The notes under the pieces were generated by a model. That model saw only the letters and a program-made list of their open reading frames with translations. It was not told the origin of the DNA and made no database searches. A program made the position numbers and the translations under genes. This document shows, piece after piece, positions 1 to 38,844 of a stretch of DNA of 38,844 bases. Source of the DNA: an uncultured Candidatus Saccharibacteria bacterium (GTDB lineage: Bacteria > Patescibacteriota > Saccharimonadia > Saccharimonadales > CAYVSP01); the NCBI GenBank assembly GCA_964584265.1, contig CAZOZI010000007.1, forward strand, positions 1 through 38,844. Direction: 5' to 3'. Positions within the stretch are counted from its first letter, which is position 1. Each line of letters starts with the position of its first letter.

Positions 1-860
1 GTATCTTCGTCAACTATAAAGTCACCAAGTACTGAGTCTTCTTCGTCGTCGCGCACGCTCGCGTCAAGACTGGAAATATCCTGCTTAATTTTCATGATGT
101 GCTCGACTTTATCAACGTCAATTTCCATAGCCTGGGCGATTTCTTCATTGGTTGGCTCGCGGTTCAACTCTTGAGTCAAACGGCGTTGGGTGCGAAGTAA
201 TTTGTTGATTGTTTCCACCATATGGACAGGAATACGAATAGTGCGGGCTTGATCAGCAATAGCACGCGTAATAGCTTGGCGAATCCACCACGTTGCATAG
301 GTCGAAAACTTGAAGCCTTTGTCTGGATCAAACTTCTCAACTGCTCTAAGCAGTCCTGTATTGCCTTCTTGAATTAGATCCAGCAGGTCCAAGCCACGGC
401 CCACGTAGCGTTTTGCAATGGATACCACCAGACGCATGTTAGCCTCAGCCATCTTGTCTTTAGCACCCTTGTTACCAGCGACAACTTTTTTGGCCAGAGC
501 GAGCTCTTCTTCGGCAGATAACAGTGGTATTTTACCGATTTCACGCAAGTATAAACGCACTGAGTCGTCAGCAATATCGTCTAGATAAACCTGCTCTTCA
601 ACTACAATCTCTTCAGAGTCATCTGTACCCCATTCATCAGACTCCGGCTCATTAGCACCGACAATCTGCAAACTGGCGTCTGCTAATTCCGTGTACAGAG
701 CATCTAAAATATCAACATTTTCCGGAGTGTCCGGGATACTCTTAAAGATCTCACGTTGGTCGATCTTACCATCTTTTTTAGCCTTATCGAACAACTCTTG
801 TTTAGCGGTTTCTAAAGCATGGGCATCATGCGTATCATCAGCGACTGGATCATTTGCCAT
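1..860 (-). CDS. rpoD: RNA polymerase primary sigma factor (sigma70), 3' end runs off the window
   Basis: Manual minus-strand translation from ATG 860 (AAGGAG SD upstream) gives [93 protein letters not shown]. Directly follows dnaG. Confidence 0.97.
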
Positions 861-2652
861 CATCTATCTCCTTGGTTGCATTGTGTAATAATTTATCGAG
901 TGCTTTAGCTTCTGTAAGCAGCTTATCAACATCAGGCGAATGAGCCCCTTGCATGGCTGCAGCTAAGCGTTGTTTTTGTGAGTTCACGTATTTACTAATC
1001 AATCGGGCCTTCAGGCGAGTGGCTTCATAACGAAGCTCTAGTGTCTCGAGGTCCTGATATAATTCTTCGAATATTACTCCTAACATTTTAACATAATCCT
1101 CTAAGTTTCGCCACGATGTGGCCTGCTTTTCGCTCTCATGTGACATTTGCGTAAAGTAAGCACTTGCCTGTTCCGGAGTTGCCGTTTTATGAGTTTTTAA
1201 ATATTCATTTAACACTTGGGCTGGTTCATCAATAAGCATGTTGGGCTCAATAGTACTTAAGTTGTCACGAAAGTCGGCTCTGAGTAAACATATGGCAAGA
1301 AGATGGTTTTGTGTTTTTATGAGGTCGGCCGCTTGGTGAGTAGTCTGTAGCGGCTGAGTGCGTTTGCGGGGCTGGCTCGTATTACTTCGGGCAGTTCGGG
1401 ACAATTTTGTTTCCAGCGCGACCTTACTCACCCCAATAATGCGGGCAATTTCGGTAATGTAGTGATCTTGTTCAACACTATCAGGTAGAGCCCGGATGGT
1501 TTTGAGAAGCACATCACTAAAGGCCCGTTTGCCAGGGGCACTGTTGAGATCCAGCCGAGTTTTATACTGCTCAATCAGCCAGTCAATTACATAAGTTGGC
1601 TTTTCAATGGCAGCTTTCCATTTTGACGTATCTTGCTTAATGAGCTCATCTGGATCTTTGCCGCTAGTCAGATCAATAATGCTCAAATTAACATCGACTT
1701 TGGCAGCAATCGGGATGGCACGCTCAGTGGCTGCAATGCCGGCCTCATCTTGGTCAAAACATAAACGTACATCATCAGTAAAACGCCGCAAACCCTTGAG
1801 GTGAAACTCGGTTAAAGCTGTACCGGCTGTGGCGACAGTTTGGCTCACCCCAGCTTGATGGCTGGCAATAACATCAAGATTACCTTCAACCACTACCGCG
1901 TAGTTGGACTTACGAATCCCCTCCTTGGCTAAATGCAAACCAAAAATGTGGCGGCTTTTATCATATAGTAGCGTCTGAGGTGTATTTATATACTTAGGTG
2001 CTTTGGGGTCATCTTCAAGCAGCCTCGCAGTGAATCCAATAACGCGTCCAACAGGGTCCATTAGCGGCACCATGAGCCGTCCTCGGAACATATCGCTCGT
2101 TTGGTTATACCTTTGCGAAACCAAACCGGATTGCTTAAGTTCGGTTTCACTAAAACCTTTTTGTCTCAAAAATGTGTTCAGTGCACTGCCCGTATTTGGC
2201 GAATAGCCCAAGCGGAATTTTAGAGCCGTTTCTTTACTGTAACCCCTGTTTTTTAAAACATACTCTAACGTCGTGCGGCTCTTACTGAAGTGAACCTGGT
2301 AAAACTTAGCTGCCAGCTCGAGCACTTGATAGAGACGCTCTTTTTGCTTGCTATTACCGTCTCCGCGTTGATATTGGCTCAAGTCAATGTTTGCTTTACG
2401 AGCCAAGAGCTCAAGTGCAGTCTTAAAGTCCAGTCCTTCCATTTCCATGACAAAGCTGAACATGTTACCACCCTTGCCACTACTAAAATCGTGCCAAATT
2501 TGTTTTTCCGGGCTCACCATAAAGCTAGCAGTCTTTTCACTGGTAAATGGGCTTAAGCCCTTGAAGTTGTGCCCCGAGCGTTTTAACTCCAGATATTCGC
2601 CAACCACATCTTCAATAGCGAGGCGTTGCTTTATATCATCTACCGCATCCAT
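850..2652 (-). CDS. dnaG: DNA primase
   Basis: Zn-binding-like N-terminus ([11 protein letters not shown]...[10 protein letters not shown]), [40 protein letters not shown]. Start placed at MDAVDDIK (2652) rather than the ORF-track 2802, which overlaps the upstream gene. Confidence 0.96.
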
Positions 2653-2728
2653 AAAACTAGTATATAGGTAATAGCTTAGGGGTACATAGTTATGCTTAAG
2701 GTAGCGATGGAATTGGCTATTTAAACTA

Positions 2729-3289
2729 CTAAGCTGCTTGTAAAGCCGCGTGTAAATTATCTCTTGACTGTTGGGTACGTGGATCACTGGCTGGTACATC
2801 AATCATATCTTTGACTCTACCCTCGTTACCGCCTATACCGATATCATAAGGCACTTCAACTAGTGCACCACTTGGCAAGTATTCGACTCGAAGACGGTCA
2901 GTAGTTTTATAATACCCTTCAGTTGGCACCTGTGTTTCGGTTTCAAAACTTACGCCTTCCCCCCAAGTCTCCTTCCCGTAGCTATCATGTTCTCTTGTGG
3001 CAGCAGTATGAGCTGTTTCTATAATTCTTTGGCCTGAACCAAGAGTAACAATTCTCCTAACAGTTTTGCCGTCTTCTCCAAATCGAAACCATTCACCACT
3101 ATCGGCATCTCCACTAGTTTCAGCACGCGCTATTACGTCAGCAATGAGTGTTTTGACATCAACTGGCTGTTGTGTGACTTCCTTGTTTTCGGGGCTTGAA
3201 CCTAGAGCGAGATTACCAAGAGCTCGTTTTTTGCGGTCTTGTGTTTCGCTTGTAGCTTTGGGTTCGACTGAGCTTGCCGTTTCTGTCAT
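2729..3289 (-). CDS. hypothetical protein (186 aa, acidic)
   Basis: Long ORF with AAGGA-containing A-rich leader and a consensus promoter; no recognised domain. Confidence 0.75.
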   Translation of the reverse strand: MTETASSVEPKATSETQDRKKRALGNLALGSSPENKEVTQQPVDVKTLIADVIARAETSGDADSGEWFRFGEDGKTVRRIVTLGSGQRIIETAHTAATREHDSYGKETWGEGVSFETETQVPTEGYYKTTDRLRVEYLPSGALVEVPYDIGIGGNEGRVKDMIDVPASDPRTQQSRDNLHAALQAA

Positions 3290-3335
3290 TTTATTTTCTT
3301 TCCTTTTGATTTGGGTGTTTACAAATCTTGATCAT

Positions 3336-3364
3336 ATATTAGCAAATTATTGCTATTTTGTCAA
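3336..3364 (-). promoter_or_regulatory. sigma70 promoter TTGACA-17-TAATAT (extended -10 TG)
   Basis: Minus strand reads TTGACA aaatagcaataatttgc TAATAT, about 45 nt upstream of ATG 3289. Confidence 0.75.
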
Positions 3365-3418
3365 TATACTTATGGTTATCTGTTTTTCTATTCTCTGTTC
3401 CCTGCTAGAATAATGCTT

Positions 3419-4033
3419 ATGCCTCCAGCTTCATCATCTCCTTCACCACCGTCTAATTACGATTTTATCCTGAACCATAACCAGGCTCCTAAGCGCTCTA
3501 TAATCCCGGGTGCCGGCAGTTCTAAAAAACAGCGCATCATATTTCTGGCGATTGGCGCCGCTGTGTTGCTAATATTGACCGTACTACTTGTTAATTTACT
3601 ATCCGGTGGTAAAAGCAAGACACAGACATTACTACAGATTGCCCAAACCCAAGAAGAATTAATAAGGGTGAGTACGCTTGCTAGTACCAAAGCTTCTTCG
3701 CTTCAGGCGCGGTCTTTGGCAATTACAACGCAGCTTAGTATGGAATCGTCGCAGAAAGATATAATCGCCCAGCTTAAAAAGCAGGGTCAGAAAACAAATG
3801 CTAAGATTCTAGGCGTCGCAAAAAACAGCAAAACCGACGCCACTTTAGCAACGGCAGCTACTGATAATCGCTATGACGAGGCTTTTTCTCAGATTATGCT
3901 CAGTAGCCTGAGCGATTACCAAAAACTTCTTAAGGCTGCTTTTAGCGAAACAAGTGGCCAGCAGCTCAGGTTAACGCTTACCAATGACTACGCGGCAGCT
4001 GGGTTATTGATAGACTCAAGTAAGAGCAGCTAA
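3419..4033 (+). CDS. membrane-anchored hypothetical protein (single TM followed by a helical domain)
   Basis: YDFILN segment, TM IIFLAIGAAVLLILTVLLVNLL, then a helical extracytoplasmic region. ATG 3419 is 7 nt after TGcTAGAAT. Confidence 0.75.
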   Translation: MPPASSSPSPPSNYDFILNHNQAPKRSIIPGAGSSKKQRIIFLAIGAAVLLILTVLLVNLLSGGKSKTQTLLQIAQTQEELIRVSTLASTKASSLQARSLAITTQLSMESSQKDIIAQLKKQGQKTNAKILGVAKNSKTDATLATAATDNRYDEAFSQIMLSSLSDYQKLLKAAFSETSGQQLRLTLTNDYAAAGLLIDSSKSS

Positions 4034-4493
4034 AGTTCTTTTTCAAAGAACTCAAATTATCTTCTTTCCAAGAAGCAATGTCTTGCTACTTTTTGCCGAA
4101 AAAGTAGCACAAAAGCTCTCAGGCAACAAAAAAACATGACTGTTCGCATATACCAGGTAAGGCTGTGCGGTAAAGGACTCCTTTACAGTCGGTCTCGTTC
4201 TTTTTCTTTTAAGGAAGCGAGCTCAACTATCTTTACCGCAGCGATTTAGCCTTGCCTGATTACTTACATTCAGTTTTTCAGAGCCTGAACTTACCGGCTC
4301 TGGAGGTTTCTGATTAAGCGAATGTCTAGCGTACAACAAAAGCGAAGGAGATGTTTGAACGAATGTGAGTCCTCCGGAGCGTTGCACGCCTAGACAATGA
4401 GCTCATCAAGAACCGGAAGTCGCCGGTTGTTTCTTTGCTACCAATACTAGCAACCAAAGAAAGATAGTCACAGAAGCTACGAAGTAGCTGTGA
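4034..4493. repeat. ~460-nt multi-hairpin intergenic element (structured RNA or palindromic repeat)
   Basis: Stems: TGCTACTTTTT/AAAAAGTAGCA (4084-4109); CAGGTAAGGCT/AGCCTTGCCTG; TGCGGTAAAGG/TCTTTACCGCA; TGTCTAGCGTACAAC/GTTGCACGCCTAGACA; TTTCTTTG/CAAAGAAA; AGCTAC-GAA-GTAGCT. No ORF. Lies between convergent genes. Confidence 0.6.
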
Positions 4494-4500
4494 AAAATCT

Positions 4501-4845
4501 TTAAGAAAATTCTGGTATTTCAGAATCAGTTTTTGTCACCAAATCATAGCTATGGCGAATGAGCGCCTGAACTTCTCCCCACGGCAGCTGACCACTCAGT
4601 ACAATGGTGTTCCAGTGTTTTTTATTCAGATGATAGCCTTCCATAACTGTTTCATATTTTTTGCGTAGTAGTTGGGCAAGCTGCGGATCGCATTTTAGGC
4701 TTATTCTAACCGGCCTTTTCTTTTCAGCAATCAAAGCAAACATTTTGTCTCCAGCTTTATAAACCGCCACATCCTCGCCAAACGGATAATCCAAGCGCGC
4801 ATTCGGCATACTCAGGATATATTCTTCAGCCATTTTGTGGTCCAT
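4501..4845 (-). CDS. MmcQ/YjbR family DNA-binding protein
   Basis: YPFGEDVAVYK...KMFAL...ISLKCDP...GYHLNKKHWNT...LIRHSYDLV. Confidence 0.92.
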   Translation of the reverse strand: MDHKMAEEYILSMPNARLDYPFGEDVAVYKAGDKMFALIAEKKRPVRISLKCDPQLAQLLRKKYETVMEGYHLNKKHWNTIVLSGQLPWGEVQALIRHSYDLVTKTDSEIPEFS

Positions 4846-4864
4846 AACGACCAGCATATCAGCT

Positions 4865-5107
4865 CTATGAATGGATGTCAGGGTGGAATGTTACTGGTTC
4901 AATCATGGCCGAGGCCTTAGCAACTAATCGGCGTGCCTCTTGAGGAACTTCTATCCGCCTTGCAGGGAAAATTCTACCATTTTCACCTACCACAACAACC
5001 CCTAAATCAGTTGCAGTCCCGTAAATCTCAGATGCTGTTTTGTCAGCTGATATATGTTGCCTGCTCTGCTCATCGTCAGGAGGCAGTTCAATTCCATTTA
5101 GTCCCAT
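4865..5107 (-). CDS. small hypothetical protein (~80 aa)
   Basis: ATG 5107 preceded by AAGGAAAAAGAA. TTGACA at 5171-5176 upstream; the ORF-track TTG start is that -35 box. Confidence 0.55.
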   Translation of the reverse strand: MGLNGIELPPDDEQSRQHISADKTASEIYGTATDLGVVVVGENGRIFPARRIEVPQEARRLVAKASAMIEPVTFHPDIHS

Positions 5108-5211
5108 TTCTTTTTCCTTTTTCCTAAGCTTAGTTTGCTTGTTTTCTATATTTATCCTATGGTTCGTTTTTGTCAACCGCAGTTATGCACTATTCATGAT
5201 AGGACTCTGCA

Positions 5212-5310
5212 TTTGGATGCAGTACAAGGAAGCAACGAGAACCGAGCGAGTCGTATACAGACATACGATGAGCGAGGCTCACAGGAAGCTGACGCCGTAA
5301 TGCGCCAAAA
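5212..5310 (+). repeat. structured intergenic repeat, copy 1 (ERIC/RPE-like core)
   Basis: TTGGATGCAGTACAAGGAA (5213-5231) is identical to 35185-35203. TGACGCCGTAATGCGCCAA is 18/19 identical to 35261-35279. Apical GAG-TCGTAT-acagac-ATACGA-TGA hairpin. Confidence 0.8.
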
Positions 5311-5336
5311 GCCGCGGCAGTTTGTGTCTGGCTTGG

Positions 5337-5909
5337 CTAGGCAGCAGGCCGCGGTGGCGCAGAGTTCTTATTAAACCAGTCTAGATAGTGTTGAAGCTCA
5401 GCAATTGAGGCTTGAATATCATCGAAAGCACGGTGTACTTCTTTCTTTTCATAAACCACCCCGAATTTGCCTTGCATGAAGACTTTCCAGGCGCTGACGT
5501 CGAGCATACGGTAATGCAGCTTCAGATCCAGTGCTGGCATCCATTGTTTGATAAACAAACGGTCGTTATAAATTGAGTTGCCAGCTAGTACTGCCAATTC
5601 ATCACCAAAATGCTTGTTCACCAGTTGTAGTAGTTCGTTTTCTACATCTTTGAGCGGCTTCCCTTCCTCAATGCTTTTAAGAAAACCATCGCGGTTGGCT
5701 GGAAAATCTTTCCACCAAGTATTAGCCTGCATGCGCGTAACCACAGTTTCACGCTTTTGCTGCACGCTGGTTTCATAAGATTCCAGTGTTTTAAGATCAA
5801 AGTCAGTTATTTCAGCCGCCACTTCCAATATAACGTCCTGCTTGGGCTCCAAGCCTGTCATCTCGAGATCAACCCATAATAGTTTGGTCGGAAATACGTC
5901 ACTCGCCAT
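5337..5909 (-). CDS. orn: oligoribonuclease
   Basis: LLWVDLEMTGL, LAGNSI..DRLFI..MP.L...LHYRMLDVS, HRAFDDI (DEDDh exonuclease motifs). Confidence 0.95.
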   Translation of the reverse strand: MASDVFPTKLLWVDLEMTGLEPKQDVILEVAAEITDFDLKTLESYETSVQQKRETVVTRMQANTWWKDFPANRDGFLKSIEEGKPLKDVENELLQLVNKHFGDELAVLAGNSIYNDRLFIKQWMPALDLKLHYRMLDVSAWKVFMQGKFGVVYEKKEVHRAFDDIQASIAELQHYLDWFNKNSAPPRPAA

Positions 5910-5953
5910 TGCATATCATTGTAGCAAGATAGAGGGTCGAAAACTGCGGTTTG

Positions 5954-6988
5954 TTAATATATCTTTCCTTCGGTATTAATTTCACCAACAAAGTTGCGGT
6001 TCATAACCTCTTTAACGGATTCATACGGTACATGTTTAATTGCCCACATAAATTTGACAATAGTGCATTCAATAGACATATCATGTGCTTGTATTACGCC
6101 AGCTTTAAGTGCCTTAGTGCCTACATCATCCATGTGCATCAATGTAGCTCCTTCCATACATTGTGTACTTACGACCACTGGTATTTTTCTTTTTTTGAGG
6201 TGCTCTAAAATATTCAAGTAGGCGTACGATATGCCGCCAGCTCCATAACTACGCAAGATTACACCACTAATACCTTCGTGTAGGCTCGCCTCCAGTGCAG
6301 TCGGATTCATTTGCGGAAAGAGCGTGATGACTGCAATATTGTCATCAAAGCCAGTTTGCAGATCAAGCGGCCTATCATGTCTAGGTTGATGATCATCAGA
6401 CAAACGTATGTTCAAACGGATTTCGCCCAGGTCATCCCAATTAATTGTTTCAAATGCATCGAGTCTCGATTCTGAAACCTTTGAGGCACGTGCTCCTAAA
6501 ATAATTTCTTCATCGAATACAATCATCACACCTGAAATATTGAGCGTCGCTAGCCTAATAGCGTTGACGAAATTGCGCCTTGCGTCAGTTTCTATTTGAT
6601 CTCCAGGAATTTGCGAACCGGTGAGAACAACCGGCTTGCCCAAATTTTGCAACGTGAACGACAAAGCACTGGATGTATAAGCCATTGTGTTCGTGCCGTG
6701 TGTTATAACGAACCCATCATAGTTATCGTATTTTTTATCGATAATTTTAGAAATTCTATCCCAGTGTTTAGAGGTTATGTTGGTGCTATCGATATTATCT
6801 ATATATTCAATAGTAATGTCTGCAATATCGCTGATATTGGGTTCAATCCTAAGCAAATTTCTGATGGCCCGCTGTTTGCTTGCCATATCCAAAATACCTT
6901 CTTTGGTCTTTTCCATGACGATGGTTCCGCCACAAAACAGAATCAATACCTTGGGTAAACGTGTGATTGGTTTGCGTGTCTTAACCAT
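5954..6988 (-). CDS. ansA: type I L-asparaginase-like protein
   Basis: GGTI motif, NIDSTNI, THGTNTMAYT, KPVVLTGSQIP, DARRN. ATG 6988 follows an AAGGAG SD. Confidence 0.88.
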   Translation of the reverse strand: MVKTRKPITRLPKVLILFCGGTIVMEKTKEGILDMASKQRAIRNLLRIEPNISDIADITIEYIDNIDSTNITSKHWDRISKIIDKKYDNYDGFVITHGTNTMAYTSSALSFTLQNLGKPVVLTGSQIPGDQIETDARRNFVNAIRLATLNISGVMIVFDEEIILGARASKVSESRLDAFETINWDDLGEIRLNIRLSDDHQPRHDRPLDLQTGFDDNIAVITLFPQMNPTALEASLHEGISGVILRSYGAGGISYAYLNILEHLKKRKIPVVVSTQCMEGATLMHMDDVGTKALKAGVIQAHDMSIECTIVKFMWAIKHVPYESVKEVMNRNFVGEINTEGKIY

Positions 6989-8168
6989 GACTAACTCCTT
7001 CATTATTATTGACTGTCAAAGACTCGAGTTCCTCGATGTTGACATTTATCAGGCTATGCTTGCCTCCTAAAATTGAATCCATATCCTCGGTAAGTTCGTA
7101 CATTCCATAGAGCATGAAGGTAGCAACTAAAACAGCTACCAAACCTACTAAGCCTGGTAACAGAAAAGCGAGCAGAATTATGTAGAGTATGGTCACTTGG
7201 TGAAGTAGCACATCATAGACTCTGGGAGTAATGCGAGTTTTTTTGCTTAATACATAGCTAGCGTCTTTACTAATATCCCCATAAAGCGTCGTCAGTTCTG
7301 CCGGGTTAGGTTCTATTTTCACGATAGCACCGTATAGTTTTTTGTCGGCAGTTAATATTAAGTAGTTATTTGCTTGAGGATTCTTCAATATTTCTAGAAA
7401 AACACCCGCCCATTGTGCAACGACTTTTTTGCCTATACTCGCTTTGCGGTGATTGAGTATTGTCGCCAGTGCTGTTAGCTTGCCATAAATATTGGTAATT
7501 GTCTCTTCGATGTTCAGAAATTTGTTGTAGGATACCGCAATTTTTTGGGACAAAATAATACCCAAAGCCGAACCCATAGTGCCGAGTAAATTGGTTAGGT
7601 CTGGTGCGATAAACCATAGATGGTGCATTTCGAGTACCCAGATAACACCTTTCAAAATACCAAATATTAAAAGTATGGGGAAAATGACTTCTAAAATGGA
7701 GTCTTTGAAGACGAAAAATTTTTTGATAAAGCGACTATATTCAAATAATTTCAAAATCCTGAGCAGACGACTTAGACGCAATAGCCTTAACAACCTGATT
7801 TCCTGGGTAGGTATAAAAACTTGCAAAAGCAATTCAACGTAGTTCGGCAGTACAGCTAGTAGATCAATTATGTTCCTTGGCTTCTTAACAAATGCCCACT
7901 TTTTCGGTGCTGAGATGAATCTCAACAAATACTCGATGGTAAATGCAACCAGTATTATCAAGTTGAGAACATGGAATTGCCCTGTGTGCCGTTGGTAGAG
8001 GCCATCACTAAATAATTCAAGCAGAGTTATTATTACCGAGCTAAAAATCAATACGGTAATGAAACCCTGAACCATATAGGCCCAGACGGTATTGGGATGT
8101 TCAAAGAAGCTGTTAATCTTTTGAAGCATCTGTTTATTGATTAATCGTTGTATCTTCATAGTAATCAT
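6981..8168 (-). CDS. ion-transport voltage-sensor (S1-S4) domain fused to a second membrane domain, possibly bestrophin/DUF4239-like; no K+ pore filter
   Basis: FTIEYLLRF (S2), NIIDLLAVLP (S3), Arg-repeat S4 RLLRLLRLSRLLRILK. No TxGYG motif. About four further TM segments with a soluble helical insert. Confidence 0.7.
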   Translation of the reverse strand: MITMKIQRLINKQMLQKINSFFEHPNTVWAYMVQGFITVLIFSSVIITLLELFSDGLYQRHTGQFHVLNLIILVAFTIEYLLRFISAPKKWAFVKKPRNIIDLLAVLPNYVELLLQVFIPTQEIRLLRLLRLSRLLRILKLFEYSRFIKKFFVFKDSILEVIFPILLIFGILKGVIWVLEMHHLWFIAPDLTNLLGTMGSALGIILSQKIAVSYNKFLNIEETITNIYGKLTALATILNHRKASIGKKVVAQWAGVFLEILKNPQANNYLILTADKKLYGAIVKIEPNPAELTTLYGDISKDASYVLSKKTRITPRVYDVLLHQVTILYIILLAFLLPGLVGLVAVLVATFMLYGMYELTEDMDSILGGKHSLINVNIEELESLTVNNNEGVSHG

Positions 8169-9598
8169 TTCTTGTGCTTAGGCCGTCGGCGTTTCCGACG
8201 TGCTGAACTGGGAATGCGAATTTCCGCAGACTCAGAAGCATCATCGTGGCTAGCAGTTTCAATCCATACCGGCGCTTCCGCTTCCGGTGGTAGACCCAAA
8301 TCACGACGTGCATCCTGCACCATTTGGCGTCTTTTATCTAAATAGACTTGGAGATCTTTGCGCACCAGTATGCCCAGATCGTCAACACTCAGGTCAAACG
8401 GCAGCGAATAATTCTCATCAAGTAATCTTTCTAGCGATTGTGGTTGATGCCCGTGCTCAGCGCTCTGTCTATCAAGCCGGCGCGCTTTATCCTTATTTCT
8501 AGCCAGTCGTTTGGCATTTTCATCTCGACGCCTCTCTTCACTGATGCCTTGGCGGTTTTGCCTAAGTTCTTCCAACGCTTGGTCAAGCAGACCATCAGGT
8601 TCTAATATGTCCTCTCCAACCAAGTTTTTGCCAATTTTGTCGATCATCTTCGAGACCGCTTCTGGCAAGTTATTTAATTCAAACTCCAGGAAGAATGCTT
8701 TCAGGCCTTCACTGGTATCACCGAGCATATAAATAATGTCGCGTTCGTGTGTACGACTACCGTGGCGAGCTTTATTGAACGCATTTATCGTTAAGGCTCC
8801 TAGGCCAGCCAATGCTATTACGTGTGGTGGCCACTCCAGCTTGCTCAACATTGCTTCTTGCTGTCCGCGCAGCGCTAAGTCAGCCGCGATGGCTGTGCCA
8901 AAATAGGCACCCATAATACCAGGACCTAAAAAGCCGAGTATTGCTGCCGATCTTTTTTCCTTCATCTTATCTAGTTCACGCCAGACAGGCAGTAACGCTG
9001 CAAAGACCGTACCTATTGGATAGTACAGACCGGTGTCAAACCGACTTTCTCCAAATGACATGGTAGAAAACGTTGCTAACGCAGCCATGCCTGTTAGAAC
9101 AGTTCGTTTAGCATGAGGACTATCAATAAATTCATCAATGCTTGCTGAACGACGATCTGCAAAGCTGCCCGGAGTTTGATGAAACGTTTTAGCCGCTTTA
9201 GCCGCTGCCAGCATAGGAAACAGCGAGAAAACACCGGCTGCTATCAGCGCGGCTTGCTCTCCAGTATCAAACGAATTAAACCAATCTCTGGCTTCGTCAA
9301 ACTTGCTCGTCTCATGAATATCAGCTTCTGTGGATGGCGTAACGACTGTGGTTGCCACATGATCTGATATTTGCTCAACCACGGCTACATCGTGCGGTAC
9401 AAATGCCTCATGTGCAGCGTAAAGCCCGCTACCAATGAGACTAGCCCGCATAAGAACAGGCGCCAATTTCTTGGCTATTCTCATGAACGGACGCCTTGTT
9501 TCTGCAGCAATTACAAGTTGACCCCCGTTGGTTTCCGCTGATGACAGCGACAAACTGTTAGGGGCGTTCGGGTATAAATTACCTCTACCATTATCCAT
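8165..9598 (-). CDS. multi-pass membrane hypothetical protein with coiled-coil and basic C-terminus
   Basis: Several hydrophobic helices, charged helical tail, terminal RRKRRRPKHKK. Stop overlaps the next start (ATGA). Start placed at MDNGRG. Confidence 0.7.
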   Translation of the reverse strand: MDNGRGNLYPNAPNSLSLSSAETNGGQLVIAAETRRPFMRIAKKLAPVLMRASLIGSGLYAAHEAFVPHDVAVVEQISDHVATTVVTPSTEADIHETSKFDEARDWFNSFDTGEQAALIAAGVFSLFPMLAAAKAAKTFHQTPGSFADRRSASIDEFIDSPHAKRTVLTGMAALATFSTMSFGESRFDTGLYYPIGTVFAALLPVWRELDKMKEKRSAAILGFLGPGIMGAYFGTAIAADLALRGQQEAMLSKLEWPPHVIALAGLGALTINAFNKARHGSRTHERDIIYMLGDTSEGLKAFFLEFELNNLPEAVSKMIDKIGKNLVGEDILEPDGLLDQALEELRQNRQGISEERRRDENAKRLARNKDKARRLDRQSAEHGHQPQSLERLLDENYSLPFDLSVDDLGILVRKDLQVYLDKRRQMVQDARRDLGLPPEAEAPVWIETASHDDASESAEIRIPSSARRKRRRPKHKK

Positions 9599-9642
9599 AA
9601 CGAACAGTAGTAAAACATCATTGTTGCAAATTGTAAAAATAC

Positions 9643-9670
9643 TTGCATAATTGTTCAGATTTGCTATAAT
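9643..9670 (+). promoter_or_regulatory. promoter TTGCAT-16-TATAAT with overlapping palindrome
   Basis: TTGCAT 9643-9648 and TGcTATAAT ending 9670. TGCATAATTGTTCA (9644-9657) is an imperfect palindrome. Confidence 0.55.
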
Positions 9671-9692
9671 GTGTTTAGAATTAAACATATTT

Positions 9693-10364
9693 ATGATATC
9701 TATCCCCCAGAAAATAGAAGAAATTATCAATCAAAGCCCTTATTTAAGAGAGGCTTTGACAGATGACATCATCAATTTGTCTGCTCTTTCACGCCAATTA
9801 AAGCCACGGATTGAAAATGAGCTCATTAAAAATGTAACTAATGAAGCGGTTTTTATGGCACTGCAACGTTACCAGAAATCAATCAAACCATATTACACTG
9901 TTAATCCGGCTGATTATTTAGCTAATCTTGGGTTGCGTAGTGATTTGTTTGAGTTGACTGTAAAGAACTCACCTACCCTGCTGGCCAAACTATCTAAATT
10001 GGCGCAGCGTATCGTTGATGAACACACAGCAGTGTTTGTATTTACGCAAGGATTGAATGAAACCACCCTTATTACCAGCAACAGCTTGCGAACTGACCTC
10101 GCCAAACTACTAAAAGAAGAACGAGTTACTAAGAAAATTGATAATTTAGTTGGCATTACCTTGCAGCGTACCCATGCTCAGATTGAAACCACTGGCGTGC
10201 TGCAGTATCCATTGCGCATTTTAGCTTGGCAGGAAATTTCAGTTATTGAAATAATAACGACCTTAAACGACATTATGGTCATCGTACGCGACTTCGAAGT
10301 CGACCGCGCCGTAGCCTCCATACGCCAAGCTTTGAAATCGAACAAAGAAAAAACCAAATCTTAG
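9693..10364 (+). CDS. ACT-domain protein with N-terminal helical/HTH-like domain (family often labelled aspartate kinase-like; no kinase domain seen)
   Basis: SPYLREAL..DIINLSALSRQLKP...AVFMALQRY N-terminus, then ACT-like repeats (TQGLNETTLI; GVLQYPLRILAWQEISVIEIITT). Confidence 0.75.
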   Translation: MISIPQKIEEIINQSPYLREALTDDIINLSALSRQLKPRIENELIKNVTNEAVFMALQRYQKSIKPYYTVNPADYLANLGLRSDLFELTVKNSPTLLAKLSKLAQRIVDEHTAVFVFTQGLNETTLITSNSLRTDLAKLLKEERVTKKIDNLVGITLQRTHAQIETTGVLQYPLRILAWQEISVIEIITTLNDIMVIVRDFEVDRAVASIRQALKSNKEKTKS

Positions 10365-10388
10365 TTTTTGGCCTAAAGTCTAGCGAAT

Positions 10389-10511
10389 CTTAGCTTTGCA
10401 TTTGTGTGCAGTTTGGGATTTCTTCATGAGCAGCGCAAAGGAGTCGTACAAGTGGTACGGTGAATGCGCAGCGCAGTGAAAAATCACAAAATGTGCCAAG
10501 AACAGCTCAAG
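10389..10511 (+). repeat. structured intergenic repeat, copy 2 (long hairpin)
   Basis: Apical GAG-TCGTAC-aagtg-GTACGG-TGAATG matches copies 1 and 4. Flanking stems GCGCA/TGCGC, TTCAT/GTGAA, TTTGGGATTT/AAATCACAAA. Lies between convergent genes. Confidence 0.65.
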
Positions 10512-10517
10512 AACAAG

Positions 10518-10922
10518 CTACTTGTTCGCTTGCTTCTTGGGCTGTGGTGCAAAGTCTAAGGCACAAGAGTTGATGCAGAAGCGCATCCCAGTTGGCTGAT
10601 CCGATGCATCATTGAAAAGATGACCTAGATGTCCGCCGCAATTGCTGCAAGTTACTTCTACTCTATGAATGCCGTGCGATTTATCCTCGGTTAACTTGAC
10701 CGACCCTTTACTAGCTACATCGTAAAAGCTTGGCCAACCAGAGCCTGAGTCAAACTTGGTTTTGCTATCGAACAGTTCGGCGCCACAGTTAGCACAGGTG
10801 TACATACCAGAGTCTTTGTTATGCAAAAACGTGCCAGTAAACGGCGCCTCGGTCGCTTTATTGAAAAGTACATCCTTCTGCTCTTCAGAGAGTTTCGGAT
10901 TCAGTGCGGGTTTTACCGCCAT
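10518..10922 (-). CDS. msrB: peptide-methionine (R)-S-oxide reductase
   Basis: TEAPFTG, CANCGAELF, KFDSGSGWPSF, CSNCGGHLGHLF, RFCINS. Confidence 0.97.
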   Translation of the reverse strand: MAVKPALNPKLSEEQKDVLFNKATEAPFTGTFLHNKDSGMYTCANCGAELFDSKTKFDSGSGWPSFYDVASKGSVKLTEDKSHGIHRVEVTCSNCGGHLGHLFNDASDQPTGMRFCINSCALDFAPQPKKQANK

Positions 10923-10934
10923 CCAGATCTCCTA

Positions 10935-11225
10935 TTACTTTTTGCCACCCATGAAAAGGCTATGCAGGCCAATATATATCCAACACAAAATTTCTAGCGC
11001 CAGAAGTTCTAAGATCAAACCAACTAAAGGCTGCACATAAGTTACTTTATAGCCACCGCCAGGTGCACCATAAGCTGGAGCCATACTGCCCCATTGCCAT
11101 AGAGCAACTCTGCCGGCTAGTTCCTGTGTGACTTGAGCTACAAACTGCACCACAAACATTGCCACAACAACGCCCACTATTAATGAAGACGCATCTTTGC
11201 GCTTTAATACTTTTACTACCACCAT
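10935..11225 (-). CDS. small two-TM membrane protein
   Basis: Two hydrophobic helices; GGAGG SD upstream. Confidence 0.7.
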   Translation of the reverse strand: MVVVKVLKRKDASSLIVGVVVAMFVVQFVAQVTQELAGRVALWQWGSMAPAYGAPGGGYKVTYVQPLVGLILELLALEILCWIYIGLHSLFMGGKK

Positions 11226-11289
11226 TTTGGTATCCTCCGTTTTATTACTAAGCTTAATTATATGCTTATGCTAGATTGAAGCAATAGTT

Positions 11290-11724
11290 CTATTCCTCTT
11301 GCTTTGCAGATTTTTGGCTGCTGGACTTTTGGTTTTTTGACTTATCTAATTTATCCAGTTTGAGCAATTTAAGGATAAAGTAAACGACTGCCGCGACAAT
11401 AATGAAATTAATAATTTGGTTTAATACCGCACCGTAACCCAGTTTGTTCGTACACTCTAATCCGTTACTCTGCAAACACCAATATTTGTCACTCAAAGCA
11501 CCACCACCGTACAGCATGCCGACAACCGGGTTAACAATATTGTTAACAATGGAGTCTATAACACCTTTGGCGGCAACACCTAGAATAAAAGCCACGGCTA
11601 GTCCAACCACGCCTTGCTCACGGATAAAATTTACGAACCCCTGCAACCAGTTAGGAACTTTTACGGTTGGGATACTAACAGTTATTTCTCTTCTCACCAC
11701 CCTTTTAGTTTCTTCCTCATCCAT
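11290..11724 (-). CDS. mscL: large-conductance mechanosensitive channel family protein
   Basis: GFVNFIREQGVVGLAVAFILG, SIVNNIVNP, YGAVLNQIINFIIVA. Confidence 0.88.
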   Translation of the reverse strand: MDEEETKRVVRREITVSIPTVKVPNWLQGFVNFIREQGVVGLAVAFILGVAAKGVIDSIVNNIVNPVVGMLYGGGALSDKYWCLQSNGLECTNKLGYGAVLNQIINFIIVAAVVYFILKLLKLDKLDKSKNQKSSSQKSAKQEE

Positions 11725-12943
11725 TGCTGTCTCCCTTGGCTTTTAGTATACGACGAATGGCAAGGCTTATTGCCGCTTCTTTAAGCGAAATGTCTTCTTT
11801 TTGAGCATAGTCATAAACTTCTTTGGTGGCTTTCACTAGATATTTTTCAAGCTCCTCATTAACTCTATTTTCGCTCCATTGCTCGTTATTTTTATTCTGT
11901 AGCCATTCCAAATAGCTTACAATAACTCCGCCAGCATTGGCTAATATATCGGGTATAACAATAACCCCACGGCCGGTTAGATACTCGTAGGCCTCTTCGC
12001 TGATTGGGCCATTAGCTAGTTCCAAAACCATTTTCGCTTTTACCGCCTTCATGTTGTCCTTCGTGATTTCGTCGCCTAGAGCTGCTAACACCAATACATC
12101 ACTATCAATTGATAGTAGTTCTTCGTTTGAGATAGTCTCGCTATCAGTTGTTTGATAATCATTGAGGGGTCCAATCTGCTTTTTATAACCGTCCACGTCG
12201 CTTGCGCTTAGTCCTATAGCTTTGTGTGGACCACCACTGGAGTCCGTTGCTGCAATTAAGCGCCAATTGGATTGCTCTTTTTCGGCGACCAGACTAAAAA
12301 ACGAACCAACATTGCCAAAACCCTGTACGCCCATAGTAATAACTTCGTCTCTCCTGCCCATGTGTTTGAGAAGTTCTCTGAGTACAATTACGCCACCACG
12401 GCCAGTCGCCGCATCGCGGCCCAGGCTACCGCCCTTTGGGATTGATTTTCCTGTGAATGACGCATGGCTAGCGTCGCCTGTCTGTTTTTCATATTCATCA
12501 ACCATCCAATCAATAATGGTTGCGTTGGTGTTGACATCTGGTGCTGGCACATCTGTATCGGGCCCGATATGCGGGTGCAGATGTTCTACGTACTTACGAG
12601 AGAGTTCTTCCAGCTCAGATTTGTCCATTTCTTTGGGATTAACAACCACACCGCCTTTGGCGCCGCCCAATGGTAAACCAACGGCCGCTGTTTTGAGCGA
12701 CATAAGGGTTGCTAGAGCACGCACCTCGTCTATATCTACATCTGGATGAAAGCGGATACCACCCTTGTATGGTCCTAGTGCATTACTGTGCTGGATTCTA
12801 TAGGCCTTGTGTTTCGTGCCTTTACTCAATTCTATTTCAAATTCATGCTCAGCATCAGTTTTGAGCAAATAATCAATGTCGGCCTGGCTAAGCCCTAGGC
12901 GTTTTCCCACCCGCCGAATAAGTTTATGAGCTGTCTCAAGCAT
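11717..12943 (-). CDS. gdhA: Glu/Leu/Phe/Val dehydrogenase (glutamate dehydrogenase)
   Basis: GPYKGGIRFHP, GGAKGG, DVPAPDV, TGK...GGS.GR..ATGRG, QGFGNVG, PDILANAGGVIVSY. Confidence 0.93.
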   Translation of the reverse strand: MLETAHKLIRRVGKRLGLSQADIDYLLKTDAEHEFEIELSKGTKHKAYRIQHSNALGPYKGGIRFHPDVDIDEVRALATLMSLKTAAVGLPLGGAKGGVVVNPKEMDKSELEELSRKYVEHLHPHIGPDTDVPAPDVNTNATIIDWMVDEYEKQTGDASHASFTGKSIPKGGSLGRDAATGRGGVIVLRELLKHMGRRDEVITMGVQGFGNVGSFFSLVAEKEQSNWRLIAATDSSGGPHKAIGLSASDVDGYKKQIGPLNDYQTTDSETISNEELLSIDSDVLVLAALGDEITKDNMKAVKAKMVLELANGPISEEAYEYLTGRGVIVIPDILANAGGVIVSYLEWLQNKNNEQWSENRVNEELEKYLVKATKEVYDYAQKEDISLKEAAISLAIRRILKAKGDSNG

Positions 12944-12985
12944 GGCCAATATTGCAGCTTTTAATAGCTTCCTCTGTATTCATAA

Positions 12986-14770
12986 TTACATTTTCTCCGG
13001 GGCTTGGATGTTGAGCAGTTCAAGACCATTCTCAAGCACTAGGGCATATGACTGCACAAGTTTCAGACGCAATTCTTCCCTTTTATCGCCGATTACACGG
13101 TTGCCTTCGTAGAATCGATTGAACGACTGGGCCAATTCGTATAGGTATGTGCAGACATGGTGTGGAGCTAGTTCTTCTACCGCACCACTGACAACTTCTG
13201 GGAACTCAGTCATTTTACGTAGTAAGCTGCGCTCGGCTGGATTAAGTGAAGCATCAGGCGATAAAGAGGTTTTCTTAGTAGCTTTATGTAAAATGCTTCT
13301 GGCACGAGCATGAGCATATTGAAGATATGGGCCACTATCGCCAGTAATTGCTACCGACTCCTCTGGATCATAGACAATATCTCCTCCCAGACCCTGCTTG
13401 AGAAACGCGTACTTGACCGCCCCTAATACTATTGCTGGCTGTTCTTTACCGGATACTTTATGGTTTGCGCTTTCAGCCACCTCAAGCACATCAACTGCTC
13501 TAAGTATATTGCCCTTGCGAGAGCTCATTTTAACGCCGCCTTTGAGCTTCACAATACCATGTGTCAAATGAATAGTTTTTTTTACCAGCTCAGGCTGAAA
13601 TTGCTCAAGAGCTTTTAATACAACTTGCATGTACTGGGCAATTTCATTAGCGGTAATAATAATAGAAATATCAAAGTGATAATCAGCTTGTTTCTTAAGA
13701 ATCAAGCCCACTTCCTTAGCTTCATAGGTTGGTAATCCCTCTGAATTAATGAAGACGCGAGTGTGAAGATCATGCTTATCACCCGGGAAAATAATGGCGC
13801 CTTCCGACTCTTCAAATACGCCTTTACTTAGCTGATCTTTTACAGTTTTAAGCCCCAATTCAGCCACTTCACTCTCAGGGTAATATTTCTCAAACCGCAA
13901 GCCAAGACGGTTATAAAACTGATTAAAATAATCATAGCTCCATTGTCTGCCTATTTCGTACAGTATGTATATTTTGCTAGTGGGTATAAGCTCAGCGCTA
14001 CCAAATGCTGTTTTAAATTGATGGGAATCGTTGGCAAATTGTTTCTCTCCCCAGTAATCGTAAATAAGATGATTGAGTAATAAAATATCAAGCTTGGGTA
14101 GGTCACCTTCGAGCCTAAAGAATCCACGTTCTTTCTTCGCTGGCAACTCTTTTTCATATGCTTCGTTACCTGCTATATAAGCTTGTGCCAACCAATCAGC
14201 ACGTTTCGAAACCTCAATCTTTTTTAAGCTTTCTTTGTCAGCACTTCTTAATTTGTGCAGCATGCCCCACATGGTTTTGGCAACATGCAGCCCCACATCA
14301 CCACCATAATTAACCCTGTGTACTTTGCCGCCGGCAGCCTCAAACAATCTGGCAATTGCATCGCCGACAACGCTTGTATACAAATGTCCGGCATGTAGCA
14401 CCTTAAAAGGATTGGGATCGGAGTATTCGGCAACCACAGTTTTACCCTTATAAAGCTGGTTTTTGCCATATAGTTTGTCAATCCTAGAGAGTTCGTCCAC
14501 TAGCATTTGATCGGATAGCTTGAAGTTGATAAATCCTGGGCCAGCTACTGATATCTCGCTCACATCTTTGGCAAGTATACCTTGTAGCTGTTTAACTAAG
14601 ATTTTGGCAACCTCCTGCGGTTTTTGATCAACTTTTGAAGCTATTTGAAGAGCAGCATTCGTTGCATAATCGCCAAATTGTTCAGGTGGCCGTGTAATCT
14701 CAATTGTTTCATCGACGTTGAATAATTTTTTGCACGCCTCTTGTATGGCCAGTTCTATTTCTTGCCTCAT
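12986..14770 (-). CDS. argS: arginine--tRNA ligase
   Basis: FGDYATN, GPGFINF, PNPFKVLHAGH (HIGH motif), KMSSRKG, GPYLQYAHAR. Confidence 0.97.
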   Translation of the reverse strand: MRQEIELAIQEACKKLFNVDETIEITRPPEQFGDYATNAALQIASKVDQKPQEVAKILVKQLQGILAKDVSEISVAGPGFINFKLSDQMLVDELSRIDKLYGKNQLYKGKTVVAEYSDPNPFKVLHAGHLYTSVVGDAIARLFEAAGGKVHRVNYGGDVGLHVAKTMWGMLHKLRSADKESLKKIEVSKRADWLAQAYIAGNEAYEKELPAKKERGFFRLEGDLPKLDILLLNHLIYDYWGEKQFANDSHQFKTAFGSAELIPTSKIYILYEIGRQWSYDYFNQFYNRLGLRFEKYYPESEVAELGLKTVKDQLSKGVFEESEGAIIFPGDKHDLHTRVFINSEGLPTYEAKEVGLILKKQADYHFDISIIITANEIAQYMQVVLKALEQFQPELVKKTIHLTHGIVKLKGGVKMSSRKGNILRAVDVLEVAESANHKVSGKEQPAIVLGAVKYAFLKQGLGGDIVYDPEESVAITGDSGPYLQYAHARARSILHKATKKTSLSPDASLNPAERSLLRKMTEFPEVVSGAVEELAPHHVCTYLYELAQSFNRFYEGNRVIGDKREELRLKLVQSYALVLENGLELLNIQAPEKM

Positions 14771-14796
14771 TTAAGCTCAAGTATATCAGTTCTGGT

Positions 14797-15477
14797 CTAG
14801 CGCCAGTGTGCTTCAAGAGCACGTATTACCTGCCAAATAACGGCGTACATGCCAATAAGTAAAGCAAAAAACATCAGTGTAGTGGTGATTAATTGCGGGT
14901 GGGCGGCCGGATTTACAAATTGGTCAGACACATCAAACAGAAGCCCGGCTGGATTAACAAGTACATCCCAAGAATTGAGGCGAAAGTCGCGGCCCAAGTA
15001 GATTGCAAAGCTGCAAAGAAATAATATACCAGCCATAATTGCGTGCGTGCTCTTAAGTTTCAGTTTCTCGTGCAGCTCACGTTGAACTATAAACAAACTG
15101 GTAAAGCCCAAGGCGAAGCTGGTGAAAATAAAAGAGAAAAACATTACCGAATCGTAAAGTAAGCTAACTTCTCCGGTACTTTGCAGATGTATAAGGTCGC
15201 TGACCATATAGAAGCTATTAGGTAGAAAACCTAACCAAAGAGCTGCGTAAATGATTGGTTTGGGGCTTCGCCAAGGTTGTTTCTTCAAGCTCTCTTTGAG
15301 TAACCAGGCAAATAGCAGCGGCAGCCAAGCCAGAAGCAAGTTCCAGAATAAAAAAGCATAGCGCAATGTCCCCGCCGAGATGACACGGACCGTGAAAAAA
15401 CCCAAGTTTATTAAGGTAGCTAATGTGAAGGCCAGCAATAATTGCTTCTGCACCTCAGACAATTTCATGTTAGTCAT
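14797..15477 (-). CDS. DUF1361 family membrane protein
   Basis: WNLLLAWLP, WLGFLPNSFYMVSDLIHL, IYLGRDFRLNSWD. Confidence 0.85.
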   Translation of the reverse strand: MTNMKLSEVQKQLLLAFTLATLINLGFFTVRVISAGTLRYAFLFWNLLLAWLPLLFAWLLKESLKKQPWRSPKPIIYAALWLGFLPNSFYMVSDLIHLQSTGEVSLLYDSVMFFSFIFTSFALGFTSLFIVQRELHEKLKLKSTHAIMAGILFLCSFAIYLGRDFRLNSWDVLVNPAGLLFDVSDQFVNPAAHPQLITTTLMFFALLIGMYAVIWQVIRALEAHWR

Positions 15478-15568
15478 TATATAACTTCACCCCGTCAAAC
15501 GTATTTTTGAATGGGTTTGTTATCAGATGATACTAGAGTTATCTAAGGAGTTCTATATAATTATGACA

Positions 15569-16198
15569 ATGATGGAAGTTCTGGACAGCGTTCGAAGGGT
15601 GGTGCGTAGGTTGCTCCACCCGGTGGCGAAATTCCTCAATAGTGCCAGCCGCGGTAAACTGACCCCAAACACTGTTACAGCAATTGGTTTGTTAGCCCAC
15701 GTTTTTATCGCCTGGTTGATTGTAACTAGTCATCTGTTCCTTGGCGGCTTATTATTAATAGTTTTTGGGCTGACTGACGCCCTGGACGGGCAACTTGCGC
15801 GTTTGCAAGATAGAGAGACCAGCTTTGGTATGCTTTTTGATGCTACTAGTGATCGATTTAAAGAAGTTTTGCTCTACAGCGCAATCGCCTACTACTTTGT
15901 GTCAATTCAAAATCCTTTTGCTGCCGTTTGGGCTGTGGCAGCTTGTGGAGCCAGCCTGTGTGTTAGTTACATTAAAGCAAAAGGTGAAGTCGCTATGAGT
16001 GCAGGCGCCAAAGATATTCAGACCATTAACCATATGTTTGAGGATGGCTTGATGCGCTTTGAGGTGCGGATGTTTGTACTTATCGTTGGCCTCATCTTTT
16101 CTGCTCTTCTGCCAATAGCGGTTGCTGCTATTGCTATATTATCCAGCCTAACGGCTATTGACCGCCTCATAAGAATCAGAGAAAAATTAAGAACGTGA
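15569..16198 (+). CDS. CDP-alcohol phosphatidyltransferase (PgsA/PIP-synthase-like)
   Basis: TPNTVT, DALDGQLAR...FGMLFDATSDR signature, VSYIKAKGE, G.M.RFEVR. Start uncertain (15563-15572). Confidence 0.9.
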   Translation: MMEVLDSVRRVVRRLLHPVAKFLNSASRGKLTPNTVTAIGLLAHVFIAWLIVTSHLFLGGLLLIVFGLTDALDGQLARLQDRETSFGMLFDATSDRFKEVLLYSAIAYYFVSIQNPFAAVWAVAACGASLCVSYIKAKGEVAMSAGAKDIQTINHMFEDGLMRFEVRMFVLIVGLIFSALLPIAVAAIAILSSLTAIDRLIRIREKLRT

Positions 16199-16208
16199 TA
16201 GGCCTTTT

Positions 16209-16865
16209 ATGTACCGCGTTGATTTTCACACCCACTCCAAAGCTTCACCCGACGGTGGCCTAACTCAGGATCAATACGACAAAGCCCTAAGAGAAGGACT
16301 TATTGATTGTGTTGCAGTAACTGATCATAACCGCATTGATAATGCTGTGGCTTTGCAGCAGGCATTAGGAGAAAGCCGCGTTATAGTTGGCGAAGAAATT
16401 ATGACTTCGGTCGGTGAGATTGTTGGCCTGTTTTTGAAAAAACCCGTGCTTGCAAACTTAACTCCTCTAGCAACCGTTAAGGCAATTAAGGCTCAAGGCG
16501 CCTTTGTCTATATCCCCCACCCGTTTGAAACCGTTCGTCATGGATTGAGCACTAAAGCATTAGAAGAAATTTCTGATTATGTTGATATAGTCGAGGTACA
16601 CAATGGTCGTGCCTGGCTACAAAACCGCGGACCGCGAGCAGCCGCTTGGGCAAAACTACACCACAAATTACGGACTGCCAGCAGTGATGCACATGGCTAT
16701 CGGGGTTTAGGTAGTGGTATAACCCTGCTTGAAGAAATTCCAACCCGCGACACACTGCTGCAGCTATTATCAACAGCGCACCTTAGTACTAAACGGCCTC
16801 ATTTGCGCAGCTTGTTTTATCCCAAGTTACACCGTATCGGACATAAATTAAGGTTACGCGTGTGA
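16209..16865 (+). CDS. PHP domain phosphoesterase
   Basis: DFHTHS..SPDG, AVTDHN, GEEI, PHPF, SSDAH. Confidence 0.9.
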   Translation: MYRVDFHTHSKASPDGGLTQDQYDKALREGLIDCVAVTDHNRIDNAVALQQALGESRVIVGEEIMTSVGEIVGLFLKKPVLANLTPLATVKAIKAQGAFVYIPHPFETVRHGLSTKALEEISDYVDIVEVHNGRAWLQNRGPRAAAWAKLHHKLRTASSDAHGYRGLGSGITLLEEIPTRDTLLQLLSTAHLSTKRPHLRSLFYPKLHRIGHKLRLRV

Positions 16866-17404
16866 TTAATAACATTATTTTTGCACTTTGGTTTTTCTTG
16901 CCAGCTGGACTAGCTAATGCTGCGCCAGTGTTCGCCAGTCAATTTCCATTGCTTAGGCGATGGAATACACCTCTAGACTTCGGTAAAAGCTTTCGCGGGC
17001 GTCGCATTTTTGGCGATAACAAGACATGGCGTGGTGTGGTTTGCGGTGTACTTGTGGCCGGCGGCATCGCTTTTACCCAGAATGCCTGGATAATTAGTTT
17101 ATCCTTAGCATATAGTTGGCAGCCGCTCATTCTTTCAACAAGTGCTGGCATGCTTATGGGTTTTGGTGCGCTGATGGGGGATGCTATTGAAAGCTTTTTG
17201 AAGCGCCAAGTTGGTGTGCCAGACGGTCGGAGTTGGTTCCCCTTTGATCAACTAGATTATATTATTGGCGGTTTGGCCGCTAGCACATTAGTTGTTCATC
17301 TAGCCACATATCAATACGTCAGCATCATTGTAGTGTGGTTTGTGATGCATATAGTCGCTGGTTTTATTGCTTACAGGCTGGGCTTCAAAGAACGCCCTAT
17401 TTAG
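16862..17404 (+). CDS. CDP-archaeol synthase (CarS)-like cytidylyltransferase
   Basis: LPAGLANAAPV, PLDFGK...RRIFGDNKTWRG, GDAIESFLKRQ, FDQLDY. GTG start overlaps the PHP stop. Confidence 0.85.
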   Translation: MINNIIFALWFFLPAGLANAAPVFASQFPLLRRWNTPLDFGKSFRGRRIFGDNKTWRGVVCGVLVAGGIAFTQNAWIISLSLAYSWQPLILSTSAGMLMGFGALMGDAIESFLKRQVGVPDGRSWFPFDQLDYIIGGLAASTLVVHLATYQYVSIIVVWFVMHIVAGFIAYRLGFKERPI

Positions 17405-18299
17405 TTTTCAGTTGGGTTACAACAAAATCTCCTAATGCACTTGTCAGTCGTAGAGCCCCAGCTAGAGCCGGACGATAGAGTGCGTTGACTCTTCTTTCAT
17501 ACTCATCAGGTGCATAATGGCCTTCTACTGTTTTTTCCAGCAAAGCCGAGTACTCATCATCTATTGTTCTTAAGTCCTCAAGAAGTTCTGTTATACGCGG
17601 CCATTCAGCTGTTAAAGCAGCTACCTGTTGATTGACCTTATTTTTGGTGAGATTTCCCGGTGAAGTAACAGTGCCATCAATTTGTGCAAGTGTTGATAAT
17701 GCTTTTCGGCCTAGAGCTGCAGGTAACTCTAAAGCTCTTTGTAGATGATGGGGGTTAACAATGTCTGTGGTATCACTTAGAGCCTTTGTAAAACTTCGTA
17801 CTTTATGCGCATAGTAACGATTAAAAATATCAGTGTAGTCCGGTTCTTTTATTGTTAGAAACTCAAGGGGATTACCAACCAGCCATGATTTTTCAACACT
17901 TTGTAAGTGTTCCAAGAAAGCAGCATCGATGGTATGCACTCCATTCATGAATGATCCAATGTGCCAAATATTAGATTCTATTGGTACATGCCATATATTC
18001 TCTACCTCCTGGAATAAAGAACGATAGCCTTCTATAACTATGTCTGGCGCACCGACATCCACTGAATATGTTACGAGTACATCAAGGTCACTGCGCCGAT
18101 TAGCAGAATCTTGAGCTACAGAACCATAGATCATTGATCCATCAAAGGCTGTAAAAGCTGCACTATATTCTGCATCATCAAACTGCTCAAGATAGCGCAG
18201 CCACATTGTATCAAGCAGAAAGTGTCCTGCTTCAGTGTGGGCACCCTCTTGAGGCACACGACCTTCAACTATCTCCTGAGAAGTAAAAACTTTTCCCAT
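17397..18299 (-). CDS. nucleotidyltransferase (Pol-beta superfamily) domain protein
   Basis: YGSVAQDSANRRSDLDVLV (hG[GS]...DxD), followed by a helical domain. Confidence 0.7.
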   Translation of the reverse strand: MGKVFTSQEIVEGRVPQEGAHTEAGHFLLDTMWLRYLEQFDDAEYSAAFTAFDGSMIYGSVAQDSANRRSDLDVLVTYSVDVGAPDIVIEGYRSLFQEVENIWHVPIESNIWHIGSFMNGVHTIDAAFLEHLQSVEKSWLVGNPLEFLTIKEPDYTDIFNRYYAHKVRSFTKALSDTTDIVNPHHLQRALELPAALGRKALSTLAQIDGTVTSPGNLTKNKVNQQVAALTAEWPRITELLEDLRTIDDEYSALLEKTVEGHYAPDEYERRVNALYRPALAGALRLTSALGDFVVTQLKTK

Positions 18300-18356
18300 C
18301 GTTAAAGATGCACTATAAACGAAATATCAGCCGAACCAAAGCATAAGCAAATTGAT

Positions 18357-19085
18357 CTATGGTGCTTGCACGAAACATTCCATGGCCACCGCTGCTTCCA
18401 TAGAATCTTTAGGAGTATGTTTTAACATGGCCTCAGTTTGGGACGGCATTTCTTTTAGAGCGGTTCGTTTCTGCTCCATCAATTCTGGTGTAAGCGAAAA
18501 GGCAATGTCACAACTAGCGGCAGGCCGAACAGGTGGTCTATCAATATTGAAATAAATGTTGAACTGCTTATGCATTGGCTCCATGTACTTCCTAAAAAGC
18601 TCTTCGTCTTCGACTTTGTGATAGACCTTTACTTTTGTACCTTTGGTTGCAAGGCTAACCCACCGCGAAACTGCTTGATGGTCAGGATGGCCGGTTAAGC
18701 CCTCAGGGCCAAACGTCAAAATCGTATCTGGTTGATGAGTCTCTATAAATTCCTTAATTTTAGCGCTGCCTTCTTCATCTGAAATTTTGTAGCAATCACC
18801 ATCATGGTAATCAAGCCAATAGTGATTAGTAATACCTAAAACCTTAAGAGCTGCTTCCATCTCATGCTCACGAATATCAGCCAGTTTAGCAGCTGGCCAA
18901 CGTGTCTCATCTTGCACTCCAGCTTCCCCGCGTGTGGCAGTTATACAGATTACTTTTTGGCCATTATTAATGGCCGCCGCGATTATACCTCCTGCGCAAA
19001 ACGTCTCATCATCCGGGTGTGCCCAAACCGTCAAAATAGTACCCAGCTGCTTTACATCATCAGAAGTGTGGATCTGATTGTGCAT
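18357..19085 (-). CDS. PIG-L/LmbE family deacetylase
   Basis: AHPDDE, TRGEAG, R..E...AL..LG, G.TGHPDH. Confidence 0.92.
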   Translation of the reverse strand: MHNQIHTSDDVKQLGTILTVWAHPDDETFCAGGIIAAAINNGQKVICITATRGEAGVQDETRWPAAKLADIREHEMEAALKVLGITNHYWLDYHDGDCYKISDEEGSAKIKEFIETHQPDTILTFGPEGLTGHPDHQAVSRWVSLATKGTKVKVYHKVEDEELFRKYMEPMHKQFNIYFNIDRPPVRPAASCDIAFSLTPELMEQKRTALKEMPSQTEAMLKHTPKDSMEAAVAMECFVQAP

Positions 19086-19087
19086 GT

Positions 19088-20119
19088 TTATTTATTGAGC
19101 TCATTTTTTAATTTTTCCACCAGATCGACTGGTGTCGGATTGACGCCATTTAAAATAGCCAAATAAATACTCACAAAATCGCCCAGCGTAATACTCCAAA
19201 GTAACTGCTGAAGCAGGTCTTCACCTTGTGGCTCAATCACGAAGGGCTTAGGTCGTTTCCCAGATAGCAGTCTTTGGGAAACTGCAAAACGTTTTTGAAT
19301 ACGTTCATGTTCTAGTTGAGAACGCAGTTCTACAACCGCAAAAGGTTTCTGAATTGGATGGCTATCCCAGCCAATAAATTCATTATGATTAAATTCAGGA
19401 TACTGGTTGCACCAAGCCAGATTTTTGGCGTTTTCATTTATATTAATTTTCCATTTGTATGCAGCTGGGAATAGCAGTGGGCCACTATAAATTATGACGG
19501 ATTTACCCATAAGTTCTTGTGCTATTTGTTTGGCATAGTTACTAGGCGTAGGTATAGTTGGTAGCCAACTTTGGCTGGCTGTCTTTAAGTAGCTTGCTGC
19601 TTGGTGTAAAGCTTGTTCGGCGGTTTCAGTCACTACCAAACCAGCCTTTTCTAATACAGTTACGTAGGCTTTAAGGCTATAAAGCACTGCAAAGCGTGGC
19701 TGACTGGCTTGGGGGATTTGCTCAAACGGATAGCTTTTTGCTCGGGCTATTTCTAGAAGTTTGCCACCAGAGGCAATTACTACAATTTGGGCCCCTCGCT
19801 CTTCGGCTTGCTCTAGTGCTGCCAGAGTCTCTTCAGTATTACCAGAGTAACTTGATGCTATGAATAGCGTCTCTGGTCCTACGTAGGCTGGTACTTGATA
19901 GCCGCGGCAGATTTCAAAGGGCACCTTATAACCCGGCCACGTTACACTAACTAAGGCAGCCAGGGCTGATCCCCCCATGCCAGAAAATACAATATTGCTT
20001 ACGTGCTGCGGTGTAATCTGTAAGTTATAAACTTGTTCCAACTGTTGCCACTGGCCGGCTATAATGCCTAGAGCATCCTGTGGATCACGCTGTTTGATAA
20101 CGTTAAGATCGTCTAGCAA
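19088..20119 (-). CDS. bifunctional phosphoglucose/phosphomannose isomerase
   Basis: GMGGS, SYSGNTEET, NENAK, PEFNHNE. TTG start after a GGAGAGG SD. Confidence 0.93.
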   Translation of the reverse strand: MLDDLNVIKQRDPQDALGIIAGQWQQLEQVYNLQITPQHVSNIVFSGMGGSALAALVSVTWPGYKVPFEICRGYQVPAYVGPETLFIASSYSGNTEETLAALEQAEERGAQIVVIASGGKLLEIARAKSYPFEQIPQASQPRFAVLYSLKAYVTVLEKAGLVVTETAEQALHQAASYLKTASQSWLPTIPTPSNYAKQIAQELMGKSVIIYSGPLLFPAAYKWKININENAKNLAWCNQYPEFNHNEFIGWDSHPIQKPFAVVELRSQLEHERIQKRFAVSQRLLSGKRPKPFVIEPQGEDLLQQLLWSITLGDFVSIYLAILNGVNPTPVDLVEKLKNELNK

Positions 20120-20156
20120 AACCTCTCCTCCAAAGCGTTTATGTTTTACACTCCAT

Positions 20157-20318
20157 ATGGCAAGCGTAATGCAAAATCTGTCTTTTAGCCAGAAGTCTTA
20201 GCGGATCAGAAATTTCTAGACGGAGCGAGACATATCTGTAGATATATCGAGTGAGGGATAGAGGTTTCTGGCCGCTTAGGCACTGGGTAGGAGGCATGTT
20301 TTGTGTTGCGGTTGCCAT
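20157..20318 (+). repeat. 162-nt long hairpin rich in G-U pairs; structured repeat copy 3 or candidate ncRNA
   Basis: ATGGCAA/TTGCCAT, CGTAATGCAAAA/TTTTGTGTTGCG, TGTCTTTTAGCCAG/CTGGGTAGGAGGCA, GTCTTAGCGG/CCGCTTAGGC, TCAGAAATTTCTA/TAGAGGTTTCTGG. Apex GAGCGAG-acatatc-tgta-gatatatc-GAGTGAG resembles copy 1. Confidence 0.7.
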
Positions 20319-20357
20319 CACATATACTATATACGAAATACGTTATAGGAGGGTGGA

Positions 20358-20822
20358 ATGTTTGGCCACGACAACGATCAAGACCAAGCTGATGATAATC
20401 AATCAAATGATAATGCGGTGATCACTCCTACCCCAGATGGTGATTTGGATGCGGGAACTCATGACCAAAGTGGTAACGACACCCAGACCCAGGACAACAC
20501 ACCCACATTAAATGGAGCCAAAGAGGATTCCAGCACGAACGCTACACTGCCATCTGACAATAATGCCGACGAAGATCTGCTCAGTATCAAACAACAAGCA
20601 TTGCAGCAACTTTCACCATTAGTTGGGCATCTAGACCAAACGCCAGAAGAAAAATTCAAGACTACCATGATGATGATACAGGCGGCCGATAATAAAACGC
20701 TGGTCAAAACAGCCTATGAAGCTGCTCAAGCGATTACTAACGAGAAAAGTCGCGCCCAGGCTTTGCTCGACGTTATTAACGAAATCAACTATTTTACCCA
20801 ACAATCAGACAATAAGGACTAA
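20358..20822 (+). CDS. hypothetical protein: acidic disordered N-terminus plus helical C-terminal domain
   Basis: AGGAGG SD. C-terminal L.IKQQALQQL.PLV...PEEKF...ALLDVINEINYF; paralogous to 27569-27889. Confidence 0.85.
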   Translation: MFGHDNDQDQADDNQSNDNAVITPTPDGDLDAGTHDQSGNDTQTQDNTPTLNGAKEDSSTNATLPSDNNADEDLLSIKQQALQQLSPLVGHLDQTPEEKFKTTMMMIQAADNKTLVKTAYEAAQAITNEKSRAQALLDVINEINYFTQQSDNKD

Positions 20823-21338
20823 TTAAGGATCCTGCCGTAATCGTCGGTGCAATCTTAGCTCATTGAATCCAAAGCCAAGTGCAGCGGCAATCACAAAGAA
20901 AGTTGCTGTGCTGCCTGGGCCGGTATTAGGTGTAGCGCTAGATGATTTGCCACCGGCGTTTGTAGTAGATGAGCCATTAGCTGTTGGTTGCGTTGCCGTA
21001 TTCGGCGCAGGTGTGGCTGGTGTAGATGGCGCAGTGGAGTTGTTAGTTGAGTTCGAGGAGCCTGAATTGTTGGGAGATGTATTGCCTGAATTTGTCGTAG
21101 ACGGCACAGATTGTGGTTTTTGAACTGTAGCAACCGGCTTATTTTTGTGAGTTAGTTTTCGATACGTCCAGCGACCACCAAAGAATAAGCCAAGTACAAT
21201 AAGCATCGTGGCAGCCAGGGTTACTATGGAAAGTATCCAAGCTAGACCAACGCGTTCACGTTTTTCGGCTTGGTAATATTCCTGAACTTCTTCAGGAACT
21301 TTCTTGTCTTCTGTTTGCTTACGACGAAAGGGCCACAT
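20823..21338 (-). CDS. surface protein with N-terminal TM, S/T/N/P-rich linker and LPxTG-like C-terminal sorting signal
   Basis: GGAGG SD, TM1, low-complexity linker, then TPNTGP, a hydrophobic helix and RLHRRLR. Confidence 0.75.
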   Translation of the reverse strand: MWPFRRKQTEDKKVPEEVQEYYQAEKRERVGLAWILSIVTLAATMLIVLGLFFGGRWTYRKLTHKNKPVATVQKPQSVPSTTNSGNTSPNNSGSSNSTNNSTAPSTPATPAPNTATQPTANGSSTTNAGGKSSSATPNTGPGSTATFFVIAAALGFGFNELRLHRRLRQDP

Positions 21339-21370
21339 AAAGATTCCTCCTCCCACCGATCTTTTGGCAT

Positions 21371-21399
21371 ATTATAGTAGAGAAATCGTCTTTTGGCAA
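21371..21399 (-). promoter_or_regulatory. sigma70 promoter TTGCCA-17-TATAAT
   Basis: Minus strand reads TTGCCA aaagacgatttctctac TATAAT. Confidence 0.7.
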
Positions 21400-21416
21400 T
21401 TGTCGAGCTAGCGGCT

Positions 21417-23060
21417 TTACATGCCCATCATGGATGGGTCCATGCCACCACCGGCTGGCGCGTCTTTTTTCTCTGGGACGTCGGCTACTAACGCACCCAT
21501 GGTCATGGCAGTACCAGCCACACTTACCGCATTTTGAATAGCTTCTTTGGTAACTCGGGTTGGATCAACAATGCCTTTAGCTTTTAGATCAACCAATTTG
21601 CTTGCATCATTTACGTCAACACCTTGGCCGGCTTTGGCACTCTTGACTTTAGGCAGCCACTCATCAGCATTGAGTCCAGCATTTTCTAGCAGGATTCGGA
21701 AAGGTTGCTCCAATGCGCTAACGAGCAACTGAGCGCCAGCGGCAGCCGAATCGGTTCCGGCAGTTTTAACGGCTACAGTCAGATTAATCAGTGTTACCCC
21801 GCCGCCGGGCACAATACCCTCATCCAAAGCAGCTTTGACAGCGTGCACGGCGTCGTCTACACGGAATTTTTTCTCTTCAATTTCAGTCTCAGTCGCTCCA
21901 CCGACCTTAATGACGGCTACTTTTCCAGATAGTGCAGCCCGACGCTTTTCGAGATTTTCTTTATCATATTCACTGGTTGCGGCTTGCACCTGAATGTTGA
22001 TTTGCGCAATGCGTGATTTGACCTCACTTGCAGAGCCACCACCTTCGATAATTGTTGTGTTGTCTTTGTCGACGATGACTTTGCGAGCAGTACCGACAAC
22101 GTCAAGCTCAACGTTTTCAAACGTCATGCCCCGTTCTTCGGTAATGACTTGGCCGCCGGTCAAAATGGCAATATCTTCTAAGATTTCTTTGCGTCGATCG
22201 CCAAAGGCCGGTGCCTTAACGGCAATAGTATTAAACACGCCTTTGAGTTTGTTCAGCACAAACGTGCCAAGCGCTTCGCCTTCCACTTCTTCAGCAATAA
22301 GTACCAGATCTTTTTTGCCTGCTTGGGCCAATTTTTCCAATAACGGCAAGAAATCCTGAATGGAACTGATTTTCTTATCTGTAATTACAACTGACGGCTT
22401 GTCAGCAACGGCTTCCATGCGAGCCGCATCGGTTACCATGTAAGGGCTCACAAAGCCCCTATCAAAGGTGAAGCCTTCAACCACTTCACTTTCTAGCGCC
22501 AGTCCCTGCCCCTCTTCGACTGTAACTACGCCGTCTTTGCCGACTTTATCGATGACATCAGCAATCAAATTGCCAATTTCCGGATCGCCAGCGCTAATGG
22601 TGGCAACTTCCGCCACGCGCTGTTTGTTGCTCTTAATATCTTCGGAGTGATTGCTCAATTTGCCCAAAACATCATGCGATGCTGTTTCCAGGCCTTTTCT
22701 AAGCTGCATCGGGTTGTGGCCAGCCGCAATCAGCCGGTTAGCTTCGCTCAAAATATGATAGGTCAGAACCGTTACTGTAGTGGTGCCATCGCCAGCTACA
22801 TCATTCATTTTGCTGGCCGCTTGTTTGATAAGCTCGGCGCCAACTTTATATCCTAAGGTCTCGTCATCAACATCAGCCAAATCAACGTCTTTGGCTACGG
22901 TTACACCGTCGTGGGTAACGGTTGGACTGCCGTAGGCTTTGCTCAGAACCACGTTGCGGCCTTTTGGCCCCATCGTAGTCTTTACAGCATCATATAAAAC
23001 TTTTGCCCCGCCAAGTACGCGGCGGCGTGCGTCATCATCATAAAATACTTTCTTTGCCAT
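21417..23060 (-). CDS. groL: chaperonin GroEL
   Basis: TMGPKGRNV, AGDGTTT, KAPAFGDRRK, GIVPGGG, C-terminal GGM tail. Confidence 0.99.
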   Translation of the reverse strand: MAKKVFYDDDARRRVLGGAKVLYDAVKTTMGPKGRNVVLSKAYGSPTVTHDGVTVAKDVDLADVDDETLGYKVGAELIKQAASKMNDVAGDGTTTVTVLTYHILSEANRLIAAGHNPMQLRKGLETASHDVLGKLSNHSEDIKSNKQRVAEVATISAGDPEIGNLIADVIDKVGKDGVVTVEEGQGLALESEVVEGFTFDRGFVSPYMVTDAARMEAVADKPSVVITDKKISSIQDFLPLLEKLAQAGKKDLVLIAEEVEGEALGTFVLNKLKGVFNTIAVKAPAFGDRRKEILEDIAILTGGQVITEERGMTFENVELDVVGTARKVIVDKDNTTIIEGGGSASEVKSRIAQINIQVQAATSEYDKENLEKRRAALSGKVAVIKVGGATETEIEEKKFRVDDAVHAVKAALDEGIVPGGGVTLINLTVAVKTAGTDSAAAGAQLLVSALEQPFRILLENAGLNADEWLPKVKSAKAGQGVDVNDASKLVDLKAKGIVDPTRVTKEAIQNAVSVAGTAMTMGALVADVPEKKDAPAGGGMDPSMMGM

Positions 23061-23072
23061 CTAAAGGTTCTC

Positions 23073-23339
23073 CTATTTAACGGTTGCTAGAATATCTTCT
23101 TCTTTAATCAAAATGTACTCATCGGTGCCTAGTTTCACATCAGTGGTGCTATAACTCTTATAAATAATACGATCGCCAGTTTTAACCTGAGTTACATTCT
23201 TGCCAACGGCCAATACTTTGGCCACTTTGGGCTTTTCTTGGGCGTTATCAGGTAGATACAGCCCGCTTGTAGTTTTGGTCTGTGCCTCTTCGGCTTGGGC
23301 GACCACATGGTCGGCCAGTGGTTGAATATTAATAGCCAT
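23073..23339 (-). CDS. groS: co-chaperonin GroES
   Basis: IQPLADHVV, TTSGLYLPDNAQEKP, EEDILA. GAGGAG SD. Confidence 0.97.
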   Translation of the reverse strand: MAINIQPLADHVVAQAEEAQTKTTSGLYLPDNAQEKPKVAKVLAVGKNVTQVKTGDRIIYKSYSTTDVKLGTDEYILIKEEDILATVK

Positions 23340-23370
23340 CAACGCTCCTCCTCTTAACTTTCAGATTGCG

Positions 23371-23397
23371 TTAGCACTTTAAGCATGAGAGTGCTAA
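23371..23397. promoter_or_regulatory. CIRCE operator (HrcA-binding)
   Basis: TTAGCACTT-N9-GAGTGCTAA, one mismatch from the CIRCE consensus, directly upstream of groES. Confidence 0.93.
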
Positions 23398-23458
23398 CTA
23401 TCAGCAGTTATAGTACATAAACCGCCAGAGGTGTGTCAAGCTATTTTATCGATGTTAA

Positions 23459-24409
23459 CTAAACAGCAGTTAGTATGTCGTCACAACTTGCTTCGAGCAT
23501 GGCAGTCAATTCCGGATCTATACCACTAGAAGGATGGAGCACCATGCTTTTATATGGAGTAAGCAATGCAGTTCTTAGCACTCTGCCTCTATCCCCTTCA
23601 TCATCACCTCTCAAAAATCCTAATTCATATACTGACCCAACCAGATCTTTCAAGTCCTTATGCATTCCTCTGAATAAGCGCTCATAATCTTCGGGGTGAT
23701 GTGGATCATGGACCTGTCTAAGGGTTGTTAAGTCCACTGCCTTTAGCCCGTGTTCACCTACTGCCATATTTTGTACTTGTGCGTCTTGATGAATAAATCC
23801 ATTTTTATGATATCGGCCAAGCGTAAAGGCCGCTTTTTCTAAAGCCGTAAATAGATCTAGATGAGTAGAAAGAGGATCTTCTCCTCTGCGACGCCAGTCC
23901 ACGTTATCGAGACTTCTAACATCGTGCTCCATATGAGTTAGCAGAGTCACATTACCTGAGTCATCTACCCAAAAACCAGCAGGTTGAAGTGTTTCAATGA
24001 ATCCAAGCTTGCGTATATGCTCAAAACTAGCATATTCATGTGCCGCTGCCCGGCGGGCAATTAAATATGGCTTGCATGCTACATCAAAAGTAAAGCTATG
24101 CCCAGTATCAATGGTAAGGTTTAGCTCGCCAAAATATACCCCTTGTACTGATGCTTCGCGTCCAATCCGCCAGTCTGGGCGTTCCTGGAAGCTACTGCTT
24201 TGCAGCATATATTGCTCGAGCCTTAGCTCATCAAAGAGCCCTGGATGAAAGAAAAACCGGTTTCGGCTGGCTGCTAATTCTTCGACAAGTCCGTTCACCA
24301 CGAACTCAGAACCCACAGGCACGGTAACTTGTTCGCCAATGCGAGAATAGGCAGGATAAAAAGCGGGTACACCTAGATTTGGATGATTGTCTGGATTGAT
24401 GCGTTCCAT
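23459..24409 (-). CDS. protein-kinase-like fold protein (Kdo/WaaP/RIO-type)
   Basis: VACKPY (beta3 Lys), AAAHEY (alphaC Glu), YHKNGFIHQDAQVQN (HxD...N catalytic loop), VDLT. Start placed at MERINP, downstream of the promoter. Confidence 0.7.
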   Translation of the reverse strand: MERINPDNHPNLGVPAFYPAYSRIGEQVTVPVGSEFVVNGLVEELAASRNRFFFHPGLFDELRLEQYMLQSSSFQERPDWRIGREASVQGVYFGELNLTIDTGHSFTFDVACKPYLIARRAAAHEYASFEHIRKLGFIETLQPAGFWVDDSGNVTLLTHMEHDVRSLDNVDWRRRGEDPLSTHLDLFTALEKAAFTLGRYHKNGFIHQDAQVQNMAVGEHGLKAVDLTTLRQVHDPHHPEDYERLFRGMHKDLKDLVGSVYELGFLRGDDEGDRGRVLRTALLTPYKSMVLHPSSGIDPELTAMLEASCDDILTAV

Positions 24410-24495
24410 AAGCAGTATTAAATTAACCTTACTGTAGTACAAAATTAAGTTTTTGCAAGGTTTATCCATGCTTTAGGGGTGCTAAAATAATCCTT

Positions 24496-25293
24496 ATGTC
24501 CAAGACTATCTTGATGTGCGCCCCGACTCACTTTGACATTGAGTACGAAATTAACCCCTGGATGGATATTGATAATCATGTAGACACTAAACTGGCTGCG
24601 CAACAATGGCAAAAACTCTATAAAACTTATAATGAGACACTGGGATGGGACGTACAGCTCATTGAACCGATTGAAAAATTACCTGACATGGTTTTTACGG
24701 CTAACGGCGCCTTGGTAATTGATAGCAAGGTGGCTCTACCACGCTTTCGCTATCCCGAGCGCCAGCCCGAGACAGATTATTTCCGTAAGTGGTTTGAGCA
24801 AGCCGGTTACCAGAATATCCTAATGCCGGTTCATGACTTTGAAGGCGAGGGTGATGCGCTGGTGTGGAACGACATTATATTTGGTGGATACGGATTCCGC
24901 AGCGATGTGCAGAGTCATAATGAATTATCGGATTTTTTCGGTAAAAAAGTCGTCGATATCCATCTGGTCGACGATCGTTTTTATCATCTTGATACCTGCT
25001 TAACAATTGTAGGTGATGACACGGTGGCCTTGTGGCCTAAAGCATTTAGTAAAGAATCCCTCAAAAAAATTCACGAAATGGTGCCTAACGTTATTGAAGT
25101 CTCGGACGAAGATGCTATTGTATACGGCCTTAACGCTATGAGTGATGGTAAGAACATTGTTGTCCCTGAGAAAGCCACCAACCTAATACGATCCTATAGT
25201 AATCGAGGCATGAAAGTACACCCAGCTCCAATAAGCGAGTTCCAGAAATCTGGTGGCGGCGTGAAGTGTTTGACTCTAGAGTTAAGGAGCTAG
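24496..25293 (+). CDS. amidinotransferase/pentein-family hydrolase (DDAH or arginine dihydrolase-like)
   Basis: LMCAP..F...YEINPWM, LPDMVFTAN, FEGEGD, FYHLDT, GGGVKCLT. Confidence 0.9.
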   Translation: MSKTILMCAPTHFDIEYEINPWMDIDNHVDTKLAAQQWQKLYKTYNETLGWDVQLIEPIEKLPDMVFTANGALVIDSKVALPRFRYPERQPETDYFRKWFEQAGYQNILMPVHDFEGEGDALVWNDIIFGGYGFRSDVQSHNELSDFFGKKVVDIHLVDDRFYHLDTCLTIVGDDTVALWPKAFSKESLKKIHEMVPNVIEVSDEDAIVYGLNAMSDGKNIVVPEKATNLIRSYSNRGMKVHPAPISEFQKSGGGVKCLTLELRS

Positions 25294-25380
25294 TTTAACA
25301 GCAGAACTTGAATAGAAATTATCGCCAAGCTTTGGCACCAACTACAGCTGGTATACAAACTATATGGATAGGAATACGCG

Positions 25381-25764
25381 CTAGGCAGCGCCTGAAGATT
25401 TATATCGGATGGGTCTATGGCCTGTTCGCATCCTATCTGCAAGATCAAAGTAAAACTCAGCTTCATCCAGTTCAAAGTTCATTCGAGCTTCATACCCTTC
25501 AACATCCGGGGACGTATTGTCACCTGCGTCTTTTACGGCATGTAGGTGAGAAGCCTTTCTGCCAGTTGAATTATCATAAGGATTTCCGGTTGCCTCATCG
25601 TATAAACTACCGCTCGCTGATTCGTTCATGTCAAATAGTGAGGTGTCGTGCAAACCTAAAGGACTACCTCCGTCATACTGATCCGCGCTCTGCCATGTTG
25701 GATCTGGTTCGCCGGCTAGCCCTAAATGGTCCATCTGATATTGTTTGGGTGATTGTTCTCTCAT
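25381..25764 (-). CDS. acidic hypothetical protein
   Basis: 127-aa ORF sharing LFD..E/DEATG/LDEAE motifs with its upstream neighbour. Confidence 0.6.
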   Translation of the reverse strand: MREQSPKQYQMDHLGLAGEPDPTWQSADQYDGGSPLGLHDTSLFDMNESASGSLYDEATGNPYDNSTGRKASHLHAVKDAGDNTSPDVEGYEARMNFELDEAEFYFDLADRMRTGHRPIRYKSSGAA

Positions 25765-25790
25765 ACCATCTATTATTTTAACTTCTCTGA

Positions 25791-26138
25791 TTATTTTTTT
25801 CCATAATTTGGATCATTATCACGAAGCCATTGTTCCGCCTCATCAAGCTTCCTGTCTGGTCGGTGACGTTCTCTGGAGCTTACAATCCGCATGCCTTCGA
25901 GAGCCAGAATTTCATCGTTTATGGTTATGGGCCCGCGAATAACCTGACCGGTCGCTTCATCTGGGAGAACAGCTTCATTATCAAAAAGCGTAGACCCACT
26001 ATGAAAACCTATTGTGCCGTCTCCACGTTGAGCCTTATTGGCTACTGGATCAATATCCAAGCTGGCATCACCCTGATGAAAGAAGTGATCGCTTACATAT
26101 TGACCTTTAATGTCAGCTGGAAGGTGAGGCGTAATCAT
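25791..26138 (-). CDS. acidic hypothetical protein
   Basis: 115-aa ORF with promoter TTGCAA-17-TAGAAT (26152-26180). Confidence 0.65.
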   Translation of the reverse strand: MITPHLPADIKGQYVSDHFFHQGDASLDIDPVANKAQRGDGTIGFHSGSTLFDNEAVLPDEATGQVIRGPITINDEILALEGMRIVSSRERHRPDRKLDEAEQWLRDNDPNYGKK

Positions 26139-26185
26139 AACTAACTGCTAGATTCTAACACATTTCTGTGTATTTTGCAATATAC

Positions 26186-27487
26186 CTAGTTTTTAGGACT
26201 CTGGAGGGCTTGGTGAGCTATTTCTATTTCATCCCATGGATGTTCGCCTTGGGCGTCTTCTTGGGTTTTTTCGTGACCTTTACCCAGTAGTAGCACCATG
26301 TCACCTTTTTTAGCCCGATTAACAGCAAATTGAATTGCCTCGGTTCTGTCATGAATGAAAAACAGGTCTTTATCTCGCACTTTGCCGGCTTTCTCTGCCC
26401 CAATAGCTATATCATTCATAATTTGGTCCGGATCTTCCTGCCTATCGTCTTCCTGAGCCAGAATTACTTCATCTGCATATTTGCCGGCAATTTCGCCCTG
26501 CAAGGGACGCTTGCCCTTGTCGCCACCGCCTAGACTGCCGAAAAGAACAATAATTTTGCCTTTTACCATGGGACGCACATCAGAAAACAGCTTCTCAAAG
26601 CTGTCCGGCGAGTGGGCATAGTCTACAATCACGTCAAAATCCTGGCCTTCGTCAATTCTTGTCATGCGGCCCTCCACGGCTTCAAGCGCAGCTATCCCCT
26701 TCTCTATCTGTTCTTTGCTGAGGCCAAGCACATGCCCGACTCCAATAGCCGCCAGCGAATTACTGACATTGAAGCTACCGGGCAGCTTGCAGTTGATTTG
26801 AAATTCCTCGTCATTCATCAGGGCCTTGTAGCTCACACCATTCGGTTTGAGCTTGATATCCTTGGCTATCAAATCACCCCCTTTTTGCCCGTAGATAACA
26901 GTGTGTTTGATTGTTTTTGCAAAGGCTGGGGCATTCGGATCATCGCCGTTAATAACCCCAGTCTGGAGCCCTTTTTTATTACGATTTGTAATCTTAAATA
27001 ATTTGACCTTGGCAGCCAAGTAGCGTTCAAAGCTACCGTGGACCTGAAGATGCTCATGTGTAATGTTGGTCATAACGGCCATAGAATATGGCACTCCCCA
27101 CACGCGGTTTTGGGCTAGTGCGTGGCTAGTAGTCTCCAAAACTAACCAGTCGATTTTTTGCGATTTGAACCACTTAAGCCGTTGCATTAGTTCTGGAACA
27201 GTTACGTTAGTCATGTGGTGCATTTGTGGTCTAATGTTTTCGTTAACGCCATAAGCAACTGTCGTGTTCAAACCAACTTTGTAGCCTGCTTCTTGCAGCA
27301 TTCTATGAATCAAAAAACAGGTGCTGGTTTTGCCATTGGTCCCAGTAACACCGATAACTTTCATGCCGCGTGCCGGGAAACCATTGATAGTGTTAAACAG
27401 CACGGCTTCAGCTAGATGGCCATATGGTTCAATCCGAGGAAATAAACCTTTAGGAATAAACTTCTTAACTGTCGTTCTAAAGCCCAT
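26186..27487 (-). CDS. murE: UDP-N-acetylmuramoyl-tripeptide synthetase
   Basis: GVTGTNGKT, LETTSHALAQ.RV, TNITHEHL, VEGRM, VDYAHSPDS, GKGHE. Confidence 0.93.
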   Translation of the reverse strand: MGFRTTVKKFIPKGLFPRIEPYGHLAEAVLFNTINGFPARGMKVIGVTGTNGKTSTCFLIHRMLQEAGYKVGLNTTVAYGVNENIRPQMHHMTNVTVPELMQRLKWFKSQKIDWLVLETTSHALAQNRVWGVPYSMAVMTNITHEHLQVHGSFERYLAAKVKLFKITNRNKKGLQTGVINGDDPNAPAFAKTIKHTVIYGQKGGDLIAKDIKLKPNGVSYKALMNDEEFQINCKLPGSFNVSNSLAAIGVGHVLGLSKEQIEKGIAALEAVEGRMTRIDEGQDFDVIVDYAHSPDSFEKLFSDVRPMVKGKIIVLFGSLGGGDKGKRPLQGEIAGKYADEVILAQEDDRQEDPDQIMNDIAIGAEKAGKVRDKDLFFIHDRTEAIQFAVNRAKKGDMVLLLGKGHEKTQEDAQGEHPWDEIEIAHQALQSPKN

Positions 27488-27568
27488 TAAACCAGTATAC
27501 GAAAGTCATTCATTAAACTCGACATAATAATTGATCTTTGCTTTAATCAATAGTAACGAAAGGGTGGG

Positions 27569-27889
27569 ATGGACGACGATTCAAATAAATCAGAGCAAAC
27601 ATCTGTTACAGAACCAGCGAAAGAGGTCAGTGAGCATGATCAGAAGTTTTTAGATATTAAATCTAAAGCAATGGATGCTTTGGTGCCGATTTTGGGTACT
27701 CTGGAAGATGTTGATCCACAGAAAAAATTTGACTTGGCAATTGCAGCATTTCGCGTAAGCGACTCTACTGAACTTCTCGAGAAAGCGCTTGATTTTGCAA
27801 CATCAATCAGTGATTCAAGTCAGAAGGCAGACGCTTTGATCGACATTATTAACGAGGCAAATGTTCAACTTTCTTTAACTAATTCCTAG
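27569..27889 (+). CDS. small helical hypothetical protein, paralog of 20358-20822
   Basis: FLDIKSKAMDALVPIL...PQKKF...KADALIDIINEAN aligns with the C-terminal domain of 20358-20822. Confidence 0.75.
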   Translation: MDDDSNKSEQTSVTEPAKEVSEHDQKFLDIKSKAMDALVPILGTLEDVDPQKKFDLAIAAFRVSDSTELLEKALDFATSISDSSQKADALIDIINEANVQLSLTNS

Positions 27890-30800
27890 ATAGTAAGTTG
27901 CTGTCTCTGAAGACCAGCAATCATTCTTGATCCATCAACAATTTCTATCTGGCCATTAGGTAGCCACCTGCATCTTATACCAAGAGCTAGAAACATACGG
28001 TTTACTGCTCTATGGGTCATTGCGCTGCCGCCAGAACTTGTGCTCAGCTCATACGGTGCAAGTGAAGACGGTGTACGCTCTTCTTCTGATAGGTATATAT
28101 CCATAGTTTCATTTATCATGTTTTCTACAGTTTTAATGAGTTTTTTCTGATTCTTTTTGCTTTTAAGATCCGGTGGCGTTAAATCCCGTTGGGCTACACG
28201 TAAGCTGTCGCTTGCTCCAACTCCACCTTCCCATTGATTTACTGGTGCACCGCTATCATTAAGCATGTGTTCGATGGCTCTGCGACCTGATGTCACTATA
28301 GTACTTTTGCGTCCAAGATAACTTGTTGGAGTATGCGTTGTAGCGCCTTTGCGGGCTAGTTTTACGGATCTCTGAAGATGTTTATCTTCGGCGTAAATCG
28401 ATGTAGGATCATATCCGCCAGTGGCCATGTATATTGCCGGCCTAAAGGCGTGGTTTGCCCCAGACAAGCCAACTACTTTGTATCTTACCCTATTATGAAT
28501 GTCTAGCATCTGCATAAAACGAGTTGATATAAGCATTTCTGGATATGCTGCATATTCTTCTGGACTGGCAAAATCAATATTACCTAGAAAGCTGTCTACT
28601 TCAGGCTGTGCGCTAGTTTTTTCAATTACTGTTTTGACGTATTCTTCATGCACACTGTGAGTATCCACGTCTTGTTCCGCAATTATTACTTTATTTAGGT
28701 CTACTCCTCTTGTACGTAGGTCTTGCAAAATAACGTCGGTTAAATCTTTCCTTACGCCATTAAGCACCCATGGTTGCTTTGTTTCAGAATCTGGTAGCTG
28801 ACGCTCAATAAACCTAACTACAACCTCGGGATGTTCTTTCTGAAATCTCTCTATCTCAGATGTAGTTTTATCTTTTTTGGCACCTTCAGGGTAGTTAGCA
28901 TAAACTACGATTTCATAGTCATCGGATGTCACACCTTTTTGTTTTACATATTGTTGTAGTGTGTTATATACGCTACCGCCCTCTTGATGTGCTGCTGCTG
29001 CTATAGCTATAACAACTTTTGGATTCGTGGCTTTTGGCTGGCGGTCCAACTGTTTTACTAACCCGGCAATCTTTTTTTGTTGTTGCTTGGTTTGTCCAGC
29101 GAAGTAACGGTCTGCAATTTCTGTTGCATCGAGTTCAAAATCTGGATCTGTTAATAATTCTGGGGCAAATGGTAATACTTCTCTGCGCTCTGCCAATTCG
29201 CGTGCAGCCCGTTTGGCGCTCTCAATATATGGGATTGGTCTATCAACATAGCCATATGGGGCTCGTCTTCTAGCGTCAGTGTAGTAGTAGGGCGATCTTT
29301 CAGATGGATAACTAAGTTTTTCGAGCCCTCGGCGCCAATAAAATGGGAAAACTGGTGCAATTTCGGTTGGTAGAGGCGCTTCAATCGGTACGGCAAGAGT
29401 GCTAGTAACCCGTTCGTGAAGTTCTGGGACAAGTCGGGTAATTGTGTCTACGCCGGGTTTTGGTTGATTATCGCCGACTAACGTGGCAAGTGTGCGAACG
29501 CTTGTTTCGCCATTAGGGTTTGTGCCAGAAACTTGCATGACTTCTGCAAAACCGCCATTGAAATGGGCGTGTCCGCCGGTAGCATCAAACACACTCTGCC
29601 CGACAAACGAGTTATGATCAATGACACCGTTGCCATCATGGTCAATTGACACTAGCTGAACCCAGTGCTGCGTGCCGCGGCTCATTGAAATACCCATTTT
29701 TAGCTGGCCTGAATCAATCAATTCCTGGAAGTGTGCAGCTTGATCGGCATGGAATGAGCCACCCGCCATCATATGGTGAACGTTGAAGACGTAGTCACCA
29801 TTAGCGTTTATGCCTGTGCCGCTATCCCCGCCCCACTGCAGCTTGAGTTCATTAAGGTCAAACTTTGGTGCAGGCGTATTGTTGTCGTACCACAGATCGC
29901 GGTGTACAGCTGCAAATTGTTCCGGGTGAGCGTTAATAAAGTCCTCTGGTGAGCGTTGGACCTGCGTAACTTCAGTATGCGTGGTCTGCCAGGTATCCAT
30001 TACATCATGGTGCTGAATTCCGTGGCTATCTAACACGGCTTGCGTATGGGCATCAAAATGCCCTTGCTCGTCAAACCCTACATGATCAATTACCGTCTTT
30101 CCATTGGGACCAATTAAGTTATGGACTCCATTTGCGCTATCGATATGATAGCCAGACGGTAATACGACCGATGCATGTTCGTTTATGGCCTGAGGTGCAA
30201 GGTTCCCCTCAGCTATGTGATGCGTCGGCAAATTGTCGTGCCTCAGCAAACCAGCCATTACAGTGCGGCGATCATTGCCTGACTTAGCATGTTCAAACAC
30301 GCTCTGCATTTCACTTGATACCAGAGCGTGCATTTCCTGGACGGCCAAGCCAATGCCAATACCGCTTGCAAATGAAATTGCACCCATTTTCCACGTTCGG
30401 TTACGTCGCAACTTTTGGAAAACTCTATCCTTGTCAGATACTTCGGCCTTCATAATGTCTGCAGTCCAGCTGCTCATGGCATCAATCGTTTCGCCTACAC
30501 TGCCTGAAACGAGGCCTGCAGCACGGCGAACACTATCATCAACACCATCAACTATGGTTTGCAGTTTTACTCTAAGTTGAAAAGTTAGTAGATCTAGATC
30601 AAAACGTTGTTGTTCAACCTCGGTTTTGCCATCGTATGTGATAAAGTCAGCGTTTGTATCATCCGACATCTTTATTCTGGTACTAACATGGCCTAAATCT
30701 GCAACTGCGCGCGCCAGTAGTTGGGCGTCAACGCTACCATCAAGTAATAAATCGAGCTCTTGAAGGCCGGTAATAAGATCGCTTGCTGCAGCTGTTTCAT

Positions 30801-31797
30801 ACCGCGTCGCTTCTAATTGCTCGCGTCGCCTACCGGCAGCGGGCCCGGCAGTTTCGTCACCCTCCGCCATTTGCCGTCCATGGAGTTGCCGTTCCTGTTT
30901 AATGCGCAAACGTTCGCGTAAACCACCAAATACACCTGCCCCAACGCCCAAGCCAACGGTAGCTGCTGCTGCCATACCTGCCTTACGAAATACGAATTTA
31001 CCGGCTGACATAGCCAAGCCAACTCCAGCCGCTAGTGTTGTGTCATTAACTAAACAGCCAACTTTATTTTTTTGCAGTTTTTCCAAAACGCGGTCGGCAG
31101 CATCGCGCTTTGCCTCAGTACGCACCCCCACGTGGGCTTCGCCGATCTTAGCACTCAGTGCAGCGTCGATTCGGTCAATACCAACGCCATGTTCAAACGC
31201 GGCACGAGCTTCCATGGCGACTTCTATAACGTTGTCTATCAATACCAAGCCTTTTTTACTATCGCTTGCAACTCTAAGGTTGCTGCTAATAACTTCTATC
31301 AAACGGGTTTTTTCGGCTTGTAGCGTATCGACGTCAATTCTACCTGATGCAAAATCATTTACGAGAGCACTTAATTGATTGGTCAACGCCTCGCCATTGT
31401 TTATACTGGCCAGTTCTTCGTTGGCCTCTCCGCTATGTAATAGACCAGCTTCATTAGTGAACCGTTTAACTACGGGTGCCATAGCACGGTCGTGCTCTTC
31501 TTTAGTGCCTTTTTCTAAGGCCCATACATCATTATTTTGGTCAATCTTGGCGTTATTCTTAGCGATTTCGCGCAGTCTTATATAGTCGCGTGCAATGTTA
31601 CCGTGCCAAATACGCTTTAGCAGACCCCGGAAACCGCGCTCAGTTGTCTGTTCATTAATAAACTCATCTGCCCTGTCTATGGAATTTGCCGTTCTGCCTT
31701 CAGTTACATCAACGACCTGAATCTTCATGCCTTTTTTCAGCTGTTCATCAGTCTTTGCTTCTACTGCCGGTTCAGGTGGAGCGAGTGTTTCTGCCAT
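27886..31797 (-). CDS. large multi-domain membrane protein with C-terminal GT2 (GT-A fold) glycosyltransferase domain
   Basis: Helical N-terminus, Gly/Ala-rich hydrophobic hairpin, a third hydrophobic helix and a His/Gly-rich region. GT2 features: VVIAIAAAAHQE, YEIVVYAN, EQDVD (DxD), GANHAFR...GGY...EDK. Confidence 0.8.
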   Translation of the reverse strand: MAETLAPPEPAVEAKTDEQLKKGMKIQVVDVTEGRTANSIDRADEFINEQTTERGFRGLLKRIWHGNIARDYIRLREIAKNNAKIDQNNDVWALEKGTKEEHDRAMAPVVKRFTNEAGLLHSGEANEELASINNGEALTNQLSALVNDFASGRIDVDTLQAEKTRLIEVISSNLRVASDSKKGLVLIDNVIEVAMEARAAFEHGVGIDRIDAALSAKIGEAHVGVRTEAKRDAADRVLEKLQKNKVGCLVNDTTLAAGVGLAMSAGKFVFRKAGMAAAATVGLGVGAGVFGGLRERLRIKQERQLHGRQMAEGDETAGPAAGRRREQLEATRYETAAASDLITGLQELDLLLDGSVDAQLLARAVADLGHVSTRIKMSDDTNADFITYDGKTEVEQQRFDLDLLTFQLRVKLQTIVDGVDDSVRRAAGLVSGSVGETIDAMSSWTADIMKAEVSDKDRVFQKLRRNRTWKMGAISFASGIGIGLAVQEMHALVSSEMQSVFEHAKSGNDRRTVMAGLLRHDNLPTHHIAEGNLAPQAINEHASVVLPSGYHIDSANGVHNLIGPNGKTVIDHVGFDEQGHFDAHTQAVLDSHGIQHHDVMDTWQTTHTEVTQVQRSPEDFINAHPEQFAAVHRDLWYDNNTPAPKFDLNELKLQWGGDSGTGINANGDYVFNVHHMMAGGSFHADQAAHFQELIDSGQLKMGISMSRGTQHWVQLVSIDHDGNGVIDHNSFVGQSVFDATGGHAHFNGGFAEVMQVSGTNPNGETSVRTLATLVGDNQPKPGVDTITRLVPELHERVTSTLAVPIEAPLPTEIAPVFPFYWRRGLEKLSYPSERSPYYYTDARRRAPYGYVDRPIPYIESAKRAARELAERREVLPFAPELLTDPDFELDATEIADRYFAGQTKQQQKKIAGLVKQLDRQPKATNPKVVIAIAAAAHQEGGSVYNTLQQYVKQKGVTSDDYEIVVYANYPEGAKKDKTTSEIERFQKEHPEVVVRFIERQLPDSETKQPWVLNGVRKDLTDVILQDLRTRGVDLNKVIIAEQDVDTHSVHEEYVKTVIEKTSAQPEVDSFLGNIDFASPEEYAAYPEMLISTRFMQMLDIHNRVRYKVVGLSGANHAFRPAIYMATGGYDPTSIYAEDKHLQRSVKLARKGATTHTPTSYLGRKSTIVTSGRRAIEHMLNDSGAPVNQWEGGVGASDSLRVAQRDLTPPDLKSKKNQKKLIKTVENMINETMDIYLSEEERTPSSLAPYELSTSSGGSAMTHRAVNRMFLALGIRCRWLPNGQIEIVDGSRMIAGLQRQQLTI

Positions 31798-31806
31798 GGG
31801 GTTTTC

Positions 31807-32106
31807 CTATGCAGCTTTACCTAAGTAGAGCGCACGAAATTCTAATAAGGCCGCGGCAGTTATGCTTTCTTTGTCGGCTACATTTTTTTCGATAAAGTTT
31901 TGCAGAGCTGAGGTGTCGTTCGGCTGCTCATCTAAGATTTTTTCAAATTCAGCAAGCTGCTCATCGCTCAGCGAATCTATCATACGTCGGTTTACAAAAT
32001 CAGTCGCCCGGCTTACCAGGTCGGCAGCTAATTGTTTGCGCACTTCCGGGTCAACACCTTCCGGCACGCCCTTATCTTTTAAGAGTTGCTCAATAAATTC
32101 TTCCAT
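31807..32106 (-). CDS. small acidic helical protein (DUF5663-like)
   Basis: FIEQLL...PEVRKQL...VNRRMIDSLSDEQLAEFEKIL...LLEFRALYL. Ends 9 nt upstream of the giant gene. Family assignment from memory. Confidence 0.7.
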   Translation of the reverse strand: MEEFIEQLLKDKGVPEGVDPEVRKQLAADLVSRATDFVNRRMIDSLSDEQLAEFEKILDEQPNDTSALQNFIEKNVADKESITAAALLEFRALYLGKAA

Positions 32107-32271
32107 TTTTCACGCTTTCTGCTTTTGAGATTAATCCTCTATTAATTGAAGCAATAATTTGTAGTAAAAACAACCTTTATCTTTACTCGATTTATTCTAC
32201 AATGAATTTGCAAAAATTCAACTTTAGTTTTGGGATTGCTTAAGCAGACAAAAGTAAGAGTGCAAATACTT

Positions 32272-32300
32272 TTGACAATTATATCTGTTACTGTCATAAT
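32272..32300 (+). promoter_or_regulatory. sigma70 promoter TTGACA-17-CATAAT
   Basis: TTGACA attatatctgttactgt CATAAT, 8 nt before ATG 32309. Confidence 0.7.
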
Positions 32301-32308
32301 AACCGTAG

Positions 32309-32620
32309 ATGATTGATGCTGTTCGTGAACCAGAGCCTAAAAACATCGGTGAACTCTTATGGTCCCGAGATGCAGTGATAGATTTGGAAAAGAATGGGTA
32401 TACCTTAATGGGCCGCTATAGCGGTTCTGCACTCAAGGATGGCGTACAGCTTAGTATTGTACAGCCGGATGGAAGTTGGGCACAAATTGTGCACAGCGTT
32501 GAAGAAATTGCCGCTGGTTATGCTAATGATACAGATGTTAAGATAATTACCCAAGAACGCGACGGCGAAAACCTTTGGAAAGAAATCTGGGCACAATCTA
32601 AACCTGATCAGACCTCCTGA
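32309..32620 (+). CDS. hypothetical protein (103 aa)
   Basis: ORF immediately after a consensus promoter. Confidence 0.65.
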   Translation: MIDAVREPEPKNIGELLWSRDAVIDLEKNGYTLMGRYSGSALKDGVQLSIVQPDGSWAQIVHSVEEIAAGYANDTDVKIITQERDGENLWKEIWAQSKPDQTS

Positions 32621-32669
32621 CCTGCTCTCAAGCTTTACGCTGCCATTCATACCTTGTACCCTATATCCT

Positions 32670-33731
32670 ATGCGCATTTTGGGTATAGAAACCAGCTGTG
32701 ACGAAACAGCTGCTGCTGTGGTTGAAGATGGTAAGCGCTTACTGTCTAATGTAGTCCTCTCAAGTATGGATTTGCACAAGGCCTATGGCGGTGTGGTGCC
32801 GGAGATAGCCGCCCGCTCGCACATTGAGGCTATTATGCCCGTTATTGAACAAGCTCTGCAGCAAGCAAAAACGGATTGGGTCCAAATAGACGCAGTAGCC
32901 GTAACACACGGTGCTGGTCTTGGTGGCTCTCTTTTAATTGGCGTTCTAACGGCTCGCACGCTGGCAATTATCAAGAAAAGGCCGTTGTACGGCATTAACC
33001 ACGTCGAGGGTCATATATACGTCAATTTTTTAACAGAGACTCCCCTGCCCGATTATTATTTGCCTGAAAAAACGCCCGAATTTCCAATGTTGGGCCTTAT
33101 TGTCTCAGGTGGGCATTCCCAGTTAGTGATGTGGCAAGACCACTTTAAGTACAAACTACTCGGTCAAACGCGTGATGACGCAATCGGCGAAGCTTTTGAT
33201 AAAGTAGCCAAAATCACCGGCCTCCCCTACCCCGGCGGTCCATCAATTGAGCAAGCCGCGAAAAAGGGTGACCCATTTGCCTACAGCTTTCCGAAGGCAA
33301 GACTTGCTGGAAAATATGATTTTAGCTTCTCCGGCGTGAAAACTGCTGTTTTAAGGGCCGCACAGGGGTTAGTCGGTGAAGATTTCACGTTTCCCTCTTC
33401 AAAGCTGCCAGAGCGGCTCTCTGAAGCCCAGAAGGCGGACTTGTGCGCCAGTTTCCAGCGGGTTGCTATTGAAACGGTGGTGGATAAGACAGTGCTGGCC
33501 TTCGAAGAGTTTAAGCCTAAATCTGTTGTTATAGGGGGAGGTGTTGCGGCAAGTTCTGCCTTACGCGATCAGTTATCTAAGCGTCTCCCCTACCCCATTT
33601 CTTACACCGACCGCAAGCTATGTACCGACAACGGTGCCATGATCGCCACCCTCGGCTGCTACAAAGCCATGCTCAAACAACCAACCGCCGACCCCTATTC
33701 TCTAGAAATCGCCCCAAATTTATCAATGTAA
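32670..33731 (+). CDS. tsaD: tRNA N6-adenosine threonylcarbamoyltransferase
   Basis: ILGIETSCDET, GGVVPEIAARSH, NHVEGH, VSGGHS, DDAIGEAFDK, CTDNGAMIA. Confidence 0.98.
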   Translation: MRILGIETSCDETAAAVVEDGKRLLSNVVLSSMDLHKAYGGVVPEIAARSHIEAIMPVIEQALQQAKTDWVQIDAVAVTHGAGLGGSLLIGVLTARTLAIIKKRPLYGINHVEGHIYVNFLTETPLPDYYLPEKTPEFPMLGLIVSGGHSQLVMWQDHFKYKLLGQTRDDAIGEAFDKVAKITGLPYPGGPSIEQAAKKGDPFAYSFPKARLAGKYDFSFSGVKTAVLRAAQGLVGEDFTFPSSKLPERLSEAQKADLCASFQRVAIETVVDKTVLAFEEFKPKSVVIGGGVAASSALRDQLSKRLPYPISYTDRKLCTDNGAMIATLGCYKAMLKQPTADPYSLEIAPNLSM

Positions 33732-33749
33732 GGTTGGTCTTTCAAAAAT

Positions 33750-35018
33750 TCATCTCTTAAACGTTGGACGTCTATCAATTAGCCACGGCGCCTCTGGTTT
33801 TACACCTATGGCTTTACAAGCAGCAGCAAATAACCCCGGAGTTAATTCTGCGCCACTAGCCAGGGCTTCATCGAGAAATTCGCCCACATGAGCCATACGA
33901 GCACTATGGGCATCTCCGTCTAGACCCATTATAGGTTCTTGTACAAAACCAACGTGCATAGGTTCTACGCCTGCAATCTGCCCTTGTAGTGGATGCTCGC
34001 TCTCTAGCCAGATGTCAGGATACTGGTCATGTAGCCCAGCAATGATTGCTGCCATTTCCTCTGGGTTCCAGGTATAGATATCGCAGCTATCGTATGAATG
34101 GGATTCTGTTTTGGTAAGCATGGCAATCCCCTGCTCAGCTGCTTGCTCCCACACTTTTGCAATAAATTCTTGAGCCTGTGCTTGCTGTTCAGGCGTCTCA
34201 AGATTTAGCGAAAGATAAAATTTAAATCTGCCATCGGGATTTTCTTCTATAAGTTTTGCTACATTGGCACCTGTTTCAATCGGAAAGGATAGGCCATTTT
34301 CCTTAGGTATCATGCCGTGTTTACTAGTGTCATAACGGTGTGCTCCGCGTATTTTTGGCTTGAGGCTATAGCGAAGCATCATTTCCGCCACCTCCCCTGA
34401 AAGCACATTTTTAAACTCACCATGTTTTTTTACTAGCGCACCTAGGCTAGAATCTGTTAGACGCGCGAAGCTTTCTTCTGCGGTTGGTGCAATATCTCTA
34501 CCTTCTATGCGATTACTGGCTTCTTGAGCCGCAGCACGTTGTCTAAGCCAAGCACTTTCAACTTCCTCGCTTTTTGATCTCACTGAGTCAGGTGTTGGTA
34601 AAATCCTATCTTCATCGGTGACAACCGTGTCGTCACCGATACCACGCGAGTATCTGGCTAATTCTTCCATAAGCCTTGGTGGATTATCCGGATTGGCTGC
34701 AAACTCATTCCAGCTGTAGGGTGAAGGCTGGTCAGGATCTATGTTGCGATCTCTTGTGTGCATTTCAAGTGTCCTTTTGGGACGCCCCATATTGGTATGT
34801 ACTGTTCCAGTTGTTGTATCATCTTCGGGAACATCCTCAGTTTCGGTTGTAATGTCTACGGCAACTTCACCAGCAGCATGCGCATCTGCAGCTAAGACTT
34901 CTGGCGCACGAGTATAAGGCTCCACAGAATCAGTACTTTCTAAATCGTCTCTAAACCGCATATTGCTATGCACGCCACCAGGTGTGGGCTCTTTGATTGA
35001 TGGATCTATATCTGACAT
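33750..35018 (-). CDS. hypothetical protein: acidic disordered N-terminus plus possible HopA1-like C-terminal domain
   Basis: FKFYLSL...AMLTK...DSCDIY...EHPL...VGFVQEP...SARM pattern resembles the HopA1 family as I recall it. Confidence 0.6.
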   Translation of the reverse strand: MSDIDPSIKEPTPGGVHSNMRFRDDLESTDSVEPYTRAPEVLAADAHAAGEVAVDITTETEDVPEDDTTTGTVHTNMGRPKRTLEMHTRDRNIDPDQPSPYSWNEFAANPDNPPRLMEELARYSRGIGDDTVVTDEDRILPTPDSVRSKSEEVESAWLRQRAAAQEASNRIEGRDIAPTAEESFARLTDSSLGALVKKHGEFKNVLSGEVAEMMLRYSLKPKIRGAHRYDTSKHGMIPKENGLSFPIETGANVAKLIEENPDGRFKFYLSLNLETPEQQAQAQEFIAKVWEQAAEQGIAMLTKTESHSYDSCDIYTWNPEEMAAIIAGLHDQYPDIWLESEHPLQGQIAGVEPMHVGFVQEPIMGLDGDAHSARMAHVGEFLDEALASGAELTPGLFAAACKAIGVKPEAPWLIDRRPTFKR

Positions 35019-35047
35019 TTTTTGTTTTATCTTTGATTTACAACTCT

Positions 35048-35076
35048 ATTATAGCAAACCTTAAGCATTTTGTCAA
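35048..35076 (-). promoter_or_regulatory. perfect sigma70 promoter TTGACA-17-TATAAT (extended -10)
   Basis: Minus strand reads TTGACA aaatgcttaaggtttgc TATAAT. Confidence 0.85.
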
Positions 35077-35128
35077 TATTGTACCTCTGTTATTCTGCAT
35101 GCTATACTGGTTATGCAAAAACAAACAT

Positions 35129-35432
35129 GTAGGGGTAGGATCTGCAAATCCATGCAGGTAGCACACGCAGCACAACTTTCACGCTTGGATGCAGTACAAG
35201 GAACGAGCGAAGCACAGAATGAGCCGTATAACTAATACGGTGAATGAGTACTGGAGCTTGTGACGCAGTAATGCGCCAAGAGCATTGGCGGAGTTGCGAA
35301 CTCTGTTCGCAAGCAGGTCTGTGTCGTGGAGTTGTGAAAAACAGATGTCTTTAATTTGAGCATTAATATAGAGGGTTTTCAGGTGAAAACTCTTGAGATT
35401 AGTTCTCAGTTTCACATGAAATCTACCCCTGT
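35129..35432 (+). ncRNA. candidate ~300-nt structured RNA or MITE-like element containing repeat copy 4
   Basis: Ends pair (AGGGGTAG/CTACCCCT). Internal stems CACAACTTTCACG/CGTGGAGTTGTG, TTGCGAA/TTCGCAA, AGAGGGTTTTCA/TGAAAACTCT, TGAGA/TCTCA. Upstream TGcTATACT at 35103-35108. Confidence 0.5.
35185..35279 (+). repeat. structured intergenic repeat, copy 4
   Basis: 19/19 and 18/19 identical end blocks to copy 1. Apical GAG-CCGTAT-aacta-ATACGG-TGA. Confidence 0.8.
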
Positions 35433-35452
35433 TAAAGTCAGGGTTTTAGGTA

Positions 35453-35905
35453 TTATCTAAACTTGTAGCGCTCTGGGCGCGGTTGACGGGCGGGACGTGG
35501 GATTCGTTGCTTAGGAGCCTTCGGAGCACGAACAAACACTTCGCCGAAGGTTTTTCGTGCATTATCTCGTTCTTCCACTGTTCCGGCAGCCGTTGCCATT
35601 TTGCCAACATCAATCGCTCCTCGTAGACGCGACAAAAGTTCTCTTTCTTGATCAGATATGACGTCATCTGGGTCTTTTTCACTTAAACGGGCTGCGGTTT
35701 CTATATAAGGGTCCAGGAGTCCATAAAACGGGTCAGTTGTTTGCTCTTCTGATGGTTTGGCATCAATAGTCTTACTAATTAGCAGGTGAAGAGCAGCCCG
35801 GGCAGGGGCTGCTACCACACCACTGTCCATAAATTCTTCAATACCCATCAGAGCAACATCAAATTGATCTGCTGGAATAGGCGGTAGTTGGTCTGGATGA
35901 CTCAT
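35453..35905 (-). CDS. hypothetical protein (~150 aa, basic Pro-rich tail)
   Basis: ORF with promoter TTGACA-17-TATTGT (35943-35971). Start placed at MSHPDQ. Confidence 0.65.
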   Translation of the reverse strand: MSHPDQLPPIPADQFDVALMGIEEFMDSGVVAAPARAALHLLISKTIDAKPSEEQTTDPFYGLLDPYIETAARLSEKDPDDVISDQERELLSRLRGAIDVGKMATAAGTVEERDNARKTFGEVFVRAPKAPKQRIPRPARQPRPERYKFR

Positions 35906-36000
35906 TGCTAACTCTTTCGTGCTTAACAAATTTCGGGTGTATACAATACCACTGTCACATTATTTTGTCAATTGTTCTCTGTTGGTCTATACTTTGACCT

Positions 36001-38556
36001 ATGAAATTGCCAAAAACTTATAAACCATCAGAGCATGAAGACATTATCTATAAGCTCTGGGAAGAGAAGGGTGCTTTTAAACCAGTCAGCAAGGGTAGTA
36101 AAGACTACTTCAGCCTGGTGATGCCACCACCCAATGCCAATGCAAACATTCATATCGGCACGGCAATTACTTTGGATCTTGAGGATATAGCTGTTCGGTA
36201 TAACAGATTGAGGGGCAAAGCCACCCTTTTTCTGCCCGGGGCTGACCATGCCGGTTTTGAGACCCAAGCCGTTTATGAGAAGCTGTTGGCCAAGGAAGGG
36301 AAGAGCCGTTTCGATTTCACCCGAGAAGAGCTTTATAAAAAGATATGGAGATTTGTTGAAGAGAATAAAAAGAATTATGAAACACAGTTTCGTAAACTTG
36401 GTGCCAGCGCAGATTGGAGCAGATACACCTTTACACTAGATAAAAAAATTGTTGATAGAGCCTACGCCACCTTTAAAAAGATGTGGAATGAGGGCTTGAT
36501 TTACAGAGGTGAGAGGCTGATTAATTTCTGCACCTTCCACGGCACCGGCTTTGCTGATATTGAAGTGACCTATCGTGAAGTTAAAGGACATTTGTGGCAC
36601 ATCCGCTACCCTTTGACCGATGGCAGTGGGGAAGTGGTCGTGGCCACAACAAGACCCGAAACCATGTTAGGCGACACCGCTGTGGCTGTCCATCCCGAAG
36701 ATGAACGATATAAAAAATTTGTAGGTAAAACCATCAAACTACCCCTGACAAACCGGGAAATTCCAATTATCGCTGATGGTTTCGTTGACCGTGAATTCGG
36801 CACCGGCGCAGTTAAGATTACGCCGGCCCATGATCCAAACGACTATGATGCCGCACAGCGCCATGACTTGCCAATGATCTCAGTTATAGATCACGAAGGC
36901 AGGATGACGCACGAAGCAGGTGAAGCTTACCGTGGATTAAGTGTTGAGGAAGCACGGCAAAAAGTTGTGGCAGACCTGGAAAAACAAGGCTTTCTCGCTA
37001 AAACCGAAGATATCACCCACAGCGTGGGACACTGTTACAAATGCGGCAATGTCATCCAGCCGTTACTTCGTGAACAGTGGTTTGTTGACATGCAACCACT
37101 CGCTAAAGAGGCCATAAAACACCTTAAGAATGGCGAAATTAGCTTTTATCCTGCTGCAAAGCGAGATCAGTTAATACATTATCTGGAGGGACTTAAAGAC
37201 TGGAACATCAGCCGTCAAATTGCGTGGGGCATTCCGATTCCGGCGTTTCAAAATGTTGACGAGCCTGACGACTGGATCTATGACGACCGTGTTGACCGAG
37301 AAACCATTGAAGTCAGAGGCAAGACTTACCGGCGCGATTCGGACGTATTCGATACCTGGTTTTCCAGCAGCTCGTGGCCATATGCCACGCTGGACTATCC
37401 GGACAATCCGGATTTCAAACATTTCTATCCGTTGAGCCTAATGGAAACCGGCGGCGAAATTCTCTACCCGTGGGTATCGCGCATGGTTATGCTAGGCCTC
37501 TATGTGACCAAGCAAGTGCCATTCAAGGACGTCTATATTCATGGCTATGTAATGGCCGAGGACGGCTCCAAAATGAGCAAGTCACTGGGCAACGTGATTG
37601 ATCCTTTGCCGGTAATAGAAAAGTTTGGTTCGGACGCAATGCGTCTGGGATTAATTGCCGGGCGCGTGCCGGCCGTCAATCGTGGCTATGACCAAGCTAA
37701 GATTGAAGGCGGCCGCAATTTTTGCAATAAACTTTGGAATGTGGCCCGTTTTGTCCAAGATAAAATTGGAGATAATCAGTCAGCTGAAAAGCCTTCTCCA
37801 ATGACTATAGCCGATCATTGGATATTGACTAAATTACAACAATCAACAGAGAAGATTAGCTCAGATTTAGATAAATATCGTTTCGCTGAAGCTTACGATA
37901 CGCTTTACCATTTGCTATGGGATGAGTTTGCTGATTGGTACATTGAAGCCTCAAAGGTGGAAGTGAATAGGGAAGTGCTGAGTCATGGACTTGAGACCAT
38001 TCTCAAGGTGGCTCACCCGTTTGCCCCGTTCGTTACAGAAGCCATTTGGCAGCAGCTTGGCAAAGACGGTTTACTGATAACTAGCACTTGGCCGGAAACC
38101 GAGCAGGGAAATGCCAGCCAAACTACTCAGTTTGAAGAAATCCGCACTATTGTTACAGAAGTCCGGACTATCAAAAGCCTGATCAAAGCTACCGGACTTA
38201 CTTTGCAGTACGCCAATAATGAGTTTATGAATGAGCATGCTAATTTGGTTAAACAGTTGACGCGTCTGAAGAGCGTGTCAGTCGGTAGAGGTATTGGGTT
38301 GAAGCTTTCACAAACCAAGCACGACTGCTGGCTTGATGTCGATCTTAAAACCATTCATAACTACCTAAAAGAGCTTGAGAATCAGCAAGCCGAGCAAGAG
38401 AAGCTCATCAAACAACTTAGGGATCGACTGGGCAACAAAGCCTACGCTGACAAAGCTCCAAGAAATTTAGTTGAAGCAAGTAAGCAACAGCTCGCTGAGG
38501 CCGAACAACAACTGGAAAAGCTTGCAATAATTTATAATAAAATACATGAAAACTAA
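36001..38556 (+). CDS. valS: valine--tRNA ligase
   Basis: MPPPNAN..HIGT, PGADHAG, ATTRPET, GTGAVKITPAHD, DWNISRQ, KMSKS, C-terminal coiled coil. Confidence 0.98.
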   Translation: MKLPKTYKPSEHEDIIYKLWEEKGAFKPVSKGSKDYFSLVMPPPNANANIHIGTAITLDLEDIAVRYNRLRGKATLFLPGADHAGFETQAVYEKLLAKEGKSRFDFTREELYKKIWRFVEENKKNYETQFRKLGASADWSRYTFTLDKKIVDRAYATFKKMWNEGLIYRGERLINFCTFHGTGFADIEVTYREVKGHLWHIRYPLTDGSGEVVVATTRPETMLGDTAVAVHPEDERYKKFVGKTIKLPLTNREIPIIADGFVDREFGTGAVKITPAHDPNDYDAAQRHDLPMISVIDHEGRMTHEAGEAYRGLSVEEARQKVVADLEKQGFLAKTEDITHSVGHCYKCGNVIQPLLREQWFVDMQPLAKEAIKHLKNGEISFYPAAKRDQLIHYLEGLKDWNISRQIAWGIPIPAFQNVDEPDDWIYDDRVDRETIEVRGKTYRRDSDVFDTWFSSSSWPYATLDYPDNPDFKHFYPLSLMETGGEILYPWVSRMVMLGLYVTKQVPFKDVYIHGYVMAEDGSKMSKSLGNVIDPLPVIEKFGSDAMRLGLIAGRVPAVNRGYDQAKIEGGRNFCNKLWNVARFVQDKIGDNQSAEKPSPMTIADHWILTKLQQSTEKISSDLDKYRFAEAYDTLYHLLWDEFADWYIEASKVEVNREVLSHGLETILKVAHPFAPFVTEAIWQQLGKDGLLITSTWPETEQGNASQTTQFEEIRTIVTEVRTIKSLIKATGLTLQYANNEFMNEHANLVKQLTRLKSVSVGRGIGLKLSQTKHDCWLDVDLKTIHNYLKELENQQAEQEKLIKQLRDRLGNKAYADKAPRNLVEASKQQLAEAEQQLEKLAIIYNKIHEN

Positions 38557-38791
38557 GACTGTAGCCCTAATTGTTGTTGTAGTGCTGTTGTTGTTTGGCG
38601 TTGCGATTGGCATCATGGTGGCTAATCGGCATGGTTCCAGTCCTGCGCCTAATCTTGGTGGGAATCATCCAGAGAGTAAACCAGTAACTAATCCACCAAG
38701 TGGCGGTGATTTATATTACGACCAGAACGGCTGTCTACAATCTCGCTCGGGTAAAATACATCCTGAGTATTGTCTTCCCAAAACTCAGTAG
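38546..38791 (+). CDS. small membrane-anchored or secreted hypothetical protein
   Basis: N-terminal hydrophobic helix, Pro-rich linker, two Cys. Overlaps the valS stop. Confidence 0.55.
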   Translation: MKTKTVALIVVVVLLLFGVAIGIMVANRHGSSPAPNLGGNHPESKPVTNPPSGGDLYYDQNGCLQSRSGKIHPEYCLPKTQ

Positions 38792-38844
38792 TCTACCTCC
38801 CCAAACTCCCCTCTACAATGGTGTTCTGGTTAGCAGTGATGGTT

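Follow-up and report, generated by a model that had tools for sequence, protein, structure and literature searches.

The window analysed here is a 38,844-nt stretch of DNA from an uncultured Candidatus Saccharibacteria bacterium, in which an earlier note had described four diverged copies of one structured intergenic element. All four hairpins, with their GAG-stem-loop-stem-(T/C)GA apices, were found on the plus strand where they had been placed, and each of them, copies 2 and 3 included, outperformed its dinucleotide shuffles (z −4.6, −5.3, −13.0, and −4.4). The end blocks common to copies 1 and 4 were matched exactly as described (19/19 and 18/19). The boundaries proposed for copies 1, 2, and 4 (95–120 nt) were too short: these copies run about 60 nt further in the 3′ direction, taking in another arm and the helix that closes the fold. 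These three copies are genuine members of one family of folded repeats of about 170 nt, whose fold is a three-way junction of 166–172 nt made of a closing helix P1, a rod P2, and a side arm P3 (Table 1). Copy 3, which had been counted as a fourth member, reached 13.5 bits with the full model, on the apex only, versus 94–155 bits for the other copies, and 18.8 bits with a rod-only model. This unbranched rod was assigned to a separate family B, homologues of which were detected in 2 of 40 relatives (G038 and G016; three homologues, 16/62 pairs covarying). A further match in the same homologue search consisted of 19 nt of flank only.

Table 1. Positions of the repeat copies, their parts, and the host features they touch in the window
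Feature	Position	Strand	Basis
Copy 1, full three-way junction	5201..5368	+	147 bits with model R1; fold; helix ends
Rod P2 of copy 1	5213-5308	+	
Apical motif, copy 1	5248..5271	+	sequence
Oligoribonuclease gene, frame now ending inside copy 1	5337..5909	-	ORF; NCBIfam PRK05359 above cut-off; alignment
Copy 2, divergent member	10389..10560	+	94 bits; fold z −5.3
Apical motif, copy 2	10441..10463	+	sequence
msrB, frame now ending inside copy 2	10518..10922	-	ORF; TIGR00357 above cut-off; alignment
Copy 3, unbranched rod (family B)	20157..20318	+	only apical motif common; −84.7 kcal/mol
Degenerate apical motif, copy 3	20227..20250	+	sequence; apex-only match, E 0.012
Conserved non-coding host region interrupted by copy 4	35103..35433	+	5-genome alignment
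Copy 4, full element	35171..35336	+	154.5 bits
Apical motif, copy 4	35221..35243	+	sequence
Side arm P3 of copy 4 (approximate)	35282..35323	+	fold; consensus helices 7-9

Comparison with relatives showed that all four window sites also exist in an empty form. Copy 1, which lies antisense to the oligoribonuclease gene (orn) and overlaps its last codons, is absent from five relatives, three of which could be aligned. At copy 2, the final codons of msrB, which lies on the other strand, align with the 3′ strand of P1 and a portion of P3; the site was aligned to four relatives lacking the element, and the left neighbor is not the same in relatives. The site of copy 3, located between divergent genes, is empty in 5/5 relatives. 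Copy 4 is cleanly inserted in the A-rich linker of a conserved non-coding stretch, and the exact empty site was found in 4/4 relatives; this host region carries a −10-like box and conserved blocks on both sides, with 79–96% identity in the 3′ block, and an Rfam search of its empty alleles returned no family. The description of the copies as intergenic thus holds in part, since the frames of orn and msrB extend into copies 1 and 2, respectively, while copy 4 interrupts a conserved non-coding region. The rod of copy 4 is 88–93% identical to copies in G002–G005, and these were rejected as its orthologues because they occupy unrelated sites.

A scan of the whole genome found 42 copies with a mean identity of ∼60%, counted on both strands, which corresponds to one copy per 19.5 kb rather than the one per 10 kb estimated from the window, and to ∼0.9% of the genome DNA. 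The 33 aligned copies have a mean identity of 60% and a maximum of 79%, and 91.4% of their helix cells are paired and 53/58 pairs show two-sided changes, as the earlier claim of compensatory change had suggested. None of 500 shuffles reached the observed pairing, and slid controls were 29–43% paired. Consensus helices 7–9, which form side arm P3, are 89–94% paired in these copies, and in a second genome with 21 copies 1037/1179 cells pair. The terminal columns are the least conserved part of the 33-copy alignment. The identities of P1, P2, and P3 are nearly uncorrelated between copies (rho 0.04–0.10), and a 120-nt rod form of the element is present in relatives. The bare apex is rejected as a diagnostic motif, because its 52 matches in the genome are at chance level (48 and 48 in two controls). 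Rfam 15 covariance models gave no match at the gathering threshold, and at E≤5 three weak matches elsewhere and none on the copies; a likeness of the apex to group II intron domain V was not supported by Rfam.

The element was found in 87 of the 121 genomes of the order, and its copies are dispersed in both orientations. A replication-strand bias was rejected: the split was 20:22 as judged from a noisy third-position skew, and along one contig of 706 kb the strand changed 13 times over 33 copies. In other genomes, copies lie directly against tRNA genes and a 16S start, doublets occur occasionally, and neither exact pattern search nor blastn found a phage or plasmid carrying the element. Seven copies lie in frame and free of stop codons inside genes, namely an RluA-family pseudouridine synthase gene, uvrA, dus (three copies), polA, and mutM. 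While dus contains three inserts in G000, it contains one at a fourth site in G001, and of 10 shared sites, 4 carry variants that differ. A self-splicing or enzyme-spliced intron was rejected, as 6/6 scored in-gene copies use the two frames that, among 45 non-coding copies, are open in just 8 and 7; hence, the in-gene copies look translated, not spliced. Among the joints listed, none skipped copy 1 or 2. In DNA contigs from four runs of one study the empty alleles match the related species and do not reflect excision. The filled and empty sites described above, together with the covariation and the conservation of resident copies described below, support the earlier suggestion of a mobile module selected for its structure. 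A full-text search of the literature returned no paper on this family, although supplementary repeat lists, which are outside the reach of such a search, could hold the motif.

The junctions of filled sites proved to be polar. Of 23 filled/empty sites, polarity was scored at the 18 that could be anchored on both sides, a set that leaves out five sites without a 5′ anchor and one without detectable P1. The 10 nt beyond the helix matched the empty allele at 79% at the 3′ end and at 40% at the 5′ end, with the 3′ flank matching better in 18/18 sites (p=2e-4), including 6/6 in-frame sites; these values derive from ungapped diagonals against alleles from other species, and outside the in-frame subset they are inflated by indels and by a 5′ flank that is more often intergenic. 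In the outer 10 nt of the helix itself, the 3′ arm matched the empty allele at 45% versus 23% (14 to 2, p=0.005). Hence, the 3′ junction is flush, with a closing arm that is often host DNA, while the 5′ junction is ragged. In uvrA, polA, and mutM, and over the start codon at G000 C2:58338, the 3′ arm encodes conserved host residues. Against this, the 3′ arm of copy 4 does not resemble host DNA (3% match). Two polA inserts that are antisense, read by eye, have the host-like arm on the upstream side of the gene, so the polarity goes with the element. In other genomes the stems at the ends are long and near-perfect, and most have no relation from one copy to the next. Because parts of P1 are common to related copies at different sites, this helix is also inherited. 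Neither conserved terminal repeats nor TA ends were seen in the 33-copy alignment or at filled/empty sites, and the filled/empty sites examined had no consistent direct target duplication.

These observations are best explained, in our judgment at about even chances, by a palindromic mobile element, non-coding and carried by Saccharibacteria as well as other Patescibacteria, with polar insertion, which is likely copied into its target 3′ end first from its folded plus strand and whose copies are likely under purifying selection on this fold. A 3′-OH at the target would prime copying of the plus strand, present either as RNA or as single-stranded DNA, and a short stretch homologous to the 3′ arm of P1 could aid this priming. 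At the far end, the new strand would fold back or bring leader bases from the donor, so that at many sites host DNA would make up part of the rebuilt closing helix. The rod and the side arm would be swapped when copies recombine. The conserved purine-rich loops may be read, on the element's own strand and in any gene direction, by a host or visiting protein, in which case damage to an established copy would be costly.

The enzyme that moves the element was sought by its possible families. The earlier note had seen no transposase in the window, and this extends to the whole genome for the families searched, namely Y1, reverse transcriptase (RVT_1), DDE_Tnp_1, and IS110, which gave no matches; none of them was found in G000, G001, or G003. 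Any retro step would thus lack an obvious enzyme, since RVT_1 is absent and the presence of a reverse transcriptase does not track the element (20/87 genomes with it, 4/34 without, p=0.21). No multi-copy transposase-like protein was evident among 901 crude ORFs. A further point against the explanation above is that, in hand tallies in which kin are not independent, genes of Y1 transposases (34/87 versus 3/34, p=0.0009) and extra GIY-YIG genes (42/87 versus 8/34, p=0.014) co-occur with the element. In G000, GIY-YIG was represented by one small frame 26 kb from the nearest copy, in G001 and G003 by a UvrC-sized match only, and in G017 by none.

The co-occurrence of Y1 genes across the order is consistent with an alternative in which an ordinary non-autonomous transposon, MITE- or REPIN-like, was moved in trans by a visiting DDE or HUH transposase, while its odd ends arose later via template switching and selection. 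The multiple copies in both orientations, their patchy distribution, and the filled/empty sites would also fit this explanation, as would an E. coli repeat taken to be ERIC, which is related in its motif, and five copies located ∼2.5 kb or less from the three Y1 genes of G060. Elements of the IS200/IS605 type choose their target through pairing with a 5′ guide, which counts in the same direction. However, none of those five copies adjoins a Y1 gene, the other 17 of the 20 Y1 loci have no copy nearby, and the Y1 genes bear short palindromes of their own. DDE_Tnp_1 occurs in 14 of 121 genomes, and 0/8 of its loci are flanked by the element core. The lack of conserved terminal sequence, TA ends, and direct duplication, and the lack of Y1, DDE_Tnp_1, and IS110 in the three genomes named above, also speak against a transposon of this kind, as does the absence of near-identical copies within the genome. 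Moreover, later remodeling alone predicts no bias tied to the element strand. For these reasons we regard an ordinary transposon as unlikely.

The plus strand is the better-folding one in 31/33 copies when folded as RNA and in 58/59 when folded as DNA. Pairs of the G-U type outnumber A-C pairs 98:44, and 44:24 in copies antisense to their neighbors; the element's own strand folds best in either gene direction (Fisher p=0.75). Resident copies have diverged little. Orthologous copies in five pairs from congeners, ascertained by being recognizable, are identical at 705/826 positions (85%), while four-fold sites in the same comparison are identical at 515/1350 (38%). In an antisense ileS insert followed through 22 genomes, a set ascertained in the same way, 0/19 silent sites vary versus 95/120. 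These data suggest that resident copies are likely under purifying selection on the fold; against this, single changes between orthologues break or keep pairs equally often (23:23).

The independence of the fold bias from gene direction and the freezing of silent sites in an antisense in-frame copy could also be expected from what is mainly a host device acting on DNA, for example a single-strand hairpin bound in replication, repair, or uptake, which is spread and renewed by transformation and gene conversion, so that the apparent selection would partly reflect homing of site-specific variants. The shuffling of modules, with one rod variant 88–93% identical across genera at different sites, points in the same direction, as does the slightly raised four-fold identity within 100 nt of shared copies (49% versus 34–38%). 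On the other hand, 6/8 silent sites within 15 nt of the edge of the ileS insert vary, which argues against a co-conversion tract beside it. Because 34 of the order's 121 genomes (∼28%) show no copy, the element is not a core need; there is also no replichore orientation, and neither the new sites nor the polar ends are explained by such a device alone. Hence, a host device seems quite improbable. Very improbable, in our view, is a 5′ leader RNA acting in cis, either riboswitch-like or serving as a processing signal, in which the closing helix would hide the start of the next gene and so control it: a co-oriented gene follows 27 of 43 profile matches, in-frame copies included, the start codon at the G000 site mentioned above lies within the helix, copies adjoin tRNA genes and a 16S start, and a −10-like hexamer lies directly upstream of 16/30 copies, but the last signal is weak as evidence for a promoter of each copy (10/30 in the mirror control, 34% background), 16/43 matches face a convergent stop, seven copies are inside coding frames, copies 1 and 2 have no co-oriented gene directly behind them, the downstream genes are unrelated, orientations are mixed with no consistent 5′-UTR position before functionally related genes, one copy in G005 precedes the −10-like box of valS and so is outside its leader, and sites are gained and lost inside one genus. 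A leader effect may arise as a local side-effect at some sites.

The preferred reading, a mobile palindromic element with polar insertion, can be compared with several known systems. The E. coli K-12 aceF-lpd repeat, which we take to be ERIC although the record itself has no such annotation, shares the apex and the CAAGG/AACGC internal loop of the element, and ERIC/IRU repeats of enterobacteria likewise have intergenic and in-frame copies. The ERIC likeness claimed earlier therefore stands at the motif level, whereas the aceF-lpd repeat scored just 15.3 bits with the element model (E 0.035) and the whole K-12 chromosome gave no match at E≤0.1. The element also differs from ERIC in that the conserved terminal repeats, TA ends, and target duplication listed for the latter (PMC2229807, Table 1) are not seen. 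Rickettsia palindromic elements, RPE-1 and its relatives, described in PMC2229807 and PMC10969869, are loosely comparable in size and in having a long stem–loop, and are alike in their intergenic and in-frame copies in conserved genes and insertion into RNA genes; for them, too, target duplication and a mobilizing enzyme are not established. The RPE repeats are palindromes of 105–146 bp, while the element is branched and 166–172 nt long, belongs to another phylum, has ∼60% identity with near-complete compensation, and has a closing helix that is variable and partly host-derived. The proposed RPE likeness was borne out in behavior, by in-frame inserts in housekeeping genes, and not at the peptide level, where no RPE-named NCBIfam family appeared at E≤10 for five host proteins and five insert-region peptides (for UvrA, among the best 25 of 227 families). 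The NCBIfam library presumably includes an RPE model.

The REP/REPIN-RAYT system, which depends on a Y1 HUH enzyme, resembles the element in its single-strand hairpin logic, in having no direct duplication, and in occasional doublets, while the element is far longer and branched, no Y1 gene was found in G000, G001, and G003, and the palindromes of Y1 genes are other, short ones. Target-primed retroelements (SINE-like elements and group II intron retrohoming) have a precise 3′ junction, a ragged 5′ junction, and a structured non-coding passenger, and the element is alike in all three; it differs in that there was no reverse transcriptase in the high-copy genomes tested, no direct duplication, and no Rfam group II domain, and in that in-gene copies look translated. 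The mobile or repeat candidate MRSC-65-2 is similar as a multi-copy long stem with strong covariation, whose RNA or DNA form is described as undecided in PMC11109978. It is there defined as a single stem by a UYCCGG repeat, which is absent from the element consensus, and the main text of that paper never names Saccharibacteria.

A broader and rather doubtful extension of the preferred reading is that a folded strand of ∼170 nt is copied without a transposase, by target-primed synthesis with host enzymes, the closing helix being rebuilt at each target as an inverted rather than a direct duplication, with copies held by selection even antisense in genes, and that ERIC- and RPE-like repeats, through the apex and loop in common, form one cross-phylum superfamily moving likewise. 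A 2007 review (PMC2229807) counted the way in which palindromic elements of the RPE and ERIC type move among the open questions, and the present family makes this testable, since its junctions leave a measurable signature at numerous filled/empty sites. The cultured oral Saccharibacterium CP128407 has one copy, in ileS (locus L078), which could therefore be mutated and probed. The element accounts for inserts of 40–60 residues in housekeeping proteins of Saccharibacteria, and the fact that a streamlined genome devotes ∼0.9% of its sequence to a repeat as well conserved as first and second codon positions implies an unrecognized binding partner or cost.

The element proposed in the earlier note is real, and three of its four copies were upheld with longer boundaries. 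The four hairpins and their apices are present in the window sequence as described, and so are the two 19-nt end blocks of copies 1 and 4, while the flanks extended copies 1, 2 and 4 by about 60 nt on the 3′ side. A profile seeded with these three copies converged on 41 matches in the 0.82-Mb, 97.5% complete host genome, with the reversed genome giving none; the 41 do not include copy 3. The expected further copies were found by a covariance-model scan (42 in the genome at E<1e-14), and the element, short flanks included, makes up about 0.9% of the genome. The view that all four hairpins are copies of one element held for copies 1, 2 and 4 (147, 94 and 155 bits) and failed for copy 3 (13.5 bits, covariance model). 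The bare apex, proposed as their common link, occurs 52 times in the genome versus 48 and 48 in controls, so the apex alone is unable to connect the copies.

A structural alignment of 33 copies (three from the window and 30 others; three fetched divergent copies and six partial or nested copies were omitted) defined a fold of three parts: P1 is the closing helix, P2 is a rod that carries the apex and small internal loops rich in purines, and P3 is a side arm. Identity among these copies averaged 60%, with a maximum of 79%. The strongest covarying column pairs were nearly all Watson-Crick pairs of this three-way junction, and the suggested compensatory changes were borne out, with two-sided changes in 53 of 58 pairs and 91.4% of cells paired, as counted in the same alignment from which the structure was derived. 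None of 500 shuffles paired as highly, and slid partners gave 29-43%. In 21 copies from the congener G001, which lie outside the alignment, 1037 of 1179 cells were paired.

All four window sites are element-free in relatives, in agreement with the supposed mobility. Ten sites are common to the host genome (G000) and G001, six with orthologous copies (79-89%) and four with different variants (51-67%), and other G001 insertion sites are empty in G000. At one site (L060 in G001, L003 in the relative G005), a new G001 copy lies directly 3′ of an older copy's remnant, the end of which matches the G005 copy, and G000 is empty there, which suggests that one site has been used repeatedly. Seven in-frame sense copies lie in a pseudouridine synthase gene, uvrA, dus (three), polA and mutM, and antisense in-frame copies are also present in other genomes. 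All six scored in-gene copies use one or other of two frames; among 45 non-coding copies these frames are open in just 8 and 7, and hence in-gene copies are likely translated rather than spliced.

Neither a conserved terminus nor a consistent direct duplication was found among the copies and the filled and empty sites. Junctions were scored at 18 of 24 filled/empty sites, after one without detectable P1 and five without a 5′ anchor were dropped. For the 10 bases outside the helix, the match to the empty allele was 79% on the 3′ side and 40% on the 5′ side, with this polarity at 18/18 sites (p=2e-4) and 6/6 of the in-frame subset. Within the 3′ arm, the outermost 10 bases also matched the empty allele better (45% vs 23%; 14 to 2, p=0.005). 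In uvrA, polA, mutM and msrB, conserved host residues are encoded by the 3′ arm, and the complementary 5′ arm is new. Two polA inserts in antisense orientation carry the host-like arm on the gene's upstream side instead (judged by eye; other rows are noisy). Two observations count against this reading: the 3′ arm of copy 4 is not host-like, and parts of P1 are common to related copies. The identities of P1, P2 and P3 are almost uncorrelated (rho 0.04-0.10), and the rod of copy 4, but not its P1 and P3, shares 88-93% identity with copies that occupy different sites in other genera, which points to exchange of modules between copies. With moderate confidence, we propose that the target primes copying of the folded plus strand from its 3′ end; such a mode predicts that the junction is flush on the 3′ side and ragged on the 5′ side, and that part of the closing helix is remade out of host DNA. 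Recombination would shuffle the modules.

A MITE moved by a transposase and remodelled later is an unlikely alternative to such copying. It would agree with the empty sites in relatives, and the lack of matches to Y1, DDE_Tnp_1 and IS110 in G000, G001 and the relative G003 speaks against it. RVT_1, the reverse transcriptase that a retro step would call for, had no match in these three genomes either. Y1 and extra GIY-YIG genes were commoner in element-bearing genomes, in hand tallies over kin that are not independent. Element copies lie within 2.5 kb of the three Y1 loci of the relative G060; none was found near the remaining 17 Y1 loci or near 8 DDE loci, and Y1 genes carry palindromes of their own. 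We read the co-occurrence as general mobile-element load more probably than as the mark of a cognate enzyme.

Resident copies are under constraint. Identity within five orthologous pairs is 85% (705/826); in the flanking genes it is 84% over first and second codon positions and 38% over four-fold sites. Double changes kept the pair in 11 of 14 cases, and single changes split 23:23 between kept and broken. In an antisense rod in ileS, common to 22 genomes, 0/19 silent sites vary versus 95/120 in the flanks; the 19 sites lie outside the search pattern, but all 22 alleles were found through that pattern, so decayed alleles would go unseen. Silent identity beside copies shared with G001 was 49% within 100 nt versus 34-38% farther away, which makes short-tract homing possible. 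A host device at the DNA level with homing would draw on this rise, but the ileS flanks, variable up to the insert's edge, speak against it; we consider it quite improbable.

The plus strand folds better in 31/33 copies with RNA parameters and 58/59 with DNA parameters, and G-U outnumbers A-C by 98:44, a bias alike in sense copies and in those antisense to their neighbours (44:24; Fisher p=0.75). As the bias is independent of neighbour direction, the fold that counts is that of the element's own strand, as RNA or single-stranded DNA, and not simply host mRNA. By crude gene calls, the 43 profile matches comprise 21 that run the same way as both flanking genes and 12 that are antisense to both; a further 6 are divergent and 2 convergent, and the last 2 lie at contig ends. 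No replichore orientation of the copies was found. A regulatory leader would suit the co-oriented copies, but the mixed orientations and the in-frame copies speak against it; as the general role it is highly doubtful.

Copy 3 is a member of another rod family, B, with three homologues in two relatives. The terminal helix of the family B copy of G016 resembles the inner part of the closing helix in the main family, which hints at possible module exchange between them.

Locations of the element copies and of other features observed
Location	Feature	Observation
Window 5201-5368, 10389-10560, 35171-35336 (+)	Copies 1, 2, 4	About 170 nt
Window 20157-20318 (+); L219, L222, L220	Family B	Rarer, about 165-nt unbranched rod; apex same as main family
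C2:21278 and C3:72868; C4:12356 and C4:33532; C2:3952 (G000)	Other small repeat families	Similar purine-rich apices; each found twice or once
C3:97269-97529, C4:26701-26918 (G000)	Nested hairpin	Second GC-rich hairpin within rod; two copies
C3:108264-109727 (G000)	dus	Three in-frame copies (487 aa); G001 orthologue has one, at a fourth position
L113, L154, L169, L177 (other genomes)	Copies near RNA genes	Stop a few bases short of 16S rRNA start or tRNA-like genes (read from sequence; tRNA-Ser of L177 confirmed by ARAGORN)
L229-L248	RAYT-like Y1 genes of Saccharibacteria	Flanked by own short palindromes, different per locus
Window 35103-35433	Candidate RNA or binding-site cluster of unknown kind	Conserved, non-coding, upstream of valS (5/5 genomes); -10-like box, short variable hairpin, invariant block, covarying hairpin, presumably parS-like palindrome; blocks bracketed by repeated 10-11-nt motif; no Rfam match
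Window 33750-35018, 35453-35929	Two ORFs	Variable slots, one each side of conserved region; no Pfam/NCBIfam match, no tblastn match in fetched syntenic regions of 4 relatives
Window 5954-10364	4.4-kb block	Asparaginase, ion-channel-like gene, two poorly characterised genes; between orn and msrB, adjacent in G001, G002, G004, G005; copy 2 at edge
Window 16862-17404	CarS-like gene (CDP-archaeol synthase family)	In a bacterial genome; adjoins CDP-alcohol phosphatidyltransferase and PHP-domain genes

The element was matched in 87 of 121 genomes order-wide and in 12 of 141 phylum-wide, 8 of these outside the order. A strict core pattern matched at least 116 stretches in GTDB; among the matches listed, the 80 titled ones were mostly Saccharibacteria and other Patescibacteria. 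Outside the host's family the rod is often without P3, and the ends are long near-perfect stems, mostly different between copies. No match was found in the viral contigs, phages and plasmids searched.

The E. coli repeat used for comparison, which we take to be ERIC, has the apex and one internal loop in common with the element; the terminal repeat and target duplication of ERIC are absent from it. In behaviour the element can be likened to RPE, as portrayed in two reports (PMC2229807, PMC10969869); no RPE peptide homology was detected among the host proteins and insert-region peptides queried. It differs from MRSC-65-2, going by the description in PMC11109978. A full-text literature search found no description of the element, although supplementary material outside its reach may hold one. 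We regard the element as a variant form of palindromic insertion element. Under target-primed copying, a putative protein would read the conserved loops, and damage to established copies would therefore be costly.

Follow-up and report, generated by a model that had tools for sequence, protein, structure and literature searches.

The window described here, that is the whole 38.8-kb stretch of DNA that was analysed, comes from an ultra-small soil bacterium and includes a locus with three real open reading frames, encoding proteins of 99, 1303 and 106 amino acids, all of which had been recognized in an earlier reading made from the letters alone (the sequence-only reading). The 1303-aa giant modular protein (P0001; positions 27886..31797, reverse strand, stop codon included) is encoded by a gene that is single-copy in its genome. 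The gene for a 99-aa acidic helical protein (P0002; 31807..32106, reverse strand; pI 4.42) ends 9 nt before the giant start codon, and that for a 106-aa acidic helical protein (P0003; 27569..27889, forward strand; pI 4.21) converges on the large gene from the other side, their stop codons overlapping in CTAG at 27886-27889; both arrangements had been noted previously and are confirmed. A promoter-like site (TTGAAT-16-TAGAAT, 9/12 matches) at 32194..32221 on the reverse strand, 88 nt upstream of the 99-aa gene, is weak evidence for a promoter; the region has seven such sites versus a shuffle mean of 9.5, hence no excess.

The neighbouring genes within the 38.8 kb are housekeeping genes (Mur ligase, TsaD, ValRS, GroEL, ArgRS, DnaG and PGI), accompanied by several open reading frames lacking a Pfam match and a PIG-L deacetylase gene 9 kb from the module. 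The window contains no glycan operon, bearing out the earlier statement that polysaccharide genes are missing nearby. Neither in the window nor in related loci is the module linked to a further gene for glycan synthesis, a flippase or a polymerase, and no secretion gene adjoins it in the window.

The giant protein, all features of which lie on the reverse strand, begins with an N-terminal helical domain (aa 1-245; 31063..31797), delimited in a confident AF2 model of aa 1-830 (pLDDT 87.4), in which W64, G66, N67, D188, N189, H203, R226 and D235 are invariant across a 15-row alignment. Its N-terminus is hydrophilic with no signal-peptide-like stretch, as had been claimed. Hydropathy places a Gly/Ala-rich hairpin of two weakly hydrophobic helices at aa 246-293 (30919..31062), with KD19 values of 1.23 and 1.62, Hessa sums of +7.2 and +3.1 and a small-residue content at the 90th-99th percentile of the hydrophobic peaks of the genome; the weak hydrophobicity holds family-wide (74 rows). 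A helical bundle (aa 294-470; 30388..30918) follows between Lys/Arg-rich stretches (mean K+R in the flanks of 5.8 and 6.5), the modelled helices from the hairpin onward spanning residues 273-311, 338-352, 358-381, 394-418 and 434-493. The last of these, 60 residues long, ends in a third weakly hydrophobic helix at aa 471-489 (30331..30387), located by model and hydropathy. The hydrophobic hairpin and third helix of the sequence-only reading are therefore present, but all three helices are only marginally hydrophobic and are poor transmembrane candidates (KD 1.23-1.62, Hessa sums +3 to +7; family median KD 1.24, 1.39 and 1.52). Alignments and the model further delineate a beta-rich domain rich in His, Gly, Asp and Asn (aa 490-810; 29368..30330) carrying conserved WYDNNTP and NEL..WGG motifs. 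The reported His-rich region at about aa 515-790 is real, with 8.7% His compared to 1.9% in the rest of the protein and a family median for the region of 4.4%.

For this scaffold of about 830 residues, roughly two thirds of the protein, neither a known fold nor a sequence relative outside its own family could be detected. Foldseek returned no fold match for it in PDB or BFVD, an Atlas search gave no match, and aa 1-830 matched no family in Pfam, NCBIfam, PADLOC or PHROGs; none of the matches from a PDB sequence search reaches significance as a single stretch. Likewise, no known secretion- or trafficking-type N-terminal domain was found in aa 1-830 with Pfam, NCBIfam, PADLOC, PHROGs or Foldseek.

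The scaffold ends structurally in a junction motif (PVFPFYWRRGLE) at aa 811-830 (29308..29367), as judged from alignment and AF2, the segment APVFPFYWRRGLE occupying aa 813-826. Within the conserved consensus PFYWRRGLE, which can be written P-x3-RRGLE for the scaffold end, P818 and R822 never vary across 74 rows, and at least 90% of these rows also keep L825 and E826. The junction is confidently modelled with the scaffold (pLDDT blocks 87/87) and disordered when modelled with the head alone. It is followed by a variable disordered linker (aa 831-859; 29221..29307; pLDDT <50), at which identity to the nearest relatives of the scaffold is lost, the sliding identity to P0004 dropping from 0.45-0.80 to 0.05-0.25.

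The remainder of the protein is a head of a kind that we call type A (aa 860-1303; 27889..29220), comprising a helical pre-domain, a GT2-type GT-A domain and a C-terminal helical/beta extension, assigned by AF2 (pLDDT 85.5) and Foldseek. PcManGT (6yv7, E 3.4e-9) ranks first in PDB, with 238 matches at E<=1e-3. All matches listed are GT2 GT-A enzymes, including chondroitin polymerase K4CP, hyaluronan, chitin and cellulose synthases, TarS, TarP, RmlT, WrtF and AvpGT, most of which help to build polysaccharides, teichoic acids or glycolipids; none of the structures listed is a glycosylating toxin. Modelling and fold searching domain by domain, as had been proposed, thus identified the head and left the scaffold without a match. 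The sequence-only reading had placed a GT2 domain with a DxD motif from about aa 925; the domain and motif are upheld, while the glycosyltransferase fold begins at about aa 928, after the pre-domain that starts at aa 860.

Both Asp residues of the DxD motif, D1043-V-D1045 (28663..28671), are invariant in 15 rows and conserved in at least 90% of 74 rows. Head residues that are invariant or at least 90% conserved in the family (E939, N968, D1021, D1043, D1045, G1113, N1115, D1138 and R1173) are all kept in P0001. The head also contains A-E1137-D1138, with D1138 conserved in at least 90% of rows and a family consensus of GEDxxLG; we take this to be the ED/TED position of GT2 enzymes, which would supply the catalytic base. 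The first UDP-binding Asp typical of GT2 presumably corresponds to the invariant Asn of this family (N968). No GT2 Pfam model exceeds its curated threshold on P0001 (PF13632, 18.7 bits, E 0.0016, below the cut-off of 27), while PF13641 is matched in three of 15 relatives (best E 2.7e-7) and PF00535 in two, and one relative has a precomputed PF13641 match. Because the conserved acidic motifs of the family are retained, the head, a GT2-type (GT-A, inverting-type) glycosyltransferase, is probably active. Stand-alone homologs of the head, 424-561-aa open reading frames, occur in seven genomes among 200 other genomes of the order.

The upstream protein, P0002, resembles DUF5663 (PF18908) just below the Pfam cut-off of 23.7 (hmmscan, 22.3 bits, E 2e-4; genome search, 21.8 bits), and phmmer with the canonical DUF5663 of the same genome matches it at E 8e-5. 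That canonical copy, at 90 bits, neighbours fmt and def on a different contig. On these similarities we read P0002 as a diverged paralog, specific to the module, of a small core gene that is nearly universal: 100 of the 101 genomes from the order carry canonical DUF5663, and the partner of the giant protein is therefore taken to be a specialised copy of a core protein. A short diverged DUF5663 copy sits directly upstream of the giant gene in every locus examined, the P0002 homolog being on the same strand in all 30 other unique loci, which settles the synteny question raised for the 99-aa gene. The module often adjoins canonical DUF5663-fmt-def as well (10-11 loci).

In 18 of 29 unique loci the next gene downstream belongs to the P0003 family, so that the claimed linkage of both small genes to the large one is sustained. 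Its family alignment (A4) comprises a helical core of about 75 residues and an acidic disordered tail; the tails are rich in S, T, Q and P and sit at the N-terminus of the protein in type-A loci but at its C-terminus in type-B loci. Searching with a profile yielded 43 clusters, none with a Pfam match and each either unnamed or labelled "hypothetical", and this small acidic helical protein occurs as the third gene of the module in many Saccharibacteria. Both presence and orientation of the downstream gene follow head type. It is convergent in six loci, with type-A (5/5) and type-C (1) heads, and co-directional with type B wherever present (12/12); the 11 loci in which it was not found include two of 14 type-B, two of three type-C and all three "other" GT-A heads.

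We conclude that the module is a conserved unit of Patescibacteria consisting of up to three genes, namely a DUF5663-like gene, the giant protein gene and the small downstream gene. The giant-protein family comprises 1290 clusters (50% identity) at E<=1e-3 and 601 at E<=1e-30, and one relative search alone gave 14 full-length relatives. In the searches made, full-length relatives with a named source were all Patescibacteria, save one short contig labelled Babeliales, and we found no description of the family in the literature searched. Distribution is patchy and accessory, 11 of the 200 other genomes in the order being full-length carriers and none of five in the window genome's own family. 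A scaffold plus GT-A head is carried by 153 of 161 family proteins, and GT9 heads occur in two. Some heads have no recognisable glycosyltransferase (L020, L046, L047, L048 and the tails of P0149, P0129 and P0035).

Whole heads are exchanged between scaffolds at the fixed junction. Scaffolds bearing heads of types A, B and C are interspersed in the scaffold tree, where the P0001 scaffold is sister (97*) to one bearing a type-B head, and 10 head-type changes are required compared to a minimum of two and a shuffled mean of 12. The scaffold and head trees conflict, and an AU test rejects monophyly of type A on the scaffold (p 6.9e-69), the identity breakpoint falling at aa 825-840; the head after PFYWRRGLE thus varies independently of the scaffold, answering a question posed by the sequence-only reading. 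Exchange is also evident at a single chromosomal site (tsaD ... Mur ligase), where the window and L009 have a type-A head with a convergent small gene and L014 has a type-B head with a co-directional small gene; flanking genes at this site are 64-67% identical versus 39-41% for the scaffolds. That reading had named a uniform GT2 head, glycan operons and unlinked small genes as observations at odds with its proposal; the heads differ, there is no glycan operon, and the small genes, examined for linkage, are linked.

With architecture, gene linkage, head exchange, head fold and motif retention established, we tentatively prefer to read the locus as a membrane-associated, diversifying glycosylation module, an interpretation that we hold at slightly less than an even chance. 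The scaffold and the DUF5663-like subunit would sit at the cytoplasmic face of the membrane, held there by the three Gly/Ala-rich helices as a monotopic anchor or an oligomeric bundle, with the flexible linker of about 30 residues tethering the exchangeable head. The head would draw on nucleotide sugars of the cytoplasm and transfer sugar to an acceptor close to the membrane, for which a lipid carrier, a glycolipid, a teichoic-acid-like polymer or a protein are candidates, and the glycosylated acceptor would then reach the cell surface. As head and small downstream gene are replaced time and again, sugar or acceptor specificity would shift, and it is by this change in specificity that the module would serve as a device for diversifying surface glycosylation.

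The Lys/Arg-rich flanks of the hydrophobic helices, on the sides facing the central bundle, favour the placement at the membrane. Against the glycosylation module stand the lack of a linked glycan-synthesis, flippase or polymerase gene, the weakness of the three helices as transmembrane candidates, a scaffold that makes up most of the protein and has no explained role, the heads not recognisable as glycosyltransferases and the presumed replacement of the usual first UDP-binding Asp by N968. Moreover, three spanning helices with a positive-inside pattern would put the beta domain and glycosyltransferase head outside the cell, where a nucleotide-sugar enzyme has no donor.

An alternative that we consider unlikely, taken as a whole, is a polymorphic delivered effector, in which the scaffold is a delivery module and the head glycosylates a target in the recipient with the recipient's own nucleotide sugars. 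The weakly hydrophobic Gly/Ala helices would escape insertion in the producer and insert into the membrane of a host or competitor, the DUF5663-like protein would be a dedicated chaperone, and the downstream protein would be a head-specific immunity protein or inhibitor. The exchange pattern follows the logic of polymorphic toxins, a conserved N-terminal part and junction with C-terminal modules swapped together with the next small gene, and the module evolves faster than its neighbours. The marginal hydrophobic segments, very rich in small residues throughout the family, the small size and acidity of both partners (pI 4.2-4.4), the missing signal peptide and the patchy accessory distribution are in accord with delivery, as are a TraG-D_C match above cut-off (25.4 bits) and a weak AAA_10 match elsewhere in the genome, and a T4SS pilin (PF18895, E 9e-10) adjoining the module in the relative L049. 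The genome, 97.5% complete, in contrast showed no PF03135 or PF02534 match, and neither a known trafficking domain nor, in the window, an adjacent secretion gene was found. For 11 of the 29 loci no putative immunity gene was found, and in type-A loci this gene is convergent and therefore not co-transcribed with the large gene. The nearest folds of the head are envelope and polysaccharide GT2 enzymes, with no glycosylating toxin among the matches listed, and the 153 of 161 heads that belong to one enzyme class are unlike the mixed toxin repertoires of polymorphic systems. We prefer glycosylation to a toxin arsenal because nearly all heads are glycosyltransferases, one chemistry being varied rather than assorted toxicities assembled; the patchy accessory distribution and the stand-alone head homologs were counted on the same side. 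The carrier, swappable tip and linked small genes of the sequence-only reading hence stand, while toxin delivery and a chaperone or immunity role for the small genes are unsupported by these results yet unrefuted.

In its most elaborate form, which we regard as distinctly unlikely, the module would serve epibiotic Patescibacteria as a contact-dependent system of polymorphic glycosylating effectors. A DUF5663-derived chaperone would keep the Gly/Ala helices soluble, the scaffold would enter the host membrane, the head would modify a host envelope precursor or protein and the downstream protein would guard the producer, cassettes being swapped at RRGLE as host range or defences change.

More doubtful still is a cytoplasmic protein glycosyltransferase or regulator, with helices buried or peripherally membrane-bound and a head that glycosylates a protein acceptor, possibly the Ser/Thr/Gln-rich acidic tails of the downstream proteins or a partner of the core DUF5663 protein. 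Helices too weakly hydrophobic for classical membrane spans would fit such an enzyme, as would the acidic disordered tails of the downstream proteins, the tracking of head type by their presence and orientation and the frequent adjacency to DUF5663-fmt-def. The rare alternative heads also point this way, belonging to GT9, a family that includes protein heptosyltransferases. The Lys/Arg clusters beside the hydrophobic segments, however, resemble membrane-interface signals, the nearest structural relatives of the head use glycan or lipid-linked acceptors, and the downstream protein, as would-be acceptor, was found in only 18 of the 29 loci. Finally, an artefact (a chimeric assembly, a pseudogene or a chance frame with chance neighbours) can be set aside with near certainty given the intact 3909-nt frame, the hundreds of full-length relatives sharing the architecture, the conserved small-gene synteny and, as weak support since the source sample may be among them, identical contigs with zero differences within the module in four metagenome runs of one study.

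Strong diversifying selection, of a kind typical of surface structures or conflict systems, is indicated by the exchange of heads at a fixed junction within a single chromosomal site. Bearing on how ultra-small Patescibacteria construct their surface and deal with their host bacteria, either a surface-glycan diversifier or a delivered effector, if true, would offer an experimental handle on episymbiont-host specificity and give DUF5663 its first function.

Among known systems, glycosylating toxins and effectors (TcdA/TcdB type and the Legionella Lgt and SetA types) similarly combine a GT-A domain with DxD and hydrophobic helices in a very large protein. Relative to these the domain order is reversed, the glycosyltransferase being C-terminal in P0001, in which Pfam detects no autoprotease or translocation domain and no receptor-binding repeats, and the structural neighbours listed for the P0001 head are GT2 enzymes rather than toxin glycosyltransferases. 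Polymorphic toxins (CdiA-CT/CdiI, Rhs and MafB, compared in architecture only) share the common N-terminal part, junction and variable C-terminal module, the swapping of that module with an adjacent small gene and evolution faster than the flanks. They differ in that no known trafficking or secretion domain was found in the giant protein, which has heads of about 440 aa of nearly one enzyme class, with a downstream gene that is convergent in type-A loci and not universally found. The closest likeness is to GT2 GT-A enzymes (PcManGT 6yv7, K4CP 2z86/2z87, TarS 5tzi, TarP 6h1j, WrtF 9omh and hyaluronan and cellulose synthase domains), with which the head shares its fold (Foldseek E 3e-9 to 1e-5, probability 1.00), DxD and (A/G)ED at the expected places and weak to moderate Pfam matches, PF13632 in P0001 and PF13641 or PF00535 in relatives, although identity is only 9-17%. 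Those enzymes have no 830-aa scaffold preceding the catalytic domain, whereas P0001 pairs with a DUF5663-like gene, has its heads swapped and lies outside any glycan operon. DUF5663 itself (PF18908) is a small helical family of unknown function to which P0002 appears to belong as a remote member or paralog; the canonical copy remains beside fmt and def on its other contig, and P0002 is instead placed upstream of the giant gene.

The three genes of the module lie as the sequence-only reading had described them. The 1303-aa protein is encoded on the reverse strand (27886-31797), the 99-aa protein on the same strand (31807-32106), its gene ending 9 nt before the start of the giant one, and the 106-aa protein on the forward strand (27569-27889), converging on the giant gene with the two stop codons overlapping in the palindrome CTAG (27886-27889). 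Both small proteins are acidic (pI 4.42 for the 99-aa and 4.21 for the 106-aa protein). The features named in that reading are also all there, namely a Gly/Ala-rich hairpin (aa ~246-293), a third hydrophobic helix (aa ~471-489), a His-rich stretch (8.7% His in aa 515-790 vs 1.9% elsewhere in the giant protein; family median 4.4%), the junction (APVFPFYWRRGLE) and a DxD motif.

The module is surrounded by housekeeping genes (Mur ligase, TsaD, ValRS, GroEL, ArgRS, DnaG and PGI). As had been noted, polysaccharide genes are missing nearby: no glycan operon was found around the module in a Pfam search of the window ORFs. A PIG-L deacetylase gene lies 9 kb away, and several window ORFs have no Pfam match, among them ten of 103-521 aa (reverse strand, 8165-9730, 17397-18299, 20823-21356, 23459-24469, 25381-25764, 25791-26138, 33750-35018 and 35453-35929; forward strand, 20358-20822 and 32309-32620). 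Homologs of six of these (336, 127, 115, 103, 422 and 158 aa) were not found in the related loci, syntenic ones included, and the Pfam-less ORFs look like lineage-specific genes scattered among the housekeeping genes. A promoter and terminator scan of the region gave counts no higher than in shuffles; its top promoter-like site (32272-32300, forward strand; TTGACA-17-CATAAT with a TG extension, 11/12 matches) is just upstream of the orphan 103-aa ORF and divergent from the module. Contigs from four soil-metagenome DNA runs of one study are identical in the module interior, which is uninformative on function; among public runs, none of RNA was listed as containing it.

The head of the giant protein (aa 860-1303) is exchanged between scaffolds (aa 1-830). 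In a tree of 38 heads, three deep groups have full support: type A (12 rows, that of the window among them), type B (15) and type C (3); eight rows lie outside them. A scaffold tree of these 38 proteins has the types intermixed, requiring 10 changes vs a minimum of 2 and 12 for shuffled labels. Forcing together the 12 type-A rows, a group delimited on the head tree before the scaffold tree had been looked at, cost 640.6 log-likelihood units (AU p 6.9e-69). The window scaffold is sister (support 97) to that of P0004, a relative with a type-B head, and the two scaffolds are 58% identical. Sliding identity breaks at aa ~825-840, dropping from 0.45-0.80 to 0.05-0.25 against P0004 and going up past the break against the type-A protein P0005. 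The same is seen at one chromosomal site (tsaD ... Mur ligase) common to the window and two related loci, L009 and L014: flanking genes are 64-67% identical and scaffolds 39-41%, and the heads compared with that of the window are type A and 44% identical in L009, type B and 24% identical in L014. Trees, AU test, breakpoint and same-site comparison together show that the predicted variation after the junction was correct, with the qualification that nearly all variants are glycosyltransferases.

The family is large and unnamed. A word-indexed search returned 14 full-length relatives (1120-1507 aa), and phmmer with aa 1-1200 against 1.84 billion representatives returned 1290 proteins at E<=1e-3 and 601 at E<=1e-30. 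We combined the window protein, the 14 relatives and the best 150 of the 1290 phmmer matches, overlaps counted once, into a set of 161 proteins, 153 of which match our own profiles of both parts, the ~830-aa N-terminal one and a GT-A head of the same kind. The eight exceptions comprise three seemingly truncated proteins, two whose junction is followed by a Pfam GT9 domain (34.5 and 55.2 bits) and three with tails of 146-414 aa matching nothing. At least 150 aa lie beyond the head in 32 members of the set and ahead of the scaffold in 12. The heads of two further loci, L047 and L020, showed no relation to the GT-A profile in hhalign (probability <=0.1). With the family protein P0089 as query, a GT9-headed locus was not found in 400 phylum genomes; scaffolds with other heads were.

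Record titles place the relatives in Candidatus Saccharibacteria, Saccharimonadales, Parcubacteria or Patescibacteria, with one 5-kb contig labelled Babeliales. Of 201 genomes in the window's order, 20 match the family profile (the window's own, 11 other full-length carriers, seven with stand-alone head homologs in 424-561-aa ORFs and one with a match that is weak and partial), and no match was found in any of five genomes of the window's own family (77-91% complete). A single-protein query matches 17 of 400 other genomes sampled across the phylum. These searches are samples with a filtered first look, so misses are reported as not found rather than absent. The giant gene is thus distributed as an accessory gene. 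Two of the stand-alone head homologs (472 aa at L004 1354-2772; 552 aa at L005 889-2547) have no scaffold, DUF5663-like gene or small downstream gene alongside; the former is overlapped by a gene (L004 2765-3418) that we take, from its N-terminal motif, to resemble a PIG-L/LmbE-type deacetylase. A word-based search for short head relatives gave only a 157-aa fragment. One locus (L051) carries two modules in tandem, the first with a DUF5663-like gene, a giant gene with a type-B head, a small downstream gene and canonical DUF5663, the second with another DUF5663-like gene and a second scaffold paralog (open frame of 1175 aa).

For the small genes, all ORFs of the related loci were translated and searched with profiles of both proteins. 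A homolog of the 99-aa protein is directly upstream on the same strand in all 30 unique loci holding the 5' end of the giant gene (20/20 in a first locus set and 12/12 in a second, two of the latter duplicating the first), in support of the proposed linkage. It matches DUF5663 at 22.3 bits and is a predicted diverged paralog of that family; PHROGs gave one weak match (E 0.0024) to a family of unknown function. The genome's canonical DUF5663 (90 bits) is on another contig (C5:21182-21430; L027 1480-1824), between a 426-aa tail-anchored protein and fmt-def. Of 101 genomes sampled from the order, 100 have canonical DUF5663 (99 of 100 without the unpublished genome G038). It usually lies beside fmt (methionyl-tRNA formyltransferase) and def (peptide deformylase), also in L010, L012, L013, L016-L019 and L021-L023, and this regular company hints at a function around translation initiation or nascent chains. 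The module is adjoined by canonical DUF5663 in 10 related loci and by fmt in 11. The 426-aa protein (L027 141-1421), directly upstream of canonical DUF5663, is by eye mostly charged and of low complexity with a single C-terminal hydrophobic helix; no homolog was found in any related locus.

The linkage proposed for the convergent small gene holds in part. The 106-aa family, a ~75-residue helical core with an acidic disordered tail in the alignment, is represented directly downstream in 18 of the 29 unique loci holding the 3' flank and was not found in the other 11. By head type, in counts for which the loci are not independent, it accompanies type A in 5/5 loci (all convergent), type B in 12/14 (all co-directional), type C in 1/3 (convergent), other GT-A heads in 0/3 and non-GT-A heads in 0/4. 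Informative cases are few, consisting of the same-site trio, where the window and L009 have it convergent and L014 has it co-directional, and of L017, which has a type-C head within a scaffold clade otherwise carrying type B. The tree of the 106-aa family (85 columns) did not resolve, so co-evolution with the head cannot be shown from it. A profile search gave 43 clusters, every one unnamed or 'hypothetical'. The 4-nt stop-codon overlap recurs in the type-A loci L009 (9864-9867) and L011 (6540-6543), so that transcription of the two genes must collide or be coordinated. The genes after the head in two type-B loci presumably encode an MscL channel and ribosomal protein S15. A T4SS pilin (PF18895, E 9e-10; TrbC/VirB2, E 3.6e-5) is encoded convergently to the giant gene at L049 (2503-2898); it is the sole secretion-related neighbour among the 29 loci.

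AlphaFold2 models were built from 74-row alignments. The head model (aa 801-1303, pLDDT 85.5) has a helical pre-domain after aa 859 and a GT-A core from aa ~928, followed by a C-terminal extension; residues 801-859 are disordered when the scaffold is absent. Foldseek gave 238 matches at E<=1e-3. Those listed are all GT2-type enzymes, including PcManGT (3.4e-9), chondroitin polymerase, hyaluronan, chitin and cellulose synthases, TarS, TarP, RmlT, WrtF and AvpGT, and no glycosylating toxin is among them. The Pfam match of the enzyme domain is sub-threshold (PF13632, 18.7 bits vs 27). The DxD motif is D1043-V-D1045, and the head looks catalytically competent since the family's conserved acidic and polar positions are all kept (E939, N968, D1021, D1043, D1045, N1115, D1138 and R1173). 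We take D1138 to be the catalytic base and N968 to replace the usual first Asp.

The scaffold model (pLDDT 87.4) comprises a helical domain (aa 1-243), the first hydrophobic helix in a low-confidence part, a long helix (aa 273-311) starting with the second hydrophobic segment and leading into a helical bundle, a 60-residue helix (aa 434-493) ending in the third, and a beta-rich domain up to aa ~806, with the junction motif modelled confidently as part of the scaffold. Co-folding aa 1-830 (alignment A3) with the 99-aa partner (A5) scored 0.25 against a mark of 0.32. No fold match was found for the scaffold with Foldseek in PDB (best E 0.086, TM <=0.11) or BFVD (best E 0.17), no usable match in the ESM Atlas with aa 495-830 or aa 1-500, and no family match in Pfam, NCBIfam, PADLOC or PHROGs. 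In a PDB sequence search with the family profile, the only matches were an interleukin and engineered uteroglobin-peptide fusions (whole-chain E 7.5e-4, individual stretches at 0.39 and 5.2), which we judged to be chance.

The three hydrophobic helices are weak, with 19-residue Kyte-Doolittle means of 1.23, 1.62 and 1.23 (medians over 74 family rows 1.24, 1.39 and 1.52) and summed Hessa free energies of +7.2, +3.1 and +6.8. Against a background of 998 hydrophobic peaks, drawn from 631 long ORFs in this genome, two are in the lowest 5% for hydrophobicity, and the Gly+Ala+Ser+Thr content of all three ranks in the 90th-99th percentile. Clusters of Lys/Arg lie on both sides of the central bundle, with means of 5.8 following helix 2 and 6.5 preceding helix 3, as against 1.8 following helix 3. 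A membrane-spanning arrangement of all three helices would place the beta domain and head outside the cell, an implausible position for an enzyme that uses nucleotide sugars; alternatively, the helices may be monotopic, assemble into an oligomeric bundle or enter the membrane only conditionally.

We lean, tentatively, towards a membrane-associated modular glycosyltransferase whose head would decorate an envelope or surface acceptor, head swaps diversifying the decorated product. This reading draws on the GT2 fold class and nearest structural neighbours, the retained catalytic motifs, the near-exclusively glycosyltransferase heads, the stand-alone head homologs in sister genomes and the accessory, fast-evolving nature of the module; counting against it are that no glycan genes are linked, that the scaffold is unexplained, that the topology poses a problem and that some heads are unrecognisable. 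That topology is the main unexplained point, and the main reason that a polymorphic effector, carrying a swappable tip and served by the small proteins, stays under consideration. Cassette-like exchange at a conserved junction, weak Gly/Ala helices and two small acidic partners would suit such an effector, but the enzyme class of the heads, a small gene that was not found in 11 of the 29 loci and the failure to find a secretion link make it rather unlikely. A role in cytoplasmic protein glycosylation, the same enzyme acting on proteins inside the cell, we consider quite improbable, and a phage tape-measure-like protein (no support from PHROGs or BFVD) and a defence system (no PADLOC match) were considered and set aside.

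Nothing was found in the published literature under DUF5663 or PF18908, nor, by titles and abstract openings, a description of this family in work on glycosyltransferases, giant proteins, effectors or polymorphic toxins of Saccharibacteria and Patescibacteria. Giant membrane proteins of a CPR bacterium are treated, in at least part of one article, only in general terms (PMC8080830). New in this analysis are the formal testing of head exchange and the location of its breakpoint, a third gene that follows the head type, a partner predicted to be paralogous to a near-universal core gene, and numbers for how weak the hydrophobic helices are.
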